In this document: positions 1 through 64,000 of the stretch, piece after piece
How the letters are laid out: each line of letters opens with the position of its first letter
How positions within the stretch are numbered: the stretch's first letter is position 1
From: Amoebophrya sp. A120
Taxonomy: Eukaryota; Protista; Dinoflagellata
Assembly: GCA_905178155.1 (NCBI GenBank)
Contig: CAJINV010000002.1
Coordinates: forward strand, 9,373,412-9,437,411
Reading direction: 5' to 3'
Length of the DNA stretch: 64,000 nt
Made by a program: the position numbers and the translations under genes
The notes under the pieces: generated by a model
What the model was told of the DNA's origin: nothing
The model's database searches: none
The model's input: only the letters and a program-made list of their open reading frames with translations

Positions 1-3000
1 CGATTCCGGATCCAAACTGGTCGCGGTCCGCCGCTGCGCAGGTGTTCCTCGAGATGACCTACGGCGGGCCGCAGAACGTGCGCGAGGCGCGGTCCAAGCT
101 GGGCCTGCCCGACTTGCCGATGAAGGGCACGCCGGTATCCGCCGACTTGAACAATGCGGATTCTATATCCTGAGTAAAAACCTACCCACACCAGAGTCAG
201 GATGGGGATTTTGCAACACAAACCTAGGAGTTTTGTGAGTCACGCATGACAAGTTGCACTATGCAGTGTAGTGCAGGTTAGCAAGTGCATCCGCATCACA
301 GATTCATCTGCTCATCCTGTTCACAGCATCACAAATTCCAAAACACGACTGGAAATGGCTCTCATGGGGATGCGCATTACAGGTCTTCCTGTCTTTGCAA
401 ATCTGCATTACAACTCTGGTGTGGGTACGTTTTTCCTCAGGATATTCTAGTGCGATGAAATCCCGCGTGGCCGTGCGGCCAAAGAACCATAGACTCCTGC
501 TATCAAATGCAAAAATGTCTGGGTCTGGAAGATTCCGAGACTTGTCATGCAGATTTCCATGATGCATGTCTTGTCATCTGGAATGCAGGACCTAGCATGA
601 CAGATTCTGCGGAATCCCTATCATGCTTATCCTGCATGAGAACCTTCTTCTCAACTTCGTCAAAAGTGGGCAACTTTTGGCATTCATGCAACACAGATTT
701 TTGCATGATCCAGAATTAGCATCACAAGCTCCAACCTTCCAGACCCAGACATTTTTACATTTGATACCTGCCCTTCCTCGACGAAAATGTCCTGCCCATC
801 GTCGCGGAGTTTCTGTTACCAAGTGCAAAAATGTCTGGGTCTGGAGGGATGCAACTTGTGATGCTGCATTTGGATTCCAGAAAAATCTGTATTGCATGAG
901 TAGCAAAGGGAATGCAATTTTTGCTACGCTGAGAAGGCATTTGTCATGCGGTATAGGCATCAGGAAGCCCTCGCAAAATCTGTGACGCTAGGGCATGCAT
1001 CACAGACATCAGGAGTCATGCAAAATGTGCATGACATCTTCGAGACCCAGACACTTTTGCATTTCATATCTGTTTGGCGGCAGCCTACTGCGGTGCATGG
1101 AAGTGTCTCCTTTGTGGTTTTGCTGCTTTCTGGACGTGCTGGACAAGTTGGCAAACCCGATCGACCTGGCCTTCAAAAACGTGATCGACGCCACCGGAAT
1201 ACTGCAGCTGGAGTACGCAAGGACGGACTGGTCGCCGCTGCACGTCTGCCAACCGGGCGTCAGAATAGACCGGGTGCTCATAGCCAAAGTGCTGCCCAGC
1301 TACGCGGGCCACACCGTCCGCCTGTCGTACGAGAGCGCGTATGAAAGTAAGTAGTTTCTTTTATGACCAATAGATACCAGAAGACTTTTTGACACTCTGT
1401 AGCGTCTTCTGACGCGTGTTGTTGGCATCCATGTATTTGTGTGTCAGCATGCGGGCCGCACTTTCGCAATCAATTCTTATTAGAGCGTCATGTTCCGCCT
1501 ATGTTCACGATTTTTGTCCCCTTTTCTTGCGATTGCAGAAAAGATGTCGTGAACTCTACAAAACGACAGCCGTTCCTTCGCAGCCGTATCTCCGGAAAGC
1601 CGAGCTAGCGATATGCACTGCAAAAGTATCGTACTCGTATACATGCATTACAAATTTCCTCAGCATGAGAAATAAAATTTGTAGTGCGGATTTACCTTGA
1701 GATAAAAATTTGTGATGCATGATTGCAATTACTACGAGTGCAATACTTTTGCACAGGATAAGCGAGCCAGATTTACGATTCCCACTTCCAGTTTGATATT
1801 TTCAGCGGAAGCAGGAACCTTTGGATCCACAAAGACATTTGCAGGTTCTTTTTTTTCGATTTCATGCTAAAGATAGAAGATAGATAGCAAGTGAATTGCC
1901 ATTTTTTTTATTTCTACTCTATGCCATGCAATGCAATGCCAATGCATGAATACGTCAAAACAGGTTCCACGGTGACGAGACCCGTGTTGCAGCCTTGCAG
2001 AACATCACGCCCGTTCGATATCCTCGGGGAAACTTGAGTCTTTTTTTTTGTGCATGTACTTGCTTTCTGTACTATGTTGAATGCGGTCCAATACTTCTAT
2101 CTGACGCACTGATTTCATTTGTGTTGGTTTGCTGCTCGATGTAGCTGGTACATCCACTGATGCTGCTCACTCTGCGTCTTTGCAATTTTAAGTGATGAAG
2201 TGTACACGGCAACAGAAAGTACTGACTCATCCTTTCTTCTCGTGGATACCGCCGTCGGCGACCGCATCGAGATTGCTGTGAACCTGTTCATATCCTGTGC
2301 AAAAGTATCGTACTCCTATTGCAATCCTTTTGTTAACGTAAATCCGCATTAATTTCTCATGCTGAGGAAATTTGTAATGCATTTATAAATACGAGTGCGA
2401 TACTGTTGCAGTTCATAGTTCAATGCATATGGAAAGACCGCGATAAAATCCATAAAGTGGAAACCGCCAAGGACTGCCTGGGCACCGAGCTTCCGGTAAA
2501 TAAATAAACGAATGTATGATCTATTGCCATGCACAAATAAGTGAAAGCATCCACCACGTTGCATTCTGTTCTTGATGTTGTCGGTGACGGTGTCAGTTGA
2601 TGAACAGAAAAGCAAAAGAAAAACATTAATTCACTATGAAAATCAGCTCCTGCCCGGTAGAAGAAGAACACGACGACTGGATGGATTTCGATTCCTTCGC
2701 CGCGAATTCAACGGAGCGGCTGCAAAACCCAAACTTCTTCGGGCCCCAGTTGCAGCATCGCTCCACGGAGTATGCTGGGTACTATGGAGATGCAACTGTG
2801 ATTTACTTACTTACTGAATTTGTATTGTTCGCGCCCCAACAAAAACTACGACTATTGGTACCGATACAATGAATATCATTCGTATGCCATGGCCATGATG
2901 ACTTGACTCTACTTGGTCTTCACTGCATAATCCAGAAAAATACCAAAAACTTCTCCAGCCTCGACGTTGCTACCAGCCGTTCCATTCTTCTCGCCAAAGA

Positions 3001-3220
3001 AGTTGGCGCCGTGCCTCTGGCCGACAAGATCCTCGGGCTAAGGATAGAAATTTTGCCGAAGCACTCGCCCATAATACTCCCCCTGAAACGGGTCGGGCTA
3101 CTGCACGATAGGTTCACCAAGATACAGCTACGACAGGGGGACGTCGTGAAACTCTTCATCTCGCAGGGCGGCAGGATGGTGCAGCAGCAGGAGCAGGCGC
3201 CGTCATACATGGCTGGTTGA
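1..3220 (+). CDS. Multi-exon hypothetical protein with F-box-like motif (5' end outside window)
   Basis: Removing six TIR elements and GT-AG introns gives ...NADSSAMKSRVAVRPKNHRLLPFLDENVLPIVAEFLFGGSLLRCMEVSPLW...WIHKDICRFHGDETRVAALQNITP...VGDRIEIAVNLFNAYGK...LRQGDVVKLFISQGG, stop at 3220. The LPFLDENVL..VAEFL...LL....VSPLW pattern resembles an F-box. The junction near 1348-1540 is uncertain. Confidence 0.7.
166..444. mobile_element. Introner-like TIR element, family B
   Basis: TATCCTGAGTAAAAACCTACCCACACCAGAGT ... ACTCTGGTGTGGGTACGTTTTTCCTCAGGATA, direct repeat TTCTA/TTCTA. Removal restores ADS-SAMK. Confidence 0.9.
501..766. mobile_element. Introner-like TIR element, family A
   Basis: TATCAAATGCAAAAATGTCTGGGTCTGGAAG ... 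CTTCCAGACCCAGACATTTTTACATTTGATA, direct repeat CCTGC. Removal restores RLL-PFLDE. Confidence 0.93.
817..1068. mobile_element. Introner-like TIR element, family A
   Basis: Family A TIRs (left end reads TAC), direct repeat TCTGT. Removal restores EFL-FGGS. Confidence 0.9.
1612..1760. mobile_element. Introner-like TIR element, family C
   Basis: TATGCACTGCAAAAGTATCGTACTCGTA ... TACGAGTGCAATACTTTTGCACAGGATA, direct repeat AGCGA. Removal restores ELA-SQIY. Confidence 0.88.
2019..2248. mobile_element. Decayed introner-like element
   Basis: TATCCTCGGGGAAACTTGAGTC ... GACTCATCCTTTCTTCTCGTGGATA imperfect TIR. Flanks no longer match (TTCGA/CCGCC), but removing the element plus 5 nt joins ITP to VGDRIEI in frame. 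Confidence 0.6.
2291..2417. mobile_element. Introner-like TIR element, family C (opposite orientation to 1612-1760)
   Basis: TATCCTGTGCAAAAGTATCGTACTC ... GAGTGCGATACTGTTGCAGTTCATA, direct repeat GTTCA. Removal restores NLF-NAYG. Confidence 0.88.
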
Positions 3221-3846
3221 TCCTGCGTTGGGTGCTGGAAGAACTATAGCACGGCGCGCACATCGATAATGATAAATCTATACCTGCATTGTACTCCTGC
3301 AGGCACAGGTTATTCTATCTGTATCGACTGTGCAGGCTTTGGCTTTTGCGATCGCTGTTTGCTGTATGCAGCAGAAAAGCCCCCACGCTTTCGAAAAGCA
3401 AATGAGGTAAAAAACGCAGGCAAGAATAAAGACAAAGCAGCAATCTATGTGAGTACTTCAAACGCGGCAGGGGGTGCCTTTTTCTCACGAGGGGTTCTTG
3501 ATAGCTCGATTTTTGAAAATATGATCTTTCGTTTCGAGGTCATGACTTATTGGGCACTCGCATGCAAAAACTATAGAAACGTCGATGGAGAGTCTTGGTT
3601 CAAACTTCACTGCAAGTAGAGAGCGAATTCTGAGCAAAAGACAATCAAACTTCGCATATGAGCGATTTCCTTGCAAACTGTGACAGAGAAGCACTGTGTA
3701 ACTGTGAAAATAAAGCGTCGTGATTTTTCAATTTCTTTCGAAGTAGGCAGAGAAAACTTAAGTATCAATCGTTCAAGCGAAAACAGGAAAATTTGAATTT
3801 AGAGTTTACACTCCTCTTGTGAAGTAGCGTAAGGCGGAAACAGACC

Positions 3847-4950
3847 ATGCCATTCTTCGATCTACTCGGTCTCGGTGGTCATCACGACCTTCTAAGCGAC
3901 CACGCCAGTGCCTTGCACTCCAACTCCGGCCACGCAACCTCATTCGCGCGTATAATACCGTTCTTGTAATCGCGTTCTTGTATAATTTCCTAGGTAGTGC
4001 TGCGTAATATTGAGAAACTTTTCGCTCATGTTGTGATGCACGTCGAAAAATTTGAACGTAAGTACCAAAGGGAACCAACTGGCACAAAAAACTCACAACA
4101 GAGGACGGAAGTCTGGAATTTCGGGAATACTATGCGGCCGCTTGCCCCCACTGCAAGCATTTGGAACAACCCTGGCACACGGCGGAATCCCAATATCAAG
4201 GTACTGAACTGAAAGAGTGGCTCTTGCCAATCAAAACATTGATGAAATTCCTCTTCCATTTAGTACTACTAACTAGCCCAACGTCACATAGTACAAGCTC
4301 AAAAAAACCCTCTCCTCACAGGCCCGGTGAAGTGGACGCAGATTGAGTTATCAAATGTAAAAATGTCTGAGTCTGGAAGAATGCAAGATTTGTGATGCAG
4401 GTTTTCCATGACCCATGAGGTCTGGAATGCGAGACCTAGCATGACAGATTCTTTGAGGTCTCTATCATGCCTTTCCTGCATGAGAAACTCCCTCTCAACT
4501 TGGTCAAAAGCGGACGGCTTTTGGCACTCACGCAACACAGACTTTTGCATCATTTAGATTTAGCATGACCACAAGTTCTAATCGTCCAGACCCAGACATT
4601 TTTACATTTGATATGAGTGCAACGACGACAATTGGAACCCGGTTTCAGCCAACGTGGAGAAGTGCGCGCCAATTAGCGGGTTTCCGACCATGAAGATGTT
4701 CCAGGATGGGAAAGAGGTCGACGAGTACCACGGCGGGCGCACCGCGGACGACCTGCTGAATTACGTGAATAACTTCGACACCTCGAAGGTTTCCGCGCAA
4801 ACCATGTTACCGATGCTCCCCGCGGTCTTTGCGGCGAAGTTTCTCTTCGGAGAAGACACGACGAAGGAGGGGGAAGACGGAAAAGAAGAAGGAAAAGCTG
4901 TCTTGAAGAGCCCGGAAGTGCGCGTGGAGGACGTACAGAACTTTTTCTAG
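3847..4950 (+). CDS. Thioredoxin/PDI-like single-domain oxidoreductase (CPHC)
   Basis: Spliced product contains EYYAAACPHCKHLEQPW...GPVKWTQIECNDD...ISGFPTMKMFQDGKEVDEYHGGRTADDLLNYV, i.e. CxxC plus the cis-Pro GFPT motif. The start exon at 3847 is tentative. Confidence 0.8.
4349..4613. mobile_element. Introner-like TIR element, family A
   Basis: Family A TIRs, direct repeat TGAGT. Removal restores QIE-CNDD. Confidence 0.92.
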
Positions 4951-6098
4951 GCGAAGACTTCTATATGATAGGGAAGCGATTTCTTGGGTTTGGATCGTTA
5001 GCAAAACAAAGTTTCCCCACAAGTAGAACTACAACGACCTGGTGCGGATACAATAATCATGCCCTCGCCGATTGACAGTGATTGAGATTGAAGAAACGTC
5101 CTATAAATACGATTCGGAAACTACTTGGAATTAGTGTGTAGCGCATCATGGCTCGTCTCATTGTGATTATACAAACTAGAAATACCGAGTCTTCGAACTA
5201 ACTTTTTGAGGCAAACGCCTACCGAGCGTGAAAAGCTGATCTAGTTAATTTTGCTAGTACCTCCTGTGTCAATATTCCTTTTCGATTCTCAGGTGGAAAC
5301 GCTGCAACATCCAAGATGGTAGATTAATGTCGAAATCGATGTTGCAGCTGCAGTTTTGCATGTTGAGACAAAACAGAACTGTATGCGAGCTATCTTTGTT
5401 GAAGACAAACGAGTCCGACCTCGTAGAAAAGGCGAATAAGGATACATAGACCTCCGTTGCTTTGAGACAAGGCCGTGGCCATTGCCACAGGAAAGGAGCA
5501 GAGGGGGACAATTTTGTCTTCCAAGAGAAAACTATGTTGAAGCGAGCTATGTGCGCGCTTGTTACTTTCTTGAACTAACTTCTTGAGCTAGCTTTTTAAC
5601 TTATGCTTTTGCTTCTAACCTCCAGGCAGTTACCTTTACTTTTCGGCATGGTTTTCGTGTGTTCATGGCTAGCTGAAGGTTCTCGATTTTCCCGGGAGGG
5701 AGAGAAGTAGCAAGGAGTATGATTTCATTTTTTGGTTGCCGTGCTTCTTCGACGCTCATCTCTTCCTCGAGTGACGCGATGGTATAATGAGTGACGAGAG
5801 ACACACTGTGCTGCACTAGCGTTTTTTGGTTGTTCTTGCGTTCTTTCAGCCACCCCTGTTGCGGCATGATGAAGTAGTCCGCTCTGCGCGTACGCACGCG
5901 CTCGTGCTATAAATTCCTTAGAGCGCCGGAAGAGATGGAGCTGTCGGGTTTAACATAGTAGAGTTGTAGTGTAGAAGACGTAGCTGTCTACCACCGCGTG
6001 GGCGCGTCTCGTGCGCCGAGAAGCACTGTTCAACAGCGCAGGGTAAAGATACCAGTCTCCAACTTTGTTCCGGCATCATCTGACAGCTCAGTTCAAAA

Positions 6099-9000
6099 AT
6101 GTCGGCCGTGTCGCTGCTTCACGGCACCCTCCCAGGTGATTCTGCCCCGATCATGGCGCCTGACAACCTGCCCAGCTCGTGGTCACTGGCAGACACCATG
6201 AAGGCAGCACTCTCATCGACAGCCAACCAGCTTGTCCCCACGCCGCGCCGTCTCGCAACCCAGGCGCAGGTCCAGCAAAACCGCAACGCCATGCTTCTCG
6301 ACGAGAACGACCACGTTGGTGTCAGCTTTTGGCTGGTCGCATCCAGCATGTCGGCGTGCTCGGTGTTTTTCTACGTCCAGGCTGCTTTGGTGCCAAGGGA
6401 GTGGGCTGTGAGCATGCTGATTGCCGGGAGCGTCACCGCGGTTGCCTTATCAAATGTAAATATGTCTGGTTTTGGACGGATGCGAACTTGTGATGCTCGT
6501 GCTCCGTCGGGATTCTACAAAAATCTGTGTTGCATGAACAGCAAACGAGGTCCAGTTTTTGCTAATTGTTTGCGAGAGGGCATTTCTCATGCGGTATGTG
6601 CATCAGAAAGCCCTCACAAAATCTGTGATGCTTGGGCATGCATCACAGACATCAGGACTCATGCAAAATGTGCATGACATTCCAGACCCAGACGTACTTG
6701 TTTGCATTTGATATGCCTGGATCCAGTACGAAAATCAGAAGGACGTGTGGCAAGAGAGCCGCGAAGCACCTATCGTGGCCAGATATATGGACTGGTACTT
6801 AGGAGTACTAGTAAGTACTTGCAGCGGCAGCACTAATAGGGAACTTCAGTTTATACACACAACTTCGGTGCCGCCAAATACGAGTGAAAACCACAAAGCA
6901 TTAGCATATCACTTTGTGAACCCCCAGCAAAAAATGCAAGAAATAGCGATTTTATCTTTTCCGCACAACATTCTAAAACAGGATCATCACGGTGCCGCTT
7001 CAAATCCTGGAATTCTACATCCTTTTGAGCGTCGCAACTCCTCCAGATAAAGATCCGGTTAGCCTGGCTTTGTGCGCAAGATTAGTGGGCTCCGGCGTCG
7101 CCATGCTGGCATTCGGGTAAAAAAGAATGTCCTGAAGTTTTTGTTTGTTTCTGTGTCCTGCAAGGCCCAACGAACTTATTACTATGCTGGAGCGGCCTCG
7201 GCCACGGTCAGCATTACTAGAAGTTTCATGATTCTGAAGTGTAAGCAGGCTACCCTTCGTCTTCGCGAATTCATTTTGAAACAATAAATCCAGTTACATG
7301 GGCGAGACAGAGATCATGTCGCTCTGGCCGGCTTTCGTCACGGGATGCGCGTGCTGGCTGTACATTGTCTGGGAACTGTACTACGGGGAGGCAGCGGGTT
7401 TGGCAAATCAATTGTCTGTCGACGAAGCAAAGAAGTTCCTCCAACAGATGGAAGAGCGGGAACAGGCGGAATTGCGCGTAGCAGAGCAAGTACTGATAGA
7501 ACAGTCAAGGAAGGAAGAAGAAGCCGGTATAATCGTGCTTTTACTTATTTTGATTTTTGCTCTTGTGGGCTTTTTCCGTCGTGCTCGTGCTACAATTGGA
7601 TGATCAACGTGCAACAGTAATATGAGTACAGTAGCCTCCGCTATTATGGTGCGATAGTAGAGCTAAGAAAAAAGCAAATAAAAACTCTTCTGAATTAACA
7701 GAAGCGGAGAGGGAAAACGGCGCCCGACCTGGAAAGGATCTCGACACTTTTTTGACGACCGGGTCTCTTGAGGGTAATATGGTGCCTAAAGTGGGACCGG
7801 GGTCTGTGAGATGTTGCGCCTGAATTTTTTTGCCTACAAATGATGTCAGAGCGTGACACGATGAATAACTTTTCATGTATTGGAGATGATAATCTTTTCT
7901 TTGACACGAAAAGTAAAAGCACAAGTGATACGTATGTATTTCATTCTCTCCAGAAAATTCCCCCGTCCCTCAAAAACCCCTTCCATAACCGCACCAAAGC
8001 GCTCGAAGCCAGCACCAAAAGCAGTGGTGATCAAGCGAGACAAGTATCAGCTGGACGAGCGAGAATTTGTGAAGCCCATCGCCGAGCAAGCGTTTGACGC
8101 CTTGCGGATGATCTTTCTCTTCGGTTGGGCGATCTACCCGGCGAGGTAGGTTATGATTCATTTTGGGAGTTCTTTTCTAAGTAGGATATAATTCATTTTT
8201 TCTTCTTGCGCCATCTCGAGGGGCAGACGTAGGGCACGAAAATGTCCGAGGATCATGCTTGGTCGTGCAATTTCCCAATCATCTTGAAGCTATGTACGTC
8301 TACCTCTACCGCTCGTGAAAGAAACAGAAAATACAAATACCCCGTAGTTACGCGTGGTACCACCTCGGCGACGACGATAGCAAGGAGGACCGGTCAAATG
8401 CCATGAACGCACTGTACAATCTCGGCGATCTGGTGAACAAGATCGCGTTCGGTATTGCCGTCTACTCCGCCGCCGGCAGTGAGGAGCAAATGCAGAAGCA
8501 GATGGAGCACCGGGTCATCCGGTTGGAAATGCGCATCATGAAGGACTGGATGCAGCAGCTGAAGTCCATGGGCATCGTGCACCGGAAGTTCCGCGGCGAC
8601 TTGAAATCCTGGCTAAACCTGGACGGGGAGAGCCAACAGAGCCAGGCAAACAACAAGGAAGTCGGGGGCAAACCGCGGGTGGCGCCGCCGACGGGAAACA
8701 ACGGAGCGGGGGGTAGCGTCGTCGGTGGCTCCAGTTTAGTGGGCAGAATCGGACCCAGTGCGGCCACGAGCGGCGGCTTTGGCGCAGGGAAAGCAAATAT
8801 GATGAATCCACGTAAAAACAATGCTGCCTAATATACTTTTGCGTAGATGCAACAACTTGCTCAAGAATCACATGGTTGTACTTTAGGACTTCTAGAATTT
8901 TTACCTAGCATCTCCATGATCTCGCAGTGGAGGTCCTACTTAGCTCAAAAAAGAGGAAGTAGTGTCGACACATTGCTCTCGACAAGCAGCTATCTTTTCA

Positions 9001-9566
9001 AACATATTTATTAGAACAATATGTGAAAAACACTATCAGCCATGCTGTTATCCGGCGCTGCGGGACTGAGTGGCCAGCAAGGAGCCACGACCCAACAACT
9101 CCCTGGTAGTAGTACCGCGGCAGCTGCAGGCGCAAGTCCCCCAGCGCCAATGAACGCGCTGACAACCAGCAACTTCCAGTTCACGGCTGGTGATCAGCTC
9201 AACTTTTCGAGTACTTCGATGGGAATGATCAACAACAACCAGCGGTCTATGCAGCCGGCGCTGTTCACCATGGACAACCCCGGCACTAGCAACGATAGCA
9301 TCTACCACGATGTGGTCAACAAAACGATTGGTCCCAACGAGATGCTGAACTACACTGGTGGCAATGATACGAGTGACGACGGTTCTCGCGGCAATGGTAA
9401 GTGGAGTGAGCAGGAGTGGGAGCAGTGGAAGCGGGATAAGAATCAATCCTCATGGAGCAACTGGACGGACGCCGAGTGGGAGGGGTGGCGAAAAAACAAG
9501 GAAACCGGGGCAAGTAACGGAGCAGCTGAATATGCCGGTAATGATAACAATTACTCTGGCTATTAG
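6099..9566 (+). CDS. Proteorhodopsin-like microbial rhodopsin with E-F loop insertion and long C-terminal tail (~664 aa)
   Basis: Exons ~6099-6447, 6719-6794, 6982-7116, 7294-7527, 7936-8145, 8348-8811, 9040-9566. Motifs DHVGVSFW, RYMDWIITVPLQILEFY, MLAFGYMGE, WLYIVWEL, FGWAIYP and YNLGDLVNKIAFG (retinal Lys) match proteorhodopsin helices A-G. Confidence 0.9.
6448..6713. mobile_element. Introner-like TIR element, family A
   Basis: Family A TIRs, direct repeat TGCCT. Removal restores TAVA-WIQY in rhodopsin helix B. Confidence 0.92.
7528..7930. mobile_element. Decayed introner-like element in the rhodopsin E-F loop
   Basis: TATAATCGTGCTTTTACTT ... AAGTAAAAGCACAAGTGATA inverted ends, direct repeat decayed. 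Removing the element plus 5 nt is in frame, whereas the GT-AG pair 7527-7953 is not. Confidence 0.6.
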
Positions 9567-10525
9567 ATGACGATCTAGATCTGTAGTGGCTATTATCGAA
9601 GTTGTTGAGGAAGAAGGATAAGTAGGAATAAGGATATCAATTCGCGCTGCGTGATTTAAAATTTGTTTTCGCGCACCGTAACCGTCGCGTCGTCCTCTCT
9701 AACTGCAAAAGTTCGAGTTGTAGATTCTACAAATAGGGATGGCGATGCTTTGCGTAGAAATAAATACAGAAAACCGATTACCAAAATAGTGCAACTATAT
9801 ATAAGGCTGCAAGTGCAATTGGCTGCAAGTGAACAGTCAAAACTATCAAAATATCAAAGACCAAGGAACGCGTGGTAAGGTGAATTAACATAGACAAATC
9901 AAATCCAAGGAAGAAATCGAGCCCTGTCGTGTGTTGAATCGTCTCCGATATGATATTGAAGTGAGACGACAGACTAGAAAATGTGTTAAAACAAAAAGCA
10001 TGACACTTCTTTTCAATAGTAGCATAGGCTCTAGAGTAGATGACAGAAGTAAAAAAGTACTTACCTATATGCTATGATGAAATCTTTGAATGATGTGCAT
10101 AGTAAGAAAGAACGCAGTTGTGCGTGTCCTCGTGCTCGTGTTTCACCGAAAAAGAACTTCTACCTACCCACCCCTATTTCTGTTGTCTGTGGGCAGTTGC
10201 TGTGTTGTCTTCCGTCGTTTGTCTTCTTTGAGTGCAGATCTTTACAGCGCTGCTTGCCCTTGCTTTCACTTTCTTACTGCGACTGTTTTCCTTTCCTACG
10301 TTTTCATTATACCTGATTTCTTTTACCTCCAGGTGCTACATCTTTCACTTCGCCCTAAAGCCGGCGCCCTGAGAGCCCTGAGAGTCTTTTTTTTCTCGTC
10401 CGTAGACGGCTCTTCTCGTTTTCTCAAAAATAGACCGCCACCGGTACCACTGCTTCTACACGAGCGCGTCAAGTTGGGGGCCTGCGCCGGAGACGGAGTG
10501 GCCTGGATTCACATACCGCAAAGTT

Positions 10526-11653
10526 TTGCAGCAGCAGCGCCGAGCGTCGCTGGAGAGAATCAACCTTGACCCGGAAAGAAGACGCAGCCGGCTGGAATTG
10601 GGGTTGGTTTTCAAAGACGAAGACAAAAAATACCACACGGCCGTACCGGGAGGTGAGCCGTCTGATGCTCCTGCAAGTAGTACAAGAACACAACCTGCAG
10701 CCGCACCATCGTCGTCCTTCCCGAGACCACAAAGTTGCCAAAGTCACGAAGGTGTTGGCAAAAGGCACGAAGGTATTGAGTACAGTGAAGACTGCACGTT
10801 TTTTGAAAGCGGCGACGAAGACGAGGTACACCAGACCGACAGAGTCAAAGTCATCCACCTAACCAGTCACGCCGACGACACCAGGAGCGGGCTTGCCGAT
10901 GCAGGGATGAACGGAGCATTTGCTTTCGCGGGCTCCGTTCAACATTTTGTAGTTCCCGTTGCTTTTGCAGACGGTGGCGCTGGTGCCGAGCCTCAACTTT
11001 CTCCACCGCCAGAGAATGAAATTGAAAGACGTTTGTCCGCATTAAATCAAGAAGATGCTTTTCTTGCGACCCATGCGGAGGGCTACAACCCTTGTCCTTC
11101 CGTAGGTTCCGACACAGCTTCTTTCCAGAACAAAAATACCGCAATCAACCAGACGCCCACTTTCGGCACCTCCGCGTCTACTTCCCTTTTCGGGCCGGGA
11201 TCTCAAAGCCACAAGCCGAGCGCTGGCTTCTCTTCCAATACCGGAACAAATAAAAGCTATAAACTACACCCACAATCAGAATCACCAGCCTGCGCCACAG
11301 CAACTCCAAGTTTACCGTACCGCGAGCGCGCCGCCGACATTTCTCCGCCGCCGCTACCTCGATCGAAGGTACCAGAGAGCCGCGAGAAAGATAGCTGGTG
11401 TGTCGACGTTCTTTCTTCCGGCAACACAAGAAATGACTCTATCACAGCACACGACAAGCACCAGGGGGTATCAGACCAGCACGAGCTCGCGCGGTCAGAG
11501 CTACAGAAACTCCAGGAAGAGAATTTACTGCTGCAAAAGCGCGACAGCCAGAGTCGACGAAAAAGTGATCTTCTGTGGGACCGCATACAAAAATTGATGT
11601 TAGTGGTGGAAGCGCAGCAGAGCGAAATTAAGAATTTTAGTGGTGCCAGCTAA
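10526..11653 (+). CDS. Hypothetical low-complexity protein with C-terminal coiled coil
   Basis: 375-aa ORF, S/P-rich, ending ELARSELQKLQEENLLLQKRD...IQKLMLVVEAQQSEIK. True start uncertain. Confidence 0.6.
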   Translation: MQQQRRASLERINLDPERRRSRLELGLVFKDEDKKYHTAVPGGEPSDAPASSTRTQPAAAPSSSFPRPQSCQSHEGVGKRHEGIEYSEDCTFFESGDEDEVHQTDRVKVIHLTSHADDTRSGLADAGMNGAFAFAGSVQHFVVPVAFADGGAGAEPQLSPPPENEIERRLSALNQEDAFLATHAEGYNPCPSVGSDTASFQNKNTAINQTPTFGTSASTSLFGPGSQSHKPSAGFSSNTGTNKSYKLHPQSESPACATATPSLPYRERAADISPPPLPRSKVPESREKDSWCVDVLSSGNTRNDSITAHDKHQGVSDQHELARSELQKLQEENLLLQKRDSQSRRKSDLLWDRIQKLMLVVEAQQSEIKNFSGAS

Positions 11654-13002
11654 GTTTATAATTGCATGCAACGGTATGGCTATGGACCGCGTCTCGCCCT
11701 CGAGCAGTTGTTGTGTACAATAATCAGAAAGATGTGCTGCCTGCAGTGCAAGTGCAATCATCCTGGTGCAAAACCAGACCGTGAGTGAAAAAGCAATAAG
11801 CAACATTTTGCAAGAAGAAGGACCTCGACCTTCATGCAGCATATATAACCGAAAAGAATGTTCTTTTAGCAGTGGTGTGCCATTGGATAAATCGTTGGAA
11901 GTAGTTGCCCATCGGCTGGGCTTGCATTTGTGTCGGAAGCTTCAGCTTCTTTGGCTCCTCACCCATGTTTTCGGTTTCTTGATCCGATGTAAGTGCATAA
12001 TCTCTTCGCGTGTTGGAGTCCTAGCCTCGGTAAAAAAAATTGCTCTTTTTCGTTTTTCACATCGGTGTGCCTCCATTTCGTCCTGCTTCTTCGTTTCTAG
12101 AAAGCTTCAATACGTGCAAATCAACACGGGATCTACCCAAAAATTATGATGATAGGAAATCACGGTAGTGCAAAATTCGGCTCACGGAAGACAAATCGAT
12201 CCGATCGCATCGAAACACCCGCAAATGATCAATAAACTGAAATGCGCTAACCTTGATCTTCCTTTTCCATCCTCACCGTGAGAGGAACTAGGAAATGCAT
12301 GGATCTTTCCGTACCAGGATGCGATTGATCGGTCGCCGGAACTTTCCTCGACCGAAAAAAAAAGCGCAAATTCTTCAAAATTATTGCGGAATCAAAGCTC
12401 GGTTTATTTCCTATTCACCCCCACAGAGATGTTGCCGCTGCGGAGAATTCGTGTGGAGTCTTTGAACAATATTTAGAAATTAGAAAATTTCTACCCCTTT
12501 CGTGTTGTTAGCACCAGAACTACCTGTAAAGCAATTTTATGACTGTGAATCTCTATTGGCAACAAGATATGTTTCTTAGGCCTTATTTTCTTCTTTCTCT
12601 ATTGTAGAAATATCCTTTTTAAACTTAGCGGCCGTAGCAGAGTTCTTGTAATCATCACTGTATGATTTTGGCCAGACCCGCACTTTAGCATCAGCATCAC
12701 AACAAGATTTTACATATTTGGAAGGACTGCTTTGGTTCATTGCAGATCGGCACTCGTGAGCTCCAGAACTACTACTATTTATGAATTGGTTTCCTGTTTC
12801 CACCTTTTTGTTTCTGAAATATCTTGGCACACTTTGGTATGTAAAGAAAAGAACTACATGAAACTCGCGAAATGAAGATAAAGAATCTTTCATTATACCT
12901 CTTTGTACCAATCATGTTATATTTTATCACCCGACAAAGTCGATTTCACCCCCGGCCTCCGGCAGTAGTTGATTGTTTCTACTTGTGAAGACAACAGGCA
13001 AA

Positions 13003-16000
13003 ATGGAAGGCAAGTTTTTCTGCTTTTCTGAGCCTTCGCTCCACTTGACCCCGGCACCAGGTCGTAAAAATATTAAAGGAAGCAAAACAAAAAAGAAGCC
13101 TTTGAAAGGCTACAGCGCCGACATTGACGATGAATCCGAATTCCTCGACCACGAGAGCAGTTTATTTTCGCAAGAGCCTCCAGAGTTTGGAGAAACGAGA
13201 AATTTTGAAGGCGGTGCGCCCTCTGCCGCAGTGTTACAAGAACAAGATCAACATGCAGCTGCTCAAAATGACGACGGCTCTAATCATGCACGTGGACAAG
13301 AAACTACACGTACGGCACTGCAAGACGCCGACAACGGCACGCGAGACGAAAACGACGAAGGTGAACCGGAACCCCGTCAGCAACTACATAGTTCGAAAAG
13401 TAGGGTTTATTTCGACCTTCAAGGCGGCAGTTTTACACCGATCGGCAGAAAGACGAAGACGCTGCCGGATTTCACAGACAACCGATACAAGGATGGTGCG
13501 AACAAGCGACAAAACACCGCTATCTCACACCGACCGCACGCCACGGAGACGGGGGAGGATGTGGATGTTGTCCCCACGGCAAATTATATCACAGACCGCG
13601 CGCGAAGAACATACTCGAATCAAAACCTCGTGGCCCCTCTGAACAACTTTTCCAGTGACCACGATGACGCAGCTGCTGTTCGTCCCGAGGATATTGAACC
13701 GGACCACGAAAGAACAACGCGAGTTTCCAAAGTGGGTGTGGTATCGCCGAGAAGTAGCTCGACCTCTTCCTCGTCGGAGGGCAACAATCACGAGTTCGAG
13801 AACCTAGAGGATGAGTCTTTCGAGTTCGGGCACCTGTGCGGCAAGGGCGGCTCGGCGGAAGTCTACGAAGTAATGAATCGGAAGGGCGAGAAATTCGCCA
13901 TGAAAGTATGGATTGCAAATATGTCTGGGTCTGGAAGGCAGTAACTTGTGATGCTAAGTCTACACCCTGAAAAAATGTGTGTTGCATGACTGCCAACAGT
14001 TGTCCACTTTTGACCAAGTAGAGAGCGAGTTTCTCATGCAGGACCGGCATGATATAGATCTTAGAGAATCTGTCATGCCAGGTCCTGCATTCCAGACCTC
14101 ATGGGTCATGGAAAATCTGCATGACAAGCTCCCACGCTTCCAGACCCAGACATTTTTGCATTTGATAGAAAGTCGTGTCCGCCAAATCGACCCGGCAGTT
14201 GGAAGGCTTCCTGCAGGAAGTCCGGTTGTTGGAATCCCTGTCGTCTAAAACTGCTTCTAACGCTTGTGCGGCAACGGCAGGAGGTCGAGGTGGGAACAAA
14301 AATTGTGCGGTGGATTTGAAAATGACAAACCCAACGCCCGAAGAGGAGTATGAAGCGAAAGCGGAACTCCGGCGGCAGCGGAAGGAGATCCACCGGTGCA
14401 TCATTCGGCAGTTTGCGAGTCAAGCGTTTTACGAGAGCAAAAAGTTGTACATTTTGCTCGAGTACGCGGAGTGCGATTTCCACCACTATCGACAGGAAAA
14501 ATCCCCCCTCCCCATATCAAAACAGAATTTCTGATGCTGGATTTGTGTACACAAATCAGCTTTGCATTGCGGGAGCGCGTTCCGGCTAGATCCCCAGCCT
14601 AGGTAGGGGCGTATCGGTCTAGTTGCTCAGCATGGCAAACGGCTCCCCTTTGGGCCCAACAGCATGACAAATCGCTTCCATAATGGGGGCGAAGCTTCTG
14701 GCTTTGTCTTCTTGCAAGACAAATGCGATTTGTGACCTCAAATCAGCAGCGCAAATTTTCGGAAGCATGCCTTTTCGATGTGGGGAGGGGGATCTTTCCT
14801 CTTAATAACCACTACCTGAAATCCTTCGAGAAGGGGATGCCGCTCCCGGAACTGGTGCACAGTTTCCACCAAATCCTCCAGGCGGTGAAACTGATCCACT
14901 CCCACAACATCGTGCACTTTGACCTGAAGCCCGCCAATTTCCTGATCGTGAAGAACAAGATTAAGCTGTCCGATTTCGGCCTGGCCCGCCGCATCGAGTC
15001 CGACGCCACGCACATCAGCCGGAACGGGCACTGCGGGACCATCCGCTTCATGTCGCCCGAGGCCTTTTACCAGGCCGAGAACGCCAAGGCGGAAACGTCC
15101 ATGAAGCTGAAACCTAGCACGGACGTCTGGTCCCTGGGGATCATCCTGTACCTCATGCTCTACTCGCAGACCCCCTTCCAGCAGTTCGAGTCCATGCGGG
15201 GCAACCGGGTGATGTTTGCGATCGCGGACCCGCGGATGCGGGTGTTGTACCCCAAGTTGCCCGACCGGTTTCTCATTTGCACGAAAAGTCGCGTCCTCCC
15301 CCCGGGCTTTGACTACAAAAAAGAGGTGGAGGCCGGCAACTTCGACGTGGCGAACCGCTATCTTCAGGTTGGGGTGCTGCATGTCGTCGCGTTGCTACAG
15401 TACTGTCTCAAGCACGATGCGGAAGAGCGGGCCAGCTGCGGGCAGTTGCTGGACTACTGGTCCTATTTGCTGACGATTCCGTTAGGCCCGTCTTGTTCTA
15501 CTTGTTCTGTTGCGGAAACTGGTACCAGTACGACCCCCGCAGAAGTACCGGGCGGGGAGCAACCAGAACCCAAATCGCTCGTACAACTACCAACACAGCA
15601 TCAAAACGCGACCGCCTCGCAAAAAGTCCAGTTGTTAATGGAGAGAAGCGTTCATAATTCCCCAGATGAACGAACTGCAATCTTTGTGCAGCCGGCCCCA
15701 TTCCCGCAGGGCGACAAATTTGTGTCCTTCGACGACGAAGACGATCTGACGACAAACTACCACTCAAACTCCAGCGGCAGTGAAAACACTGTAAATGGCA
15801 CATCTGCGACGTCCGAGAGTAGAAGCCAAAATGCAAGTAACAGCACTGATAACAATTCTATGACTCTTGAACAATCGGGAAGAGAAGGGAACAAGACCAC
15901 AGCTGCAAGTTGCAGCGTCGGGGTCGGATCGAGCACCACTTCTACGTCAAGCAAGAAAAAGACCTTTTACGCGAAGATTTTTCGGGTGAAAAAGGGGAAA

Positions 16001-19000
16001 GACTGGGACTGGAGTGATTGCTTGGCGCACCGGGAAAAAGATCTCGCACTTCTGTTTGATCTGCAAGACCAGAATATCATGAAGAATAAAACGGTTGACA
16101 ATCAAAATTCCGATGCTGATGAACAGGGAACGAGAACGACGGGAGGAGTTGTAGAGGAAGGAGAACGACCCAGTGAGGAACAACTCCTGCAACCAGGTTG
16201 TCTGCTGGGGACGCAAGCGCAACATTCTGTTTCTGCCGCACGCACTTCTAATCCCGATCATACGCTATCTTTCTCGAATCACGCGAACAACAGCTACAGT
16301 TGTGACTTGTTGTCCAGAGGACTTCCGCCCATTCCAGAAACACTCGGAGACGACGAGGAAGAAGAATCGAACGCATCGGCGCATCTTGAAAATCCGGACG
16401 GGTTTTCTTCAGGGCCGCTTCTCCACGAAGGTGGCGGTGTAGACCTGCTCCCAGATGAAACACTGAACCAGCACCGACATGATCATGATCGAGAGCAGAG
16501 CGAAACCCATAAGAAGGGCGTTTCGACGTCGTCCAACGAAGGAGAAGAGACGAGAGCGCTTCTGCCGTTCGAAAGAGCGTCGAAGCACTGCGACCTTGTG
16601 GACCTGGAGGCACCAGATCTGGAAATAAACGAGACCAGTGGGGGTTCCGGAGCATGCTCCTGCTCCTTGATTTGGATCATCGTCTGTGTTGTAGCAGCCG
16701 TTGTAGTCATTGGCGGAGTGGTGTGGATCGTTGTGTGGCAGACAAATCTCGCGCAAAATCAACAGGAAGGGGGAAACAATGCACCCAGCGAAGGAAATCA
16801 GGACCCACCCCCAATCACAAACCCGCATGGCGGTCAAAATTCTTCGGGAGGAGACAATTCTAGCGGGCATCACGGCACGAACGGGCAGAACAAAGTTGTT
16901 CCGTGGTTCATGACAAGCTTCGAAGCGAACAAAGTGATCCATCCCGACCTTCCAAGGGAATCACAGTGGCGGTGGATGCTGGAAGCCCTTTTATTAGGCG
17001 ATCGCGCGGCTGGCAGTGCTAGGGCTGGTAGAAATTTTGGCTCGCCGAACGCCACGGCCGACGCACTGGTCGCGCTTTATCTCCAGGCTGGAAATACGCC
17101 CGCGTCTCCTGGCGGTCGTACAGGAAGTAGATCTTCACCAACAAAGGCCGCTGCTGCTGTATTGCGTAATCGAAAAGGGGGGGACCACTGGGACAGCATT
17201 CCGGCAACAACATCTTCGGAGCGCCGGAACTTGCAGATGAACATGATCAGCCGACCTGCGCAGCTCTTTTTCATGAGCCGGCAAGCAGCAGCTGCGGGTG
17301 CGGTTGCGGCTGCGGCCCCCACCTCCACTTCCAGTGGAAACGAGGAATACCTGCGCACCGAGGTTCTGCCGCATCCGGAGAAAGTGCAGCAGTTGGTGCT
17401 GCAAATCTACGCCGACATCTACCGCAGGGACGAGAACACTGCGAGCTCCTCTTATCCTCTGAAGGAGCGGTGCCTAGAGGAGCTGAAACATCACGACTAC
17501 ACGGCTGACGAAAACAACCCAAACGAAGCCACGCTCCTGATTCCGGCGTTGCTTCCAAGTGGAGATGACAATCTTTTCATGCTTCCGGACGACAGTTTTA
17601 CGGCGCGCAAAAAATTCGTCGAAGATTTTCTCACCGTTTCTCGCAACGAAAACGGCAATTCCTCCTCTACCTCGACATCATCTTCTACAGGGCAAGGAAA
17701 CAACCCGGGGCGGCCTAGTCCTGACCCCCGACAGAGGAGATTGCAGTTGGCGCGGGAAAGCTACAGTCACATGGAGGCCGTCGTGCGGAAACTGCATGCT
17801 GTCGGCGATCGGCACCCGGGGCAGCCGAATAGTGCGAACAGTGTTGCCCTCGTCCTAAAGTCTTTTTTCTACTACTTCGGCTGCCCCGGCAATCTCAGCA
17901 AGAGCAGCGTCGTAGTGGCGCCAGACGAGGAAAACGGAACGCCACGGATGAAAACGGTGTATGACCAAGAAGCAGACAAAAGGAGGAAGGTCTTCCGGCA
18001 GGACTTCCACCTCCAAGAGAGCCAGATTCACTCCGTTGATGATTTTTTGCAGAAATACAACCAGAAAGTGGAAAACCTGCAGCACGGAGGTGACGATGGC
18101 GGCACGACAAACCTCGGGCAGTTGTCGCCTGCAGCAGCAGGAGGCCCGACGGCGAATGCTGGAACGAACGGAGGAGGACCTCCGGCACCGACACCGCCCA
18201 ACCATGTCGGGGCAAGTTACAGCGGCAGCAGTAGCACAGTACAAGGAAATCCTGCATTGCAGCCCCAGCCACCAACACCATCTGTGCCTCCACAAACGGG
18301 GCCCCAGGCCGGAAGCGCCGGAGGTGGTGCTACGTCCACACAACACCCAGAGGCAGTGCCAAACACTGCGACGGGCACATCAAACCTACTTCACCAGCAA
18401 ACCAGTACCGGACCTGGTGGCCCAACGCAAGTCGTGACGCCACCAACTACTAGCTCAGGTTCAACAGCTTCAACCGTGGTAGCGCAAGAACCAGCACCGG
18501 CAAACGAGAATGCGGCAACCACCTCCGCTCCGCCTGTTGTAACTGGGCCGCCAGCTGCACAACTACCGCCGCCAAGTGCTACTACTTTCTCTACTCCACC
18601 GCCCGATTTTCCCCCTCCTTCCGCGGGTCCAACTCCCCCGCCGAACGACTACTCTGCTGCTACGCCAACCTCTGGTCCTCCACCGCAGCCTATTCCACCG
18701 CAGCCTCTGACCAATTCGGCGCAAGCATCGCAGCCTGGTGCGCAACACGTGAACGCTGAAATTATCAACGCAGGACCGTCCATCGTCGGCAGCCTTGGTG
18801 CAGCACCCGCCCCGTCCGGGATAATTTCACCGACACTTAACCCCGGAAGTAGCTCCGGGGGCGCGGCAAGCGTCACTCCTTCCGCGGTGTTTGGTGAGAG
18901 CAGTACTGTTCTTGCTTCGTCCGGTGGTGGCGGAGGAGGTGGCGTTGCTTCCTCCAGTATCGGGGGTGGTGGCGCATCGAGTGCGAGTGCGGGTTCTGCT

Positions 19001-22000
19001 GCAGCTCCTGCTCCAGGCGGTGCTAGCAACGCCTTTCATCCAGCACAAGAAGCGCAGACACCCTTAGGTCCGGCGTGGTGGATGACGGCCAAGATCGTTC
19101 CCGCGATGAATCCCTTGCACGGTGTTTGGCCAGCAGTCCTTCGCAGGCTCCTGAAGGAAGGCGCGGCAGAGCCGGTAGTTTTGCAAGCGCTGCAGCGGCA
19201 CCTTCGAGACGCTTTGGAGTTGTCGGAGCTGAGCAACCTCTTCGAGGATCGGCATGATCTACGCCTGTTAGCCACGGCAGACTATGAGTGGAACAACCCG
19301 CATAGTCAGCGTCAGGAAGAGTTTCGGCGCGATTTTAAGGAAAAGCTTTTGGACAAAAGTGCCTCGGCCGTCCGCGGTTTGGTTAAAGCGATCTACCACA
19401 ATATTCGAAAAGAAAATTCGTTCTTCCGCGAGCACGCCGGTGGTAGAGTGGTGGATGAGTGCCTCAGTGTGTTGCAAGAAAAGCCTTCTAGCACACCGAC
19501 GCGAGCAACCGGTTCGGATGCAAGTGCAACTGAGAGGGAAAGAAGTGTACATGCAGCTCAAAATGCCGAAACAAGTAGCAGTTCCTCTTCTTCTCCTCCT
19601 CGAAGTGCAGCGCAGCTCAACGGGGCGCCCGCCGCGTCAGAAGATGGAACGCGACCAGGTGCTACGGAATCACTTTTGCTGGAGCCTGCGCTATTGCCCA
19701 ACCCGCGGAACCTCTTCGATGGGCGACAGATACTGCCCAAAACCAGGTTTCGAGCTAGTCGCGCAGAAGAGAGAGCCGCCCTCGAGGAGTTTTACACCAG
19801 ACCGGACTCCGCTCTTGAGAATCTGTCTGTCTTCAGAACAGGGTGGCACAAAGAAACAAAGAAGTGGGTTCTTCGACAAGCAGTGCGCAAGATGGTCCAA
19901 ATTATCGCAGGTGTGCGCGCGATCGTCGCCGGGTGGGTAAGTCCGATAAATCTGTTATCAGCAGCGAGTGCACCGCGGTCATATGCAGCAGCCGAGGCGG
20001 ATCCAGTCGCGCTGGCATTCTTTCTTTTCGGGTGCCCGATTCCAGAAGAACTCGCGCGAATAGAAGACCCGGTATATCTCGACGACCAGAACACTAGCGG
20101 AGAGGAGGAGGAGGAGGACGAAGATGCCACGCATTCTTCCCAACCGCAACGACCGGACAGGGTGGCAGTTGTCAAAAACAAATTCATGGAAACGGACACT
20201 GCCACGCATCCAGCATGGGAACTACCGCCCGTGAACGAGTTTGACGAGGACGCCTCTGAAGACAAGCACGCTTGCGCGGACCTTTACCACTACAATGCGC
20301 CGTCGCACCATCGTTCAATATTACATTTCCCCGATGCGCCCGATTGGACGCAGCGAGCGTCGGCCCTCCATCCGACTGTCGTCCGACACGGAAGGTGTAC
20401 AGTTTTGAAGAGGGAAAACCGAGGAAACGCTTTTTTCTTAAACCTTGACGGTGGTGCAGATGACGATGGTGATCGCGGCGGAGGTGGCAGTTCTCGGCGT
20501 GGCGGAAGTAGAGCAAACCACTTCAGATATGCTGAGGTGGGAACAACGACAACGACAACCTGGACGAGTCACGGGAATGAGACGAGAGAGGCCACCGCCG
20601 CGGAATTTCAGGCGAGCCTCGCGTCGTGGGTGGTCTTCCACTACCAGGGAGCGCACTGGTGGACCGACGGCATGGCGGCGCGGACGAATATCATTCCGGC
20701 GATGAATCCCGAACGCGGCCTCTGGCCCGCAATCTTCCGAGTCCTGTGCAACCACTCCCCAAGCGCCATGAGAGCGTATTTGGAAGTTGCGCGCGACAGC
20801 CTCGCAACAAGTAATAGTCCGGGACGGAGTGCTCCTGCCCGCGGAGATGCAGCTCCAGCAGTGGGGGTGAGTCCTTCATCCCTCTTGGCGACGGACGCAG
20901 AAGTGGCAGAAGCGCTTCGCGCAGCTCTCGACGGGGACTCTGCTGCACGCAACAATTCTAGTAGTACGCAAAATGTTGACGAGAATGATCGCGGAGGGGC
21001 CTTTGTTGGTAGAGGAACAACTTCCACGGTGAATCATCAGCAGGAAGTAGTAGAAGGACCGCAACCTACCACGTCACAGGCGCCGTCGGCAGGATCCTCT
21101 TCTACAACGCCATACATCAACCGACAGACTAGAATAGGGCAGCCTTTTTGCACTGCCGTCGCACGCGAGGTGCTGTCCGACGTTAGGGTGGTCCGGACAC
21201 TTTATCAAAAGGAAAAATCCCCCCTCACCATATCGAAACCGAAATTTGTGATGCTGTATTTCAGTACACAAATCGACTTATATTGCTAGAAGGCCAAAAG
21301 ACGCAGCTGCGGCATTAATTGCAGGCGATTTGTCATGCTGTTTCCCATTTCCAGCTGCCTCCTGTCATCCTGAAGATGCAAGGCTTTCCTACGCCACCCA
21401 GCACTACAGTCCGCTTCTTTTGCCTTCTAGCATGACAACATGATTTGTGGTCACAAATCATGCTACACAAATCTCCGTTCCAGTACGGGGAGGGGGGATT
21501 TTTCCTCTTAATACACTTGTGCGGCACGTGTACCAGCGGATCGCAAAGCATGCCCTCCTCGGGCGTATCAAATGTAAAAATGTCTGGGTCTGGAAGAATG
21601 CAATTTGTCATGCTAAATCTGAAGCATGCAAAAATCTGTGTTGCATGATTACCAAAAGTCGTCCAGTTTTGACCAAGTCGGGAGGCAGTTTCTCATGCAG
21701 GATAGGCATGGGAAAGATCGCACAGAATCTGTCATGCTATGTCCTGTATTCCAGACCTCATGGGTCATGGAAATTCTGCATGACAAATCGATGAAAATGG
21801 CTAAAAAGGGCTTCGTCGATCGATTGTGCCACTAGGGCCTTGTGTTCCGGCTATTCCGGATCGCAATCGATGGAGGGCGGGACCTGCACCGGCGACAGGC
21901 GCTACCCAACCAACCAACCCAATCGCGCATTCTTCCAGACCCAGACATTTTTACATTTGATAGGGCGCCACTCGCAGCAATGTCTAGCTAACGCCACGCA

Positions 22001-23546
22001 TTTCCCAGGGAGCGCCAGGGCAGAAGCGCTGAGAACAAGAATGGTTGACGTCGGACCAGAAGAGAAACATCGGTGGCAGCTGGAGATCTGGGAGCCGCCG
22101 CTCCTACCCAACGAGAGAAATCTGTACAAATTGAACAACAACGAGATGCCCTGGATATATCAAATGAAAAAGAGCCCTGGCCCCAGCAGCAAGTTTCATA
22201 TCGCTCCTGTATTTGCATTTTTTTACAAACTTTCCGAGCGAAATCAGAAATTTCCTTTCTGGCATGAAAGCACTGCGGACCATTCTTAATCGAGAATGTA
22301 GCTCTGCGAAAATGCAGCCTTGAGATGATAAGGACAAATGCCGCTTTATTTGCTGGGCCTCAAGTTTGCAACGCGAATGCTCGTTCTGCACCTGCCCTGC
22401 AAATTTCAATATTTTTCATCCGTAAGGAAGTTTTGCAAGAAGACAGATACTTCTTGTCGCCTTTCTGGGATGGAAGGGGCGCTTTTCATCTCGATAACCA
22501 GGAGGCGGAGTATCGTGGTAGTGACCTCTACCTCAAAGCACCTGTCTACTCCTTCGAGACCGTGCAGAGCAATCTGGAGAAGTTCTACAAAGGGGAACTC
22601 CCTAAGCAAGTAGACGAGCAAGAATTCGAGGTCTCTCTTGGTCCCATCTTGCGAGTGGATCCGGACGGAAGAGTCACCGAAGGAAGTTTGGCTACTGGAT
22701 CTAGGCCGCTTCCTTATCAAATGCAAAATATGTTTGGCTTTGGAAGACTGCCGAAGTTTGTCGTGCGGTTGTTCTTGCAGGAACCTTAACCTACTACTGG
22801 TACTACCAGCCAGACGACCCAAAGGGGGCGGCTTCTGCATCTGCTATTCATGCAATTCAGCAATAGAGATTTTTGACATTTGGTGTCTAACAGCACACGT
22901 AGCATCACAAACTCAGACTCTTCCACGCCCACACATATTTGCAACGCATATTCCTCGTGGCATTGCGATAGACGTGAAGTCTGCTGCAGTTGGAGCTGCC
23001 ATGGATACTCTCGATCACGTTCGAACCGTCATAGCGCAAGTTGCGACGCTTTTGGGCCGATTTTCATCTCAACAAGATTCCGGGTCCACAACGCCGTCCA
23101 CCTCCGCCGCTGATCAACAAGCAAATCTGGTGTATTGGGCCTTCTTCGTGCTCGGCTGCCCTGGACACCCGCCGACCAGGTTCATTGCCGCGTGGCCAAA
23201 GGATGACAACGGCAGGACAATGGAGAGCCATGAAATCGCGTGTAAGAAGCATCCCTTCTTGAACGCTCGCATTGCCGGCCACTCCGACCCGGAACCCGCG
23301 CTCCAAACGCCACCAGGGCGCTATCTGTGCACTACCTTGTTAAAGTTCGGACGGTCCAGTCCGGTACCACTATGGGAGACGGACACAGTGACTGTGACGT
23401 TAAGGCAGCAAGGTGTCATCGAAAAATTCCTGGATGAAGTTGTGAATGGCCGCGAGGAAGGTCTTGGACTTGGACACGCGCCGTCTCTCGCGGTCTTTCT
23501 ACAGTGGTGGAGCGAAAAATTCAACAGACACGCACAAGAATACTAA
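13003..23546 (+). CDS. Giant Mps1/TTK-like protein kinase with transmembrane helix and repeated C-terminal domains (~2939 aa)
   Basis: GKGGSAEVY, FAMKVV, IVHFDLKPANFL, KLSDFGLA, GTIRFMSPEA and DVWSLGIILY..TPF..AIADP resemble Mps1/TTK. TM helix LIWIIVCVVAAVVVIGGVVWIVVW at ~16668-16740. One continuous frame (8820 nt) after removing six elements. Confidence 0.85.
13907..14167. mobile_element. Introner-like TIR element, family A
   Basis: Direct repeat GAAAG. Removal restores FAMK-VVS at the kinase catalytic Lys. Confidence 0.92.
14487..14807. mobile_element. Introner-like TIR element, family D
   Basis: TATCGACAGGAAAAATCCCCCCTCCCCATATC ... GATGTGGGGAGGGGGATCTTTCCTCTTAATA, direct repeat ACCAC. 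Removal restores CDFHH-YLK. Confidence 0.9.
21203..21513. mobile_element. Introner-like TIR element, family D
   Basis: Family D TIRs, direct repeat CACTT. Removal restores VRTL-VRHV. Confidence 0.9.
21566..21962. mobile_element. Introner-like TIR element, family A, enlarged (397 bp)
   Basis: Near-perfect family A TIRs, direct repeat GGGCG, ~140 bp extra internal sequence. Removal restores LLG-RHSQ. Confidence 0.92.
22158..22325. mobile_element. Decayed introner-like element
   Basis: Begins TATCAAATGAAAAA, ends TTGAGA, flanks GGATA/TGATA. Removal restores MPWI-RTNA. Confidence 0.6.
22715..22950. mobile_element. Introner-like TIR element, family A (diverged)
   Basis: TATCAAATGCAAAATATGTTTGGCTTTGGAAG ... 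CTTCCACGCCCACACATATTTGCAACGCATA, direct repeat TTCCT. Removal restores RPLP-RGIA. Confidence 0.85.
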
Positions 23547-24807
23547 AAAGTAAGTAGCTCTCACGCCCGTTGCATCCTCGACAAGATTGAAAAATAATGA
23601 TCGGGCTGTACTTCTGTATTGTAGAGCTAGACAAAAGGCGCAACGGCCGGACCACCGATCCTGAATCTGAAACAGCGAAGTCCCAGCTTCAGCTTCGAGA
23701 CGAAGCTCTTGCTGCTCCTAAATCTATAGGACGATCCTTACGCTGATCTCGCGTTCTCGTTTCAGCACTCGTCTTCATCACCATGGCATCGAGAGCATTC
23801 TCGCTATTTTTCCTTCCGAAGTTTGGGTATTTCTTTCATCGTTCTCGGTCACGGGTGCCCGGCTGCCAGAAGAAATTTACGCATTGACATCGTTCTTTTC
23901 CGCAATCGGTCATCATGATTCGTTCGTTCCACTTTTTTTTCCGTGCACAACGAACTCGTTTGCCACCGAGATCGAGATGTTCGTGTTGCCTGTGTCACGT
24001 GGCCCGCTCAGTCGTCCTCATATTGATTTATTGAAGTTGATGAGGAAGATTTCGCGACAGTCCGGTGGGAGATCCTGAGCCAGTCGAGCAGATCCGTGGT
24101 ACTCAACAATCGATCTTGCTGAAGTTTTGTACAGAAACCGATCTATCAAAGCGAGATGATCCGAAGACGAACAAGATCCGAGACAATACGGTGTCTCGTG
24201 AAAATTGCGTGAACTCAGAAAATTCAAATGCCGGTCGCAACCCCAGTGCCGTGCCGTGCAAATTTCATTCCGATCTTGGTTCAGGAGCTGCGGCACATAA
24301 ATCTACTTTCGAAAAGTATTTTAGTACTTAAACGTAAAGTTTCTGCTTCAATTTTTCGGCTTTTACTTTTTGTTTCTCCCACACAGGACAGTGAAAGGAT
24401 GTGAATCTTGATATGGTAGTACTAGTAAAACAGTGGAGTAGTTTCTGTTGTAGTACTAGAAAAAAAAGAATATCGAAGAGAAATTCTGCCCCCAATCCAC
24501 AAGAAACAACAAGTAGAAATAGCAAAAGTACTCCAAAACTGAATGTAGCTCGTTATTCTTATTGTTGCTGTAAAAGACACTATCGATTACGATTTCGATA
24601 GACGTTGAGATCATACCGCTGCATTACCTTTGTTTATCTTCGTACTATTTGTATAATTGTGCTCTCCGACCAAACGTTGGTGTTAGGCATTTCCTCCCTG
24701 TGCATACAAACATCACTCGATTTATGAAGTTCTTTTGTGTCTCGTCGTGTCATTGCTTCATTCCGAATATTTTTTAACGGACCTCTTTATTTCCATCCCC
24801 GTTCAAA

Positions 24808-27800
24808 ATGAACGAGAACTCAGACAGTCCCCCCGCAAATCGAAACACCAGTACCCACTTCAACGACGCCCGAGGTGACTCCAACGATGATGGTGCGGGC
24901 GAAAGTAACACTAGGAACACAAACCAGAACAGCGCGTCCCTGGTCTTTGACGCCTCTTTCTTCCGCGAGGCCAGTGCCGCCTCCACAGCGGAACTGAACT
25001 TCCAGGTAGTTCGACCAGAGTGCCCAAGTGGCTCGCTTTCGCAAAATTCTGAATTGGGCTACAGTATATTGCCTTCCGGAGGTCGTGGTGCCTCTTCCCC
25101 CGCCGTAGGAGTTTGCGAGCAGCACCTCGAATGCAGCGATGAAGGGATCGCGGATCATCTGCCCGCCTTGGGTGGTCACCGCGGTTCCCAGGACGATAAC
25201 CCTGAAGTCTCCTCTGCCTCCCACTCGGTGTCGTCTAGGGATGTGCGTGCGAGTGCCGCCGGTGCTGCCAAGTCGCCGCCGGCAGGAAATTCGGCTTTGT
25301 CCTCCGGCAGTAGTGACGAAAACGCACCAGCTGGCGATCTCCATGAAGAAAGAGAAGCTGCTGCGAATCATGATCAAACCGGCGCGAGAACTACCGCACA
25401 TAGGGCGGACGAGGAGCGCTACGAACGGCACGAACAAGGTCCACTTGAGCAGGCCCACCACCAGCAGCTCGTGCTCCACCCTGGTCGCGGATCCGGCTCG
25501 GGAACAAGTAGCTGCTATAGGTCTTCCGGCTCGACGGACTCAGCTCTGCCAAAGACGACGACCAAAGAAATCCACTCCAGTGCCTCTTCCAGCGCTGGCA
25601 ATCACAACGATGCTGATGGCAACAACGGCATGCTGATCAGAAATCGTGACGAAATCAAGCAACAACTTGATAACTATAATTACGAAGACCGCAGTAATGA
25701 TTTTGTTGAGAATAACGAGCTCGAGGACAGCGGCTCCCCCGAACGTGGCGCCGCAGTAGGGAATTTTTGTAATGACCAAAACGGTTTCAACAATAGCCGA
25801 AACAACTACAACTTGTTTCCTCCACGGAATGTGCTGGAAAGCATTCCGGAGGGAGAAAAGCTCGAGTCCTCTGGTACGCCTGAGGATGCCGTCCCGTACC
25901 ACCTGCGCCGGGGAGACCACATGTATTCGGAAATTAACAGCAGCTGCATGACCAGCCACGGGAACCGGCTGCTAAACACGGCAAACGCGGACTACGAGGG
26001 CGGCGAGCTGGACCGGGACTGTAGCGACAGTGGCAGTCTGCTATCCAACAAAAAAAGATGGTAGGTGTAAAATCTGTGATGCGCAACATGCAGCAAGATG
26101 ATTGCGTCTGTCACTGTCATCATGCTGGTCATGCATTGTAAAATTTGTTCATTTTTAGATCGCGTTTTCACGTACTATCTACGCACGACAGGCTTTTCCT
26201 GTCGTGCCAGACAGATTTGTAGTGCTGTTCCGCCACAAAAGTTACACCTACAATCTTTTTTTCTTGGATATCTGCCCACCTTCGCCAACTACCAGGCGCC
26301 CAACAACACCGAGCACACCATTGGGCCGCGAGTTTACCCTTTGCTACACGACCCGCGATATGGGGAGCAGGACCTAAACCACTGTGGTCACGACCCACTA
26401 GGCGACCGCGATATTAATCCCATGCACTACTATCAGATGGATCAAGGTGGTCAAAATCAAGGCCTGTATCTTCATCCGCACAATTACGGAGGTGCGGCTG
26501 CGCGGGGGATGATGGAAAACCAGCACCCGAACTACATGAATCCGCACGAGCAGCCCGGGCCCCCGCAAGGTGGCGGTCCACCGCAAGGCCAGCTGTACAA
26601 TCATGCAGTAACGTCGGAATCGCCGGGCAACCGGGAACTTTACAACCATTTTGGCACTTCGGAGCAGCAGCAGAACTTGAAACAGAACTTCAATGAAATG
26701 TTCGCCAAGCAGCTGTCAAATGCCATGCTGGGCCGGTCGCGAGGAGGCACCAGCTCGTCGGGCAGCTCCGCCGAAGGGATGAACAGCTGCAATCGGGGAA
26801 GTGGCGGACAGAATTACGTCGGAAGCAGTCGCGCTGCTTCCGGGTCTGATGTAAACCAAATCCTTCCTGCGGTCGCTGAGGAAAAGATTGCTAACGCGAA
26901 TGCAGATGGCGAGGAGATAGTAAACGGTGACCGTGTCGCTTTTGAAAATGATCACCACTTTGCTACTACGGAGAACAAGTTGTACGACAGCGACCTCCCG
27001 CAGGAGGAGCAGCTTCATCCGCATAACATCGCCGTCCTGGCTCCTTACCACCTGCAGAACCACGTGCACCAGTTTGAAACTGCTGCCATTCACCACGTAG
27101 CCCCGCTCCAGCAAGATGCTCACCTTGACGGTCTGCCACAGGAAGAGATGGGTGCGCAACAGCAAATCCAAAACCAAAATCCCGATCATGGTCAAGACGG
27201 GCACAATATCAATTACGAACGAGGCGTAGCTGGAGCAGCTCCAGCGCATTTTTTTCCCAACGCGGCAGGAGATGTTGGTCCTCACCATCAGCAAATGCAA
27301 CAACCACCTGCTGCAAACCAGAACCGGGGCGGCATCCATGATGAGGAGAATCGTGCAGGGGCAGAAGTACCAGACTACAACAATCGTTACCACGTCGGAG
27401 GAGCTCCAGCTGGTCCGTTCGCTGGCGATGTCGGTAGGCCTCCTGCCACTCCTGCTGGTTTGATATGGCCGGTTCAGGAACAGCAAGGGCAAGTAGTTGG
27501 GCAACATCATCAGCACGAAGGTTACATGCACGGTGCAGCGTTGCATCAAAATCCACATGCGCAGCCTTTTTTCGATTCGCGCGCGACTGAGGAACACGAC
27601 GGGGCAGCTGCCCAACCTCGCCAGCAACAGCCCCTCGTCTCTCCGGGACAACACGACAGTAATCTCCTCCTTCCTCAGCATGATTTCCACCAAAACCACC
27701 ACGGGGAGCCCGAAGAACGAGTTTTCAAACCTCCAAAACTCCTGAGTGGGCGACATCGTCATCAGAACAATTTTTACCACGACCCACACTACCGCCCGGG

Positions 27801-30800
27801 ACATCATCCACGGCAACCCCCGCCTGGGCGCCACCACGGGCGACCAGCCGCACCGCCTCCGGCGCGTTTGTTACCCGGGGGCGCCGTAGAGGGCGTCACG
27901 CCAGGCGCCGTGAAACAGAAACAGTGCGGCGAAGACATTTTCGGGAAACAAGAAGTGCTTCCGAAACGCCCACAGGAGGCGGGAATAGCGAGTGGGGAAA
28001 ACAAGTTGATCAATCCCATGGCGGATTACCACCAAACGGACCTGGCGGGGCCCGTGGAAGAGGGCGAAGTCCTGCTCACAAACACGGACTGGGACGAGCT
28101 GATTGCTGCCTGTACGGAATTTCAAACTCCAGCGGAGCTGCTCGATCCGGCTCTCTTTCGCCACCAACAGGAGCAACATAAGCAACACGCGCAGCGACCA
28201 AAGGACAACAAAAACGCGGCCGACAATAAAGGAAAAAAAGTTCATTATGACGCCGCTGCGGTAGCAGCAAAACCAGAGGAAAAGGGAGAACAAAAAATTT
28301 TGCATCTCGAAGATTGTGCCCTTAAAGTGGAAGAAGTGAAGCGCGCGGCACGTGCTTCTCATGTTGTTGACCAGCAACAGAATAATCCTCCCGAAGCGGA
28401 TGCGAAAGAGACTCCAGAAGCGGATGCTCAAGCTCCTGCTCCTGGAGGTGCCCCCAGCAGTAATAAACTACAGGGTTCTTCCTGTAAGCAGGGACAAGAA
28501 GGCGGCCAGATGTTGTTGAATAAAGAACACGACCAGAACAATGGTCCAGCACCCGCTGCCCCCTCCAGCTCCGGTGATGACGACAATAATCACCACGCGT
28601 CCGTGAATTTGAATGCGCACAACGGAGTTGCGCAACAGGAGCGAAACCCGCAGGAAAGCGACGAGCAGTCCAAAGAACACAACGTGAGCAAGTACAGCAC
28701 CACCAACACCTGCCGCACCATGAAGCTGCACTCGGGGTCATTCATCTTCTGCAACCTAATCGGGAAGGGTGGCAGCGCGGAGGTGTACGAAGTGCTGCAG
28801 CAAAAGACGCAAACGCGCTACGCCATGAAGGTGGTCACCACGCGGCACGAGAAGCACTTCCAGAGCGCGTTGGACGAGGTGAGACTGCTGCGAAGGTTCA
28901 AAAAGTCGAAGCACATCATCCGGTACTTCGGCTGCCGCACCTACCCGCAGAACAATAAGCTGTTCATTCTCCTGCAGTACGCGGACACGGACTTCCAGCA
29001 GTACATGAAAATGTTCCTGCCCCGCTGGAAGGGCAAGGACGACGAGGAGTACGACAAGTGGAAGAAAGCGCAGCGCAAACGGGGAATCTACACGAAGCCC
29101 ACGGGGCCGGAGGGCAAGATTCTGGAGCTGGAGGAGCAGTTTGCAAACGAAACGAACGGCCTACCGTTGGACGAAATCATCGCCGCCTGGGCACAGATGA
29201 CGGAGGCCGTGGCGCTGATCCACAAGGTTGGCGTCGTGCACTTTGACCTGAAACCCGCGAATTTCCTCGTTTTCATTCCCGACCGCAACAACGCGCGCAA
29301 GATCCGCATAAAGCTCTCCGACTTTGGCCTGGCGAAAGCCATCGACCAAGACAAAACGCACATCTCGCGAATGGAAGAGGTATATATTTATAAAAGCTGA
29401 ATCTATAGATATTTTAGTTCATTAGGCTGGTGCTGCGGAATGGAAATTGTCTTCGTTCGAGTTGGTTCGCTTTCGAGACACGTGATTTCTCCTATGACCA
29501 CAGACTTAACGACAGTCAACATGATTCCGCGAGGACGCCTCCGGATCAAACGAATGACTTTTTCGATATTTTGAACAATTACAGTGCGGTACGTGGCGAT
29601 ACGTCGCACCGGAAGCGCTGTGGCAACCTGAGCAGCTGTTTAGCAGCTTCAAGCTGAAAGCCTCCACCGACATTTGGTCGCTTGGCGTGATTCTGTACGG
29701 GCTGATTCACCTTCGCACTCCGTTCGAGCACTTGGAGTGCAGCAACAAGCTGCTATTCGCCATCACAGACCCGCGACAAGAAGTTCAGTTCCCAGACAAC
29801 AAGTTCACTTTGGACTACAAGCAAAAGAAAGACGAACATCTGCAGGAAAAAGCGCGGGAAGCGGAGCGGCAAAGGGCGCGAGCGCGTCTGAACCAAACCT
29901 TCTTGAAGTTCGGCTCATCTTTCAGCGGAGCCGGAGGCAATGGCGAAATCAGGCTGAAAGATTGTGCCAGCGCGATGTCCAAAGTAGATGAAAAAGCGAA
30001 GTCATCTCCTGCCGGAACCGCAGAAGATGGTCTTCTTGTCGCCGCGAAAATAGGAGCGAGCGGCGATCCAGAAAATCATGTGAACGACGTCGGTATGATC
30101 TGCGATCCAGTAGTGGGAGTTGGTCTAGCGTCGGGGAAGAGAGAACAACAGAATCTCTCGTCTGGTGTGAACACTGGCAGCACTGCGGATTCGAGCTCGA
30201 AGGCGAATGGTTCTTCCAACCCCACCGGAAGTCTGGATCCGTTGCAGCGAAGCGACGCGTCTCAGTCGTCGTCCGCGGACGGAGCATCCGGAGCCGAAGA
30301 TCTTCAGGATGTTGAGGAAAACAAAATCAATATCGAGCAAGTCGAGAAAGATTACGACAAATTTGAGCACCTGAACTTTCTGCTGCAGATGTGTCTGGAG
30401 CGCAAACCTGAGGAGCGGTTCACGGCCGCCCAGGTTCTGCAGGGACTGAAATTGATCCTCGCGGACGCTGGCCAGGACCGTTCCGCCGGCGGGCCGCTGT
30501 GGGAAGTGGGAAAAGACAACAGACCGGATGAGGCTACGGAGCAGTTCGAGCAGCCCAACCACGCGACCGCCGCGAAAATCACGCTTTGCTTTCCGTTGAC
30601 GAAGACGTTGAAGCAGGGTCCACGGCGCCCCATCGAGGGCAACGACGCCACCCTGGTGTTCTATGAAAACCTCCCTCGCACGCACCGCTTTGATCTTGCG
30701 GCGATCCTGGAAGCCGCAGCTGAGCAGCAAGACCGCGACGCAGCCTCATCGAACGGAAAGCCCGACCCGGCAACTCCAGCAGAGGAGAGAGCCGCACTAA

Positions 30801-33800
30801 AAGACCCAGCGCCGGCGGTTGCCGATTTACAAAATCCAGGTGGAAATGATGTTGTCCCTAACGATGAGATGAACATGGCCAGTGGAGAGAAAAATCCTAC
30901 TACCTCGCCCGGCGGGGACAAGAGTTCCATGGCCTTGACGAGAGAAAATTTGTCTTTGCTAAACAAGGCAACTGGATGGTCCGAAGAGCAGCGGACGTTG
31001 CTCTCCGGCGACAAAGAAGCGGGCAATTGCAAATATTATGCTAGTGAAAAGGAACCCCTTGTCGCAAACGGCGATGCGGCCGAGGCGAAATCGGGCGATA
31101 TGCTGAGCGAGGAAAACGCGAAGGCGGCAGAGCTCTCGGAGACCAAAAGAAAACTCATAGTATTCGGCTCGATCATAGGCGCCTTCGTTTTGGTTTCTGT
31201 AGTCCTCCTCGTCGTCCTGGCACTGCATTTCAGGTGGTTTAGCGCAGCGGAACCCGAACAACCACCCGCGCCCACGCCTGAGAACACCGATCCTTCGGCC
31301 AGAGGGGCCGGGACGAACCGGCATAGAGCAAAATTGGGCGCCCTGAACTCCTTCTTTCAGGCGCAGCCGCGGCTCTTCGAGCCGGTGGTCGTCTCCAGTG
31401 GAGTGTCCTACAGCAAGAGGGAAGCAGGACTACTCTGCCAGCACGTGACGGACGTGGACGTCGACAAGTGCTTCGACAAGGTGAATCCACACATTGAGCT
31501 CGAGTATGCCCCGCAAACCACTCGGACCGCATCTCACCACCAGCAGCCTGGGGCTAGGACGACAGGAGGAGCAGCTGGTGCAACTACAACTAGCCCCCGG
31601 CAGCAACGCGCCGCAATAGATGTAGTTGTGCATCATCGAAACATGCAGGCCGCGAACGCGGACACAAGCACACCGCCAGCATCAGCGGTGGAACCTCCAC
31701 CTCTGCCGAAGTTCGTTCCGATCTCTTTTCCCAATGTCGCCTACAATCTTCTTTTCAAACATTGGAACGACCGCGAACACACGGACGCGCACTTCCTGGA
31801 CGCCGCCAATCCCCCCATCCTGCTGCGCTGCCGGGCACTGCGGGTGGTGGTCGAGGAGCATCACCGAGAGGACCGCCGACTAGTCGTCCTCGACGAAAGT
31901 CAACCGGAGCCGGTCCTGTGCCGGTACCCGGTCGTCGACGACCGCGGCCGATCGTTCGACAGCGAGGAGGTGTACCGAAGCACGATTCCGGTGGTGATTC
32001 GCGAAGCGAATACGCGAACAAGAGGCGCCGGCCGCGTTGTCAATGCACCCGCGAGTGGTCTGCAGCCGGGGGCCGTGCGGGCCGCGGGAGCGGGGGCGGC
32101 GCAGTACAGCTACAAAAAACTGTACCGCAACGACGGACTGAAGAAGGCCGGTGATGCCTGGAAGCAACTGCATGCGCTGGAAATCGCGCCGGACGTGCAA
32201 GTGCAAAACAGGACACCTCCCGCCTCGCGGACGCCGCCCAGTAACCCCGCCCGTCCGAAAGGCAAGCCACATGCTCATTCGGGGCCAGTGCCGCAGCCCG
32301 GAGGTGCCAACAATGTGGGTGTAACGCATGCCGTACCGTCGGCGGTCGCGGTGGTCCCCGTCCCGAAGGCGACAAACCTGCAAGTACAACCACCACCGTC
32401 CAAACCTGCAGCCGCGCAGCCCACCGTCCCGGTTTCGAGTTCGACGCCAGTAGCATCGTCATCTCCGACCCCATCAGCAACATCTTTGCTGACACCTAGC
32501 GCTGGCGCACTGCCGCAGCAAGGCGCGTCTCCCTCCGCACAAGCAAGTGCAGCACCGACGATGCAAGGAGACGCTACAAGCTCTCAGCAGCAAACTTTCG
32601 CTCCCGCGGCGCAAGAGGGCGCTACCGCCGGATCATTGCCACCAGCGCAGCAAATTTCCATTCCTGCAGCGCAAGGAGGCGCCGCCCCCACCGCCGGTTC
32701 GCCGCAAACCGCTACCCCTCCTGCGACGCACGGGACGGCGCCCGGATTTTCGGCGCAAACCGATGCTCTTACATCGCATGGGAGCGCGACGACAGAGCCA
32801 ACGTCTGCTGGTGCACCAACAGCATTAATATTGCCCTTATCACCTGCACTGCCGGGCTCCAGTAGTTTTCCTGCTGCTTCAGCGCAAGGAGTGGCCCCGG
32901 GAGGACCACATAGTACCGCTGTCCCGTCCACCGTCGCAGAAAACTACTTTTTACCTCCGTTGGCTGCGAACGCGGGAACCATGGCACCTGTGCCGGTGTC
33001 TGGAACTTCCGCAGGCTCTCCTTCCGTCGTGGCGCCACCCCCTACAAGTACAACCCCCGCAATTCCGCCGCGACCTCCATCCGAGCTGGAGCGGCTGCCC
33101 CGCTGCAAGCCGCAAGATTTGGTTTCGGAGCAGGAGCGGGCGCACGAGGCAGGCCCACTGGTGAAAGAGAACTACGACTGGGGCACCGAAGAAGCTGCTC
33201 CCGAAGAAGCTGCATCTGCGGCTCGTCCGGCAAGAAGGCGTGAAAAGGCGTGCGTCACGATTCTGCGAGATGTGATGCTCGACAAGCTGTCTGACAAAGA
33301 GATTGAGCAAATTGTGGCGGAAATCACCCCATACTGGTACGAGTCGAAGTCCGCCAGATCTTCGCCCGCACCGAGCGCGCCGCCGAGTACCGTCGCAACT
33401 GAGGATAGCCTCCCGCTGACGCCAACCAGCCCAGCCGATGCAGACGACGACGGAGGGTGCCCCCCGGCGCAGCGAGGGGACGCCGCACAGGTGAAAGGAC
33501 AACCTCCCGACGAGTTCCACTTGAGACACCAGAATCCTCCCTCGCGCAGCCGCACAGCGTCTCCCCGGAGCCAGACAGAACCAGCCGGCGCCCGGGGATC
33601 CGCGAGCAGCCCGCCCTGCTCGCCCAGATCTGCTTCCTCCGTATCGGCACCGACTGGGAGCAGGGGCAACCACGGAGCCGCGTCGTCCTCGTCCTGGCGA
33701 CCGCAAGAAGATCCCGACGCTAGTGCGCATCAAAGCGCGGCGACCGCCTCCCGGGCGTCGAGCCGCTCATCGACTCGAAATGCGGCGCAAACACGGAGCG

Positions 33801-36800
33801 AATCGATGTCGCCGCTCCGATACCTCTGGAGCAAGATCATGCAGCACAGCTTGCCACGTGGCGGAAATTCTTCGCGGCAAACGGCAAGTGCACGACCATC
33901 GGCCAAGCCAACAACGTACCGCATGTCCATGTGGAGCGCGAGGCCCGATATTGCGTACAATGTCAATGATCGCGAGGTCAAGAACAATCGCAGGTTGCTC
34001 CTGTCTCGGCGGGCTCAAGAGGTCGCGAGTCTTCTGTTGTCTGCCGAAACAACAGTGCTCAGGCTCACGTGGACCGGTACCGTCTCCCCTGCCGCGCCGG
34101 CTCCACCAGGCACCGAAGTGCCGCATGGAGGCGAAGCAGCTGCCGCGGAACAAGAAGGCGAAGTACAAGGAGCAGGCGAAGACCACTCAGAACAGAGCGC
34201 GAGGAAAAAGGCGATCTTACGCGAGCTCACGGTTGAGGAATTCACTGCGGTCATGCTGGTGCGACTGGGGCGACTTGGGTTCGAGGACCCTGCTCTGCAA
34301 CAGGACACGGACCGGCACGGAAATCCCTACCTGTCCGTGGATACGCGCAACGAGCAGGAGCAGAGCAACTGGTCCTGGTTGCATCGCAATTTGGATGACG
34401 ACATAGATGAGCTTGAATCGAAAGCGAACCGCAACAACCCTCTCATCCCTCTTGACAATCACAACACTCGGTTTCTGACGAACGTGATCGCACCCCGTTT
34501 AGGAGATGCTGCATTCAAGTGTGACGCAGCGGACCGCAGAAGGTACGAGAAGCTGTTGGAGTGGGCGCAGGATAAGTACGAGAAAAGCGCCAGTCTTCCC
34601 GTTTTATATGGGTTGAGCGACAGCCTGGGGCGAGACACTGCCAGAAGAACCCAGAAGAGGGCCCAGCAAGGCGACCTGGAAGACGTGACGCGACCGAACA
34701 GGCCGCAGACATACGAACAACCTAAAGAAGATCTGTGCGAGGTATCTTCCAGTGTGCCCGTTGCGTATTGGGCGTCGTTTCCCTTATGGCCGCGCAAGGA
34801 ACGCCGCAAGCGAACCGTTGATGACCAGCGAACCGTTGATGAGTACCACAAACAATGGTCAAAGCTGGCCACCCGGATTGCCTGCGGAGACCGGAGGTCG
34901 CTGCTACCCAGAGACGCAGCCAGTTTGGTCTACTCCCTCGTCGTTTGGTCTCCGTACGAGGGTCGTAGAGAGACACAATCACAAACAGCTTCCCAAATAA
35001 ACTTTGGAAACCTGCGCATGGACCTCAACAAAGTTTCAGGCCCGATCATCGGGCAGGACCTGGAGCTGGAATGGAAGCGGCAACAAGTGCAGACGGTCTG
35101 GGCCTGGTGGCGGACTTGGCAAGAAAAGTACTTTGGACACAGAGACCGGAACCATGACGAATTGTTCCGCGATTTTTTGCGGACACACATCGCCGGGCCA
35201 GAAAGTTTTTTTAGCCGCCGGCTGTTATCCCGAGCGACCACGATTCAGCGCGTCTTGCTCGACGAGAGTCGCCGGGAGCGCTCCTGGTTTGGCGGCCTCT
35301 ACCCCACCTGCAGAGGGGGGTACTTTGGCGGCTTTCCAACTTGGCGCAGCTTCGAAGCAAATCTGCTAGTGCAATACCGGCGCCTAATGCGACGCCGCCT
35401 ACACATCGAAGACGATCTCGCGGACCCAAAGGAACAAGCGCAGTGGAAAGATGCAAAAAAGCCGTTGAACAGGCGCTCCGACGAGATGGGCTGGGTCACT
35501 AAGGCTTACCGAAAGTCTTTGTGGATGTGGTTTTTTCATCGGCCCAAGTTTTGGAACGCGCACGAAAGTCCTACCCCCGCCAAGACCGCGGGCCGCGAGT
35601 CCGCGGACGCCGCACCGGTTCAGGACCCGTCCCCTGCCGCTGCCACTGACGGTGGGATGCCCGGCCGGAATTCGGAGAACGAACCCAATATACGGTGGAA
35701 AAGATGGGTGCCGGACGCCAGCGAAGACTATAGACTTGAACGTTCTGCGGAGCTCTATCGGCACCTCCGCTTGGTGGAGGAATACGGGTATGGCAACGGC
35801 AAGAAGCCTCATCAAGTCTTTACGGTGCGTCAGCAACGAACCGCGGCTGGACTCCGCATGCCGAAGTACGGTGTTAAGGAAGCAATTGACGGCACACTCG
35901 AGGAGAGTGACGGGTACAAAGCTTACGTCGCGTCAAAGCAGAAGGACTTGGACGCCGCACGACAAAAGCGGGCGTGGGACAACGATTCCGAGGATGCGGG
36001 GTATTTTCGGAAACTGCTGGCTCGGCGTGACCCCGAGACCTTCCTAGAACGGCTTCCGGGGGACGAGTTCGTTCGCTTCCTTCTCTTCCGCGCTCGGCAG
36101 ATTAAAACAACTGAAGGGGCTAGCCCAAAATACGCGAAATACTGGCACGTCGACGAGGGACGTGACTACGACAATTTGTGGAACACCGTGGTCCAGCAGA
36201 AGGATGAGATCAACCACATGCGCGACCTTTTCGTGCACCACCTGCTAAAGCCCTTCCAGTCCATCCACCGGTTCGACAACGCCGCGAACGACCCGTCCAC
36301 GCTGGACGGAAAGAGCCGCGAAAAAATGAAATGGGAAGAACAAGTGCCCGCTGATGCCGCGGACGGAAGAACCGTGCGCGCGGCCTGCGACTCTTCGCGC
36401 TACCGCACAGTGTGGCGACGGCGGGAGGAGTACCCTCTCCGTGGTAAACGCAGGGAGCATCAATATTATAGCGAAGAAGGTGAAGACATGACCTACATGC
36501 GTGGAGCTGGACGCAGGAGCAGCATCGGCCCCGAAGATAAAATCAGTACGCCGCAGTTCTACCCGGATCCAAGGGTGGCGCTTGAAGATTTTCACGAAGG
36601 CCCTTCGCAACAAGACGGTGAACAAATCCGTGTCGTGTTCAACACACAACAATCCAATCCTCCATGGACGCAGGACCGCGGGGTTTTGCCCGTTTGTCTT
36701 CGGGATCGGTTTTTCGATAGCCAAGATCGTACGGACGTCGAAGCCAAAAAAGAATTAGACGACGACGAGAGGGATTTCGTCGAGGCCCCCGACGCATTGA

Positions 36801-39800
36801 CCGCTGTCATCCCTCTGCTCGCGGGGGGGGCGGAGGAGCGCGAGAGTCATGGGTACGGTCTTTTCAGTGAACTCTCCACAACCGATGCAGATGTAAAAAG
36901 GCGGGGCGAGTGGCTGAAAAGGCACGGGGCGCTCGGACTTCCGGGCGATTTCGGATTTCTGCGTCACGTGGTGTACTCACCACCCGATGCAACTTCTATG
37001 AACCAGGATTCCCGTCTGCCACACATTTCTGAGCTTCTGGATCGCGCTTCCGACTTTTTCCTCCACGACACGTACAGCGTCCTGCCAACGCCGGCAGGCA
37101 CAGTGACCGACCCCGCCGTGGCCTGGTCCCAGCAGTACGAGGAAGTACGCGTGTGGAATGTTCCAAATCTCGGCCTCCTTGAGGAGGTACGGCTGCGCGA
37201 CGGCACAACATCATCCTCGTGGGCCTGGCATCCGCGCGACCTCCGACTGCCTCTGCGGTCCTGCACCGCCGGTCGAGACGGCTATCTGTCTTACGAAGCG
37301 GCCGCAGAGGCAGAGAGACGCAGGTCTGCCGTAGCGGTGGCCGACGACTCGCGAGAACCTGCTTCTGCCACGCTAGTCAATGAAGTGGAACAACCTGCGG
37401 ACGATAGCCGACGTCGAGAAGATGAACCGCCACCTACTGTTCCTTTTCCGGCTCCTGCCAATGAGCCTGTAAAAGACCAGGGCGGCAAAAACGAGCTGCC
37501 TGTGCAGGAGGGGGAAACTTGCGCCTCAGACCCGCTCCTTTGGAGATACAAGGAGCACGCGTACACCGCCGCGGCCTTGGTGGAGTACGAATGGCCACGG
37601 CTGCTGAAGTCGTTTCGGGAGATCTATTTGAACGGAGACGGACGCAAAAGCGACACTGACACAATTCGGAACGCGAAGGAGCTTGACCCGCGCTTGTACT
37701 ACTACAGCCCCGACCACCACCTCTTCTACCTTGACTACGAGAAGGTTCTGCAATTCGAAGCTCTTGCTCCCCTGCACGCCTCCGCAGTGCGAAGTGTTGA
37801 ACACGGCACAAGTTCTGCAGCCGCGTCCTCGCACAACCAGGAAACCTCCGCACCACGGAGTGTTGATGATGAACAGGGCACAACTACAGCTGCGTCCTCG
37901 ACGCAGGCTCCGCCGCATGATCCTCCGCGTCGCCGCGCCTTCCGATGCCACGCGCATGAAATCACGCCCGATGTTGAGATCCGCGTGCGCGCCGCCGTAG
38001 AAAAAGTGGTACGCGCGCAGTACGAGGAAGCGCTGTTCAGCGGAAGAGGAGCGGACGCTTCAGTGGGGAGGGCGATCGATGACGAAATTGAAACGTTGGT
38101 GGACGACTTAACCTGGCGCAAGGACGAATATTTCGAGCTGTCCCCCCTGCCGGAAAAGTCCCCCGTGCTCAAGTCCCCCCTTCCGGCAAAGCGCATCCTG
38201 GTTAAAATATCGGACCTCGAGTCTACTGGTACTGCGCATGTGCGGCTCGACAGCCCGAGCTTCCCCGCGCACACCTTGAATCCACGACCACCTCGTCTGC
38301 CGGCCCTCCGCAAACAGGACGTGGAGACCGAGCCGCGCAAGGGCCGCAAGTACTTCCAACGCACCAACTACGCGACGCACCATGCCGTACACACGCTGTA
38401 CGGAAAGCACTTAGTCCGTCCAATGCGGGACTGGATCACACTGCCGAAACAGTGGCTCACGCCCGTTGACCCAGTTCTGTCCCTGTGGGTGCGGACCTTC
38501 TTTCAGAGGCACACTCGGTTTGTGCCGGACAGCGATGGAACCGGGGGCGCGGTTGACAGCTTGGCGCGCCTCGTCTTCGCAGATGATGCCCAGAGAGTTG
38601 AAAACGCAGATGACCAGAGTGTTGGCCAACCGCTCCACGCGGTTTTTCGCCCCGGCGCGTCGCCGGATGCGCTCCGAGCGCAACAAATCGGCCTGTACCA
38701 CCTGGAGTTTCTTTCGAAGAAAGGCGAATTGCTTGTGAGCGAAGAGATCCACGGTCCGCTCTACAGTCAGAAAATAGACGACAGTCCGCACGGTCTCCCG
38801 ATCTCATACCAGTGGCTGCCGAGGGTTAGTAAGCTGCTGGAGCTGTCTTCTCCACACGAGGCCCAGACGGCGGATGATCGCCAGTTCGCTCCTTCTGTAC
38901 TGCCCGCGTTTGATCGACCAAACGCGATTACCGTCGTCGGCCAATCGGCTCATCTGCCGCCTCCACGGTCCGTGTTTGTTTCCAGTCAGCACAATGCATT
39001 TGGAACGTCACCGGCCCGAGATCTCCATCCCGCGTTGAAGCGACACAAAGCGGACCGGAGAACGGCACTGCTCATGGGTGAAGAAGCATCCCATTTTCGC
39101 CCTGATTCTAGGGATGACGATGAGCCGCCAGTCAGCAGTCTGTGCTCAAGTCAATCCAACCCGGTTCTGGAAAGATACAGGATTCTGGATAGAACAAAAC
39201 GCGACTGGAAATACGATACCGCGAGTCGGCCTTTGTACCACGTGGTCGCGTTTCCCGAGTGGCCTGCAGCTTCCTCCGCAAGTTCCCGGCAGGCCGGGGG
39301 ACCAGATTCATCATCTCCTGCGTCCGACGCAACTACAGCCGGAACACCTACGCCGAATAAAAAGCACGTACTCTTCCGAGTCACTCCCGCACACCAACAT
39401 CAAGAACGCGACACTAGTGCAACAACAAGAGAATCAACTACCCGTACTAGGCTTCTGTCAGGCGATCCGGTCACAGTAGCTAACCAGCGAGAGCTGGATA
39501 AACTGCTCGACTTGGTTGCAGCGCAACCGACGATTCCTCCCCGCGACGCGGCTGGAAACCCCATAGATGGTGCCGATGCAGTGGCTGATGTTCATCCACC
39601 TCGTCCAGCTAGTGACACTAGGAGGAGTCCACAGGTTGCTACAATTCAACTTTCCTCAGATTCTGCTTCCGCGAATGCAGCACCCGAGTCTGCCCGCTTA
39701 GACCAGGGCTTTCTAGCGCCGACGCCCGTACTCTCCCTGAAGTTCAAGTGCGCGGACGCCGGAAGTCTAGGTTCCTTCTCTGCTCTCGGGATGAATGACA

Positions 39801-42485
39801 CTGGCGACGCTCGAAGACAAGAACTCTCGACGAATGCTCCGCTCGTGCGAAGCTGTGCCACGCCTTCTGCCTCGAAAAATGCGATGTTTCGAAATCCGCG
39901 CTATGTGTTCGAGCGAGCTGGCGGTACTCCACCGAGTGCAGCAGCAGACGAAGAACAAGCGACGGAAATAGAGGAGTACCACCTACTTGTGGACAAGCAG
40001 CCGACACTCGACGACTTTGTGGTGCTGCACGCGTTCCCCGAGGGCGTTCTCGCGGCGCCACTGTCCTTAGACGAAACCGTAAAAACTCCGCAGGCCGGGC
40101 ACGATCCCTTCGTGGATTGGCTTTTGGAACAAAAACAAACAAGGTCCGAAACAAGAATTACACCCAGAAACGAAGAAAGCCAAAGTATCAGTTCAGCGAG
40201 TAGCGCAAGAACGACGAGCGCCGGCGTTGCACCGGGAGAGGTGTCGCAAGCAAGCACAGAAACAGGTCCGGGAGGCAGCCCTGGAGGAGAGCAGCATCCT
40301 GCAACATCTTCTACGCTTCGGGCGTTCGGCGTCGTTGCAGCAGCTCCAACTGGCGCTGCACAAAGGAACGATCTTCCCCTGGCACAAGAACCCCGTGTGA
40401 CCGGGGAAGCGTTCGCTTCACTTCTGGCCGCACCAGAAGAAGCCGTTGCCGCAGTGGATGCCGGGCTTGCTGCAGCAACGGAAGAAGCCGCAGCCGTTCC
40501 TGTTTCTCGAGAACTACAGCCGTTTTTCGTCAAAGACCTGTTTGCCCACGAGCTAGCGACCGACGCACTGGCCGGGAAGCCTTCCCATCGCACCCAGTAC
40601 CCACTAGCCGAACTACCAGAATGGTGGCAGAATGACCCTCGTTTCCGGTTCCCTTCCGAAATCAATTCTATGCGTGACACTCGTCCTAAAAATATGCGTG
40701 ACGACCACCTGAGTCGCACACCGTGCGTTAGTTCCGGCTACTGGCTGGACCTCGCTCATCTTGGTTTCCGGGACAGCAGCGGACTGCAATTGCTGCCTCT
40801 CAGCGACTCGGAGAAAAGTCAGATGACAAAAGTCCAGCAGTACCGTCCGCACGGCCTGGTGTTCTTGCACCAACTGACAGTGGACCTCGTAGAGGGGCCT
40901 TGGGAAGATGAAACAATACCACTAGATGAAGATTCCGAGGAGGAGCAGGATATCAAATGCCAATGCGTCCGGGTCTCCTGGAAGGGTGGTGCAGACGTTT
41001 GTCATATTGTTCGTATTCGGTTACCCGAAACTTCTGGCATGCAAGCTCGTACACCATCATTCAAAATTGCACGTTTATTCACGAAGGCCTCTCAATGCCT
41101 AAAAGTAGAAATCCTCACGGCACGAACGCTCATCTCTTGCTGACACGATACCAGCAACAGCAACTTTTCCTTTTGCTGTGGATGCATGAAAGATGATCTT
41201 CGTGCGATGTAAAATGCACCGCCTTCCAGACGCAGACGTATTATTTGCACTGCATTCATCTCCAAGAAGAAGAACAATCGGAGCAGGAGGGAGACGACCA
41301 AAGTAACGTCTCTGCGTATGATGATTATGATGATGATGATGCTGCCTCTGAGAGAACCTTTGGCGCTGACTCAGTAGTGAGTGGCTCTGTGGAAATGCGT
41401 TTGATGCGTGTCAAGGTTCGCGGGTACTTTGACGTGCACTTTTGGGTCGAAGGCTACTACGATGAGGGGGCACCGCCTGCAGCAAAAAATTCTCCTGCTG
41501 AGTGCCCGACGACGTATCCTAACCAACCTGCCAGACCATCTTCGGATGATCATCTTCATCGAAAAACTTTCGTATGCCAGCGTGTGCTGAAATTCCTATT
41601 TCCATGGAGCCCGCCGGAGGATGATGTTTATGCACTGCGGACATGTCTGGGTCTGATCAGATGCAAGTTTGTCATGCTGGCTGTGGAAATCGATGATTTT
41701 TATCCTGCGCGAGGTATGGCCTCGGTCTAGAAAAGGCCCATCCGTTCGGTCCTTCGTAGATAGTCCCACATCGGGGCTCGCCAATATGTATAGGCGTGGG
41801 GATACCCGGTCGGCAAAGAGCACTACAGCCGCTCAACCGATGATGATGATGAGCAGCAAGAAGTGGCCATGTATGTTCTTCTTGATCTTGTTTCCGTTTA
41901 TTATAAGAAAAAGCGATTACTCATATTTTGATTTTCTCGTGATCGTGTGTGTGGCAAGTGGGCATGAACGAAGGGTGTTTTCGAAGCCTTTTGCTATGTT
42001 TCTGAGCGCATCACAGATGACCATTGCCACCTGCGTGTTTCGAAACCTGCATCAAAAAGAACCGCACTGGTCCAGACTAGGACATTTTTCCACCTGATCA
42101 TTTTGTGCGGCCCAACGAACTGCCTATTGATGTTGCGAACGAATTGCGGGACTCGGTCGACGCATGGCGCAACGAGAAGAACGTCCTGTCGATACCTTTT
42201 TTGTGGGCGAACCGTGTGGACAAGAAATACGAGCGCTGGTGGGATTATTTGCGTTCGCGCAGCGAACAGGGAGACTGGGACCGGTGGCTCAACGCCGAAT
42301 ATTTCACACCGGGGGTAAGAGACATGACCGACGGCGCAACGCTAAGTTTCAAAAAACTCGCTGGCCACCGGCAGTGGAGGTGCACCTTTCCGGGCCGCAG
42401 AATGGAGGTGTTGCAGCGGGCGACTGACCAAGGCCACGACATCGCGGCTGCAGTGGACGGAGCGCCCGTATCTTCTGCTCCCTAA
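24808..42485 (+). CDS. Second giant Mps1/TTK-like kinase with transmembrane helix (~5481 aa)
   Basis: IGKGGSAEVY, YAMKVV, VVHFDLKPANFL, KLSDFGLAKAI, (GT-AG intron 29380-29584) CGTWRYVAPEA, DIWSLGVILY..TPF..LFAITDP. TM helix LIVFGSIIGAFVLVSVVLLVVLALHF at ~31154-31230. Frame continuous after removing three TIR elements. Confidence 0.82.
26042..26270. mobile_element. Introner-like TIR element, family F
   Basis: TATCCAACAAAAAAAGATGGTAGGTGTAA ... TTACACCTACAATCTTTTTTTCTTGGATA, direct repeat TCTGC. Removal joins ORFs 24808 and 26098 (GSL-PTFA). Confidence 0.9.
40951..41262. mobile_element. Decayed family A element
   Basis: TATCAAATGCCAATGCGTCCGGGTCT ... CTTCCAGACGCAGACG, flanks CAGGA/CAAGA. Removal restores EEQ-EEEQS. 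Right boundary approximate. Confidence 0.7.
41629..42099. mobile_element. Decayed, enlarged family A element (471 bp)
   Basis: TATGCACTGCGGACATGTCTGGGTCTG ... TCCAGACTAGGACATTTTTCCACCTGATC, flanks ATGTT/ATTTT. Removal restores DDV-VRPNE. Confidence 0.72.
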
Positions 42486-43663
42486 ATGTGATTTTTTCTC
42501 GACATTCCTGCGCGTCCGAATCTTGAAGAGCGATGAAAAAAAAGACACTTCATGAAGTCTCCACGTCCAAATCTAAAGACAACACAGCTACTTACTTGCT
42601 TATGCTTGATGAACAAAAAATATAAAATCTTTCTTTGTCTAGCCAAGGGTAAGCCAGTAGAAACTGAATTACCTTTTTCCCGTCAGTTTGTTCAACCAGA
42701 AGAAAACTTCGGAGGCGGCGCCGTTGCTCGCTAACCGAATATTCACTTCCTGGGAAAATGTCTTTTTCATTTTCACGACTATAAAAATGAAAAAAAATGA
42801 TGACTATTTGACTATTTTGCGTCGGTAGCAGTAGGATCATAATCATATTTACTTATCATGGAGTGGTACTATTTTTTTTTGCTTCATTGATACGAGCACT
42901 AGGAAACCATTGCTTCCATTGTTCGATGCTATTCTCATTTACATTTACATGGTCATTACCGAGTGTATACGTGTTGAAGTCACGAAAATCCTTCGATTTC
43001 CCAGTTTCAGCTGCTCAAAGCGATATTTATTAATTGCTGTAACAGCTTGTCTGCGTCGAGAACGACCTCGAGGCAGAAATTAACGACCACGTTAATTCTC
43101 CAGAAAGGGAAAGCAAGTCGTTCTGACACCGTATTCATTTTTATTCATCTTTTTGATTTCTATCAGCAAAAAAAGCATACCTATTCTCCAAAGCAAGGAT
43201 GTCAAGCGCAAGTTCAGACAAGACGAAATCATAATCTCCTCAAACAAAAATAGTGAATTCGCCCGCAAGGGTCCCGTCTCGGCGGACTGAAAAAAAAAAT
43301 AGTGATGAGAAGACCTGAAGAAGAATGGAACTAAAAGCTCAAGTACGAAAAAAAAAACAATGAAAATGACGATGGACCTTTGTGTAGATTCTCGGGATAC
43401 GGATACATCGCAGACTGTTGTGTTCAAAAGACTCTTCTTTTCTACGATTCGCGAGTGTGGCTTCATTATGCCGATATTTGAATTGCGATGAAGTGTTCTG
43501 GTGAGTGTGATTGGGCATTGAAGTAATCTTTTTTTTGTTCACGACAGAAGAAAATTCAAAGTCTGCGTTTTTTTGTCGTCGTTTCTGGCTACTGCCTTTT
43601 TCTTTTCTGAGCGGGCCTTGCGCCACACAAAGCGTCCAGTAGGAATAAAAGCACAGAAGCAGA

Positions 43664-46234
43664 ATGACGGAAGCAGAAGCTGCGGTCTGCAGGAGGACTT
43701 CTGCAGCGAAAAAGTCGCGCTTGTGTTTCTCTTCGTCCATTGCAGTACTACGGAATTTCTCAGGAATTGCGCTGCTCGTTACTGCTTCGACGTCCACCAT
43801 ATTAATCACGACCGCGAGACCTACACGTCGAGGACTAGAAGCGAAGAATGCTCTCTCGTCCTCCTCGGTCACTGTCACCCCGCCGCAGCCTGAGTGGACG
43901 CAATGGTTCGAGGTATGCATTGTAGAGATGCCTGGGTCTGGAAGATTGCAAGACTTGTGCTCCTGCTGTGCTGGCGCGACTGCGATAGATAGGCGTAAAT
44001 AGGACCTCTCGCCTGTCATGCAAAAAGGCAGGAAGCGGAGCACAAATCACATAGCGGCTCAAAAACTTGTCGTGCTACCTCTTGGTAGCGTAATATTGCA
44101 GGGTGGCCGTCACTTACTCTTTACAAGCTTTCTTCATGTACAACAATATTCCAAACCTAGACACATTTCAATTCCATTCGGGGTGCCCGTCGACCACTTC
44201 GACGACGCGGCGGACCGCCCGAGTTTCAAAATCAAGGTCCTGGGCCTCTCGAAATTCGCCGCAAAGACCGGCCCGATCTTTTTCTACTCGGGGAACGAGG
44301 GCAGCATCGGGGGTTTCTGGAATAACACGGGTTTACCTTTCTCCTGGGCCGCGGAGTTTCAGGCCGACATCGTGTTTGCCGAGCACCGCTACTACGGCTC
44401 CTCGCTGCCCTTTGGCGACAAGTCGTTTGACAGCCCGGAGCACATGCAGTACCTGCGCGTCGAACAGGCGATTGCGGACTACGCGAGATTCATGGAGCAG
44501 TACAATACAGAAAACAAGAAGGTCGTGGTAATGGGCGGCAGCTACGGGGGCATTCTGGCTTCCTTGATGCGGCAGAAGTACCCCACCCTGTTCCACGCGG
44601 CCATCGCCGCCAGCGCGCCCATCCCGCAAGCCTTTAACCTCAAGACGGAAAGCGACAACCAGATGACCTTCTACGAGAGCGTCACGCACTCGGCCAAACA
44701 GGTGTCCCAGACCTGTCCGGGCTTCGTGCGCCAGGCCTTTCAAGAGCTGGAAACCGCCTTCCAAGCAGCTGCGCGACGAACAAGCAGGAGCGCTGGTGTT
44801 GAGGCAACTAGTACTTCATCGAGGCCAACTGAAAGTGAAACCGCGACGACCACTACACTGGACGAGATCCGGAAAAAGTTCCAACTGTGCCAAAACAGCC
44901 TCAAGCCGTCGGAGTGGAGTCATTTCATGCAGTACGCGCGCAACGCCTGGACCGAGATGGCCATGTGCGACTACCCCTACGCGACCGACTTTCTCGCAAA
45001 GCTCCCCGCCTGGCCGATCAAGAAGGCCTGTGAACTCGTTGACGCCGGGGGCAAAAGTGGAGATCCCGTCCAGGGCCTGGCCGATGCCGTGGCCTTGCCG
45101 TACCAGAGTGAGCCAGGTAAATAGTACCCACTCAAATTGTGGCCGGCAGCAACAGATTGATACATCTGTCGCTATTGTCTTCAGAAAAAGCTGCAGGCAC
45201 TACAACGCAGATAACTATCATAACCAGGATGAAGAAAAAAGCGATAACAAATCATCTACTCTATAACTCCTTCGAGGTACCTGCCTCGACATGTACAAAC
45301 TATTTGTCGAATGTGCGGACCAAACCGGGTGTGGCACGGACAACGACGCAAAAGCTTGGGACTACCAAATGTGCGCCGACATGAACATCGTGGTAGCGAG
45401 CGACGGCGAGAAGGACATGTTTCCCAAGAGAGACTGGACGCTGAAACATTTGGAAAACTACTGTGTGAAAAAATACAACGTCCTGCCCCGACCCACCGAC
45501 ATGGCGGTGCGGCTTGGCGCGTATTTTGTGCTTTTTTTATGAATATATGTTTATGTGCTTTTGTGACTGTCTCCTCGGTGTAAGAATAGACATTAACCTC
45601 ATCGTTTATGTGCTTGTTTGATTACGTTCGTATGAATGTTGTAGGACACCTCTGTCTCTAATGTGGTGTCAGACAAGAATGACGGCTGGGACCGCGTGTT
45701 GAAGTGGATGAAGCACGAAACTCACCAGCAGCTTGCAAATTTGATCTGTCTTCAGGCAGAAGTGAACTTGTCCTTGATTTTTTCAAAACACCTCAATAAA
45801 GGTACCACTTTGACACGCAGGGAGCTGGCAGTATCTCCAACATCATCTATTCCAATGGGCTGCTGGACCCGTGGCACCCGGGCGGCTACTTACAGAATTT
45901 AACCGACTCCGTGGTTGCCCTGATCATTCCGAATGGCGCACACCATCTCGACTTGCGGTTGCCCGATGAAATTAACGACCCGGCGGATGTGGTGGGTGTG
46001 AGACTGCAAGAGAAAAAACTCGTGAAGATGTGGCTGGGTAGTAGTACAGCGGAGAAGCAGGACATTAGTGATGGGAGCATCAATATTGCCAAAGAGCCCG
46101 AGCGGCCCCTCGTTGGCGGAATTTCGACTGACGGGCATCGGAGGCGAGGCGACGAGCGACAGCATCAAGTCCTCGATGAGAAAGAAAAAATACAGGATGA
46201 GGACATCGACAACAAAAGCATATTCTTCGTGTAA
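43664..46234 (+). CDS. Peptidase S28 family (lysosomal Pro-X carboxypeptidase / dipeptidyl peptidase II-like)
   Basis: WFEVPVDHF, GPIFFYSGNEG, VFAEHRYYGSSLPFG, GGSYGG (catalytic Ser), MCDYPY, SNIIYSNGLLDPW (Asp) and GAHHLDL (His). Start codon tentative. Confidence 0.9.
43914..44178. mobile_element. Decayed family A element
   Basis: TATGCATTGTAGAGATGCCTGGGTCTGGAAG ... TTCCAAACCTAGACACATTTCAATTCCATT, flanks CGAGG/CGGGG. Removal restores WFE-VPVDHF. Confidence 0.8.
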
Positions 46235-47204
46235 TTTTACCGGCCACTGTTGTGTTTCTGTTTCTCGTCCAAAGTATTTTTTTTGCAGATCTCCGGCCGC
46301 GACTCCGAAAAACAAAAACTTGCCATCTGCACGTCAGCATCGCTAAAGATGATCTTGCTCGCCATATTAGTCGGGTGCTGCTTACAACTCGCTTCATTTT
46401 GCTTGGTCAGCCACTGCACTCCTGTGCACGACCTGATCGATATGCTTTTTCGCGAACCCACTTCTTGCACGACTCTCGCGCGCTCTTATTCACGCAGATT
46501 TTGCAGAACGAATACTTTCGCAACCACGAATTTCTTGAATAGTAGAAGCAAAATAAAATCCTGAGACGCATCAGCCGATGAATGTTAGCCTCGTACTTGG
46601 ACCACTACGTGACATGTTCGCTTCCATCTTCATACACACGTCGTACATTGTCAGCAGGTATCGCTGAACGAAAATGCCCACGACGACAAGGCACGACCTT
46701 GTTGACCTTTATTGCACGAGGCCCGCGACCAATGCTCTATACATAGCCTTGAGTGTGCAGATCACTATCACTTGCTGAAATGTTTCTCAAGGAAGAAGAA
46801 GAACATGAACTTGAACAGCACCATCATTATACTTAGTCATGGGACTTTCTTCCCAAAACGAGTTGAATTCAAGAATTGGTGATGACACGACAAGGCGCAA
46901 GTAGGCATAAACATGAGATAAATGTTGACATTAAGAAAAATGGGTGCCAACTAAGATCTGACAAGCCGCAAGATGCCTTCAGATCCTGCTTTTTTGGAAA
47001 CGCACTAATAGCGTCGCTCCATGGCTCCTCTAACTGACTCTCATTCTTGTTCGATCAGTTTGTGTCCACAAACCTACTGTATCATATCTCTTTCCTAGTC
47101 CCGAATAAAAATTTCGCTTGTCGCCATATTCTAATTACTTTGAAACTACTACTGTTACCTCCTGAATCACCTGTAGAAGCAAGTTCGAACAAACTTCCTT
47201 AACC

Positions 47205-50200
47205 ATGACCTCCCCGTTGTCCACCGGTCCAGCCACCGCGTTCCTGCGCCAACTACCCGTCGCAGCGAAGGAGGGGGGTGTGCTCGTCACCCGTGACAAT
47301 TTTGACCGGCTGAAGCCTCTGAAGAACTTTGACGAATTGTTGGCGCAGGCGAGCGATGATATCCCGGCTTTTGACGTCAAAGCCTTTCAGGAGGTGAACC
47401 AGCTGTCGGACGAAGCTGCTGACAGTAACAAAACGAAAAGCAAGAATAAAAGCAGTGACTTCTCTTCGGTGACTGCTCCTCATGAGCTCAATTCATCTCT
47501 CCAGCGGGCCATTCGGGACGCTTCGGGCGGCGGCCCTGCTGCGCAGCCGACTCTTGTCCGTGGGGCGAAGAAGAACCAAAACAAGCCAAAGAGGACTGTG
47601 AACGGCAAGCCAGTGAAAGAGATCTTGGACAATATAGCGAAGAAAAATCAGCAAGCAGGCGCTGCGGGCCAGATCGATTTTTGCGGAGTTACACTCGCAG
47701 CGAATAAAAATAGTAGTGCGTTTCATAAGAACACGCCAACATTTTTATCGTAAGGAAAAATCCCCCCTCCCCATATCGAAAACGTATCCGTCTGAAAATT
47801 TGCGATGCGCATTTGCGACCTCAAATCCTGTCTGTCTTGCAAGAAGGCAAGTCCAGAAAGCGTTCCGCATTTTGCAGGCGGTTTGTCATGCTGTTTGGCT
47901 TAGAGCATACACGTTTGTCATGCTAGGCGCCTACGTCAAAACCTCTCGACTGAGGCTTGACATATGCCTGCACTCCTCTACTGCAAGACAAATCTGATTT
48001 GTGTATGGAAATCCAGCATCAGAAACTTCGTTTCGATATGGGGAGGGGGGATTTTTCCTTTTGATAATTTTACCGCGTCACGCCGGACCATATTCTCCTG
48101 GACACGCATATGGATGTGTCAGGATCGAAATCGACAAAATCGAAATAATTTGTGATGCATAAAATGTAGGACACTGAAGGCCTGCATTGGGGAGCAGGCA
48201 AATGAGACCGATTGCAAGCCTGTTTAGGGAGAGGCGATATGCTGCCAGAGTAGCACGACAGGAGCAACCTTCTTTGCCCAAACAGCATGACAGACTGGAT
48301 GTGGGTGCTCCCGGAATTTGTCATGCGCCACTTGGAAACTGAGGCTCCAACTGGCATCGATTTTGTGCGTCACAAATTTTTCGACTTTGTCCATTTCGAT
48401 TCTGACACTTCCATAACGCAGCTGGAGCGTGCCAGGAAGGCCGTAGCGACGGTGGAAGAAAAACAGAACCTCGCGAAACAGTTGCGAGAGGAAAAGAAGA
48501 GTACAAAAAATTCGAAAGCGGGAGTTCTTGCCCATAGTAGTACGAAGGAGAAGAACTCGCATCAAGATGAACTGGCCAACTTTGCAGAGATGTGGCGCGC
48601 GCGCGACAAGGCCTTGACGGAGCTCGAGGAACTCGGAATGCTCGACGGCGAGGAGTTGTTGCGCAAAGCAGACCGGCCCGAGTATTCCTACTACAACGGA
48701 GCAACGATGATGGGAGGTGGCATTCCGATAGCGCCTGGCCAGAAGCCTGCTTCCGCGGAGGATGGCAAAAACCCGAGTCGGCTGTTCTCGTACGCGCTGA
48801 ACTTCAAGCGGATCGAGGAGTTGTTGTCCAACGAGGCCCTCCGATTGCAGGACCGCCTGGACGCCATGGAAGAGAAGCAGATGCAGCAGTCCGATGAAAC
48901 CGAGGGGGGAGTCAACGCGCTGCTGCCCTCCCTTAGCGTGGAGGTGCGGACCCTCGTGGGCGACCTGTGCTTCCACATGAAGCAGGCGGCCTTCACGGAG
49001 ACCAATGGGGTCTACCACGAGAAGAACTACACCGATAGTGCTGCCACAACCCCGGCCGCGGCGGGAAACAAGAGAAAGGATAAAGCAACATCCCGTGCTG
49101 AGGATCTTCACGCGTCCGCGGGGAGATCTTCGCCAACTTTTAGCGACAGCACGACGACCAAGACTGGCACAACTCTAGTGAAGAAGGCAAAGCAAGTGAA
49201 AACCATCACGCTGGCAGACTATTTCAACCACTCCGTCGAACCGCACGCCCACACAAAAGCGCCGCGGCGCGCCGACAAAATGAGCTTGGACGTGGAACTG
49301 CAGCATTTTACCCGCGTCAGCCTCGAAGAAAAACTTTTGAAGCTGTTCGAGATCCTGCTGTGTGGGCGTGAGGGCATTTTGGAATTGGCGGAATTCGCGA
49401 TGACAGCTACTACGGGCGAACAAACCTCCACGCAGGTGCAAATCACGAATGGGAACAAGAATGATGACGTCGCATCCGGGAGTTCCTCCTCTCGCAGCCC
49501 CTTCTTCTCTCCTCCATCCCGCAGCACCCCGGGTTCGCAAGCAGATAATAACAGCCCTCTCGAGGGCAGCATAGTCAAAATCAGAGGAAAATTCCCCCAC
49601 ATGCTGCCAACCCCAACCACGGAGGACCGCCGCGCGCAAGAAACGAATTTCAGTGACGCGTCTTTGAAGCTGGAGGACTACTGGGACATTGGGGTGGCGC
49701 AAACGACCGCGTTTCATGACGTGTTGATCCGCCTGGTCGCAAACTACTTTTCCGATCTGGAGCAGCAGAAGCGCGATGTGGCCGCTACTTCCTCCAAGAA
49801 GAACAACAAACCTAACTTCCTCGACTACCACGTGAACGACACGATTGACGCGCTGAACCGCCAAACTATGAACAGTCGTCTCTCAGTCTCCGAAAAGTGT
49901 CGCAAGGACTTTGCGCGGCGGGGAGAAGGTCTCGCGACCGCGAGCTTGCTGACGTCGGGGTTGCTGCACCTGTTTTTGTTGCACGACGCAGTGGTGCGGA
50001 AAATGATTCAACCCGCTCGGTGCTTGAGCGCCAGAAAAGAACCGTGTATCAAATTGAAGGAGTCGAAGGACAAAGGCATCGGCAAGAATGGCAAGAAAAG
50101 CAAGTCCTTCGAACGGATGGAAGTTCCTCCCCCGGATCTGAAGAAACTGAAAACGGGTGACTTGTTCCGCATTGTATCAAAAGTAAAAATGTCTGGGTCT

Positions 50201-53175
50201 GGAAACTTGTGATGCTGAGTGGCGTCTCATGATGAGGCTAAAGATGCTGGCTCAGCATGACAAGTTTCTGAGCTCCTAGGTGTTGCCTATTCCGCATGAC
50301 AAACTGCGCTTCTGCATCACAGAAAAACGGAGCTTGTGGGTAACGTGCATGACAGATTTAAGAGTCATGCCAGACAAGCATGACAAACATGAATTCTTCC
50401 AGACCCAGACATTTTTACAGTTGATACATTGGCAGCGTTCACCGAACCTACGGCTGGCGGTGTCTCCCCTACAACGACACCCGCGCACTGCTGTATGGAT
50501 GTGTCAGGATCGAAATCGACAAAATCGAAAAATTTGTGATGCATAAAATGTACGGCACTGGAGACCTGTATTGGGGAGCAGGCAAATGAGACCGATCGTA
50601 AGCCTGACTAGGGGTATGCAATGTGCTGCCAGAGTAGCACGACAGGAGCAGTCTTCTTTGCCTAAACAGCATGACAAACTGGATTTCGGTTCTACCCAAA
50701 TTTGTCATGCGCCACTTGGAAACTGGATTACAAGTGGCATCCATTTTATGCATGGCAAATCATTTCAACTTTGACGATTTCGATCCTGACATTCCCATAT
50801 GCTGCTGCACTTGACCGACGAGGACTTCGAGGCGGGAAGCTTGGTGCCGTCGTCGGTGCTACAAAAAATAGCCGAAGCACAGGAAATATCCTGTGCAAAA
50901 GTATCGTACTCGTAGTAATTGCAGTTATGCATTACAAACCTCTTTCTCATAGGCAAATCCGCATTACAAATTTAATTTGTAATGCTGGGCCAATTTGTAT
51001 TGCAATTTATACTAGTACGATACTTTTGCATTTCATAGGAAACTCAGAAGAACAAGGAGTCAACTTCCGCGATGATGACGGGCACGAATAATTCTTTGCC
51101 GGGCAAAGGAAATAAAGGGAAAAAGGGGAAGAAGGCCGCGAAGCAAAAAGAGCTCGAACAAGAGGTGAGGCAAATGATCGAGGACACTATACTGTACGAA
51201 AAAAAAAGCCGGCAAACAGCCTGGAAACAGTCCAGCTTGCGCATCTACGCTTGTGTCACGCTCCCGACGGAAATAACGACTTCTTCTTCTTCAGCCTCCT
51301 CTTCCACGACGACGGGTTATAACTGCAACCCTGCAGACGCTCTTGCGGACTTTGACGCTTTGCTAGAGGCCAGCACGGATCTAGCGCCACCAGCGGCTCG
51401 GGACTACAAGATTGTTGGCTATGTGATCCTACCCACCAGTGCCACGAAATGGAACCCGCGTCTCGACCAAATGATCGCTGCCGGAGACCGAACAGGATCA
51501 TATAACGGGAAGAAGCCCGCTCCGGGCCAGACGCAGGTGTGGTTTTCGCCAGACGAGACGTCGGTAGCTATGTGGATCGAGGCCGAAGATCGCAGCAAGG
51601 CGTCGGGTATGGATATCCTCGCCCTGCGCGAAGAAAAAATGCAGGAGGTCGACCTCGATTACCGACATGATCCGCATGCAGGAGCTCGAGCGCGACTCCC
51701 GGGTCAACAAATCCAGACGAACATGATGAGCATTACGGCGGCGACAGAGTAAAACGATTTTTCCTCCTGTGATTTGATGAAAAACGTTGTTGTTTTCACC
51801 AACCGTTATATTTTTGATGATACTTGCCTAAATCAGTACACTTGTTGCGAATATTGACCTGCCAGGAGCTTACTCGCAAGAATAAGACAACAGCTGCCTG
51901 AAAAAAATCATAATCACCCTCACCCGCGAATTCTGCAGGTTTGCGAAGCTGATCAGCAACCGAAAGCAACTGGCACTGAAGCAGATCGAGTGGTTTCGGC
52001 GAACCTTCCCGGAGCTGCCCCTTTTCAACAACACCTTGTTCCACATGTTGCGCACGGTCCTGCAAGGGTGCACCCTGGATTTCCGGTACCTCGGCCTAAA
52101 GACGGTGTGGCAGAGACTCGCGATGACGTATCGAGCTCCACCGCAAGCGTCCGATAATTCCAAAGCTGGCTCGTTAAAGGACCGAGACGTGAAAGGCGAG
52201 AAGGGCGCGAAGGACAAAGGTAGCAAGGGGCGTGGCAAGAACAAAAAAAACGAGGAGCCCAAGAAGAACGAACAGTCGACCAGGAATCCATGGATGTACA
52301 ACTCTGGCGGTGAAGCTTCACCATCTGGGTGGGGCACGTGGTCGTCATATAATTACGAAAGAACGCATGATCCCCGAACCAACGGCGCAACTGGCTCGGG
52401 AACGAACAGCCCAACCGACGTCGAGTCTCCGCCCGTGGTGAACTTTTCCGCGCTCCAAAACCACAAAGACACCCGGGCGATTTCTGGCGCCTCGCCACTG
52501 TGGCGCTTCTGTCCTGCGGAAATCGTATCGGGTGTCGGCGCAGGCGGGGTTTCTCTCAGCACCAATTTGAACGACTTTCGCAATTTCTACGATTACGCCG
52601 ACCAGCTGCAGAAAATGATTTTGAACAAGGACCAGAACCGGGCCCGAAATTCAAGTTACGACGACAATCAACAACGCCACGACGATAGTGATTACTTCTA
52701 CGGCAATGTTGCAGGAGAGGGCATAGACGACGACGTCTATAGCGAGGACCAAATAAATCAGGAACACGAACAACACAAATCCGTAGACCAGCTGCAGTTC
52801 ACACTCGCGATTGCGGATGCGCAATCCCTTGTGGAACAGCAAGAAGCGAACCCGCCTGGCGGGTGGAATCCGTATCGCGACGGAGCCGGTCTGCCCCCCG
52901 ATGCTCAACAGGTCCTTGCTGATGTTGTACCTCCGGAGTTTTTAGATGGTCAGCGTGCCCACTTGTTGCGGCACAATGCTCTCGCGCATGCCAGAGCGCT
53001 CGGGGCCGAAGAGAGGGAGAGACACGGACGCGGGCACTGGGGACTCGATGGCCAATGGCATGAGGATGATCACTTCTCCGATGAGGATGAGGACGACTAT
53101 TCAATGGATGATGATTATAATTACCATTGGGCACAAATGCTACAAGACGAGCTCGGCATCGAGTTCTTTGGTTGA
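47205..53175 (+). CDS. Large hypothetical protein
   Basis: ORFs 47205, 48287 and 51072 join in frame after removing five TIR elements. A probable GT-AG intron from ~51750 links to ORF 52036. No recognised domain. Confidence 0.65.
47746..48066. mobile_element. Introner-like TIR element, family D
   Basis: Family D TIRs, direct repeat ATTTT. Removal restores PTF-YRVT. Confidence 0.9.
48109..48415. mobile_element. Introner-like TIR element, family E
   Basis: TATGGATGTGTCAGGATCGAAATCGACAAAATCGAAA ... TTTCGACTTTGTCCATTTCGATTCTGACACTTCCATA, direct repeat ACGCA. Removal restores LDT-QLER. Confidence 0.9.
50175..50426. mobile_element. Introner-like TIR element, family A
   Basis: Family A TIRs, direct repeat CATTG. 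Removal restores FRI-GSVH. Confidence 0.9.
50494..50799. mobile_element. Introner-like TIR element, family E
   Basis: Close relative of 48109-48415, direct repeat TGCTG. Removal restores ALL-LHLT. Confidence 0.9.
50887..51037. mobile_element. Introner-like TIR element, family C
   Basis: Family C TIRs, direct repeat GGAAA. Removal restores AQE-TQKN. Confidence 0.9.
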
Positions 53176-53329
53176 TGCACTAAGAAGTTTAGTATTTTTT
53201 CCGTGGAACTTACAACTTGTCTGTCTTCACCTGAGCACACGGCGACATGGAGATGGTTGAACGCGTTTTGCTTTTGTTTTGTGATCTCTTTATTAATAAA
53301 TTTGGGTTCATGGGTTTTGGGGTCTAGGT

Positions 53330-55030
53330 ACAAGACATCCCCATTTTTATATCATCAAAAACGATTTCCAAGAAACTCAAGGGATCAAATACGGGAAGAA
53401 AAGACAACTAAAAAGACCAACCAACAAAAAAACTTTCTGAATGTATTAAAACCACTGAACATGGATACCACTTGCGCGGGGACGATCCTACAAAAAAAAC
53501 ACCTGTGATTTCTAATTTCAAACAACATCGTGAATTCCAAATTCCCAAGATGACAAAAATTCTTTTTGATTATCGGATTCATTCCTTCTTTCTTTCTGGT
53601 CGTGTCTGGGTATGATTCAAATTTGTCGTAGATCCGATTCCAGATTATCCTTTCTTTCTTTCTTTCTTTCTTGTCATGTCAGGGCATGACTCAAATTGTC
53701 TCATAGGTCCGGTCCGAGATTGTCTGTCTTTCTTGTTCATAAATATCCATCATCAAGTTATGTATAATTTTCTCTCAAAAGATAAATTTGAATGATGGAA
53801 TCAATGAATGGAGATCAAGATTGAAATTGATAAGTCGGTCTCATTTCGGTGTTTGGTTCATATGTGTGTCTGGGGATGTTATCAAGACAAATAAATCTCA
53901 TTTTTTTTGATCCGATAAATCTTATTCTTCTCTCGATTGGAAATAAGAAAATAAAAATCTTAGATTATCTTTTGAGAGAAAATGATTTGATGATGGAAAT
54001 CAATGATACGCCCATGAATAATCTCTGATTGAATCTTCGAAAAATTTGATGTTATCAAGCCAAATAAATCTCGTTTTTTTTGATCCGATAAATCTTGTTC
54101 TTCTCTCGATTGGAAATAAGAAAATAAAAATCTTAGATTATCTTTTGAGAGAAAATGATTTGATGATGGAAATCAATGATACACCCATGAATAATCTCTG
54201 ATTGAATCTTCGAAAAATTTGAGAGAATCATTTTCAGATATGATCAGAAAGAAAAAAAAAATCTGAATTTATTCTCCTGGAATAAATTTCAGAAAAAATT
54301 CTTTCAATCATTTTCTTCATAATTTCTTTTCTCGGAATTCGATCCAGAAATCAGGAAAATTCTAAAAAATATTGGATTTCCCAGGAAAATTTTTAAAAAT
54401 CCATGATTTCTTTGTTTATTATCTCCGAGATTTCGAGAATTAATAATAATATTAATATATGATCCTCGAAAAATCCGATATCCCGAGAATGATCTATTAT
54501 ATTCTCATATTTGGAAAATATCATCGATTGCAACCCGATAATCATAATTTTTCATCCGAGAATCTATTGTACGACCGGAATTTATTGAATTTCAATTTCC
54601 CATTAATTTAAGAAATTAATTTATTACCCCATTCCATTAATCTTTCTGGATGATTTTTGGATTTAATCGATAATCGATTCCATTCCGGGTGAAATCCTGA
54701 AAAATCAGAAATTACATCTTCAAAATTTTGGAATTTTTGTTAAAACAAGAAAATCCTCGAAAAATATTGAAATATTTCCAATACATTATGATCCATACAT
54801 TGATTTTCATAATCTCATACTACATGATGAGATGACTCTAAAAAATTCTCAGACTTTTATCTTTGAATGTGATCCTCATTCCATTTCCAATCGAATCCCT
54901 TAATCTTCATTTGAAATTGCGCAGCCAATGCCAACATTGTTAACAATGTTGGCATTGGCTGCGCAAGCGCACTGCATGCGCCTACACAGCCAAAAAATGA
55001 GAATCTCGACATCAATCCGAAATTTTGGAA
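53330..55030. other. AT-rich non-coding island between convergent genes
   Basis: Abrupt shift to A/T-dominated sequence; the ORF track lists no ORF between 53583 and 54927. Boundaries approximate. Confidence 0.7.
53875..54222. repeat. Tandem duplication, 2 x ~173 bp
   Basis: GATGTTATCAAG.CAAATAAATCTC...GAATCTTCGAAAAATTT begins at 53875 and again at 54048, with few mismatches. Confidence 0.9.
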
Positions 55031-55323
55031 AAAATATTTTCGTGGGGAAACATGAAAGAACTCATCCGTTTGCTTCTCTTTGTGTCAATCTGATTCTTAG
55101 CAAGAAAGTGTTTTCTTTTGGTGTGATTTTCCCTTCGCAACAGCCAATCTCTCTGTTTCATTTCTAGGTTCTGTTTCTGTAGGTAGTTCCGTCATAGACT
55201 AAGTAATCCGAATTTGTTTTTTTATTGCTTCTCTGAGATTCATAAAACTCGATGGTGTTCGAACGCAACACTTCAATCCTCATCGTAATCTTCTAGCAGC
55301 TTGAGTCGAAAAAATTCGTCCCT

Positions 55324-57143
55324 TCACCTCTGCATTCCGAAGATGTTTGCCCCGCGTCGGTTGAGAATGAAGCACAGTTCCTTGCAAGTGACCGTGTTCT
55401 TGCCTTTCAGATCCAGGAGGCAGTGCAGGTCGTGCAGGATCTCGGACATCAACTCGTTGAAGGTTTCTTCGATCATGGGGTAGGCGTTGGTCGCCAGCCG
55501 CCGCACCCCGCCCCGCCGCGCCAGGCGGCGGATGCCCGCGCGGGAGAGTTTCTTGTGTTGCTCGATGTTGTTGAACCCGAGGTTCTTCATCATCTCGTCG
55601 CGCTGCTGGTGGTAGCCCTGGCTCTGCAGGAACGTATCAACTGCAAAAATGTCTGGGTCTGAAAGGATGCGAACTTGCCATGCGTGTTGCGGATCATACA
55701 AAAATGTGTGTTGCGCGACTTGCAAAGGGTGCTAAGAGGGCATTTCTCATGCAGAATAGGCATCACCAAGGGGCTGCAGAACCTGTGATGCTATGCCCTG
55801 CATTCCAGCCTTGGTGTTGGTGGAGCTTGGAAAAACTGCATGAAAAATCTCGGAATCTTCCAGACCCAGACATATTTGCAATCCATAGAACGCGGGGTCG
55901 AGCAGCTCCTCGTAGGTCGGCTTCGGCTGGTCCTCCCGCTTCACGAGCGGGTTCTTCCGGTGCATCCGCGGCATGAAACTGCCGAAGCTGGGGCCCACCG
56001 CCTCGTAGGTGGCGCCGTACCGGGACGCCCGCCCCCGCCCGCTCTTGTAATCTTCCGGAATGCCGTGCCCCCACGTGGAGCGGTCGGCCTCGGGCACGTC
56101 GTTGTAGCCCCAGGTGGGCGGCGCGCGGTTCTTGGGCAACGGCGTGGACACGATCTCCTCGTCCTTTTCCTCCTCGTCCACGTCCATCGGGTCGTCGTCG
56201 ATATCGCCCTCCTGATTGTAATATCAAATGCCAATATGTCTGGGTCTGGAAGAGTGTTAACTTGTCATGCAGGTTTTCCACGACCCAGGAGGTCTGGAAT
56301 GCGGGACCTAGCATGACAGACTCTGTGAGGTCTCTGCCATGCCTATCCTGCGTGAGAAACTCCCTCCCAACTTGGTCCAAAGTGGACAGCTTTTCGCACT
56401 CATACAACACAAATATTTGCATGGTTCGGATTTAGCATGACAAGTTGCAATCTTCCAGACCCAGACATATTTGCAATGCATATGTAAACATCGTTGGTCC
56501 CAAAAAAACCGCCAGTTCTGGCTGCACTCTTTTTATTTTCGTCCTGCTCGTCCGTCTTCGTTTCTCCAAACGACCCGCCGAAGAGATCGTTTTCTGCCTG
56601 CTGCCGGCGCTCCTCGTTTTTCCTCTGCGCCTCTCGGAACTGATCGAAGACACTCTTTTTCTGCTGCTTCTTCTTGTCACTCTTCTTGCCGCTCTCCTGT
56701 GATGGAAAGTATTCCCTGAAAATCTTCAACCATCCCCAGCATCGCCATCCACTCTGTACATGCCTAGAAAAGTAGGAGCCGACTTTGGTTGCTCCATATT
56801 TTGCATGATCAATCTTCACTGGGGATGGTTGATTTTCAAAGAATAGGGAAAACACTGGACTGGCACCGTTTTGCGGTGGTGCAGAACCTGCTAGTTGGTC
56901 CTCTGTATCGAGCTCCGCGAGCAGCCCCTCCATGGGCGCAAACACGTCGTCGATTGTGAAGTTTTTCTGCTTTTGCATTTCTTCTTCCCGAATTCTGCGA
57001 TCCAAAAACGCAACGCCGGTGCTTTCAGGAAATTGTGGAGCAGGCAGGCCCTGTGGTCGGTCGTTGCTGTAGTAAGTATTGTTGCCCGGACGGCTCGAGG
57101 ACGAGGCCGCCCCGCCGCCGGAGGGGGCGAAATCAAAGTTCAT
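55324..57143 (-). CDS. Divergent histone H4-fold protein with long N-terminal extension (~384 aa)
   Basis: C-terminus LSRAGIRRLARRGGVRRLATNAY...KNTVTCKELCFILNRRGANIFG aligns to H4 (ITKPAIRRLARRGGVKRIS...[22 protein letters not shown]). Joined in frame to upstream ORFs by removing the elements. Confidence 0.82.
55635..55887. mobile_element. Introner-like TIR element, family A
   Basis: Direct repeat GAACG. Removal restores DPAF-LQSQ on the minus strand. Confidence 0.9.
56222..56482. mobile_element. Introner-like TIR element, family A
   Basis: Direct repeat TGTAA. Removal restores NDVY-NQEG on the minus strand. Confidence 0.9.
56710..56845. mobile_element. Short introner-like TIR element (distinct family), direct repeat decayed
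   Basis: TATTCCCTGAAAATCTTCAACCATCCCCAG ... CTGGGGATGGTTGATTTTCAAAGAATA. Length 136+5 = 141 nt, frame-neutral and stop-free on the minus strand. Confidence 0.65.
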
Positions 57144-58564
57144 TTTGATGCTTCTCTAGGGTGGTGTGAATCACCGGTGTTGCAGTTTCACAAGGGGTGC
57201 TTCTGTTTACCAACCTATGGATCATGCTCTCTTCGTTTAGTTGTAGTTGATGTCAGTAGAAAAGTACGATCATCGAGCAAGTCGAATAAGGACCTCCTCA
57301 GCGTTTCTCGGAAAGACAAAGAAGGCAATCGAAAAAGCAAAAAACTCTCGCTCTCGTCATGAACCGCGAGCACAACAAACAGATCGGGCCGAGTTTCTAT
57401 TGCGATTTTGATTTTGTTCGACTTCGAGGAAAGGTTGCATAATCGCTACGCTAGCCGGTGCCTGCCAATCGTGTAGCCCTGTGAGAAGTACTCAAGATCC
57501 TCGTCGTCCGCATCGGTACGGCGCACATCAATCCTACTCAAGCGAATGGAACATCAGAAAACTTGATAAACAACAAAGGAAGTAAGTACTTTTGCTCAAG
57601 CGCGCATTGAAGTGTCCACTACTTCCACACTGGAGCGAAGCACTCAACGTTCTTGAGATATTATCCATTGTAGATGTAGTCGTTTCATTTTCATTTATAT
57701 CGCAACACGTTCAGATACCCATGCTTTCGATTCCATGTTGATGTCATGATGCCTGAGAAGGACAGAGAAATGTGCTGTTCGTATTCGTTCTTTTTCTCTG
57801 CAACTGTATCTCGCTCTCCTTCAATATCATATTTATAAAACAGTCGGAGTAGATGTTGATCGTTAGATTGATTGAGTACCGTGTCAAGGTCGGTCTAGTC
57901 AGCCAGGGGTCTTGTTGGGGGGTAATTTGTTGCTTTTTTTCATCGTCTGCTGCTGTTCTTTTTAAGTATAAGTTACGTTACGGTTACAACCAAATGGAAA
58001 TATACTATAAAACTGCACGAAATTTCCCTAAATAAACATCGATAGTTTCGGTCTGACGGTGTGGATGTACGGTGCGCCTACTAGTAGAGGTTTTCTATCC
58101 ATCGCAACTGCGGGGTCACGTGAAAATCTAGAAGACTGGCGTGGTGCTTCTCTGCACGCCGCTGTTGCAAATTGTGTCAGGGTGTGGCCGACTGTGACTG
58201 TCGCTGAAAATTCATACAAAAAAGTGGCAGCCTGTTCTTTCATATCCAGGGTGCAAGTGATGCTCATCTCAGCTACGCGGCGGGGTAAAAACATCAGTAA
58301 TGAACGGCAACGGAGTTACTATAAACAGGTTTGAAAATAAATGGTCCTTAGCCTTACGCTTACTTCCGCTCACCGAACGCAAACAGGGAAAATAAAAAGG
58401 TGGCAATGTGATTCACGGTTGTTTTTTTTTCGGATACACTTACACGACGACGTATGTCTAAAGTAATAACACCTAACAGCGGACTCGAGAACATACTCCA
58501 TATTGATATTTTTCTACTTTTGGTCCTGCTTTCTGTACAAGTACACCGCAATAGTTCTGGTCCC

Positions 58565-60556
58565 TTACTCCTCTGCCGGCGCGGACGGGGGCGGGTTCAT
58601 GCCCAGGACCCGCTTAATTTCGTACAATGGTACACAGGCGACCTGGCGGCGGTGCTCCTCCTCCGCGGCTTCGTCCTCCCCGGGCGCAAAACACCAGTTG
58701 TTGCAGATCTTGTCGCAACCCCAGATGATGTAGCAATATGCAATACAAATTTCCCGTACAGCACGTACAAAATAATATAAATTGGAAGATATGTATCTTC
58801 ACAAATTTCTTACTCTCCAATTTCGACTGTAACGCTTGTAATGCTGGCTAGGATCGACGGCAAGTTTTGTCATTGTCTGTCATGCGGACACCGTATTTTT
58901 ACATCCGTCGACGTGTACGGCGAATTTACTGTGGATAGGCAGTGGTGCACGTACATGAGGCAGCGGAACAGCCAGAAGCCGCCGTAGCCGACGCACTGGT
59001 GGAAGACTTCGTACTCGGGCTCGTCCATCGGCGCGTGGCACTTCTTCCCCTTCAGGCCCTTCTCCTCGGAGGTGAGCTTGCGAAACCCAAACTTCCACGT
59101 GGACTCGCAGACCGGAATCTTGTAGTAGTCCGCCAGGAAGGGGATGTTGTGGATAAACCGCTCGTACCGCACGAAGTTGCACAACTTGTCATCTTCGTCC
59201 TCTTCCCGCGTGATCTCAAAACCCACATCCATACCCACGAGACCGACCTGAGTGAAGAGCGCGCTCGATTTAGATGTTTCATTTGTCGTGTTTTACACAA
59301 CTAAAAGCTGGTGGTGAAGAGTGGAGGTAGACTGGAGATGTTTTGTTCTCATCGTAGAACTAGAAGATCATGTTGTTGTCATTCTTGTCAAAAATCTAAA
59401 AAAAGTAAAAATTGATCTTATTATCTACATAGCATCTGCTCTCGTCCATGGTGAGGAGCGCTGGCTTCTCGTCCGAAGGCGGCACGCCGTCCCACGTGAC
59501 TTGGTCCATGACAAACTTGAACAGCATGGGCACTGGCATCATCACCTCCAGCAAGTCGTGAGCCTCGTAGAACTCCGCGAGCGCGTCCGGATCCTTGCCG
59601 CAGGTGAACCGGTCATCGATGATGGTGGAGTTGGTGGACCCAAACTGGTACTGCAAGAGGCAGTTCGCGCCGATGAAGCCCGCGATAAACTGCGGCGACC
59701 GGAGAAAGGACCCCGTCGTGTGTATTGTGAGGAAAAATCCCCCCTCCCCACACTGAAAAGGTATGCTCCTAAAAATTTGCGCTGCTGATTTGTGCCTGTT
59801 TTCCTCCCGATATCCGCAGGCCGGTCGCTGCTGATTTGTGACCACAAATCCTGTCTCTCTTGCAAGGGGGCAAATCAAAAGAATCCGCCGACTTATACAG
59901 GCGATTTGTAATGCTGTTACGGCTAGATGACAGGCCTCTGCTATGCCAAGCACCTACGCCGAAACACCCCTTCGCAGGCTTAGGCTTTGCCTGTAGTGTC
60001 TCACTGCAAGATAAATCCGATTTGTGTACACAAATCCAGCATCACAGATTTCCGTTTTGATATGGGGAGGGGGGATTTTTCCTTACGATAGTGTGCTGCT
60101 TCGCGCCCTCGCCGCCGGCGGACTCCGCCGTTGCTGTGGCGAACGCCTTGGATTGCGAATAGAACGGGCTTATCAAATGTAAAAATGTCTGGGTCTGGAA
60201 GATTCTGAGACTTGTCATGCACGTTTTGCATGAGCCATGATGTCTGTGATGCATGCCCTAGCATAACAGATTTTTTGAGGGCTTCTTGATACCTATCCGC
60301 ATGACAAATGCCCTCTCCGCGTAGCAAGAATTACATTTCCATTGCTGCTCACGCAATACAGATTATATTGAAATCCAAATGCAGCATCACAAGTTGCATT
60401 CTTCCAGACCCAGACATTTTTACATTTCATAGGGCTGTTCAAAAAGCCGCGCTGGTTTGCGTTGCCGCTTGCATTTTTCCAGAACAAAGCCGCCTGCTGT
60501 TGACCGTGCTGCCTTTTCAGCACCTGCTGCGCGCCGACACGGGCACGCGATAACAT
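58565..60556 (-). CDS. Hypothetical protein with possible mitochondrial presequence
   Basis: Basic, acid-free N-terminus MLSRARVGAQQVLKRQ.... ORF pieces join in frame after removing three elements and one GT-AG intron; ends ...LGMNPPPSAPAEE*. Confidence 0.65.
58737..58937. mobile_element. Decayed introner-like element (distinct family)
   Basis: TATGCAATACAAATTTCCCGTACA ... TGTACGGCGAATTTACTGTGGATA, flanks AGCAA/GGCAG. Removal joins VHHC to (Y/H)IIWGCDK. Confidence 0.7.
59723..60090. mobile_element. Introner-like TIR element, family D
   Basis: Family D TIRs, direct repeat GTGTG. Removal restores KQH-TTGS on the minus strand. Confidence 0.9.
60171..60431. mobile_element. Introner-like TIR element, family A
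   Basis: Family A TIRs, direct repeat GGGCT. Removal restores LNS-PFYS on the minus strand. Confidence 0.92.
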
Positions 60557-61592
60557 ATTGTCAGCCGAGCTATTTTCCTCTCCGCGCTAAAGTCAGTCGT
60601 GTGAGAATATTTTTGTATCGGTTTATTTAATGCTTCTGAATGGAAAATATTACAACCAGCTCTGTGCAGATATGACACGAAATATGACAGTACTGACGGT
60701 GTTGAAACAAAGTGAAAGCTACTGCTTCGCACTCTCCAAAAATACAATCAACCAACTCTTAAACAAAGTTCTAGTAAATGGCCGCGAGACTCCAATTATT
60801 TGTCTTGGTGTGCAAACTTGTACACCGTACTTCTACCCCCTCTGAGATCAAAAGGTATCGATGTCTACAGCTCCCTCTACTGAAACTAACAAGACCCCGA
60901 TATTTTTCTGTGACCTTTTTGGTTTTGAATTCTTAGTGTTCGGGCCGAAGCATAAGTTTTGAAAAATGTTGGGAATGTGGGTAATGTGTGCGAGGCCGAT
61001 AAACCTTCACTACACTTCTGTCGTACACACTGGAAAACAAGGGTGTTTGATAGATTGTCAAGAGCTCTCTACCTTACTTACTTATTCTCTTTCGGACGGA
61101 GACAAGAATATGTCAAAGGAGATCTGCTCTCTTGGTAATTTAGTACTCACTCAGCTCGCCGTCCCAGAAGAAAACTGTAGCAAAAAAACCGATAATCATC
61201 TTCACTCGGTCAAGTTGTAGAAGCAGAAAAAGTTTGTCTCTATGACTCTTCCCTGCGATACTTTTCAAGACCACTCAAAAAAAATTCTTCCTCACTGAAC
61301 ATCGCTCGTGGCGGAGGAACATCGAAACTGAAAATGCTCTTTTTCACGTCAGCAAGGGCGCGCAATCAGGCACCCACGTCCTCGCATTCGCAAGACCGCC
61401 ACGAATGTCACCACGCGCAACAAGGTGCTAGATCTTCACGGTTATTCTTCACACAAAGGTCCTACTAGTACGTCCATCCTGATTTCTGGTAGCAAAAGGA
61501 AAAGACTTCACATTTTCGCGCTGAATAAGGACCAGAATTATGCTAAACCTGGTGTTTCAACGTCTGAAGCATTCTTTCTTCCATAAATCTTC

Positions 61593-63872
61593 TCAAAAGT
61601 TATCTTTCGCTTTGAAGCAGTTGAACCCGTCAACCGCGGTCGAGATTACCATGCCCGGGATCTGTGGGTGCCACATGGCCTCCCGCACGTCCTGCTGGCC
61701 TTGGTGGAGGAAGAGCAGCTGCGGAGGGAAGTCCTCGGCACCCTCGACGTTCTCGTGCATCTCCTTCAAGGCCTCCTCGTCCAGCTCCACCGCCATGTCC
61801 CACAGACTCAGCGTCTGGTCGCAAGACGCCACGCACAGACTGGCTTCGTCCAACGGGTGCCAGTGGATGGCGGTGATCGCGTTGCGGTGGTAGTCAAACT
61901 CCGCCATCAGTGCCTGATCCCCATTCTCCGCGGCCGCTGCGTTCGGCGTCTGTCGTGTTTATTGTTGAAAGATCTACTGTAATTGGCAATCCGCGTTGGT
62001 TCTTGTTTTATCTTTCTACTCCTTGTTTGGTGATACTGATACAGCTGGATAAAAATTAAACACACTGCATAGCAAAGGCAAATCATCCCTTCCGTAAGAG
62101 GGTGAGTCACAAAAACTGTTATGAAATTCTCTACCGCGTGTCGAATGTCGAAGACTTTTATGGAGCCATCGTCGGCACCGGAGGCGATGATGTCGCCCTG
62201 GAGGGGGTTCCAGTCGAGCACATTCACGTCGTACCCGGACCCGTCTTCGCTGTGCTGCAGCGAAATCACGGACTTCTTCTTCCCTTGTCGCACATCGTAA
62301 ATCTGTTATTGTTGAATCAAAGCAAGCCTTGTCACGAGATTTATTGTTGTCAAGAAACGATTATCACTTGAGAAGGGTAGGTACATGCACCCGCGAGGGG
62401 GGGGGTACTACGAAAAATCACTCAGATAGTTCATTTCAGCTTTAACTTTTTTACTCGCTGGATTTTTTTGTCGTATTTTATCATAAAGTCGTATAGATGC
62501 AGAAGCGATTCGTTCCCTTTAAACTTCAACCGTACCTGCACAGTGCCGTCCCCGCCGCAACTGGCGAACACCGTTTCGCAACCGTTGCCTTTTCGCTTGA
62601 ACTGCAAATCCTCGATTGCTGTGCCCTTTTTGTGCCCGATGAAGCTACTGGGGTCGATCGACCAGCCGCCCTCTCGGGGTTTCCAGAACCGCAGCACGCC
62701 GTCGTTGTCGGCGGAAACGAATTCGCCGGGCTTGTGCCAGTTCCAGGCCATAGCGTAACCCTCCGTCTTGTGGTCCGATGGGGAGGATTGGAAGATGGGC
62801 TGTGGTGAGTTGATGTTTCCAGGGTCGTTCTATCTTTGTGCAACTTTAAAAAGCACAATACATCATTTTGGTCGGAAGTATAGATACGTAACTACTTCCA
62901 ATACGTTGTACGAGCTCCCTATTTGAATTATGAAAGATGATAAGCTCCCAATGAGTTCCAGTAAAATCAACTTTCTAGTACCTTTTTTACGACCATTTCG
63001 GAGGTGCTGCTGCTGCTCTGTTCCTGTCCGACCGCGACAAATTCTTCGGCCAAGTTCCACATGTTGACCCTTCCGTTCTCGGCCCAGGTGGCCACGATGC
63101 CCTGCGCGGCCCCCGGCATCGCCTTGATGCGGTTGACCGTGCCCCCCACGTGCTGCACTTTTCTGCAGGCGAATTTCGGCTCGGATTTCGCCTCGTCCTC
63201 GCTTTCCGAGCCTGAATCGTCGTCGCTGTCGGACTCGTCCTGCTGTTCGCACAGGTTCGACCACTTCATCACGTAGATGCAGTTGTCCTTCTCGTTCTGC
63301 GCCTGACTCCCGGCGACCACGGTGCAGGTGTGCGGAAACTCCCGCCGCGCGCCGCCCAGCGTATCCTGCACAATGTCGAAAGAGAGGCACGGCCACTCCG
63401 TGTTCAGTTTGTGCAGCATTTGGTACGCGTTTGGGTCGTATTGCAGTTCTTCGTCCTCCGCGAGTTCGTCCTGCCCGGGGCGGAACACCTTGGTCTTGCT
63501 CGCCGCGGTCTTGTCCGGGTTCTCAATCGGGTTGCCGTTTTCGTCGAGGAAAATCCCCTCCTCGTCGCTGTCCTCCTCCTCCAAATCCAGCTCGGAATCA
63601 TCCTCTGCATCGGAGTCTACTTCGTTTGCAGCTTTATTCTTCGCGGTTGCAGAGGACGAGAGCTGCTGTGCCGCTTGTCCTTCGCTGGCCGCGGAAGGAC
63701 TGCTGTTCGTCACGTTGGTAGTTTCCTCGCAAGAACCCATATCCACATCACCGCTGGTATCCTCTTTGCAACGCTTAGCCTTCAGCTCCTTAGTGCGGCC
63801 AGGCTCGTCGCCGCGCTTGTTTGGGACAGCATGAGCATTGCTATCTGTCATCATTGCGTCTTCGCCCGCCAT
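61593..63872 (-). CDS. GRWD1: Glutamate-rich WD40 repeat protein 1 / ribosome assembly factor Rrb1
   Basis: ELQYDPNAYQMLHKLNTEWPCLSFDIV, GTVNRIKAM, EGYAMAW, IEDLQF, DVNVLDWN and PPQLLFLHQGQQDVREAMWHPQIPGMVISTAVDGFNCFK. Three canonical GT-AG introns. Confidence 0.9.
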
Positions 63873-64000
63873 CGTATTAAGATTGTCTATGTCTCTGTCG
63901 CTGGGTCGTCTTAGAAACATGCGCTTGAAATTAGTAAATGACAATAAGCAACAAGTGGGCGGGCGGCTCCTTGGACAAATGCTTGAAGATAATAGTAGAT

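What the first reader, a model, noticed from the sequence alone, without database searches (positions are those of the whole stretch)
166..60431. About 30 TAT...ATA inverted-repeat elements from at least six families act as non-canonical introns
Seen: each element has 20-35 bp TIRs and a 5-bp direct repeat whose sequence differs at each site, consistent with a target-site duplication. All interrupt coding sequence, including kinase, thioredoxin and rhodopsin core motifs, and removing the element plus one repeat copy restores the frame every time. Most cannot present GT-AG ends on the sense strand, yet ordinary GT-AG introns occur in the same genes. Known: introners with inverted and direct repeats are described in Amoebophrya; to my knowledge their removal mechanism is unresolved. 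Inference: a precise, non-GT-AG removal system coexists with the spliceosome. No transposase is encoded in the window.
Basis: partly seen in the sequence, partly recalled or inferred. Interest (0 to 1): 0.88.

Follow-up and report, generated by a model that had tools for sequence, protein, structure and literature searches.

The report
Ruler-spliced transposon introns in Amoebophrya
These are already-published transposon-derived introns of a marine parasite that lack the usual GT-AG ends yet are cut cleanly out of its RNA; what this window adds is that the cuts likely fall at one fixed distance from the element's ends, a handle on a removal machine nobody has identified.

Summary
Observation confirmed: 28 elements with terminal inverted repeats, 22 with a perfect 5-bp direct repeat; 0 of 28 can show GT-AG in any frame-neutral register. 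A host exon is 100% identical to an annotated Amoebophrya sp. A120 protein, and the ends match the introner elements published for A120 (Farhat 2021), so the system is already known. Transcript data remove 14 of 14 tested elements as element + 5 nt; DNA-like contigs keep them. New here: six elements with decayed direct repeats all fit one cut register, 1 nt before TAT and 4 nt after ATA in transcript direction (two exact; chance 0.013, or 0.047 on the five RNA sites). Intron = N-TAT…ATA-NNNN, so U falls at +2. The cut does not need the direct repeat, which argues against a reverse-transcription artefact. Farhat left the border unknown. The machinery was not tested: a re-tooled spliceosome reading the element ends (about 0.5) is slightly favoured over a nuclease-plus-ligase route like Euglena or SOS splicing (about 0.38). 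A prediction test in a related strain was inconclusive, and a G·U pairing test was negative.

The parts
166..444 (+). Element, own family, direct repeat TTCTA perfect
   Evidence: frame open 178 codons after removal; no RNA test
501..766 (+). Element, family A, repeat CCTGC perfect
   Evidence: no RNA test
817..1068 (+). Element, family A, starts TAC, repeat TCTGT perfect
   Evidence: no RNA test
1612..1760 (+). Element, family B, repeat AGCGA perfect
   Evidence: local frame only
2291..2417 (+). Element, family B, repeat GTTCA perfect
   Evidence: local frame only
4349..4613 (+). Element, family A, in thioredoxin-domain gene, repeat TGAGT perfect
6448..6713 (+). Element, family A, in rhodopsin-like gene, repeat TGCCT perfect
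   Evidence: Pfam rhodopsin weak
13907..14167 (+). Element, family A, in kinase domain, repeat GAAAG perfect; an in-frame GT-AG option (+3 nt) exists, untested
14487..14807 (+). Element, family C, in kinase domain, repeat ACCAC perfect
21203..21513 (+). Element, family C, repeat CACTT perfect
   Evidence: absent from annotated protein P0001
21566..21962 (+). Element, family A, repeat GGGCG perfect; in-frame GT-AG option not used in the annotated protein
22158..22496 (+). Element with no 5-bp repeat left (0 of 5); cut 1 nt before and 4 nt after (intron 22157-22500)
   Evidence: only 1 of 144 cut pairs reproduces P0001; annotation-based
22715..22950 (+). Decayed element, repeat TTCCT perfect
26042..26270 (+). 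Element, own family, repeat TCTGC perfect
   Evidence: no RNA test
40951..41256 (+). Decayed element, repeat 2 of 5; exact cut (intron 40950-41260)
   Evidence: joint 40949>41261, no slide, runs X3 and X4
41629..42099 (+). Decayed element, repeat 4 of 5; allows registers 3-5
   Evidence: joint 41626>42103
43914..44178 (+). Decayed element in peptidase S28 gene, repeat 4 of 5; allows registers 3-5
   Evidence: joint 43911>44182
47746..48066 (+). Element, family C, repeat ATTTT perfect
   Evidence: joint 47740>48067
48109..48415 (+). Element, family D, repeat ACGCA perfect
   Evidence: joint 48103>48416
50175..50426 (+). Element, family A, repeat CATTG perfect
   Evidence: joint 50169>50427
50494..50799 (+). 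Element, family D, repeat TGCTG perfect
   Evidence: joint 50488>50800
50887..51037 (+). Element, family B, repeat GGAAA perfect
   Evidence: joint 50880>51037
55635..55887 (-). Element, family A, in histone-fold-like gene, repeat perfect
   Evidence: joint 55629>55888
56222..56482 (-). Element, family A, repeat perfect
   Evidence: joint 56216>56483
56710..56845 (-). Element, repeat 2 of 5; allows registers 4-5
   Evidence: joint 56704>56846, slide 1, runs X3, X4, X6
58737..58937 (-). Decayed element, repeat 3 of 5; allows registers 1-4
   Evidence: loose ends of raw RNA reads at 58735 (81 reads) and 58939 (35 reads), run X10
59723..60090 (-). Element, family C, repeat perfect
   Evidence: loose end at 60091 (44 reads), run X10
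60171..60431 (-). Element, family A, repeat perfect
   Evidence: loose ends at 60177 (25) and 60432 (80), run X10
45117..45276 (+). Ordinary GT-AG intron in the same gene as element 43914
   Evidence: joint 45114>45275
45521..45801 (+). Ordinary GT-AG intron
   Evidence: joint 45520>45802
51749..51938 (+). Ordinary GT-AG intron in the gene with five elements
   Evidence: joint 51748>51939

Best explanation
These are short inverted-repeat elements, likely non-autonomous DNA transposons, that sit in Amoebophrya genes and are cut out of the RNA together with 5 flanking bases, likely at a fixed register (1 nt before TAT, 4 nt after ATA), likely by a re-tooled spliceosome that reads the element ends instead of GT-AG. 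Shown: structure, 5-bp repeat, removal from transcripts, no GT-AG ends (confidence about 0.95). Inferred: insertion by an unidentified transposase making a 5-bp target duplication (0.9); the fixed register (0.85); a spliceosome taking the element's TAT as intron positions +2 to +4 and placing the 3' cut by distance from the paired or protein-bound 3' arm (0.5, untested). Because 1 + 4 = 5, removal deletes exactly one duplication's worth of bases, so any insertion site and either orientation is silent.
For: Removal: 11 of 11 elements in 40801-57300 skipped as element + 5 nt; 3 of 3 in the one gene covered by raw RNA reads. Register: 40951 exact 4; 22158 exact 4; 41629 and 43914 3-5; 56710 4-5; 58737 1-4; chance of one shared register 0.0125, five RNA sites alone 0.047; it holds on both strands. 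5-bp duplication: 240 of 346 arm pairs in a related assembly, against 4, 2, 1 at 3, 4, 6 bp; no base bias in the repeat; both orientations. For a spliceosome: U at +2 in 28 of 28; the terminal base is lost 8 times at the 3' arm and once at the 5' arm (window 3:0; related loci 5:1 of 146; found after looking, one-sided p about 0.02 by hand); Farhat Table S4 lists nine top A120 classes, all with T at +2, and nine A25 classes, all TT; poorly pairing old elements are still cut exactly; U1 was not detected in A25/A120 but was in a strain with GT-AG introns; tunicates show a spliceosome can be re-tooled (abstract).
Against: Only six informative sites, one from annotation rather than reads; the exact RNA site (40951) rests on two runs of one sample. 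Runs X3, X4, X6 are assembled contigs flagged 'RNA is a guess' and drop rare variants, so precision per molecule is not measured. A prediction written beforehand could not be tested: the loci are a related strain, and the A120 orthologue matches none of my six options at L039:3329-3608, where the repeat is 8 bp; if A120 carries that element, this would count against a ruler. No base preference at +1, -2 or -1 (G at +1 in 37 of 140) is hard for known spliceosome chemistry (recalled knowledge). The +2 U may be only the transposon end. No branch point, lariat or factor was examined.
Confidence: 0.5

Rival explanations
1. Same elements and register, but removed without the spliceosome: a nuclease recognises the paired arms, cuts 1 nt 5' and 4 nt 3' of the stem, and a ligase such as RTCB joins the exons (a precise form of SOS splicing, or the Euglena-type system).
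For: No sequence demand at +1, -2, -1; arms pair in most predicted folds (20 of 28 with 13 or more arm pairs is my count); Euglena introns use fixed spacers from a paired motif (passages); SOS splicing is triggered by paired terminal repeats.
Against: SOS splicing is imprecise and leaves indels, unlike the joints here; no excess of G·U over A·C mismatches on the transcript strand (84 against 86 in 139 elements); element 58737 has no arm pairing in its best fold yet is removed; 5'/3' asymmetry of the terminal base.
Confidence: 0.38
2. Reverse-transcriptase template switching across the 5-bp repeats at the base of a hairpin creates the joints; the real mRNA keeps the elements.
For: Hairpin plus short direct repeat is the classic setting (recalled); all RNA evidence here is cDNA.
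Against: Joints with 0 or 1 base of shared sequence (40951, 56710) fall in the same register; 25 of 28 elements carry stops in all three frames inside conserved domains; the same contigs remove every element.
Confidence: 0.03
3. The elements are excised from DNA (as ciliate internal eliminated sequences are) before transcription.
For: TA-like ends and short direct repeats resemble such elements (recalled).
Against: Run X1 contigs span 41401-47770 and 56457-59749 with no gaps at depth 43.8 and 41.8, like their flanks, carrying four elements that RNA lacks. X1 may be the assembly's own sample, contigs drop rare variants, and a stage-specific excision is not excluded.
Confidence: 0.04
4. The elements self-splice.
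For: Strong predicted hairpins.
Against: At least six families share only the ends; lengths 127-471 nt; no Rfam match; decayed copies still work.
Confidence: 0.03

Closest known systems
Amoebophrya sp. A120 introner elements (Farhat et al. 2021, PMC7789003)
   Same: Same strain by protein identity; ends TAT + 7 variable bases + AAA; short direct repeat, 5 bp in Fig. S19 legend; about 240 nt; non-canonical borders mixed with GT-AG introns; no transposase inside.
   Different: The paper calls the borders variable or unknown and sees no clear dinucleotide signature; here they fit one register. Figures were not visible to me.
Euglena nonconventional introns (PMC12501133; review PMC11282704)
   Same: Precise non-GT-AG removal, paired ends, fixed spacers between cut and paired motif, slidable direct repeats, unknown machinery.
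   Different: Motif CAG/CTG with spacers 3 and 5-6 nt and a purine after the 3' cut; here TAT/ATA with 1 and 4 nt and no base preference seen.
SOS splicing (AKAP17A, CAAP1, RTCB; PMC12779559)
   Same: RNA-level removal of terminal-inverted-repeat transposons without GT-AG.
   Different: Multiple cut sites, indels, many out-of-frame products; here one exact product per site in the data seen.
Spliceosomal introners of Polarella/Symbiodinium (bioRxiv 2020.10.14.339549) and Fritillaria non-canonical introns (PMC13326754)
   Same: Transposon-made introns; splice sites drawn from target duplication and element end; relaxed spliceosome.
   Different: Those still need G at +1 and AG, or other set motifs; these need no base from the target site.

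Membership tests
Amoebophrya A120 introner elements | Host is Amoebophrya sp. A120 | tested here: met
   exon 20399-21196 100% identical to annotated A120 protein P0001
Amoebophrya A120 introner elements | Inverted repeat starting TAT, seven variable bases, then at least three A | tested here: met
   pooled ends of 278 elements: A at positions 11-13 in 494, 520, 525 of 556 (sample seeded by family A and TAT required by the finder); family D lacks the A run
Amoebophrya A120 introner elements | Direct repeat of 3-5 nt at the borders | tested here: met
   22 of 28 perfect 5 bp; 240 of 346 in related loci
Amoebophrya A120 introner elements | Repeated in the genome, in families | tested here: met
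Amoebophrya A120 introner elements | Removed from transcripts with non-GT-AG borders | tested here: met
   14 of 14 tested; 0 of 28 GT-AG
MITE (non-autonomous TIR DNA transposon) | Short, terminal inverted repeats, fixed-length target duplication, no coding capacity | tested here: met
MITE (non-autonomous TIR DNA transposon) | Cognate autonomous element with transposase | tested here: inconclusive
   none in 21 window ORFs or in four long candidates from 411 kb of related loci; no whole genome held
U2 spliceosomal intron | GT (or GC) and AG terminal dinucleotides | tested here: not met
U2 spliceosomal intron | Lariat intermediate, branch point, snRNP dependence | not testable with these tools
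   needs bench work or lariat reads
SOS splicing substrate | Imprecise cuts in or near the terminal repeats leaving indels | tested here: not met
   single exact joints, no indels listed at 5% in raw reads; contigs hide rare products, so not firm
SOS splicing substrate | Dependence on AKAP17A, CAAP1, RTCB and on arm pairing | not testable with these tools
   no proteome held; indirect G·U test negative
Euglenid nonconventional intron | N3-CAG … CTG-N5-6 signature | tested here: not met
   ends are N-TAT … ATA-N4

The most novel reading that the evidence does not exclude
Amoebophrya A120 runs a second, precise splicing code in which the transposon end itself is the signal (cut 1 nt before TAT, 4 nt after ATA, no base taken from the host), carried out by a machine that is neither the ordinary spliceosome nor imprecise SOS splicing, and exactly tuned to erase a 5-bp target duplication in tens of thousands of exons.
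Probability: 0.35. Interest if true: 0.85.

Novelty: already known. Interest (0 to 1): 0.5.

Why it matters
The elements and their removal are published, so the finding itself is not new. The removal mechanism is still open in the papers I read. A fixed register turns it into a testable code: it gives the true intron ends for lariat or circle hunting, predicts which insertions are tolerated (duplication lengths of 5, 8, 11 nt in exons), lets the annotation of about 30,000 elements be re-aligned, and allows reporter tests of the kind done in Euglena. It would also explain how a transposon can flood exons at no cost: the cut offsets sum to the duplication length.

Tried and rejected
No whole genome was held, so no genome-wide count or transposase search. 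Pattern scan of viral contigs: 0 matches. Rfam: 0 matches. Earlier findings of the scan: none. Runs X9 (35 reads laid) and X11 (0 laid) gave no junction test; run X1 filled the joints table with repeat-made joints, so X10 junctions were read from loose ends. Base preference in the direct repeat (GT or AG recruitment): none (NNAGG in 3 of 140). Complementarity of repeat positions 1 and 5 extending the stem: 54 of 241, chance level. G·U against A·C test for RNA-level pairing: 84 against 86, negative. Long elements with a transposase frame: four distinct candidates, none with one; two were pairs of separate elements. Prediction test in L039 and L028: not testable, related strain. Non-5 duplications: 8 and 77 nt fit a ruler (both 2 mod 3), one 7-nt low-complexity case does not, and of 18 elements without a 5-bp repeat 12 show no exact repeat at all: too few to use. 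Two loci (L060, L012) looked better with element + 4 nt; on inspection the frames are ambiguous, left unresolved. Resemblance of N-TATCC to the U12 donor (recalled): set aside, Farhat reports no minor-spliceosome snRNAs. Paper searches for a published register or a link to SOS splicing/RTCB found none; subscription journals are mostly not covered, and Farhat's Figs 3, S19-S25 are images I could not see and may bear on the register.
Full report
Observation. An unbiased inverted-repeat scan and a TAT..ATA scan found 21 elements with a perfect 5-bp flank repeat against 0-3 in each of 10 shuffles. BLAST and reading the sequence added seven decayed copies, 28 in all, 127-471 nt long. The repeat is perfect in 22, partial or lost in six. 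None of 28 gives GT-AG in any of the six frame-neutral registers; 25 of 28 hold stops in all three frames. The stretch 26.3-40.9 kb has no element. Removing them restores long frames: 2886, 5482, 1473, 619, 386 and 178 codons. Four elements (1612, 2291, 4349, 6448) were checked only locally.

Organism and prior art. Exon 20399-21196 is 100% identical to an annotated protein of Amoebophrya sp. A120. Farhat et al. 2021 (PMC7789003; read: abstract, sections 10-12, 16, 25, passages, supplement part 3 and figure legends) describe A120 introner elements with inverted repeats starting TAT, seven variable bases, three A, direct repeats of 3-5 nt, 29,850 copies in 1954 families, U1 undetected, mechanism open. 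The pooled end consensus here matches. The finding is therefore already known. Gozashti 2025 (PMC12130899, passages) reports A120 elements with terminal repeats and integrase-like frames, a lead for the mobiliser that I could not test.

Removal from RNA. Contigs of three runs flagged as probably RNA (X3, X4 one sample; X6 another) gave 14 joints in 40801-57300: 11 of 11 elements, each skipped as element + 5 nt, and three GT-AG introns; the intergenic bins 54001-55100 had no depth, which supports their being spliced RNA. X6 lacked depth at the first three elements; X11 laid nothing. Raw RNA reads of X10 covered one minus-strand gene and showed, as loose ends, removal of 58737, 59723 and 60171. 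The annotated protein lacks four more elements. Ten elements have no transcript test. Run X1 behaves as DNA and carries 41629, 43914, 56710 and 58737 intact in ungapped contigs at flank depth; it may be the assembly's own sample.

Register. With a perfect repeat the cut can slide, which is why the border was left open in print. Decayed repeats fix it. Counting k, the bases of the upstream repeat kept in transcript direction: 40951 k=4 exactly, 41629 and 43914 k=3-5, 56710 k=4-5, 58737 k=1-4, 22158 k=4 as the only 1 of 144 cut pairs matching P0001 (the annotation was transcript-guided). One shared register would arise by chance with probability 0.0125, or 0.047 without the annotation-based site. 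The intron is then N-TAT…ATA-NNNN. It holds on both strands and without any repeat. At 21566 an in-frame GT-AG alternative exists and the annotated protein does not use it. Farhat Table S4 lists nine top A120 classes, all with T second, consistent with this though their borders depend on the aligner.

Related loci. A pattern scan returned 136 loci, 411 kb, of another assembly, a related strain by protein identity of 78% and 61%. There 240 of 346 arm pairs have an exact 5-bp repeat; 3, 4 and 6 bp give 4, 2 and 1. The repeat has no base preference and elements lie in both orientations to the gene. Loss of the terminal base is 8 to 1 at the 3' arm, a post hoc hint that the +2 U matters. Against my reading or neutral: no G·U excess (84 against 86); the prediction noted was untestable and the A120 orthologue matched none of my options at a site with an 8-bp repeat; two loci had ambiguous frames.

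Mechanism. Shown: structure, duplication length, RNA-level removal, no GT-AG. Inferred: transposase insertion; fixed register; the machine. I put a re-tooled spliceosome at about 0.5: U at +2, 5' bias in conservation, exact cutting of poorly pairing old copies, U1 undetected in strains with such introns but present in one without (PMC12005148, passages), and the tunicate precedent (PMC13326754, abstract). A nuclease and ligase stand at about 0.38: no demand at +1, -2, -1; Euglena uses fixed spacers from a paired motif (PMC12501133, passages; PMC11282704, passages); SOS splicing removes such transposons but imprecisely (PMC12779559; abstract, first quarter of main text, discussion). Reverse-transcription artefact, DNA excision and self-splicing are each 0.04 or less. 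Dinoflagellate introners in bioRxiv 10.1101/2020.10.14.339549 (passages) still recruit G and AG, so they differ.

Verdict. The fixed register was not found in six paper searches, with the limits that subscription papers and Farhat's figures were not visible. Interest 0.5.

Noticed in passing
window 61031 and 57668, minus strand: Raw RNA reads end at 61031 in a sequence like the dinoflagellate spliced leader (match recalled from memory; it looks two bases shorter in the T run) and at 57668 in poly(A), bounding one transcript with long untranslated ends.
   Followed up: no
window 53200-55100: AT-rich gap between converging genes, no RNA depth at 54001-55100, with a 173-bp tandem duplication and a perfect 50-bp palindrome at 54917-54966.
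   Followed up: partly
window 12990-23545 and 24809-42483: Two neighbouring giant kinase frames (2886 and 5482 codons) with similar kinase motifs, likely tandem paralogues; the annotated P0001 covers only the last 1053 residues of the first. A single exon of about 11.4 kb carries no element.
   Followed up: partly
window 55295-57150, minus strand: 386-codon frame ending in a histone-fold-like region (weak CENP-T_C hit, E 0.04) behind a long acidic and basic extension; H4-like by eye.
   Followed up: no
window 6100-8830: Rhodopsin-like gene in a non-photosynthetic parasite (weak Pfam hit) with a C-terminal extension.
   Followed up: no
L039:3329-3608 and L039:4990-5301: Elements flanked by 8-nt and 77-nt duplications instead of 5; both lengths keep the frame under the fixed register.
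   Followed up: partly
L005:4330-4653, L046:55-363, L084:301-552: Elements with near-perfect arms but no flank repeat at all, possibly recombined between copies.
   Followed up: no
window 59489: G>A difference in 23 of 388 raw RNA reads of run X10; allele, error or editing not told apart.
   Followed up: no
window 62970-63800, minus strand: RBBP4/CAF1C histone-binding WD-type gene with no element in the part seen.
   Followed up: no

What the first reader, a model, noticed from the sequence alone, without database searches (positions are those of the whole stretch)
244..48326. Unrelated element families share one grammar: TAT-N7-AAAA ends and repeated TTGT(C/G/A)ATGC boxes
Seen: families A, B, C and D all start TAT + 7 nt + an A-tract, although their TIR cores differ. 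Families A-F carry multiple copies of TTGTSATGC/GCATSACAA or close variants: 244-252 and 326-334 (B); 542-550 and 719-727 (A); 1645-1653 and 1710-1718 (C); 14662-14670 and 21246 (D); 48150 and 48318 (E); 26074 (F). In the A, D and E copies checked, the first box lies 41-43 nt from the left end. Inference: a common trans-acting factor (transposase, or the excision/splicing machinery) reads this box at fixed spacing, making it the candidate recognition code of the system.
Basis: partly seen in the sequence, partly recalled or inferred. Interest (0 to 1): 0.78.

Follow-up and report, generated by a model that had tools for sequence, protein, structure and literature searches.

The report
Helically spaced box in transposon introns
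Small transposons that act as introns in a marine parasite's genes carry repeated copies of one 9-base motif, mostly spaced by whole turns of the DNA helix; the motif decays in old copies while the element ends are kept, so it likely marks where the still unidentified protein that moves them binds DNA, rather than being a splicing signal.

Summary
In detail: 37 TTGTSATGC boxes against 1.3 expected; 35 lie in 26 elements covering 11% of the window. The elements match the published Amoebrophya-type A120 introners (Farhat 2021), including the TAT+7 nt+AAA ends, so that half is known. I did not find the internal box in print; this scan noted it and its phasing earlier on other DNA (e1-10626161). 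In 325 elements (window plus a related assembly), 12 of 13 families carry TGTCATGC in most members. Spacing is not one fixed 41-43 nt: inward boxes sit about 32, 42, 54 or 63 bp from the end (best period 10.5), and same-orientation boxes are 29-33 bp apart in 11 of 13 families. Boxes lie on either RNA strand (565 v 546), do not pair across the hairpin, and decay with age almost like the target duplication, while TAT does not. Elements that have lost all or their subterminal boxes are still cut out precisely. Best reading: subterminal binding sites for a transposase, as in hAT elements, separate from the splicing signal. The protein was not found. New variant of a known kind.

The parts
166..444 (.). 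Family B element; target duplication (TSD) TTCTA; six boxes, all in one orientation (incl. 244, 326)
   Evidence: excision with two neighbours opens ORF 3-1351; RNA not tested
501..766 (.). Family A element; TSD CCTGC; boxes at offsets 41, 94, 187, 218
817..1068 (.). Family A element in the opposite orientation, same gene; left end TAC; TSD TCTGT
1612..1760 (.). Family C element; TSD AGCGA; first box reversed at offset 33
2291..2417 (.). Family C element, shortened; TSD GTTCA
4349..4613 (.). Family A element; TSD TGAGT; upstream of a thioredoxin-domain exon
6448..6713 (.). Family A element; TSD TGCCT
13907..14167 (.). Family A element in a protein kinase gene; TSD GAAAG
14487..14807 (.). Family D element in the same kinase gene; TSD ACCAC; boxes 143/175 are 32 bp apart
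21203..21513 (.). Family D element; TSD CACTT; first box at offset 43
21566..21962 (.). Family A element with about 140 nt extra before the right end; TSD GGGCG
22715..22950 (.). Diverged family A element; TSD TTCCT
26042..26270 (.). Family F element; TSD TCTGC; first box at offset 32
40951..41256 (+). Old family A element; TSD CAGGA/CATCT; no subterminal boxes left; RNA-type contig pins the cut between TSD bases 4 and 5
   Evidence: (loose end at 41261)
41629..42099 (+). Old family A element; TSD ATGTT/ATTTT; skipped as 476 nt
43914..44178 (+). Old family A element in a peptidase S28 gene; both subterminal boxes lost; skipped as 270 nt
47746..48066 (+). Family D element; TSD ATTTT; first box at offset 54; skipped as 326 nt
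48109..48415 (+). Family E element (no AAAA tract); TSD ACGCA; boxes 48150, 48318; skipped as 312 nt
50175..50426 (+). Family A element, short form with first box at offset 32; skipped as 257 nt
50494..50799 (+). Family E element; skipped as 311 nt
50887..51037 (+). Family C element; skipped as 156 nt
55635..55887 (-). Family A element; skipped as 258 nt
56222..56482 (-). Family A element; skipped as 266 nt
56710..56845 (-). TAT..ATA element with no box above background (best score 8.2 bits), yet skipped precisely as 141 nt
58737..58937 (-). Element of a further family; diverged TSD; skipped in raw RNA reads
   Evidence: (loose ends 58735, 58939)
59723..60090 (-). Family D element; skipped in raw RNA reads
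   Evidence: (loose end 60091)
60171..60431 (-). Family A element; skipped in raw RNA reads
   Evidence: (loose ends 60177, 60432)

Best explanation
The TTGT(C/G/A)ATGC box is a repeated, helically spaced motif shared by nearly all families of these TAT...ATA transposon-introns, and it is likely the double-stranded DNA binding site of the protein that moves them, most likely one transposase acting in trans, not a splicing signal. Inferred mechanism: several DNA-binding domains of a multimeric transposase would dock on boxes on one face of the helix, 3-6 turns from the end and 3 turns from each other, and set the catalytic core on the TAT ends, which are cut and inserted with a 5-bp stagger. 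Only copies with intact, phased boxes found new copies, so boxes survive across families; after insertion they drift. Removal from RNA is a separate step that depends on the ends: the transcript loses the element plus five bases, cut one base before the opening TAT and four after the closing ATA.
For: Shown: (1) 44-fold enrichment over 449 kb of non-element sequence and 37 v 1.3 in the window. (2) An unbiased k-mer ranking puts the box first: TGTCATGC in at least half the members of 12 of 13 families, GCATGA in 13 of 13. (3) 324 of 364 box columns but 530 of 1080 other interior columns are at least 80% conserved in 10 families. (4) 16 of 31 same-orientation pairs within 70 bp are 29-33 bp apart, in 11 of 13 families; 0 of 5000 random placements reach 16 in any 5-bp window; the linkers look mostly unlike each other. 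(5) Inward boxes nearest the end fit period 10.5 best (R 0.81, phase 0.1, p 0.0004; 11 families). (6) Both orientations on the RNA strand, 565 v 546, with elements inserted both ways in all 10 families (264 of 359 copies strand-called). (7) Across age bins set by TIR-core mismatches, box mismatch rises 0.038 to 0.108 and TSD mismatch 0.042 to 0.170, while TAT stays at 0.010 to 0.005; slopes 0.30, 0.36, 0.02 (362 copies). (8) 56710-56845 (no box), 43914-44178 and 40951-41256 (no subterminal boxes) are still removed. (9) The variable box letter is not matched between the two ends (0.26 v 0.46 expected, 86 family-A copies). Established: hAT transposases bind scattered subterminal repeats whose phasing to the end is critical (PMC10368747, passages); a MITE's subterminal motifs are bound by a related transposase (PMC1636448, abstract); hAT5 families make 5-bp TSDs (PMC12730594, passages).
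Against: No transposase or autonomous element was found: four TAT..ATA spans of 481-1104 nt in the loci, none with an evident transposase frame (not scanned against Pfam). Farhat et al. report no putative transposase in A120 and argue against general transposase mobilisation (section 16). The reverse-orientation boxes near ends are not significantly phased (p 0.12). For same-orientation pairs a 10.5 period fits no better than 14-16, because one peak dominates. Family-A offsets are 32 or 39-42, a 7-10 bp step. Boxes decay somewhat more slowly than TSDs mismatch, so a weak host-level constraint is not excluded. Families may share deep ancestry (6 of 78 pairs keep residual similarity), so they are not fully independent. 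The box-less spliced case is n=1, from contigs of one sample whose RNA status is a guess.
Confidence: 0.66

Rival explanations
1. The box is bound on DNA by a host factor (transcription or chromatin protein) that the elements recruit to bend or synapse their ends or to reach open chromatin; the transposase itself reads only the family-specific TIR cores.
For: All DNA-level evidence fits equally well. TIR cores differ between families while the box does not, which could mean several transposases and one shared host cofactor. A host factor regulating a transposon through its TIR is reported for ProtoRAG (PMC7481187, search listing only).
Against: The box is rare outside elements (2 of 37 in the window; 0.15 per kb in background that still holds missed copies), which is not the pattern of a general host binding site. 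All families share TAT ends and 5-bp TSDs, which points to one catalytic specificity.
Confidence: 0.16
2. The box has no current function; it is inherited from one ancestral element built of 32-bp subterminal repeats.
For: Residual similarity between some families, e.g. D and E; boxes decay after insertion.
Against: Boxes stand as conserved islands within each family while neighbouring columns vary, and 32-bp spacing persists with dissimilar linkers; neutral descent would erode boxes and linkers alike.
Confidence: 0.1
3. The box is an RNA signal read by a modified spliceosome, an snRNA or an RNA-binding protein that defines these non-GT-AG introns.
For: Nearly every element has it (1 of 264 strand-called copies had none); U1 was not detected in A120 (PMC7789003), so another recognition route is needed.
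Against: No strand preference; 33 copies show only one orientation on the RNA strand, 20 one way and 13 the other; decay with age while TAT is kept; box-less and box-poor elements are removed precisely; DNA-helix spacing; absent from three GT-AG introns checked.
Confidence: 0.08

Closest known systems
Introner elements of Amoebophrya sp. A120 (Farhat et al. 2021, PMC7789003; Gozashti et al. 2025, PMC12130899)
   Same: Non-GT-AG introns with terminal inverted repeats starting TAT + 7 nt + at least 3 A, short direct repeats (5 bp in Fig. S19 legend), many families; length classes here (109, 149, 209, 252/262, 279, 307, 322 nt) match TIR-DNA families listed for A120 in the 22 of 58 supplementary rows seen.
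   Different: Neither paper, in the parts seen, describes an internal shared box, its helical spacing, a strict 5-bp duplication with a fixed cut, or the different fates of box and TAT in old copies.
hAT superfamily subterminal repeats (Hermes STRs bound by BED domains; hAT5 with 5-bp TSD)
   Same: Short repeats in both orientations inside the ends, asymmetric between ends, phasing to the end matters; 5-bp TSD occurs in hAT5.
   Different: The box is 9-12 bp rather than 4; shared by families with unlike TIR cores; no transposase identified, so superfamily membership is open.
MITEs mobilised in trans (Emigrant/Lemi1, PMC1636448)
   Same: Non-coding TIR elements whose subterminal motifs are bound by a transposase encoded elsewhere.
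   Different: Here the elements sit in coding exons and are removed from RNA.
Ginger-like or integrase-type TIR elements (A120 family 38 in PMC12130899)
   Same: TIR elements of the same genome with integrase-like frames; a 5-bp stagger is typical of such enzymes (recalled).
   Different: Not shown to share TAT ends or the box; its sequence was not seen.

Membership tests
Amoebophrya A120-type introner elements | Terminal inverted repeat starting TAT + 7 nt + at least 3 A | tested here: met
   Most ends of A-D and F; three families lack the A run at that register
Amoebophrya A120-type introner elements | Short direct repeat at the exon/intron boundary | tested here: met
   Exact 5 bp in 22 of 27 window elements; 261 of 378 profile-found copies perfect, 359 with at most 2 mismatches
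Amoebophrya A120-type introner elements | Removed from RNA without GT-AG | tested here: met
   10 of 10 elements inside window 41000-57400 skipped by length+5 in X3-X5; one more by a loose end; three by loose ends of raw RNA reads X10; 13 of 27 not tested
Amoebophrya A120-type introner elements | Repeated, in families | tested here: met
   13 families of 2-166 members among 325 elements
Amoebophrya A120-type introner elements | Host is Amoebophrya | tested here: inconclusive
   Best named homologues of one window protein are dinoflagellate (Ceratium, Symbiodinium, Polarella); genus inferred from the match to the published grammar and length classes; no genome held
hAT superfamily (hAT5 type) | TSD of 8 bp, or 5 bp in hAT5 | tested here: met
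   5 bp; not unique to hAT5
hAT superfamily (hAT5 type) | Subterminal repeats in both orientations, phased to the end | tested here: met
hAT superfamily (hAT5 type) | hAT DDE transposase with BED finger in an autonomous partner with the same ends | tested here: inconclusive
   No autonomous partner in about 0.6 Mb examined; whole genome not available
hAT superfamily (hAT5 type) | Transposase binds the repeats | not testable with these tools
   needs biochemistry
U2-type (GT-AG) spliceosomal introns | GT..AG ends | tested here: not met
   Joint table lists GT..AG only for the three ordinary introns; 40951-41256 is cut as AT..TC

The most novel reading that the evidence does not exclude
One unidentified transposase moves all the TAT...ATA introner families of this genome by reading a portable code, phased TTGTSATGC boxes plus TAT ends, largely ignoring the TIR core, so that any DNA that acquires phased boxes between TAT and ATA becomes both mobile and self-removing from RNA: an intron factory with two separable codes, boxes for DNA mobility and the end letters for non-GT-AG splicing.
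Probability: 0.35. Interest if true: 0.8.

Novelty: new variant of a known kind. Interest (0 to 1): 0.52.

Why it matters
Farhat et al. counted 29,850 such introns in A120 and left both their mobiliser and their splicing route open. A shared, helically phased box gives a bait for finding the mobilising protein and a signature for finding its autonomous element. The contrast between boxes that decay and TAT ends that persist separates what a copy needs to move from what the host needs to splice it, which narrows the search for the non-GT-AG splicing signal to the few terminal letters. Subterminal transposase sites as such are well known, which limits the surprise.

Tried and rejected
Whole genome: none held. 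Family-A end in viral contigs: 0 matches. Run search: no RNA holder listed; X9 and X11 had almost no or no reads on the stretches laid, so they are no test. In one search the DNA-like run swamped the joint table; only loose ends were used. Idea that TAT-N7-AAA is itself a terminal copy of the box (TAT-GCATSAC-AAAT): fits a few families but the family-weighted terminal profile does not match at positions 6, 8, 9 and 13; rejected as a general rule. Idea of an alternating 16-bp lattice of boxes: seen in only 2-3 of 13 families; rejected as general. Box-box pairing in the RNA hairpin: not supported. Search for a long autonomous element in loci and window: none. Literature: six searches; the motif-string search returned 332 papers, of which the 15 listed were unrelated. 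snRNA complementarity was not tested, since the A120 snRNA sequences are in figures that could not be seen.
Full report
Observation. All cited coordinates hold the box or a one-letter variant. TTGTSATGC occurs 37 times in the window against 1.30 expected, and 35 of these lie in 26 curated elements covering 10.8% of it; a 27th, older element (40951-41256) was found later by profile. A finder that asks only for an exact 5-bp flanking repeat and inverted ends, not for TAT, gave 20 hits at 19 or more of 25 matches, 19 TAT..ATA and one TAC..ATA; the same finder at 18 of 25 gave 1 hit in 279 kb of shuffled sequence. Removing element plus five bases opens long frames, e.g. 47166-51749 across five elements and 12973-22286 across four.

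What the elements are. Farhat et al. 2021 (PMC7789003; seen: abstract, passages, sections 12 and 16, supplement searched and part 2 of 5 read, no figures) describe introner elements of Amoebophrya A120 whose inverted repeats start with TAT, seven less conserved bases and at least three A, with 3-5 nt direct repeats. That half of the finding is therefore published. The best named homologues of a window peptidase are dinoflagellate, and element lengths match A120 TIR families in the supplementary rows seen from PMC12130899 (passages and 22 of 58 A120 rows; two supplementary files not searched). RNA-type contigs X3-X5 (one sample; RNA status a guess, but they also skip three GT-AG introns) skip all 10 elements inside 41000-57400 by exactly length plus five; raw RNA reads of X10 show three more by loose ends; DNA-like contigs of X1 run into the element ends. 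Five elements with diverged duplications agree on one cut, between duplication bases 4 and 5, and 40951-41256 pins it alone; earlier scan notes say the same.

A larger sample. One metagenome-collection scan with a family-A end gave 169 loci (the 66 listed are contigs of one assembly, prefix JACKZZ01; family A is over-represented by design, so cross-family counts are weighted or made per family). Of 323 candidates, 285 had TAT at both ends; 303 within one letter of TAT were kept and 20 dropped. With 22 window elements this made 325 elements: 13 families of two or more (313 members) and 12 singletons.

The box is the shared feature. Ranking all 6-8-mers by the number of families in which half the members hold them puts the box first: GCATGA 13 of 13, TGTCATGC 12 of 13; TTGTSATGC is 44-fold enriched over 449 kb of masked background, about 35-fold without family A. 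The family-weighted profile is (A)AWTTGT(C>G,A)ATGC(A). It is more general than the A tract, which three families lack at that register (0 of 62 ends). Within 10 families, 324 of 364 box columns and 530 of 1080 other interior columns are at least 80% conserved (box columns were chosen by consensus match, which favours them slightly). With boxes and ends masked, 6 of 78 family pairs keep short similarity, so families are largely but not wholly unalignable.

Spacing. Per family consensus, the inward (TTGT-first) box nearest an end lies at 31-33, 40-45, 54 or 63 bp; over periods 9-16 the best fit is 10.5 with phase 0.1 (R 0.81, p 0.0004 against uniform offsets of 30-47, one per family). Same-orientation boxes are 29-33 bp apart in 16 of 31 pairs and 11 of 13 families, unmatched in 5000 random placements, with mostly unlike linkers. 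Opposite-orientation pairs cluster at 33-35 one way (6 families) and 46-50 the other (5 families). Against: reverse boxes near ends are not significantly phased (p 0.12); family-A offsets step by 7-10 bp.

DNA signal or RNA signal. (a) Strand: for 264 of 359 copies whose host strand could be called by codon usage, all 10 families are inserted both ways (family A 65:42, p 0.03 uncorrected), boxes read 565 times one way and 546 the other on the RNA strand, and 33 copies carry one orientation only, 20 v 13. (b) Pairing: the variable letter matches between the two end boxes in 0.26 of 86 family-A copies against 0.46 expected, and 40 of 113 copies have different offsets at the two ends. (c) Age: 378 copies were found by family profiles without asking for intact ends or duplications; 362 were kept, 16 with doubtful ends dropped. 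Overall mismatch is 0.054 at boxes, 0.058 at TIR cores, 0.073 between the duplications and 0.014 at TAT. From the youngest to the oldest TIR-core bin, boxes go from 0.038 to 0.108, duplications from 0.042 to 0.170, TAT from 0.010 to 0.005 (same pattern with other bins). Duplication mismatch sums an intronic and an exonic site, and profile search favours copies with intact boxes, so this is near-neutral decay of boxes; weak constraint is not excluded. (d) Cases: 56710-56845 has no box above background and is skipped at the same contig depth as its neighbours; 43914-44178 and 40951-41256 have lost their subterminal boxes and are skipped. Three GT-AG introns hold no box.

Mechanism. Shown: shared motif, conservation within families, helical spacing, no strand preference, decay after insertion, precise removal by length plus five. 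Inferred: a protein binds the boxes on double-stranded DNA during mobilisation; most likely a transposase supplied in trans, as for Hermes, where BED domains bind scattered subterminal repeats and a one-base shift impairs cleavage (PMC10368747, passages), and for the Emigrant MITE (PMC1636448, abstract). hAT5 families make 5-bp duplications (PMC12730594, passages), so hAT is a lead, not a filing; an integrase-like TIR family in A120 (PMC12130899) is another. No autonomous element was found in the sequence held, and Farhat et al. report no transposase in A120, although unchecked scan notes mention long hAT-like elements in this genome. Splicing likely rests on the terminal letters and perhaps the hairpin, not on the box.

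Novelty. Elements and terminal grammar are known. The box, its phasing and its decay pattern were not found in six literature searches or in the parts read of PMC7789003, PMC12130899 and PMC12005148 (passages); figures such as Fig. 3, S19 and S25 of Farhat et al. could not be seen and might show it. The scan has noted the box before on other DNA. What this window adds is the test that separates a mobility role from a splicing role. Verdict: real, new variant of a known kind, interest 0.52.

Noticed in passing
window 53450-55250: A+T-rich stretch (GC 0.30-0.38) without RNA-type coverage, with an internal duplication of about 170 bp and a perfect 50-bp palindrome at 54917-54966.
   Followed up: no
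window 45115-45276: A GT-AG intron whose junction carries a 5-base repeat, like the elements' duplications, but no TAT ends or box; possibly an old insertion turned canonical.
   Followed up: partly
window 6084-7047: Frame interrupted by element 6448-6713 contains a RYMDW stretch reminiscent of microbial rhodopsin helix C (recalled); Pfam on the first exon alone gave nothing.
   Followed up: partly
window 12973-22286 and 24778-41140: Two neighbouring very long protein-kinase genes on the + strand, one with an unbroken frame of about 3,800 codons.
   Followed up: no
L021 505-1608: 1.1-kb element with E-like ends, a perfect TSD and many boxes in the left arm (first at about 41, next 32 bp on), filled with simple repeats; no evident transposase frame.
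   Followed up: partly
L063 2011-2333: A different TIR element (ends TTGGTTAAC..., flanking repeat TAATA) that does not follow the TAT rule.
   Followed up: no
L027 3606-3787: Tandem array of a 17-bp near-palindromic unit.
   Followed up: no
window 4031 and 12694: The only two exact boxes outside catalogued elements; no inverted ends found around them.
   Followed up: no
264 strand-called copies: Mismatches in TAT differ by end in transcript orientation: outermost base 1 at the 5' end v 8 at the 3' end, as expected if the 5' T is the second intron base (small numbers).
   Followed up: partly

Follow-up and report, generated by a model that had tools for sequence, protein, structure and literature searches.

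The window analyzed here is a 64,000-nucleotide stretch of the Amoebophrya sp. A120 genome, and on its forward strand lies a gene for a rhodopsin of the bacterial proteorhodopsin type. Joined at the junctions found in RNA contigs, its eight exons, separated by seven introns, yield a 669-residue frame that starts at 6099 and stops at 9566; transcript contigs begin at 5941–5963, upstream of the start codon. RNA-type contigs skip all seven introns, with zero depth in intron-only bins, whereas a DNA-type run keeps 6652–13931 as one unspliced piece, so the splicing signal is not due to chance. Among the raw-read runs, X9 placed only two reads on the gene and X8 and X10 placed none, and the intron 4 junction was also present in two raw RNA reads. 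The gene is real, expressed, and spliced. A sequence-only reading had proposed an intron-containing proteorhodopsin of bacterial type here, which the spliced contigs and the best sequence and fold matches confirm, and the transcript includes the loop and tail exons that this reading had allowed might be missing.

Exon 1 (6099–6442) encodes a poorly conserved N-terminal extension (residues 1–66), helix A, and most of helix B. Exon 2 (6714–6794) completes helix B, with Gln at the His75 position (6724–6726), and begins helix C, including R94 and D97 (6790–6792), while exon 3 (6982–7116) carries T101 (6989), Q105 (7001), E108 (7010), the C-D loop, and helix D. Helix E and its extended cytoplasmic helix are encoded by exon 4 (7294–7526), where an insertion in the E-F loop begins near 7418; exon 5 (7702–7773) is a 72-nt mini-exon within this insertion. 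Exon 6 (7992–8145) supplies a basic stretch, a conserved pre-F motif, and helix F (W197, Y200, and P201), and exon 7 (8348–8811) the F-G loop, helix G (D227 and the Schiff-base Lys, 8439–8441), a helical module that follows helix G (post-G module, 8478–8624), and the start of a low-complexity tail. The coding part of exon 8 (9040–9566, stop codon at 9564–9566) specifies a tail predicted to be disordered, in which two W-x3-E-W-x2-W helices (9402–9428 and 9462–9488) are conserved. When seven single exon pieces were searched separately, Pfam returned only a weak Bac_rhodopsin match (E 0.005) in one of them.

Two introners and four GT-AG introns had been read from the letters alone; the seven introns are in fact one introner, five GT-AG introns, and one GT-CG intron. 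Intron 1 (6443–6713) is bounded by a 5-nt direct repeat and 18-nt inverted ends, has eight further long copies in the window, and is removed by splicing, in agreement with the published description of Amoebophrya introners as multi-copy, spliced-out elements with 8–20 nt inverted ends and a 3–5 nt direct repeat. Introns 2 (6795–6981), 3 (7117–7293), 4 (7527–7701), 6 (8146–8347), and 7 (8812–9039) are of the GT-AG type. Intron 5 (7774–7991) is the non-canonical GT-CG intron, is single-copy in the window, and has ends that are conserved in allele L094. A 12-nt inverted repeat (7535–7546/7911–7922) brackets the mini-exon and may be the source of the second introner in the earlier count.

The closest relatives by sequence and by fold are proteorhodopsins. 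Green and blue proteorhodopsins (7B03, 8CNK, 4KLY, and 4JQ6) gave the best sequence matches (E 3e-47 to 4e-45) and fold Z scores of 29–31. For the ortholog P0001, Pfam identified Bac_rhodopsin (PF01036) only, at 112.7 bits over a cut-off of 24.6, and its predicted fold matched 4KLY with Z 31.1 and rmsd 1.7 over 232 aligned residues; across solved pumps, the overlay reached Z 31 with rmsd 1.4–1.7 over 217–232 residues, and the seven-transmembrane core was 40–45% identical in the structural alignment. Typical dinoflagellate proton-pump rhodopsins are short and xanthorhodopsin-like. The present protein is closer to proteorhodopsin than to that type, as xanthorhodopsin (E 3e-6) and Gloeobacter rhodopsin (E 9e-10) match far less well than green proteorhodopsin (3e-47), with Z 25.5 versus 31; what published accounts of the Oxyrrhis, Pyrocystis, and Prorocentrum pumps describe in common with this gene is horizontal gain of a pump. 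Sequence and fold thus support a bacterial proteorhodopsin as the probable ancestor.

Residues were numbered through P0001 aligned to green proteorhodopsin chains. The DTE proton-pump motif (D97/T101/E108), the blue-tuning Q105, and the helix G Lys, all recognized from sequence at the outset, fall at residues 141/145/152, 149, and 371, and the fast-pump set is complete (R94, D97, T101, E108, E142, D227, and K231). Together with the retinal pocket, a short B-C loop, and the start of helix E*, the DTE motif and Q105 are what the protein shares with green and blue proteorhodopsins; it differs from them in the absence of His75 and of E50/R51/D52, in its E-F loop and tail, and in its seven introns. 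The His75 column, correctly read earlier as replaced, holds Gln119 here, Gln in P0001, and Ser in P0002, so the His75–Asp97 pair is missing. This loss is no sign of a sensory role and was rejected as a marker for one: His75 is also absent from 6 of 24 canonical-length rows and is retained in 10 of 15 long forms. The E50/R51/D52 positions, described in published work as a polar inter-protomer network of the pump pentamer, read Gln/Ala/Ala. Each of the 14 long forms that can be read at this site carries E50Q and lacks R51, in contrast to E50 in 24/24 canonical-length rows, and the pentamer is predicted to be lost; a two-copy complex prediction for P0001 residues 14–385 scored 0.00, which is evidence neither way. 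The proton donor E108, present here, is absent from 4 of 15 long forms.

These residues bear on two further readings. Channelrhodopsins typically have long cytoplasmic tails, and the substitutions at E50 and His75 affect polar sites close to the pathway, as might be expected of a light-gated channel or carrier of another ion that depolarizes the spore in the manner of algal channelrhodopsins. We regard this as very improbable given the identity of the core to pumps and the retention of every pump residue checked; an Atlas feature match named ChRmine reached 0.75, under the lead threshold. A retinal-free membrane scaffold or non-light sensor, comparable to flotillin-associated rhodopsins, comes into consideration since retinal may be lacking in a parasite that has no plastid. 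The proposal that the organism is a non-photosynthetic parasite is itself supported, published work describing plastid loss in Amoebophrya, and paralogs that lack retinal yet keep the Lys have been described. Flotillin-associated rhodopsins (9R21) are likewise proteorhodopsin paralogs with a non-pump role and a close fold (Z 30.1), but in published accounts their pocket is blocked and the donor is missing, in contrast to the open pocket and E108 here. Small residues (Val and Gly) occupy the two positions that block the pocket in those proteins, the columns being mapped by inference from a published H84V/E120G rescue; W98, M134, W159, W197, Y200, P201, D227, and K231 are kept in three orthologs; and the host alga could supply carotenoid. 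A retinal-free protein therefore appears very improbable.

The additions lie on the cytoplasmic side. The spacing from E170 to W197 is 114 residues, versus 26–29 in 24 canonical-length rows, so that the insertion first put at about 80 residues stands and its size becomes 87; similarly, the long tail estimated at roughly 290 residues measures 298 past the Schiff-base Lys, against 15–34 in canonical-length rows. The insert comprises an acidic, charged helix, with 14 D/E and 7 K/R among its 42 residues, and after it a basic stretch with 7 K/R among 22 residues, much as first described, except that the helix is not a coiled coil: hydrophobic residues occupy at most 0.44 of a/d positions in any of the seven heptad registers. 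In the AlphaFold model of the ortholog, helix E is lengthened to 58 residues and a helical module is added after helix G, where the sequence-only reading had placed a helical segment. Among long forms, the loop spacing ranges from 63 to 182 residues, which means that the proteorhodopsin E-F loop accommodates 36–155 added residues; a published study describes a single substitution in this loop as shifting color and pKa.

Conservation is uneven across these parts. Compared with two orthologs, identity is 21/24 and 16/24 in the helix E extension, 16/19 and 13/19 in the pre-F motif, and 37/49 and 30/49 in the post-G module, so that the loop ends and the post-G module are conserved about as well as the membrane core, versus 20/58 and 18/58 in the loop middle and 53/182 and 52/182 in the tail body. 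Against allele L094, there are 19 synonymous to 6 amino-acid changes over 640 codons, of which 6 and 2, respectively, fall in the loop, and the mini-exon has no substitutions, whereas its flanking introns differ at 40/175 and 25/218 sites. The high identities and the few amino-acid changes indicate, at the level of sequence, that the added cytoplasmic parts are under constraint. The opposing view, that introns drove the loop and tail to grow neutrally on an otherwise ordinary pump, could draw on strain-specific introner insertions in exon 6, which mark the gene as an introner target, and on the fast divergence of the loop middle and tail body. It leaves unaccounted for the conserved loop ends and post-G module, the invariant mini-exon between divergent introns, and the single insertion site and flanking motifs common to the long-form family; these patterns appear largely to refute it already, and we consider it highly improbable.

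The post-G module occurs in six sequences across several paralog groups. A profile search of the PDB gave a best E of 0.095 (a SUGP1 fragment) and Pfam a best E of 0.048; Atlas offered no usable feature match and, by structure, generic helices only; and a fold search of 48,161 chains peaked at Z 4.6, with no Foldseek match. A possible likeness to a DEP motif was unsupported by the profile, Pfam, Atlas, and fold searches. The missing matches do not establish a new fold.

Orthologs of the same layout occur in other Amoebophrya strains, and the named Amoebophrya proteomes hold three to five long-form paralogs each. Trees were built from 32 of 42 alignment rows, leaving out frameshifted, fragmentary, or near-duplicate ones; they covered proteorhodopsin-type rows only, took in no Oxyrrhis, Pyrocystis, or Prorocentrum pump sequences, and have a backbone without resolution. 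Within them the long forms cluster together (support 91/90); under LG+G4, 12 long forms grouped at 73/57, and at 90/88 once P0033 was added. Short-type look-alikes form their own clade (100/99), whose sister relation to the long forms lacks tree support, and a single origin with short eukaryote-type forms had a p-AU of 0.66. The stem of the ortholog trio (1.04), set against tips of 0.06–0.15, suggests a burst of change followed by stasis. The rhodopsin acquisition is old and is not a one-off event in this genome.

Blue-tuned Amoebophrya proteorhodopsins as such have already been reported (Coesel et al. 2021, PMC8017926). Three short forms in the supplement rows of that study share with the present protein the genus, the true proteorhodopsin type, the DTE motif and Q105, and a replaced His75 (Asn), but they have 272–396 residues and normal loops and tails, and are classed as ATP-supporting pumps. 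The long-form transcript identifier and family motifs were absent from the eight supplement files searched. We found no report of long-form proteorhodopsins in the literature, subscription reviews lying outside the search, nor any previously characterized family with this loop-and-tail architecture, to which the protein might have belonged; the long forms are apparently an expanded, undescribed family.

What the additions do can be framed by two readings. In one, the protein is a working outward proton pump, and the added parts direct it to a site such as an organelle, flagellum, or cortex, hold it there, or restrain its activity, its output being a local change in pH or voltage with no bound transducer. 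A DTE set retained in full, along with E142 and D227, and the close overlay on solved pumps favor this reading, and published work places dinoflagellate pumps on plasma, endosomal, and vacuolar membranes. The His75–D97 pair is described as raising the D97 pKa and limiting pumping in acid, so its loss would permit work at lower pH. This reading leaves unexplained why paralogs built around the same kind of loop should lack the donor, why pentamer contacts have been lost across the family, and why three to five long paralogs are kept beside short pumps, and we judge it somewhat unlikely. Pumping itself needs no long form, since short pump-class proteorhodopsins coexist in the same genus.

The reading we favor, at about even credence, is a pump-derived blue-light signaling receptor that probably still cycles protons, with retinal binding, partner, and activity putative. 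Published work describes M-state movement in proteorhodopsin as involving helix E* and the E-F loop, and the added parts sit where this movement occurs. Retinal on Lys371 would absorb blue light, at about 490 nm as expected from Q105; the Schiff-base proton would pass to D97 and be restored from E108; and M-state movements of the E-F region and helix G would be transmitted, lever-like, to the long helix and the post-G module, and these two parts would bind a putative partner. The predicted-disordered tail with its two Trp helices may serve as a docking or targeting region, and the output could control the parasite's swimming, its search for hosts, or its timing. Against a receptor, the full fast-pump residue set is kept, unlike in classical sensory rhodopsins, and the loop middle varies freely, in the manner of a linker. 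Pfam detected no transducer or enzyme domain in P0001, and a scan of 15 neighboring frames in the window revealed no evident transducer or partner. That the gene was repurposed as a sensor or regulated pump, as first proposed, we infer with support from the family: its paralogs, donor loss, altered oligomer contacts, and coexisting short pumps.

In SRII/HtrII and Anabaena sensory rhodopsin, the light signal reaches a partner through the E-F loop and tail on the cytoplasmic side. Gloeobacter rhodopsin, described as binding a regulator (GvTcR) besides pumping, is alike in the proposed principle. These systems have short loops and separately encoded prokaryotic transducers, whereas the additions here are in cis; SRII/ASR-type sensory rhodopsins also lack the donor carboxylate that this protein keeps. 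For these systems the fold score is Z about 25.6, compared with 31 for proteorhodopsins. The enzyme rhodopsins and bestrhodopsins of algae and dinoflagellates are similarly eukaryotic with large cytoplasmic parts, but no catalytic or bestrophin domain (Pfam, P0001) and no extra N-terminal membrane helix (hydropathy) were found here.

Syndinian parasites help terminate algal blooms, and we found no account of syndinian light sensing in the literature, nor anything on parasite phototaxis beyond one reference title. Also counting against a receptor, infection prevalence and development time were reported as independent of light in a published experiment, and spore yield was five-fold higher in light, an effect inseparable from host physiology. 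Supplements searched for stage-specific expression (PMC6176090, 10 files; PMC9478091, 5 files) contained no microbial rhodopsin rows or searched locus tags. We advance only tentatively, and with some doubt, the fuller proposition that this is a new class of eukaryotic sensory rhodopsin derived from a bacterial proton pump in a parasite lineage, in which the helix E extension and post-G helix would form a built-in signaling face comparable to what animal opsins have in their third loop and helix 8, the DTE-to-DTQ paralog series would record the transition from pump to sensor, and Amoebophrya spores or trophonts would use blue light for host finding or exit timing. A short pump, a long DTE form, and a long DTQ form in one genus offer a natural series for the pump-to-receptor question, and a conserved, expanded subfamily with a rebuilt cytoplasmic face provides named genes testable in cultured strains.

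The 3' end of the transcript varies. One contig uses an alternative intron (9538–10332, forward strand) that exchanges the last 9 residues for 8 others before a stop. Farther downstream on the same strand, a 415-codon frame (10406–11653) in which Pfam detected no catalytic or channel domain lies on the same RNA contig as the rhodopsin. It may be either a final exon of this gene or a gene of its own, and an in-frame acceptor at 10433 would, if used, give a 1,066-residue form. In the public gene model of A25, the homolog of this frame is joined to the tail of the rhodopsin.

Ten public sequencing runs cover positions 6000-9700. Contigs from X1 and X3, two presumed RNA-type runs from two samples of one study, align to the window as eight pieces separated by seven joints, with one contig per run at each joint. 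The fourth joint is also crossed by two raw reads of the RNA run X9. We attribute the seven joints to splicing because the RNA-type contigs leave intron-only bins at zero depth, as they do the upstream spacer, and because 6652-13931 is present unspliced as one piece in run X5. Joining the exons yields an open frame of 669 residues on the + strand, with its start at 6099 and its stop at 9564-9566. The gene proposed in the sequence-only reading is therefore real, with seven introns rather than the six first counted and a 72-nt mini-exon within the loop (7702-7773), and its loop and tail exons belong to the transcript, since RNA-type contigs span all eight exons. Introns 2, 3, 4, 6, and 7 are GT-AG, and intron 5 (7774-7991) has GT-CG ends, an intron type that the supplement of PMC7789003 records for Amoebophrya.

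Intron 1 (6443-6713), with a 5-nt direct repeat and 18-nt inverted ends, fits the Amoebophrya introner definition in the available portion of PMC7789003. Its family has eight further long copies inside the window (66-80% identity); copies lie at 501-766, 816-1068, 13914-14167, 21566-21785, 55635-55803, 56222-56475, and 60171-60435, and, within the upstream thioredoxin-domain gene, at 4344-4613. Very high depth of the DNA-type run at the ends of copies 4350-4613 and 13907-14167 indicates that the family is abundant genome-wide. In L094, a near-identical allele from another assembly, each of the eight exons is kept, as are the GT-CG ends of intron 5. Over 640 codons it differs by 19 synonymous and 6 amino-acid changes, one of which may stem from misalignment next to an insertion. 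Mini-exon 5 is identical in the two alleles, and its flanking introns differ at 40/175 and 25/218 sites. Two extra inverted-end elements in exon 6 of this allele (L094:4254-4537 and 4579-4804), one resembling window 169-444, are absent from the window (~8040 and ~8075) and constitute an introner presence/absence polymorphism within the loop-coding exon.

Among longer proteins, exon 1 matched only P0001, a 596-residue Amoebophrya protein; a search with P0001 added P0002 (A25, 726 residues), and AT5.2 models sit in the P0001 cluster. Taken with the introner content, these matches point to Amoebophrya as the likely source of the window. The best matches of P0001 are green and blue proteorhodopsins (E 3e-47 to 4e-45; xanthorhodopsin, 3e-6), and its AlphaFold model (mean pLDDT 71, most core blocks >90) aligns with 4KLY and 7B03 at Z 31 and rmsd 1.4-1.7. 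Residue numbers follow green proteorhodopsin and are anchored on the alignment of P0001 to proteorhodopsin chains. A 42-row alignment shows R94, D97, W98, T101, V102, Q105, E108, M134, G138, E142, W159, W197, Y200, P201, D227, and K231 in the window protein, so the DTE motif, Q105, and the helix G lysine are kept, as first read. Two positions block retinal in flotillin-associated rhodopsins (available text of bioRxiv 2025.04.29.651185), whereas the window protein has small residues there. Together with the retained core, these residues make retinal binding and blue colour likely on sequence grounds; that the protein is a retinal-free scaffold appears very improbable. With E108 kept, the protein probably still moves one proton per cycle; for Gloeobacter rhodopsin, pumping combined with the binding of a regulator has been reported (available text of PMC11217422). 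A channel seems quite improbable. His75 is indeed replaced, by Gln, and the column reads Gln, Gln, and Ser across the window protein and its two orthologs. The change does not mark a sensor, because 10/15 long forms keep His and 6/24 canonical-length rows have Asn. His75 is held responsible for the high pKa of D97 (passages of PMC4374980 and bioRxiv 2026.07.18.739351), and losing it would therefore more probably broaden the pH range in which the protein works.

The additions are cytoplasmic and large, as had been noted: the E170-W197 spacing is 114 residues versus 26-29 in canonical forms, and the tail 298 versus 15-34 (42-row alignment). In the P0001 model, helix E is unbroken over residues 171 to 228, and helix G extends to 341, with two more helices (344-361 and 373-376) behind it. 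Except for two short Trp-rich helices, the remaining tail is modelled at low confidence. The long helix is charged and lacks a heptad pattern, and the coiled coil initially assigned to the E-F loop is thus not upheld. Identity to the two orthologs is 61-88% for the loop ends and the helical module after helix G, 79-84% for the membrane core, 31-34% for the loop middle, and 29% for the tail body. Conservation is thus concentrated in the loop ends and post-G module, to the exclusion of the diverged loop middle and tail body; neutral growth of loop and tail is highly improbable in our estimation. The post-G module is common to 6 sequences with 11 invariant columns, is predicted alone as a helix plus a short helix (pLDDT 87), and gave no known-domain match in profile, domain, structure, and fold searches. 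A Trp motif occurs twice in the window gene and nowhere else across the six window frames, and likewise twice in both P0001 and P0002.

A full profile-free scan returned 781 proteins at E <= 0.001, and many among the best 150 of these bear an insertion at the same E-F site with common flanking motifs. Twenty look-ups, ortholog clusters, and a second search gave named long forms in A120 (at least four, two with consecutive gene tags), A25 (at least five), and AT5.2 (at least three), several being fragments or partial models; others come from environmental assemblies. Among 15 long-form rows with spacing of at least 63, all 14 with a residue there show E50Q and no R51, positions of the polar network of the proteorhodopsin pentamer (available portion of PMC8257665), and four carry DTQ. 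Twelve long forms cluster with 91/90 support under a mixture model, with bootstrap not fully settled, and with 73/57 under LG+G4; for the trio of the window protein and its two orthologs, the stem measures 1.04 and the tips 0.06-0.15. The long forms are best read as a proteorhodopsin-derived subfamily distinct from canonical proteorhodopsin. The trees did not pinpoint a bacterial donor, and a topology test neither shows nor rejects common origin with short eukaryote-type forms. Three relatives (P0073, P0033, and P0057) are built differently and are possible intermediates; their layouts are an insertion in the C-D loop combined with a long tail, the long tail by itself, or a shorter insertion in the E-F loop. 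Three additional long-form paralog loci lie on metagenome-collection contigs (L091-L093), and in the part that matches, introns are few or absent. Seven viral contigs (L081-L087) encode canonical-length proteorhodopsins; the two retained for the final tree group with each other at 100/100, separate from the long forms.

Amoebophrya has a blue-tuned proteorhodopsin according to the available text of Coesel et al. 2021 (PMC8017926), whose dataset lists three short Amoebophrya proteorhodopsins and contains neither the P0001 identifier nor the long-form motifs. We found no description of long forms in open full-text literature; a label in a review or dataset tree may exist. The literature covered includes the available portions of PMC11453091, PMC12137139 (12/21 supplement files), PMC3852033, PMC3942190, and PMC10974037, and of the supplements of PMC6176090 and PMC9478091. 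The word "rhodopsin" was not found in the main Amoebophrya genome papers.

The proteorhodopsin E-F loop bears helix E*, affects the photocycle, and shifts with the M state (passages from sources including PMC4374980). We propose that the long forms would pass light-driven movement on to a partner. Such a relay would most simply account for the conserved helical extensions at the E-F site and after helix G, the lost oligomer contacts, the repeated donor loss in paralogs, and the retention of short pumps (dataset of PMC8017926). Beyond the conserved cytoplasmic helices the proposal is interpretive, and we give a light receptor relaying to a partner roughly even chances. Against it, no partner or signalling domain was found for the window protein, and in the available text of PMC7793755 light affected spore yield but neither infection prevalence nor development time. 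A regulated or targeted pump is a less probable, tentative alternative. Of the repurposed pump first suggested, then, proteorhodopsin ancestry is supported, and a sensor or regulated-pump role is what we infer.

Exon 8 starts at 9040, and an X4 contig runs unspliced over 9040-11793, across a 415-codon frame (10406-11653) whose first ATG is codon 168. In the A25 model the rhodopsin tail is fused to a protein homologous to this frame (E 2e-7), and an in-frame acceptor at 10433 would yield 1,066 residues. The listed RNA joints include none at 10433, and with a splice from 9537 to 10333, seen in X1, the protein stops after 8 more codons. The contig spanning both is not proof of one transcript, and the frame may be a last exon or a separate gene. 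The last segment of the frame is predicted to be coiled-coil-like, and a kinase-site-like RRxS motif occurs both in the frame and in the fused A25 model. Upstream, the thioredoxin-domain gene (3685-5618) is spliced, with a 24-nt mini-exon and a contig poly(A) end at 5604. Long open frames of 2201, 1106, and 3861 codons (14684-21289, 26080-29400, and 29558-41143) encode protein kinase domains or pieces and are, by neighbourhood only, the signalling genes nearest the rhodopsin; a serine carboxypeptidase S28 gene piece lies at 44003-45124.

Follow-up and report, generated by a model that had tools for sequence, protein, structure and literature searches.

Two adjacent giant Mps1/TTK-related kinases with a predicted membrane helix in Amoebophrya sp. 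A120

Mps1 is a soluble mitotic (spindle-checkpoint) kinase. A window of 64,000 nucleotides from the Amoebophrya sp. A120 genome holds two adjacent genes in which an Mps1/TTK-like kinase domain is followed by a predicted transmembrane helix and a very long C-terminal tail. The locus raises the question of whether each gene really encodes one protein, where its kinase comes from, and what such a kinase may do at a membrane. No earlier description of a membrane-anchored Mps1 family of this kind was found in the literature searched. Features of both genes are collected in Table 1.

Table 1. Positions in the window of the two genes and their features.
Feature	Position	Strand	Remarks
Gene 1	13003..23546	+	2,882 aa; 7 exons; ATG 13003, stop 23546
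Gene 1 exons	13003-13906, 14173-14481, 14808-21196, 21513-21560, 21963-22156, 22501-22709, 22951-23546	+	
Gene 1 Mps1/TTK-like kinase domain	13816..15457	+	aa ~272-621; interrupted by two introners
Gene 1 acidic dileucine motif ETRALL	16547..16564	+	about 35 aa N-terminal of helix; putative sorting function
Gene 1 predicted single transmembrane helix	16667..16738	+	aa ~1025-1048; two Cys just before; KD19 3.17 at aa 1028
Gene 1 tail repeat 1	16880..17974	+	~350 aa, new family; leave-one-out E 4e-7 vs best shuffle 0.51
Gene 1 Pro/Ser/Thr/Ala/Gly-rich stalk-like tract	18062..19039	+	60% PSTA at aa 1601-1800
Gene 1 tail repeat 2	19055..20074	+	leave-one-out E 3.3e-7
Gene 1 tail repeat 3	20630..23268	+	across exons 3-7, junctions in spliced contigs; leave-one-out E 2.1e-10
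Gene 2	24808..42485	+	5,483 aa; 5 exons; ATG 24808, stop 42485
Gene 2 exons	24808-26041, 26276-29379, 29585-40949, 41261-41626, 42103-42485	+	
Gene 2 Mps1/TTK-like kinase domain	28738..30451	+	aa ~1233-1735, long insertions; interrupted by canonical GT-AG intron
Gene 2 dileucine-type motifs EQRTLL, EKEPLV	30986..31063	+	56 and 36 aa N-terminal of helix; putative function
Gene 2 predicted single transmembrane helix	31154..31225	+	aa 1970-1993; basic residues on N-terminal side; KD19 3.03 at aa 1975
Gene 2 Pro/Ser/Thr/Ala-rich stalk-like tract	32204..33946	+	64% PSTA at aa 2401-2600
Gene 2 distal tail	33947..42485	+	~2,580 aa; ordered-looking and low-complexity blocks mixed; no known domain

Translation of each gene gave a single, terminal stop, and the model lengths agree with the neighbouring giants of ~2900 and ~5500 aa of the original prediction. 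Eight of the ten splice junctions were matched by joints in spliced contigs (runs X1-X3, all from one sample): 5/6 in gene 1, where transcript contigs end at about 23650-23659, and 3/4 in gene 2, where contigs reach about 43200-43350. Intron 1 of each gene was placed using direct and terminal inverted repeats and the reading frame. Raw-read runs X7 and X8 yielded matches to introner repeats only (144 and 1 reads), which do not bear on expression. The introners and the top homologues both indicate an Amoebophrya-like parasite. The chance probability of the stop-free exons was 1e-35.5 for the 6.4-kb exon of gene 1 and 1e-56.4 for the 11.4-kb exon of gene 2, and the annotated frame was top-scoring in 9/9 and 18/18 blocks, respectively. 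In each gene the exon that encodes the helix also holds the kinase C-lobe, and the kinase reads in frame with the helix.

It is highly improbable, and already largely refuted, that annotation or assembly has fused an ordinary kinase gene to adjoining genes. Some introns of the genome are indeed non-canonical, neither gene is covered by a single contig from end to end or from kinase to helix, and contigs cover gene 2 patchily at 26-34 kb, where gaps are evidence neither way. Against a fusion, a single exon free of stops and uniform in its coding signal holds the C-lobe, the helix and the greater part of the tail, junctions within both kinases were observed spliced, overlapping contigs (15436-16279 and 15668-17192) bridge the kinase end and the helix of gene 1, and the same layout recurs across three Amoebophrya genomes.

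Motif alignment bore out the claim of intact catalytic motifs in both genes (G-loop, beta3 Lys, alphaC Glu, HFDLKPANF, DFG, xPE, DxWSLG and the subdomain XI Arg). The GT-AG intron in the gene 2 kinase was seen as joint 29377>29583 in a spliced contig. In PDB searches both kinases matched TTK best, with 118.9 bits against 58.3 for Chk1/PLK4 in gene 1, and 51.8 against 43.6 with the N-terminal part of gene 2. Both kinases have a non-RD HxDLKPANF loop and the Mps1-type AIxDP motif after alphaG, as defined from the aligned TTK P0010 and lacking in outgroup kinases P0204 and P0130. Identity to conventional Mps1/TTK (human TTK; A120 P0177, A25 P0144) was 35-39% over 263 aligned columns. The kinases of genes 1 and 2 are only 49% identical to each other, and a recent tandem duplication was rejected; the gene 1 kinase has more in common with AT5 P0023 (63%).

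In trees (support values are SH-aLRT and aBayes only, read by split), the family of genes 1 and 2 formed one clade (SH-aLRT 100). The kinase phylogeny that had been proposed as a check placed the domain with TTK: TTK and the family grouped against six outgroup kinases, mostly bacterial-type, with SH-aLRT 99. PDB matches, motifs and tree support the proposed Mps1/TTK affinity. Under LG+C20 the family was nested with Amoebophrya's own Mps1 and dinoflagellate-like Mps1 (support 99), on a long stem branch (0.86 with outgroups), and without outgroups it was nested inside TTK at 98.2. LG+F+G4 with outgroups made it sister to TTK, not nested, and a position outside all conventional TTK was not rejected by the AU test (p 0.337).

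A conventional Mps1 without a transmembrane segment is present besides the family in A120 (P0177) and A25 (P0144). The N-terminal TPR (Mad3/Bub1-like) of Mps1 is its kinetochore-targeting domain. A profile of the TPR region found conventional Mps1 at E 1e-43 to 0.002, including a TPR-like N-terminal domain in that of A120, and matched 0/16 family proteins. Since the conventional kinase is kept and the family is missing the TPR-like domain, the family has likely been repurposed in the Amoebophrya lineage. Its members also differ from Mps1/TTK in having several paralogues per genome, a long stem branch, a predicted membrane helix, a tail reaching 3,490 aa in length and a kinase far from the C-terminus (2,261 aa follow it in gene 1, about 3,750 aa in gene 2). 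A post-kinase helix was found in 11 of the 20 clade members retrieved, including all four A120 models not labelled partial. Most of the nine without it are partial or fragments, although P0004, P0024 and P0041 run far enough beyond the kinase to expect one. None of 146 conventional TTK-like matches reached KD19 2.2, and five reached 1.9. A metagenome scan gave at least 79 loci. Those listed were general kinases throughout (24-49% identity), and none of them was a close relative within the family; a viral scan matched 0/10 stretches. Expression values for the A120 and A25 gene ids looked up were not found in the supplements of PMC6176090 and PMC9478091.

On hydropathy, the single helix after the kinase and the absence of an evident signal peptide both stand. 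Each protein has one strong segment, the next best reaching KD19 1.66 (gene 1) and 1.28 (gene 2), and neither has an N-terminal hydrophobic stretch (best 12-residue means 0.66 and 0.36). Flanking-charge difference favoured N-in in 9/13 proteins; gene 1 (+3) and three others had the opposite sign. RING is typically a cytosolic enzyme module, and one lies C-terminal of the helix in P0002 (E 6e-7), which is odd for a lumenal tail; it is the one RING among the 11 TM-bearing members and may stem from a fused gene model.

Dileucine motifs were counted with the standard [DE]xxxL[LI] pattern, because the first pattern, acid..PL[LIV] (7/13 proteins), had been devised post hoc. In 5/13 proteins the standard pattern occurred no more than 60 aa upstream of the helix, against 0.73 expected (P about 4e-4, with windows picked after the motif was noticed, and among related proteins of which two are distant and of uncertain membership). 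It occurred downstream of the helix in 1/13 proteins, and in 1/17 control kinase-TM proteins. As a sequence signal, this enrichment supports post-Golgi targeting and, like the charge bias, favours a cytosolic kinase; the gene 1 charges and the RING of P0002 point the other way on the latter.

A tail of more than 2,000 aa, as first proposed, is present in gene 2 (3,490 aa) and not in gene 1 (1,834 aa). The Pro/Ser/Ala-rich stalk-like tracts were recovered in both, at up to 60-64% Pro/Ser/Thr/Ala per 200 aa. Each copy of the gene 1 repeat has two conserved Cys. One further copy is probably contained in P0001, judged from a BLAST match (E 8e-4); the link is probable rather than proven because the three-repeat profile alone reaches P0001 at E 0.2 only. 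A PDB sequence search with the repeat gave one match at E 1.2, and its alignment against 7,992 candidates (145-658 aa only) gave none at E<=1. AlphaFold models of the repeat were unusable (pLDDT 39.9 from the single sequence, 35.2 from three rows). The gene 2 tail yielded no internal repeat, its exon 3 part had 0 Pfam and 0 PDB matches, and homology between the two tails was not detectable. No known binding domain was matched in the tails by the Pfam and PDB searches. The tails are Cys-poor (0.7%), and N-glycosylation sequons in that of gene 2 are few (0.17 per 100 aa). Across the family, tail length varies between 19 and 3,490 aa, most tails are unrelated to one another, and the models of P0023, P0005, P0168 and partial P0035 stop 19-89 aa past the helix.

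A signal peptide and ectodomains of known fold characterise classical type I receptor kinases (animal RTK/TGF-beta receptors, plant RLKs). Like them, genes 1 and 2 are predicted to be single-pass with a large external part joined to a cytosolic kinase, in the opposite orientation. This 'inverted' topology is unusual among eukaryotic receptor kinases, as originally stated, but standard in bacterial PknB/StkP/PrkC-type kinases, which passages of PMC4601284 describe as having a cytoplasmic N-terminal kinase, a single TM and a C-terminal external domain that varies among homologues. The shared layout is convergent: the family falls in a separate kinase clade, has 25% identity to P0130 and carries a putative eukaryotic sorting motif. 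On the evidence of tree and motifs, an origin by horizontal transfer from PknB-type kinases of bacteria was rejected, and a domain search found neither PASTA nor another known sensor in genes 1 and 2. Among eukaryotes, VRK2A is an ER/nuclear-envelope kinase of 508 aa, C-terminally anchored according to part of PMC5555652. With a kinase placed ahead of its single TM, it is similar in layout to P0023 and other short-tailed members. VRK2A belongs to a different kinase group and is without a large lumenal domain.

The reading that we favour, with some confidence, is that genes 1 and 2 are Amoebophrya-lineage Mps1/TTK-related kinases with a predicted membrane helix, likely kinase-inside/tail-outside on post-Golgi membranes and likely signalling there, not at kinetochores. 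To judge from sequence, that site is likely the cell surface, endosomes or secretory organelles. The giant forms of such membrane-tethered type II kinases may be sensors or adhesins. A stronger special case is that they are ligand-gated type II receptor kinases, in which a host or environmental ligand on the tail would switch the cytosolic kinase on, as in PknB/StkP; this is possible but doubtful. The order of kinase, helix, stalk and then repeated domains would suit it, as would the three significant ~350-aa repeats of gene 1 with their conserved Cys, the probable copy in P0001, the fast divergence of tails beside an intact kinase, and bacterial receptors that work with the same topology (passages of PMC4601284). 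Tails of 19-89 aa, if those models are complete, are however too short for a sensor, the searches found no known binding module, and the low-complexity linkers from catalytic loop to helix are so long (226-914 aa) that rigid coupling is unlikely. The type II layout and divergent tails of the originally proposed receptor-like family hold, whereas 'receptor' and 'host or environment sensing' are weakened by the short tails, the missing binding domain and the one RING after the helix.

Two other roles seem improbable. The proteins could be Mps1 variants anchored at the nuclear envelope or the spindle pole for the unusual closed mitosis of Amoebophrya; their tails would then lie in the perinuclear space. 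Mps1 ancestry, the VRK2A precedent of a C-terminally anchored nuclear-envelope kinase (part of PMC5555652) and an extranuclear microtubule cylinder that in some Amoebophrya enters the nucleus via membrane fusions (a passage of PMC12114471, citing Moon et al. 2015) would fit, but a conventional Mps1 is retained, the proteins lack the TPR-like domain, there is an enrichment of dileucine motifs of the post-Golgi type, and many copies with unrelated tails fit a conserved mitotic role poorly. It is likewise improbable that the tail is the functional cargo, an effector kept in secretory organelles until it is shed or meets the host cytoplasm, with its release under the control of the kinase half. 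The RING of P0002, the scarcity of Cys and sequons in tails and a dileucine motif compatible with lysosome-related organelles are in its favour; neither a cleavage site nor effector homology was found, and the RING is confined to one TM-bearing member whose model may be fused.

Membrane-tethered type II kinases could have arisen as follows. In an Mps1 duplicate, the TPR that targets kinetochores would have been lost and a signal-anchor acquired. Given 1,000-2,000 aa upstream and no signal peptide, the helix would insert N-in/C-out, and the dileucine motif would recruit AP adaptors. Tails would have lengthened independently in each paralogue, those of genes 1 and 2 providing a stalk and large domains able to bind host or extracellular partners. 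Tail-driven clustering would then lead to trans-autophosphorylation of the non-RD kinase and phosphorylation of cortical substrates. The last two steps, tail extension and binding, and clustering and activation, are the weakest. In these terms a checkpoint kinase has likely taken a new role, as a multi-copy membrane-anchored Mps1 offshoot beside the normal gene, unreported in the literature searched.

Amoebophrya are widespread parasitoids, able to control dinoflagellate populations. Recognisable apicomplexan-type invasion proteins are few in them, with one rhoptry-like family, according to passages of PMC6176090. On a bolder and rather unlikely view, Mps1 gave rise in Amoebophrya to a family of surface receptors in reverse orientation, in which a eukaryote has converged on the bacterial PknB design and whose giant, fast-evolving ectodomains, including the new ~350-aa repeat, would read the host dinoflagellate. 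If so, the ectodomains would contribute to host range or to the timing of invasion and egress. With a conserved kinase coupled to strain-variable tails, the family supplies concrete candidates for roles in recognising the host and in signalling at the surface.

The kinase domains of gene 1 and gene 2, neighbouring Mps1/TTK-like genes with a predicted transmembrane helix and a long tail, retain all catalytic motifs. In a PDB search, TTK was the best solved structure for gene 1 (118.9 bits; the next family scored 58.3) and for the N-terminal part of gene 2 (51.8 against 43.6 bits). The closest named homologues came from the Amoebophrya genomes A120, A25 and AT5, and a kinase scan of 1.84 billion representatives yielded 32 matches at E ≤ 1e-30, with Amoebophrya proteins among the best single-domain matches. 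Gene 1, gene 2 and 18 other retrieved proteins formed one clade (n = 20), comprising A120 P0002, P0003, P0005, P0034 and P0168; A25 P0033 and P0035; AT5 P0004, P0023, P0027, P0028, P0041, P0113 and P0176; and P0001, P0024, P0057 and P0058. SH-aLRT support was 100 in both trees (18 and 10 members), from which poorly covered sequences were excluded. Under LG+C20 the clade was nested with Amoebophrya conventional Mps1, which lacks a helix, and marine-protist Mps1 (presumed dinoflagellate), with support of 99; under LG+F+G4 with outgroups it lay outside all TTK, a position not rejected by the AU test (p 0.337). The family's affinity to TTK in sequence is considered firm, and its derivation from Mps1 only likely. 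The two kinases are just 49% identical, which rules out recent tandem copying; judged by sequence, the neighbours are old paralogues.

One strong hydrophobic segment was found in each of the two proteins. A post-kinase helix is present in 11 of 20 clade members, including all four A120 models not labelled partial (that of P0168 is weak, 1.8-1.9). The other nine are mostly partial, fragments or AT5 models resembling ab initio calls; P0004, P0024 and P0041 have no helix though long enough to speak against a post-kinase-helix rule. None of 146 conventional TTK-like matches reached a hydropathy score (KD19) of 2.2. P0222 and P0207, distant TTK-like kinases, combine an HFDLKP loop with a post-kinase helix in the family layout; P0222 grouped with the clade (support 96), and both may extend the family into other lineages. 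Having a long N-terminal part and no signal peptide, the proteins probably adopt a type II orientation, which flanking charge fits in 9 of 13 helix-bearing proteins (two distant and of uncertain membership), gene 1 not among them. The acidic dileucine [DE]xxxL[LI] is a cytosolic AP-adaptor signal. Five of the 13, including gene 1 and gene 2, carry it no more than 60 aa upstream of the helix (expected 0.73 from the remaining sequence of these proteins, 0.82 from shuffles), and 1 of 13 carries it downstream; control kinase-TM proteins gave 1 of 17. Because the proteins are kin and the interval was chosen post hoc, the enrichment is weaker than its P value of 4e-4 suggests. For Toxoplasma ROP2 such a signal is disputed, according to PMC5154328. 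Cysteines at the N-terminal (7/13) or C-terminal (3/13) helix edge would be compatible with palmitoylation.

The window is eukaryotic, with mostly non-canonical introns of 234-476 nt. Terminal inverted repeats accompany many of them, as do direct repeats of 5-7 nt, and the introns fall into families found at several places in the window, in agreement with introner elements known from Amoebophrya (PMC7789003). Together with the closest named homologues, these introns suggest that the DNA comes from an Amoebophrya-like parasite, although no search retrieved the window's own proteins. At least two introner families have terminal inverted repeats, the same two families break up both kinase and tail of gene 1, and one introner end motif occurs in up to 12 places. 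Two introns without a flanking direct repeat have weak terminal repeats, yet are precisely spliced out. In the rhodopsin-like gene, one piece matches Pfam Bac_rhodopsin (E 0.005, short of the curated cut-off); the others presumably hold rhodopsin-like motifs, and the sequence also has a charged insertion and ends in a tail.

Coordinates of features in the window
Feature	Position	Strand	E-value or detail
Microbial-rhodopsin-like gene	~6099-8831	+	intron-split
Introner, example	13907-14172
Introner, example	14482-14807
Introner, example	21197-21512
Introner, example	21561-21962
Intron, no flanking direct repeat	22157-22500
Unspliced read-through of an intron, run X6	40889-41276
Intron, no flanking direct repeat	40950-41260
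Serine carboxypeptidase S28 gene, exon	44003-45124	+	1e-49
Tandem repeat, AT-rich stretch	53875-54220		2 x 173 nt, 98% identity
RBBP4/CAF1 subunit C histone-binding protein	62967-63998	-	2e-17

The shortest tail, in P0023, has 19 aa and the longest, in gene 2, has 3,490 aa; comparison of 12 tails gave no pair at E < 0.01 besides gene 1/P0001. The gene 1 tail contains a unit of ~350 aa three times (leave-one-out E 4e-7, 3e-7 and 2e-10, best controls 0.24-0.51). A stalk-like tract separates the first copy from the second, and P0001 probably holds one copy. The unit had no match in Pfam, PDB or sequence databases, and structure prediction gave no usable fold. In gene 2 a stalk-like tract is followed by ~2,600 aa, for which Pfam and PDB searches matched nothing. 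A RING finger at aa 1007-1039 of P0002, C-terminal of the predicted helix, has three readings: a RING on the lumenal side, an effector domain that is shed, or part of a fused gene model.

Without TPR and not soluble, the family falls outside the conventional Mps1 class, from which it likely descends; its domain layout resembles that of a bacterial receptor kinase. The architecture and family are apparently not described before. The literature searched contained nothing joining 'Amoebophrya' and 'Mps1' (subscription journals and bioRxiv supplements were outside its scope, and prior mention there is possible) and, in the portions available, no membrane-bound Mps1/TTK. 'Kinase' is absent from the main text of PMC7789003 and PMC12005148, and 'Mps1' from PMC9418836; the passages found in PMC6176090 concern subjects other than this Mps1-like family.

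Gene 1 has 7 exons (2,882 aa) and gene 2 has 5 (5,483 aa), with intron 1 inferred in each. Spliced contigs of runs X1-X3 (one sample, taken as RNA) matched 5/6 and 3/4 junctions, respectively, one lying within each kinase domain; run X6 read through one intron. No contig covered either gene whole. Gene 1 contigs stop at ~23655, upstream of the gene 2 start, and the genes therefore look separately transcribed. In each gene a single stop-free exon (6,389 nt in gene 1, 11,365 nt in gene 2) takes in the helix along with the kinase C-lobe and the larger part of the tail, and the annotated frame scored best in 27/27 blocks of these exons. It is very unlikely that the kinase-helix-tail architecture is an artefact; architecture and family are real.

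Conventional Mps1 is, by its sequence features, kept in A120 (P0177, 1,271 aa) and A25 (P0144). In both, the loop is the standard HSDLKPAN and hydropathy shows no helix (KD19 1.02 and 1.38), and they form a branch of their own (support 99). The P0177 N-terminus weakly matched Mad3_BUB1_I (E 0.039), and a profile of this region matched other conventional Mps1, including distant ones from a green alga (E 1e-6) and from an animal (E 0.002). This N-terminal module directs Mps1 to kinetochores. The profile matched 0/16 family proteins, and the family therefore lacks the kinetochore-targeting module; a mitotic role at the nuclear envelope is improbable. That the tails are shed effectors, as one option for the P0002 RING would have it, is similarly improbable. 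Going by their layout, the giant members may plausibly be ligand-gated receptors, which we regard as a tentative alternative. Most likely, the family consists of active, membrane-tethered Mps1-related kinases, which would be sorted to post-Golgi membranes with their catalytic domains in the cytosol, and whose external tails would have been lengthened independently among members.
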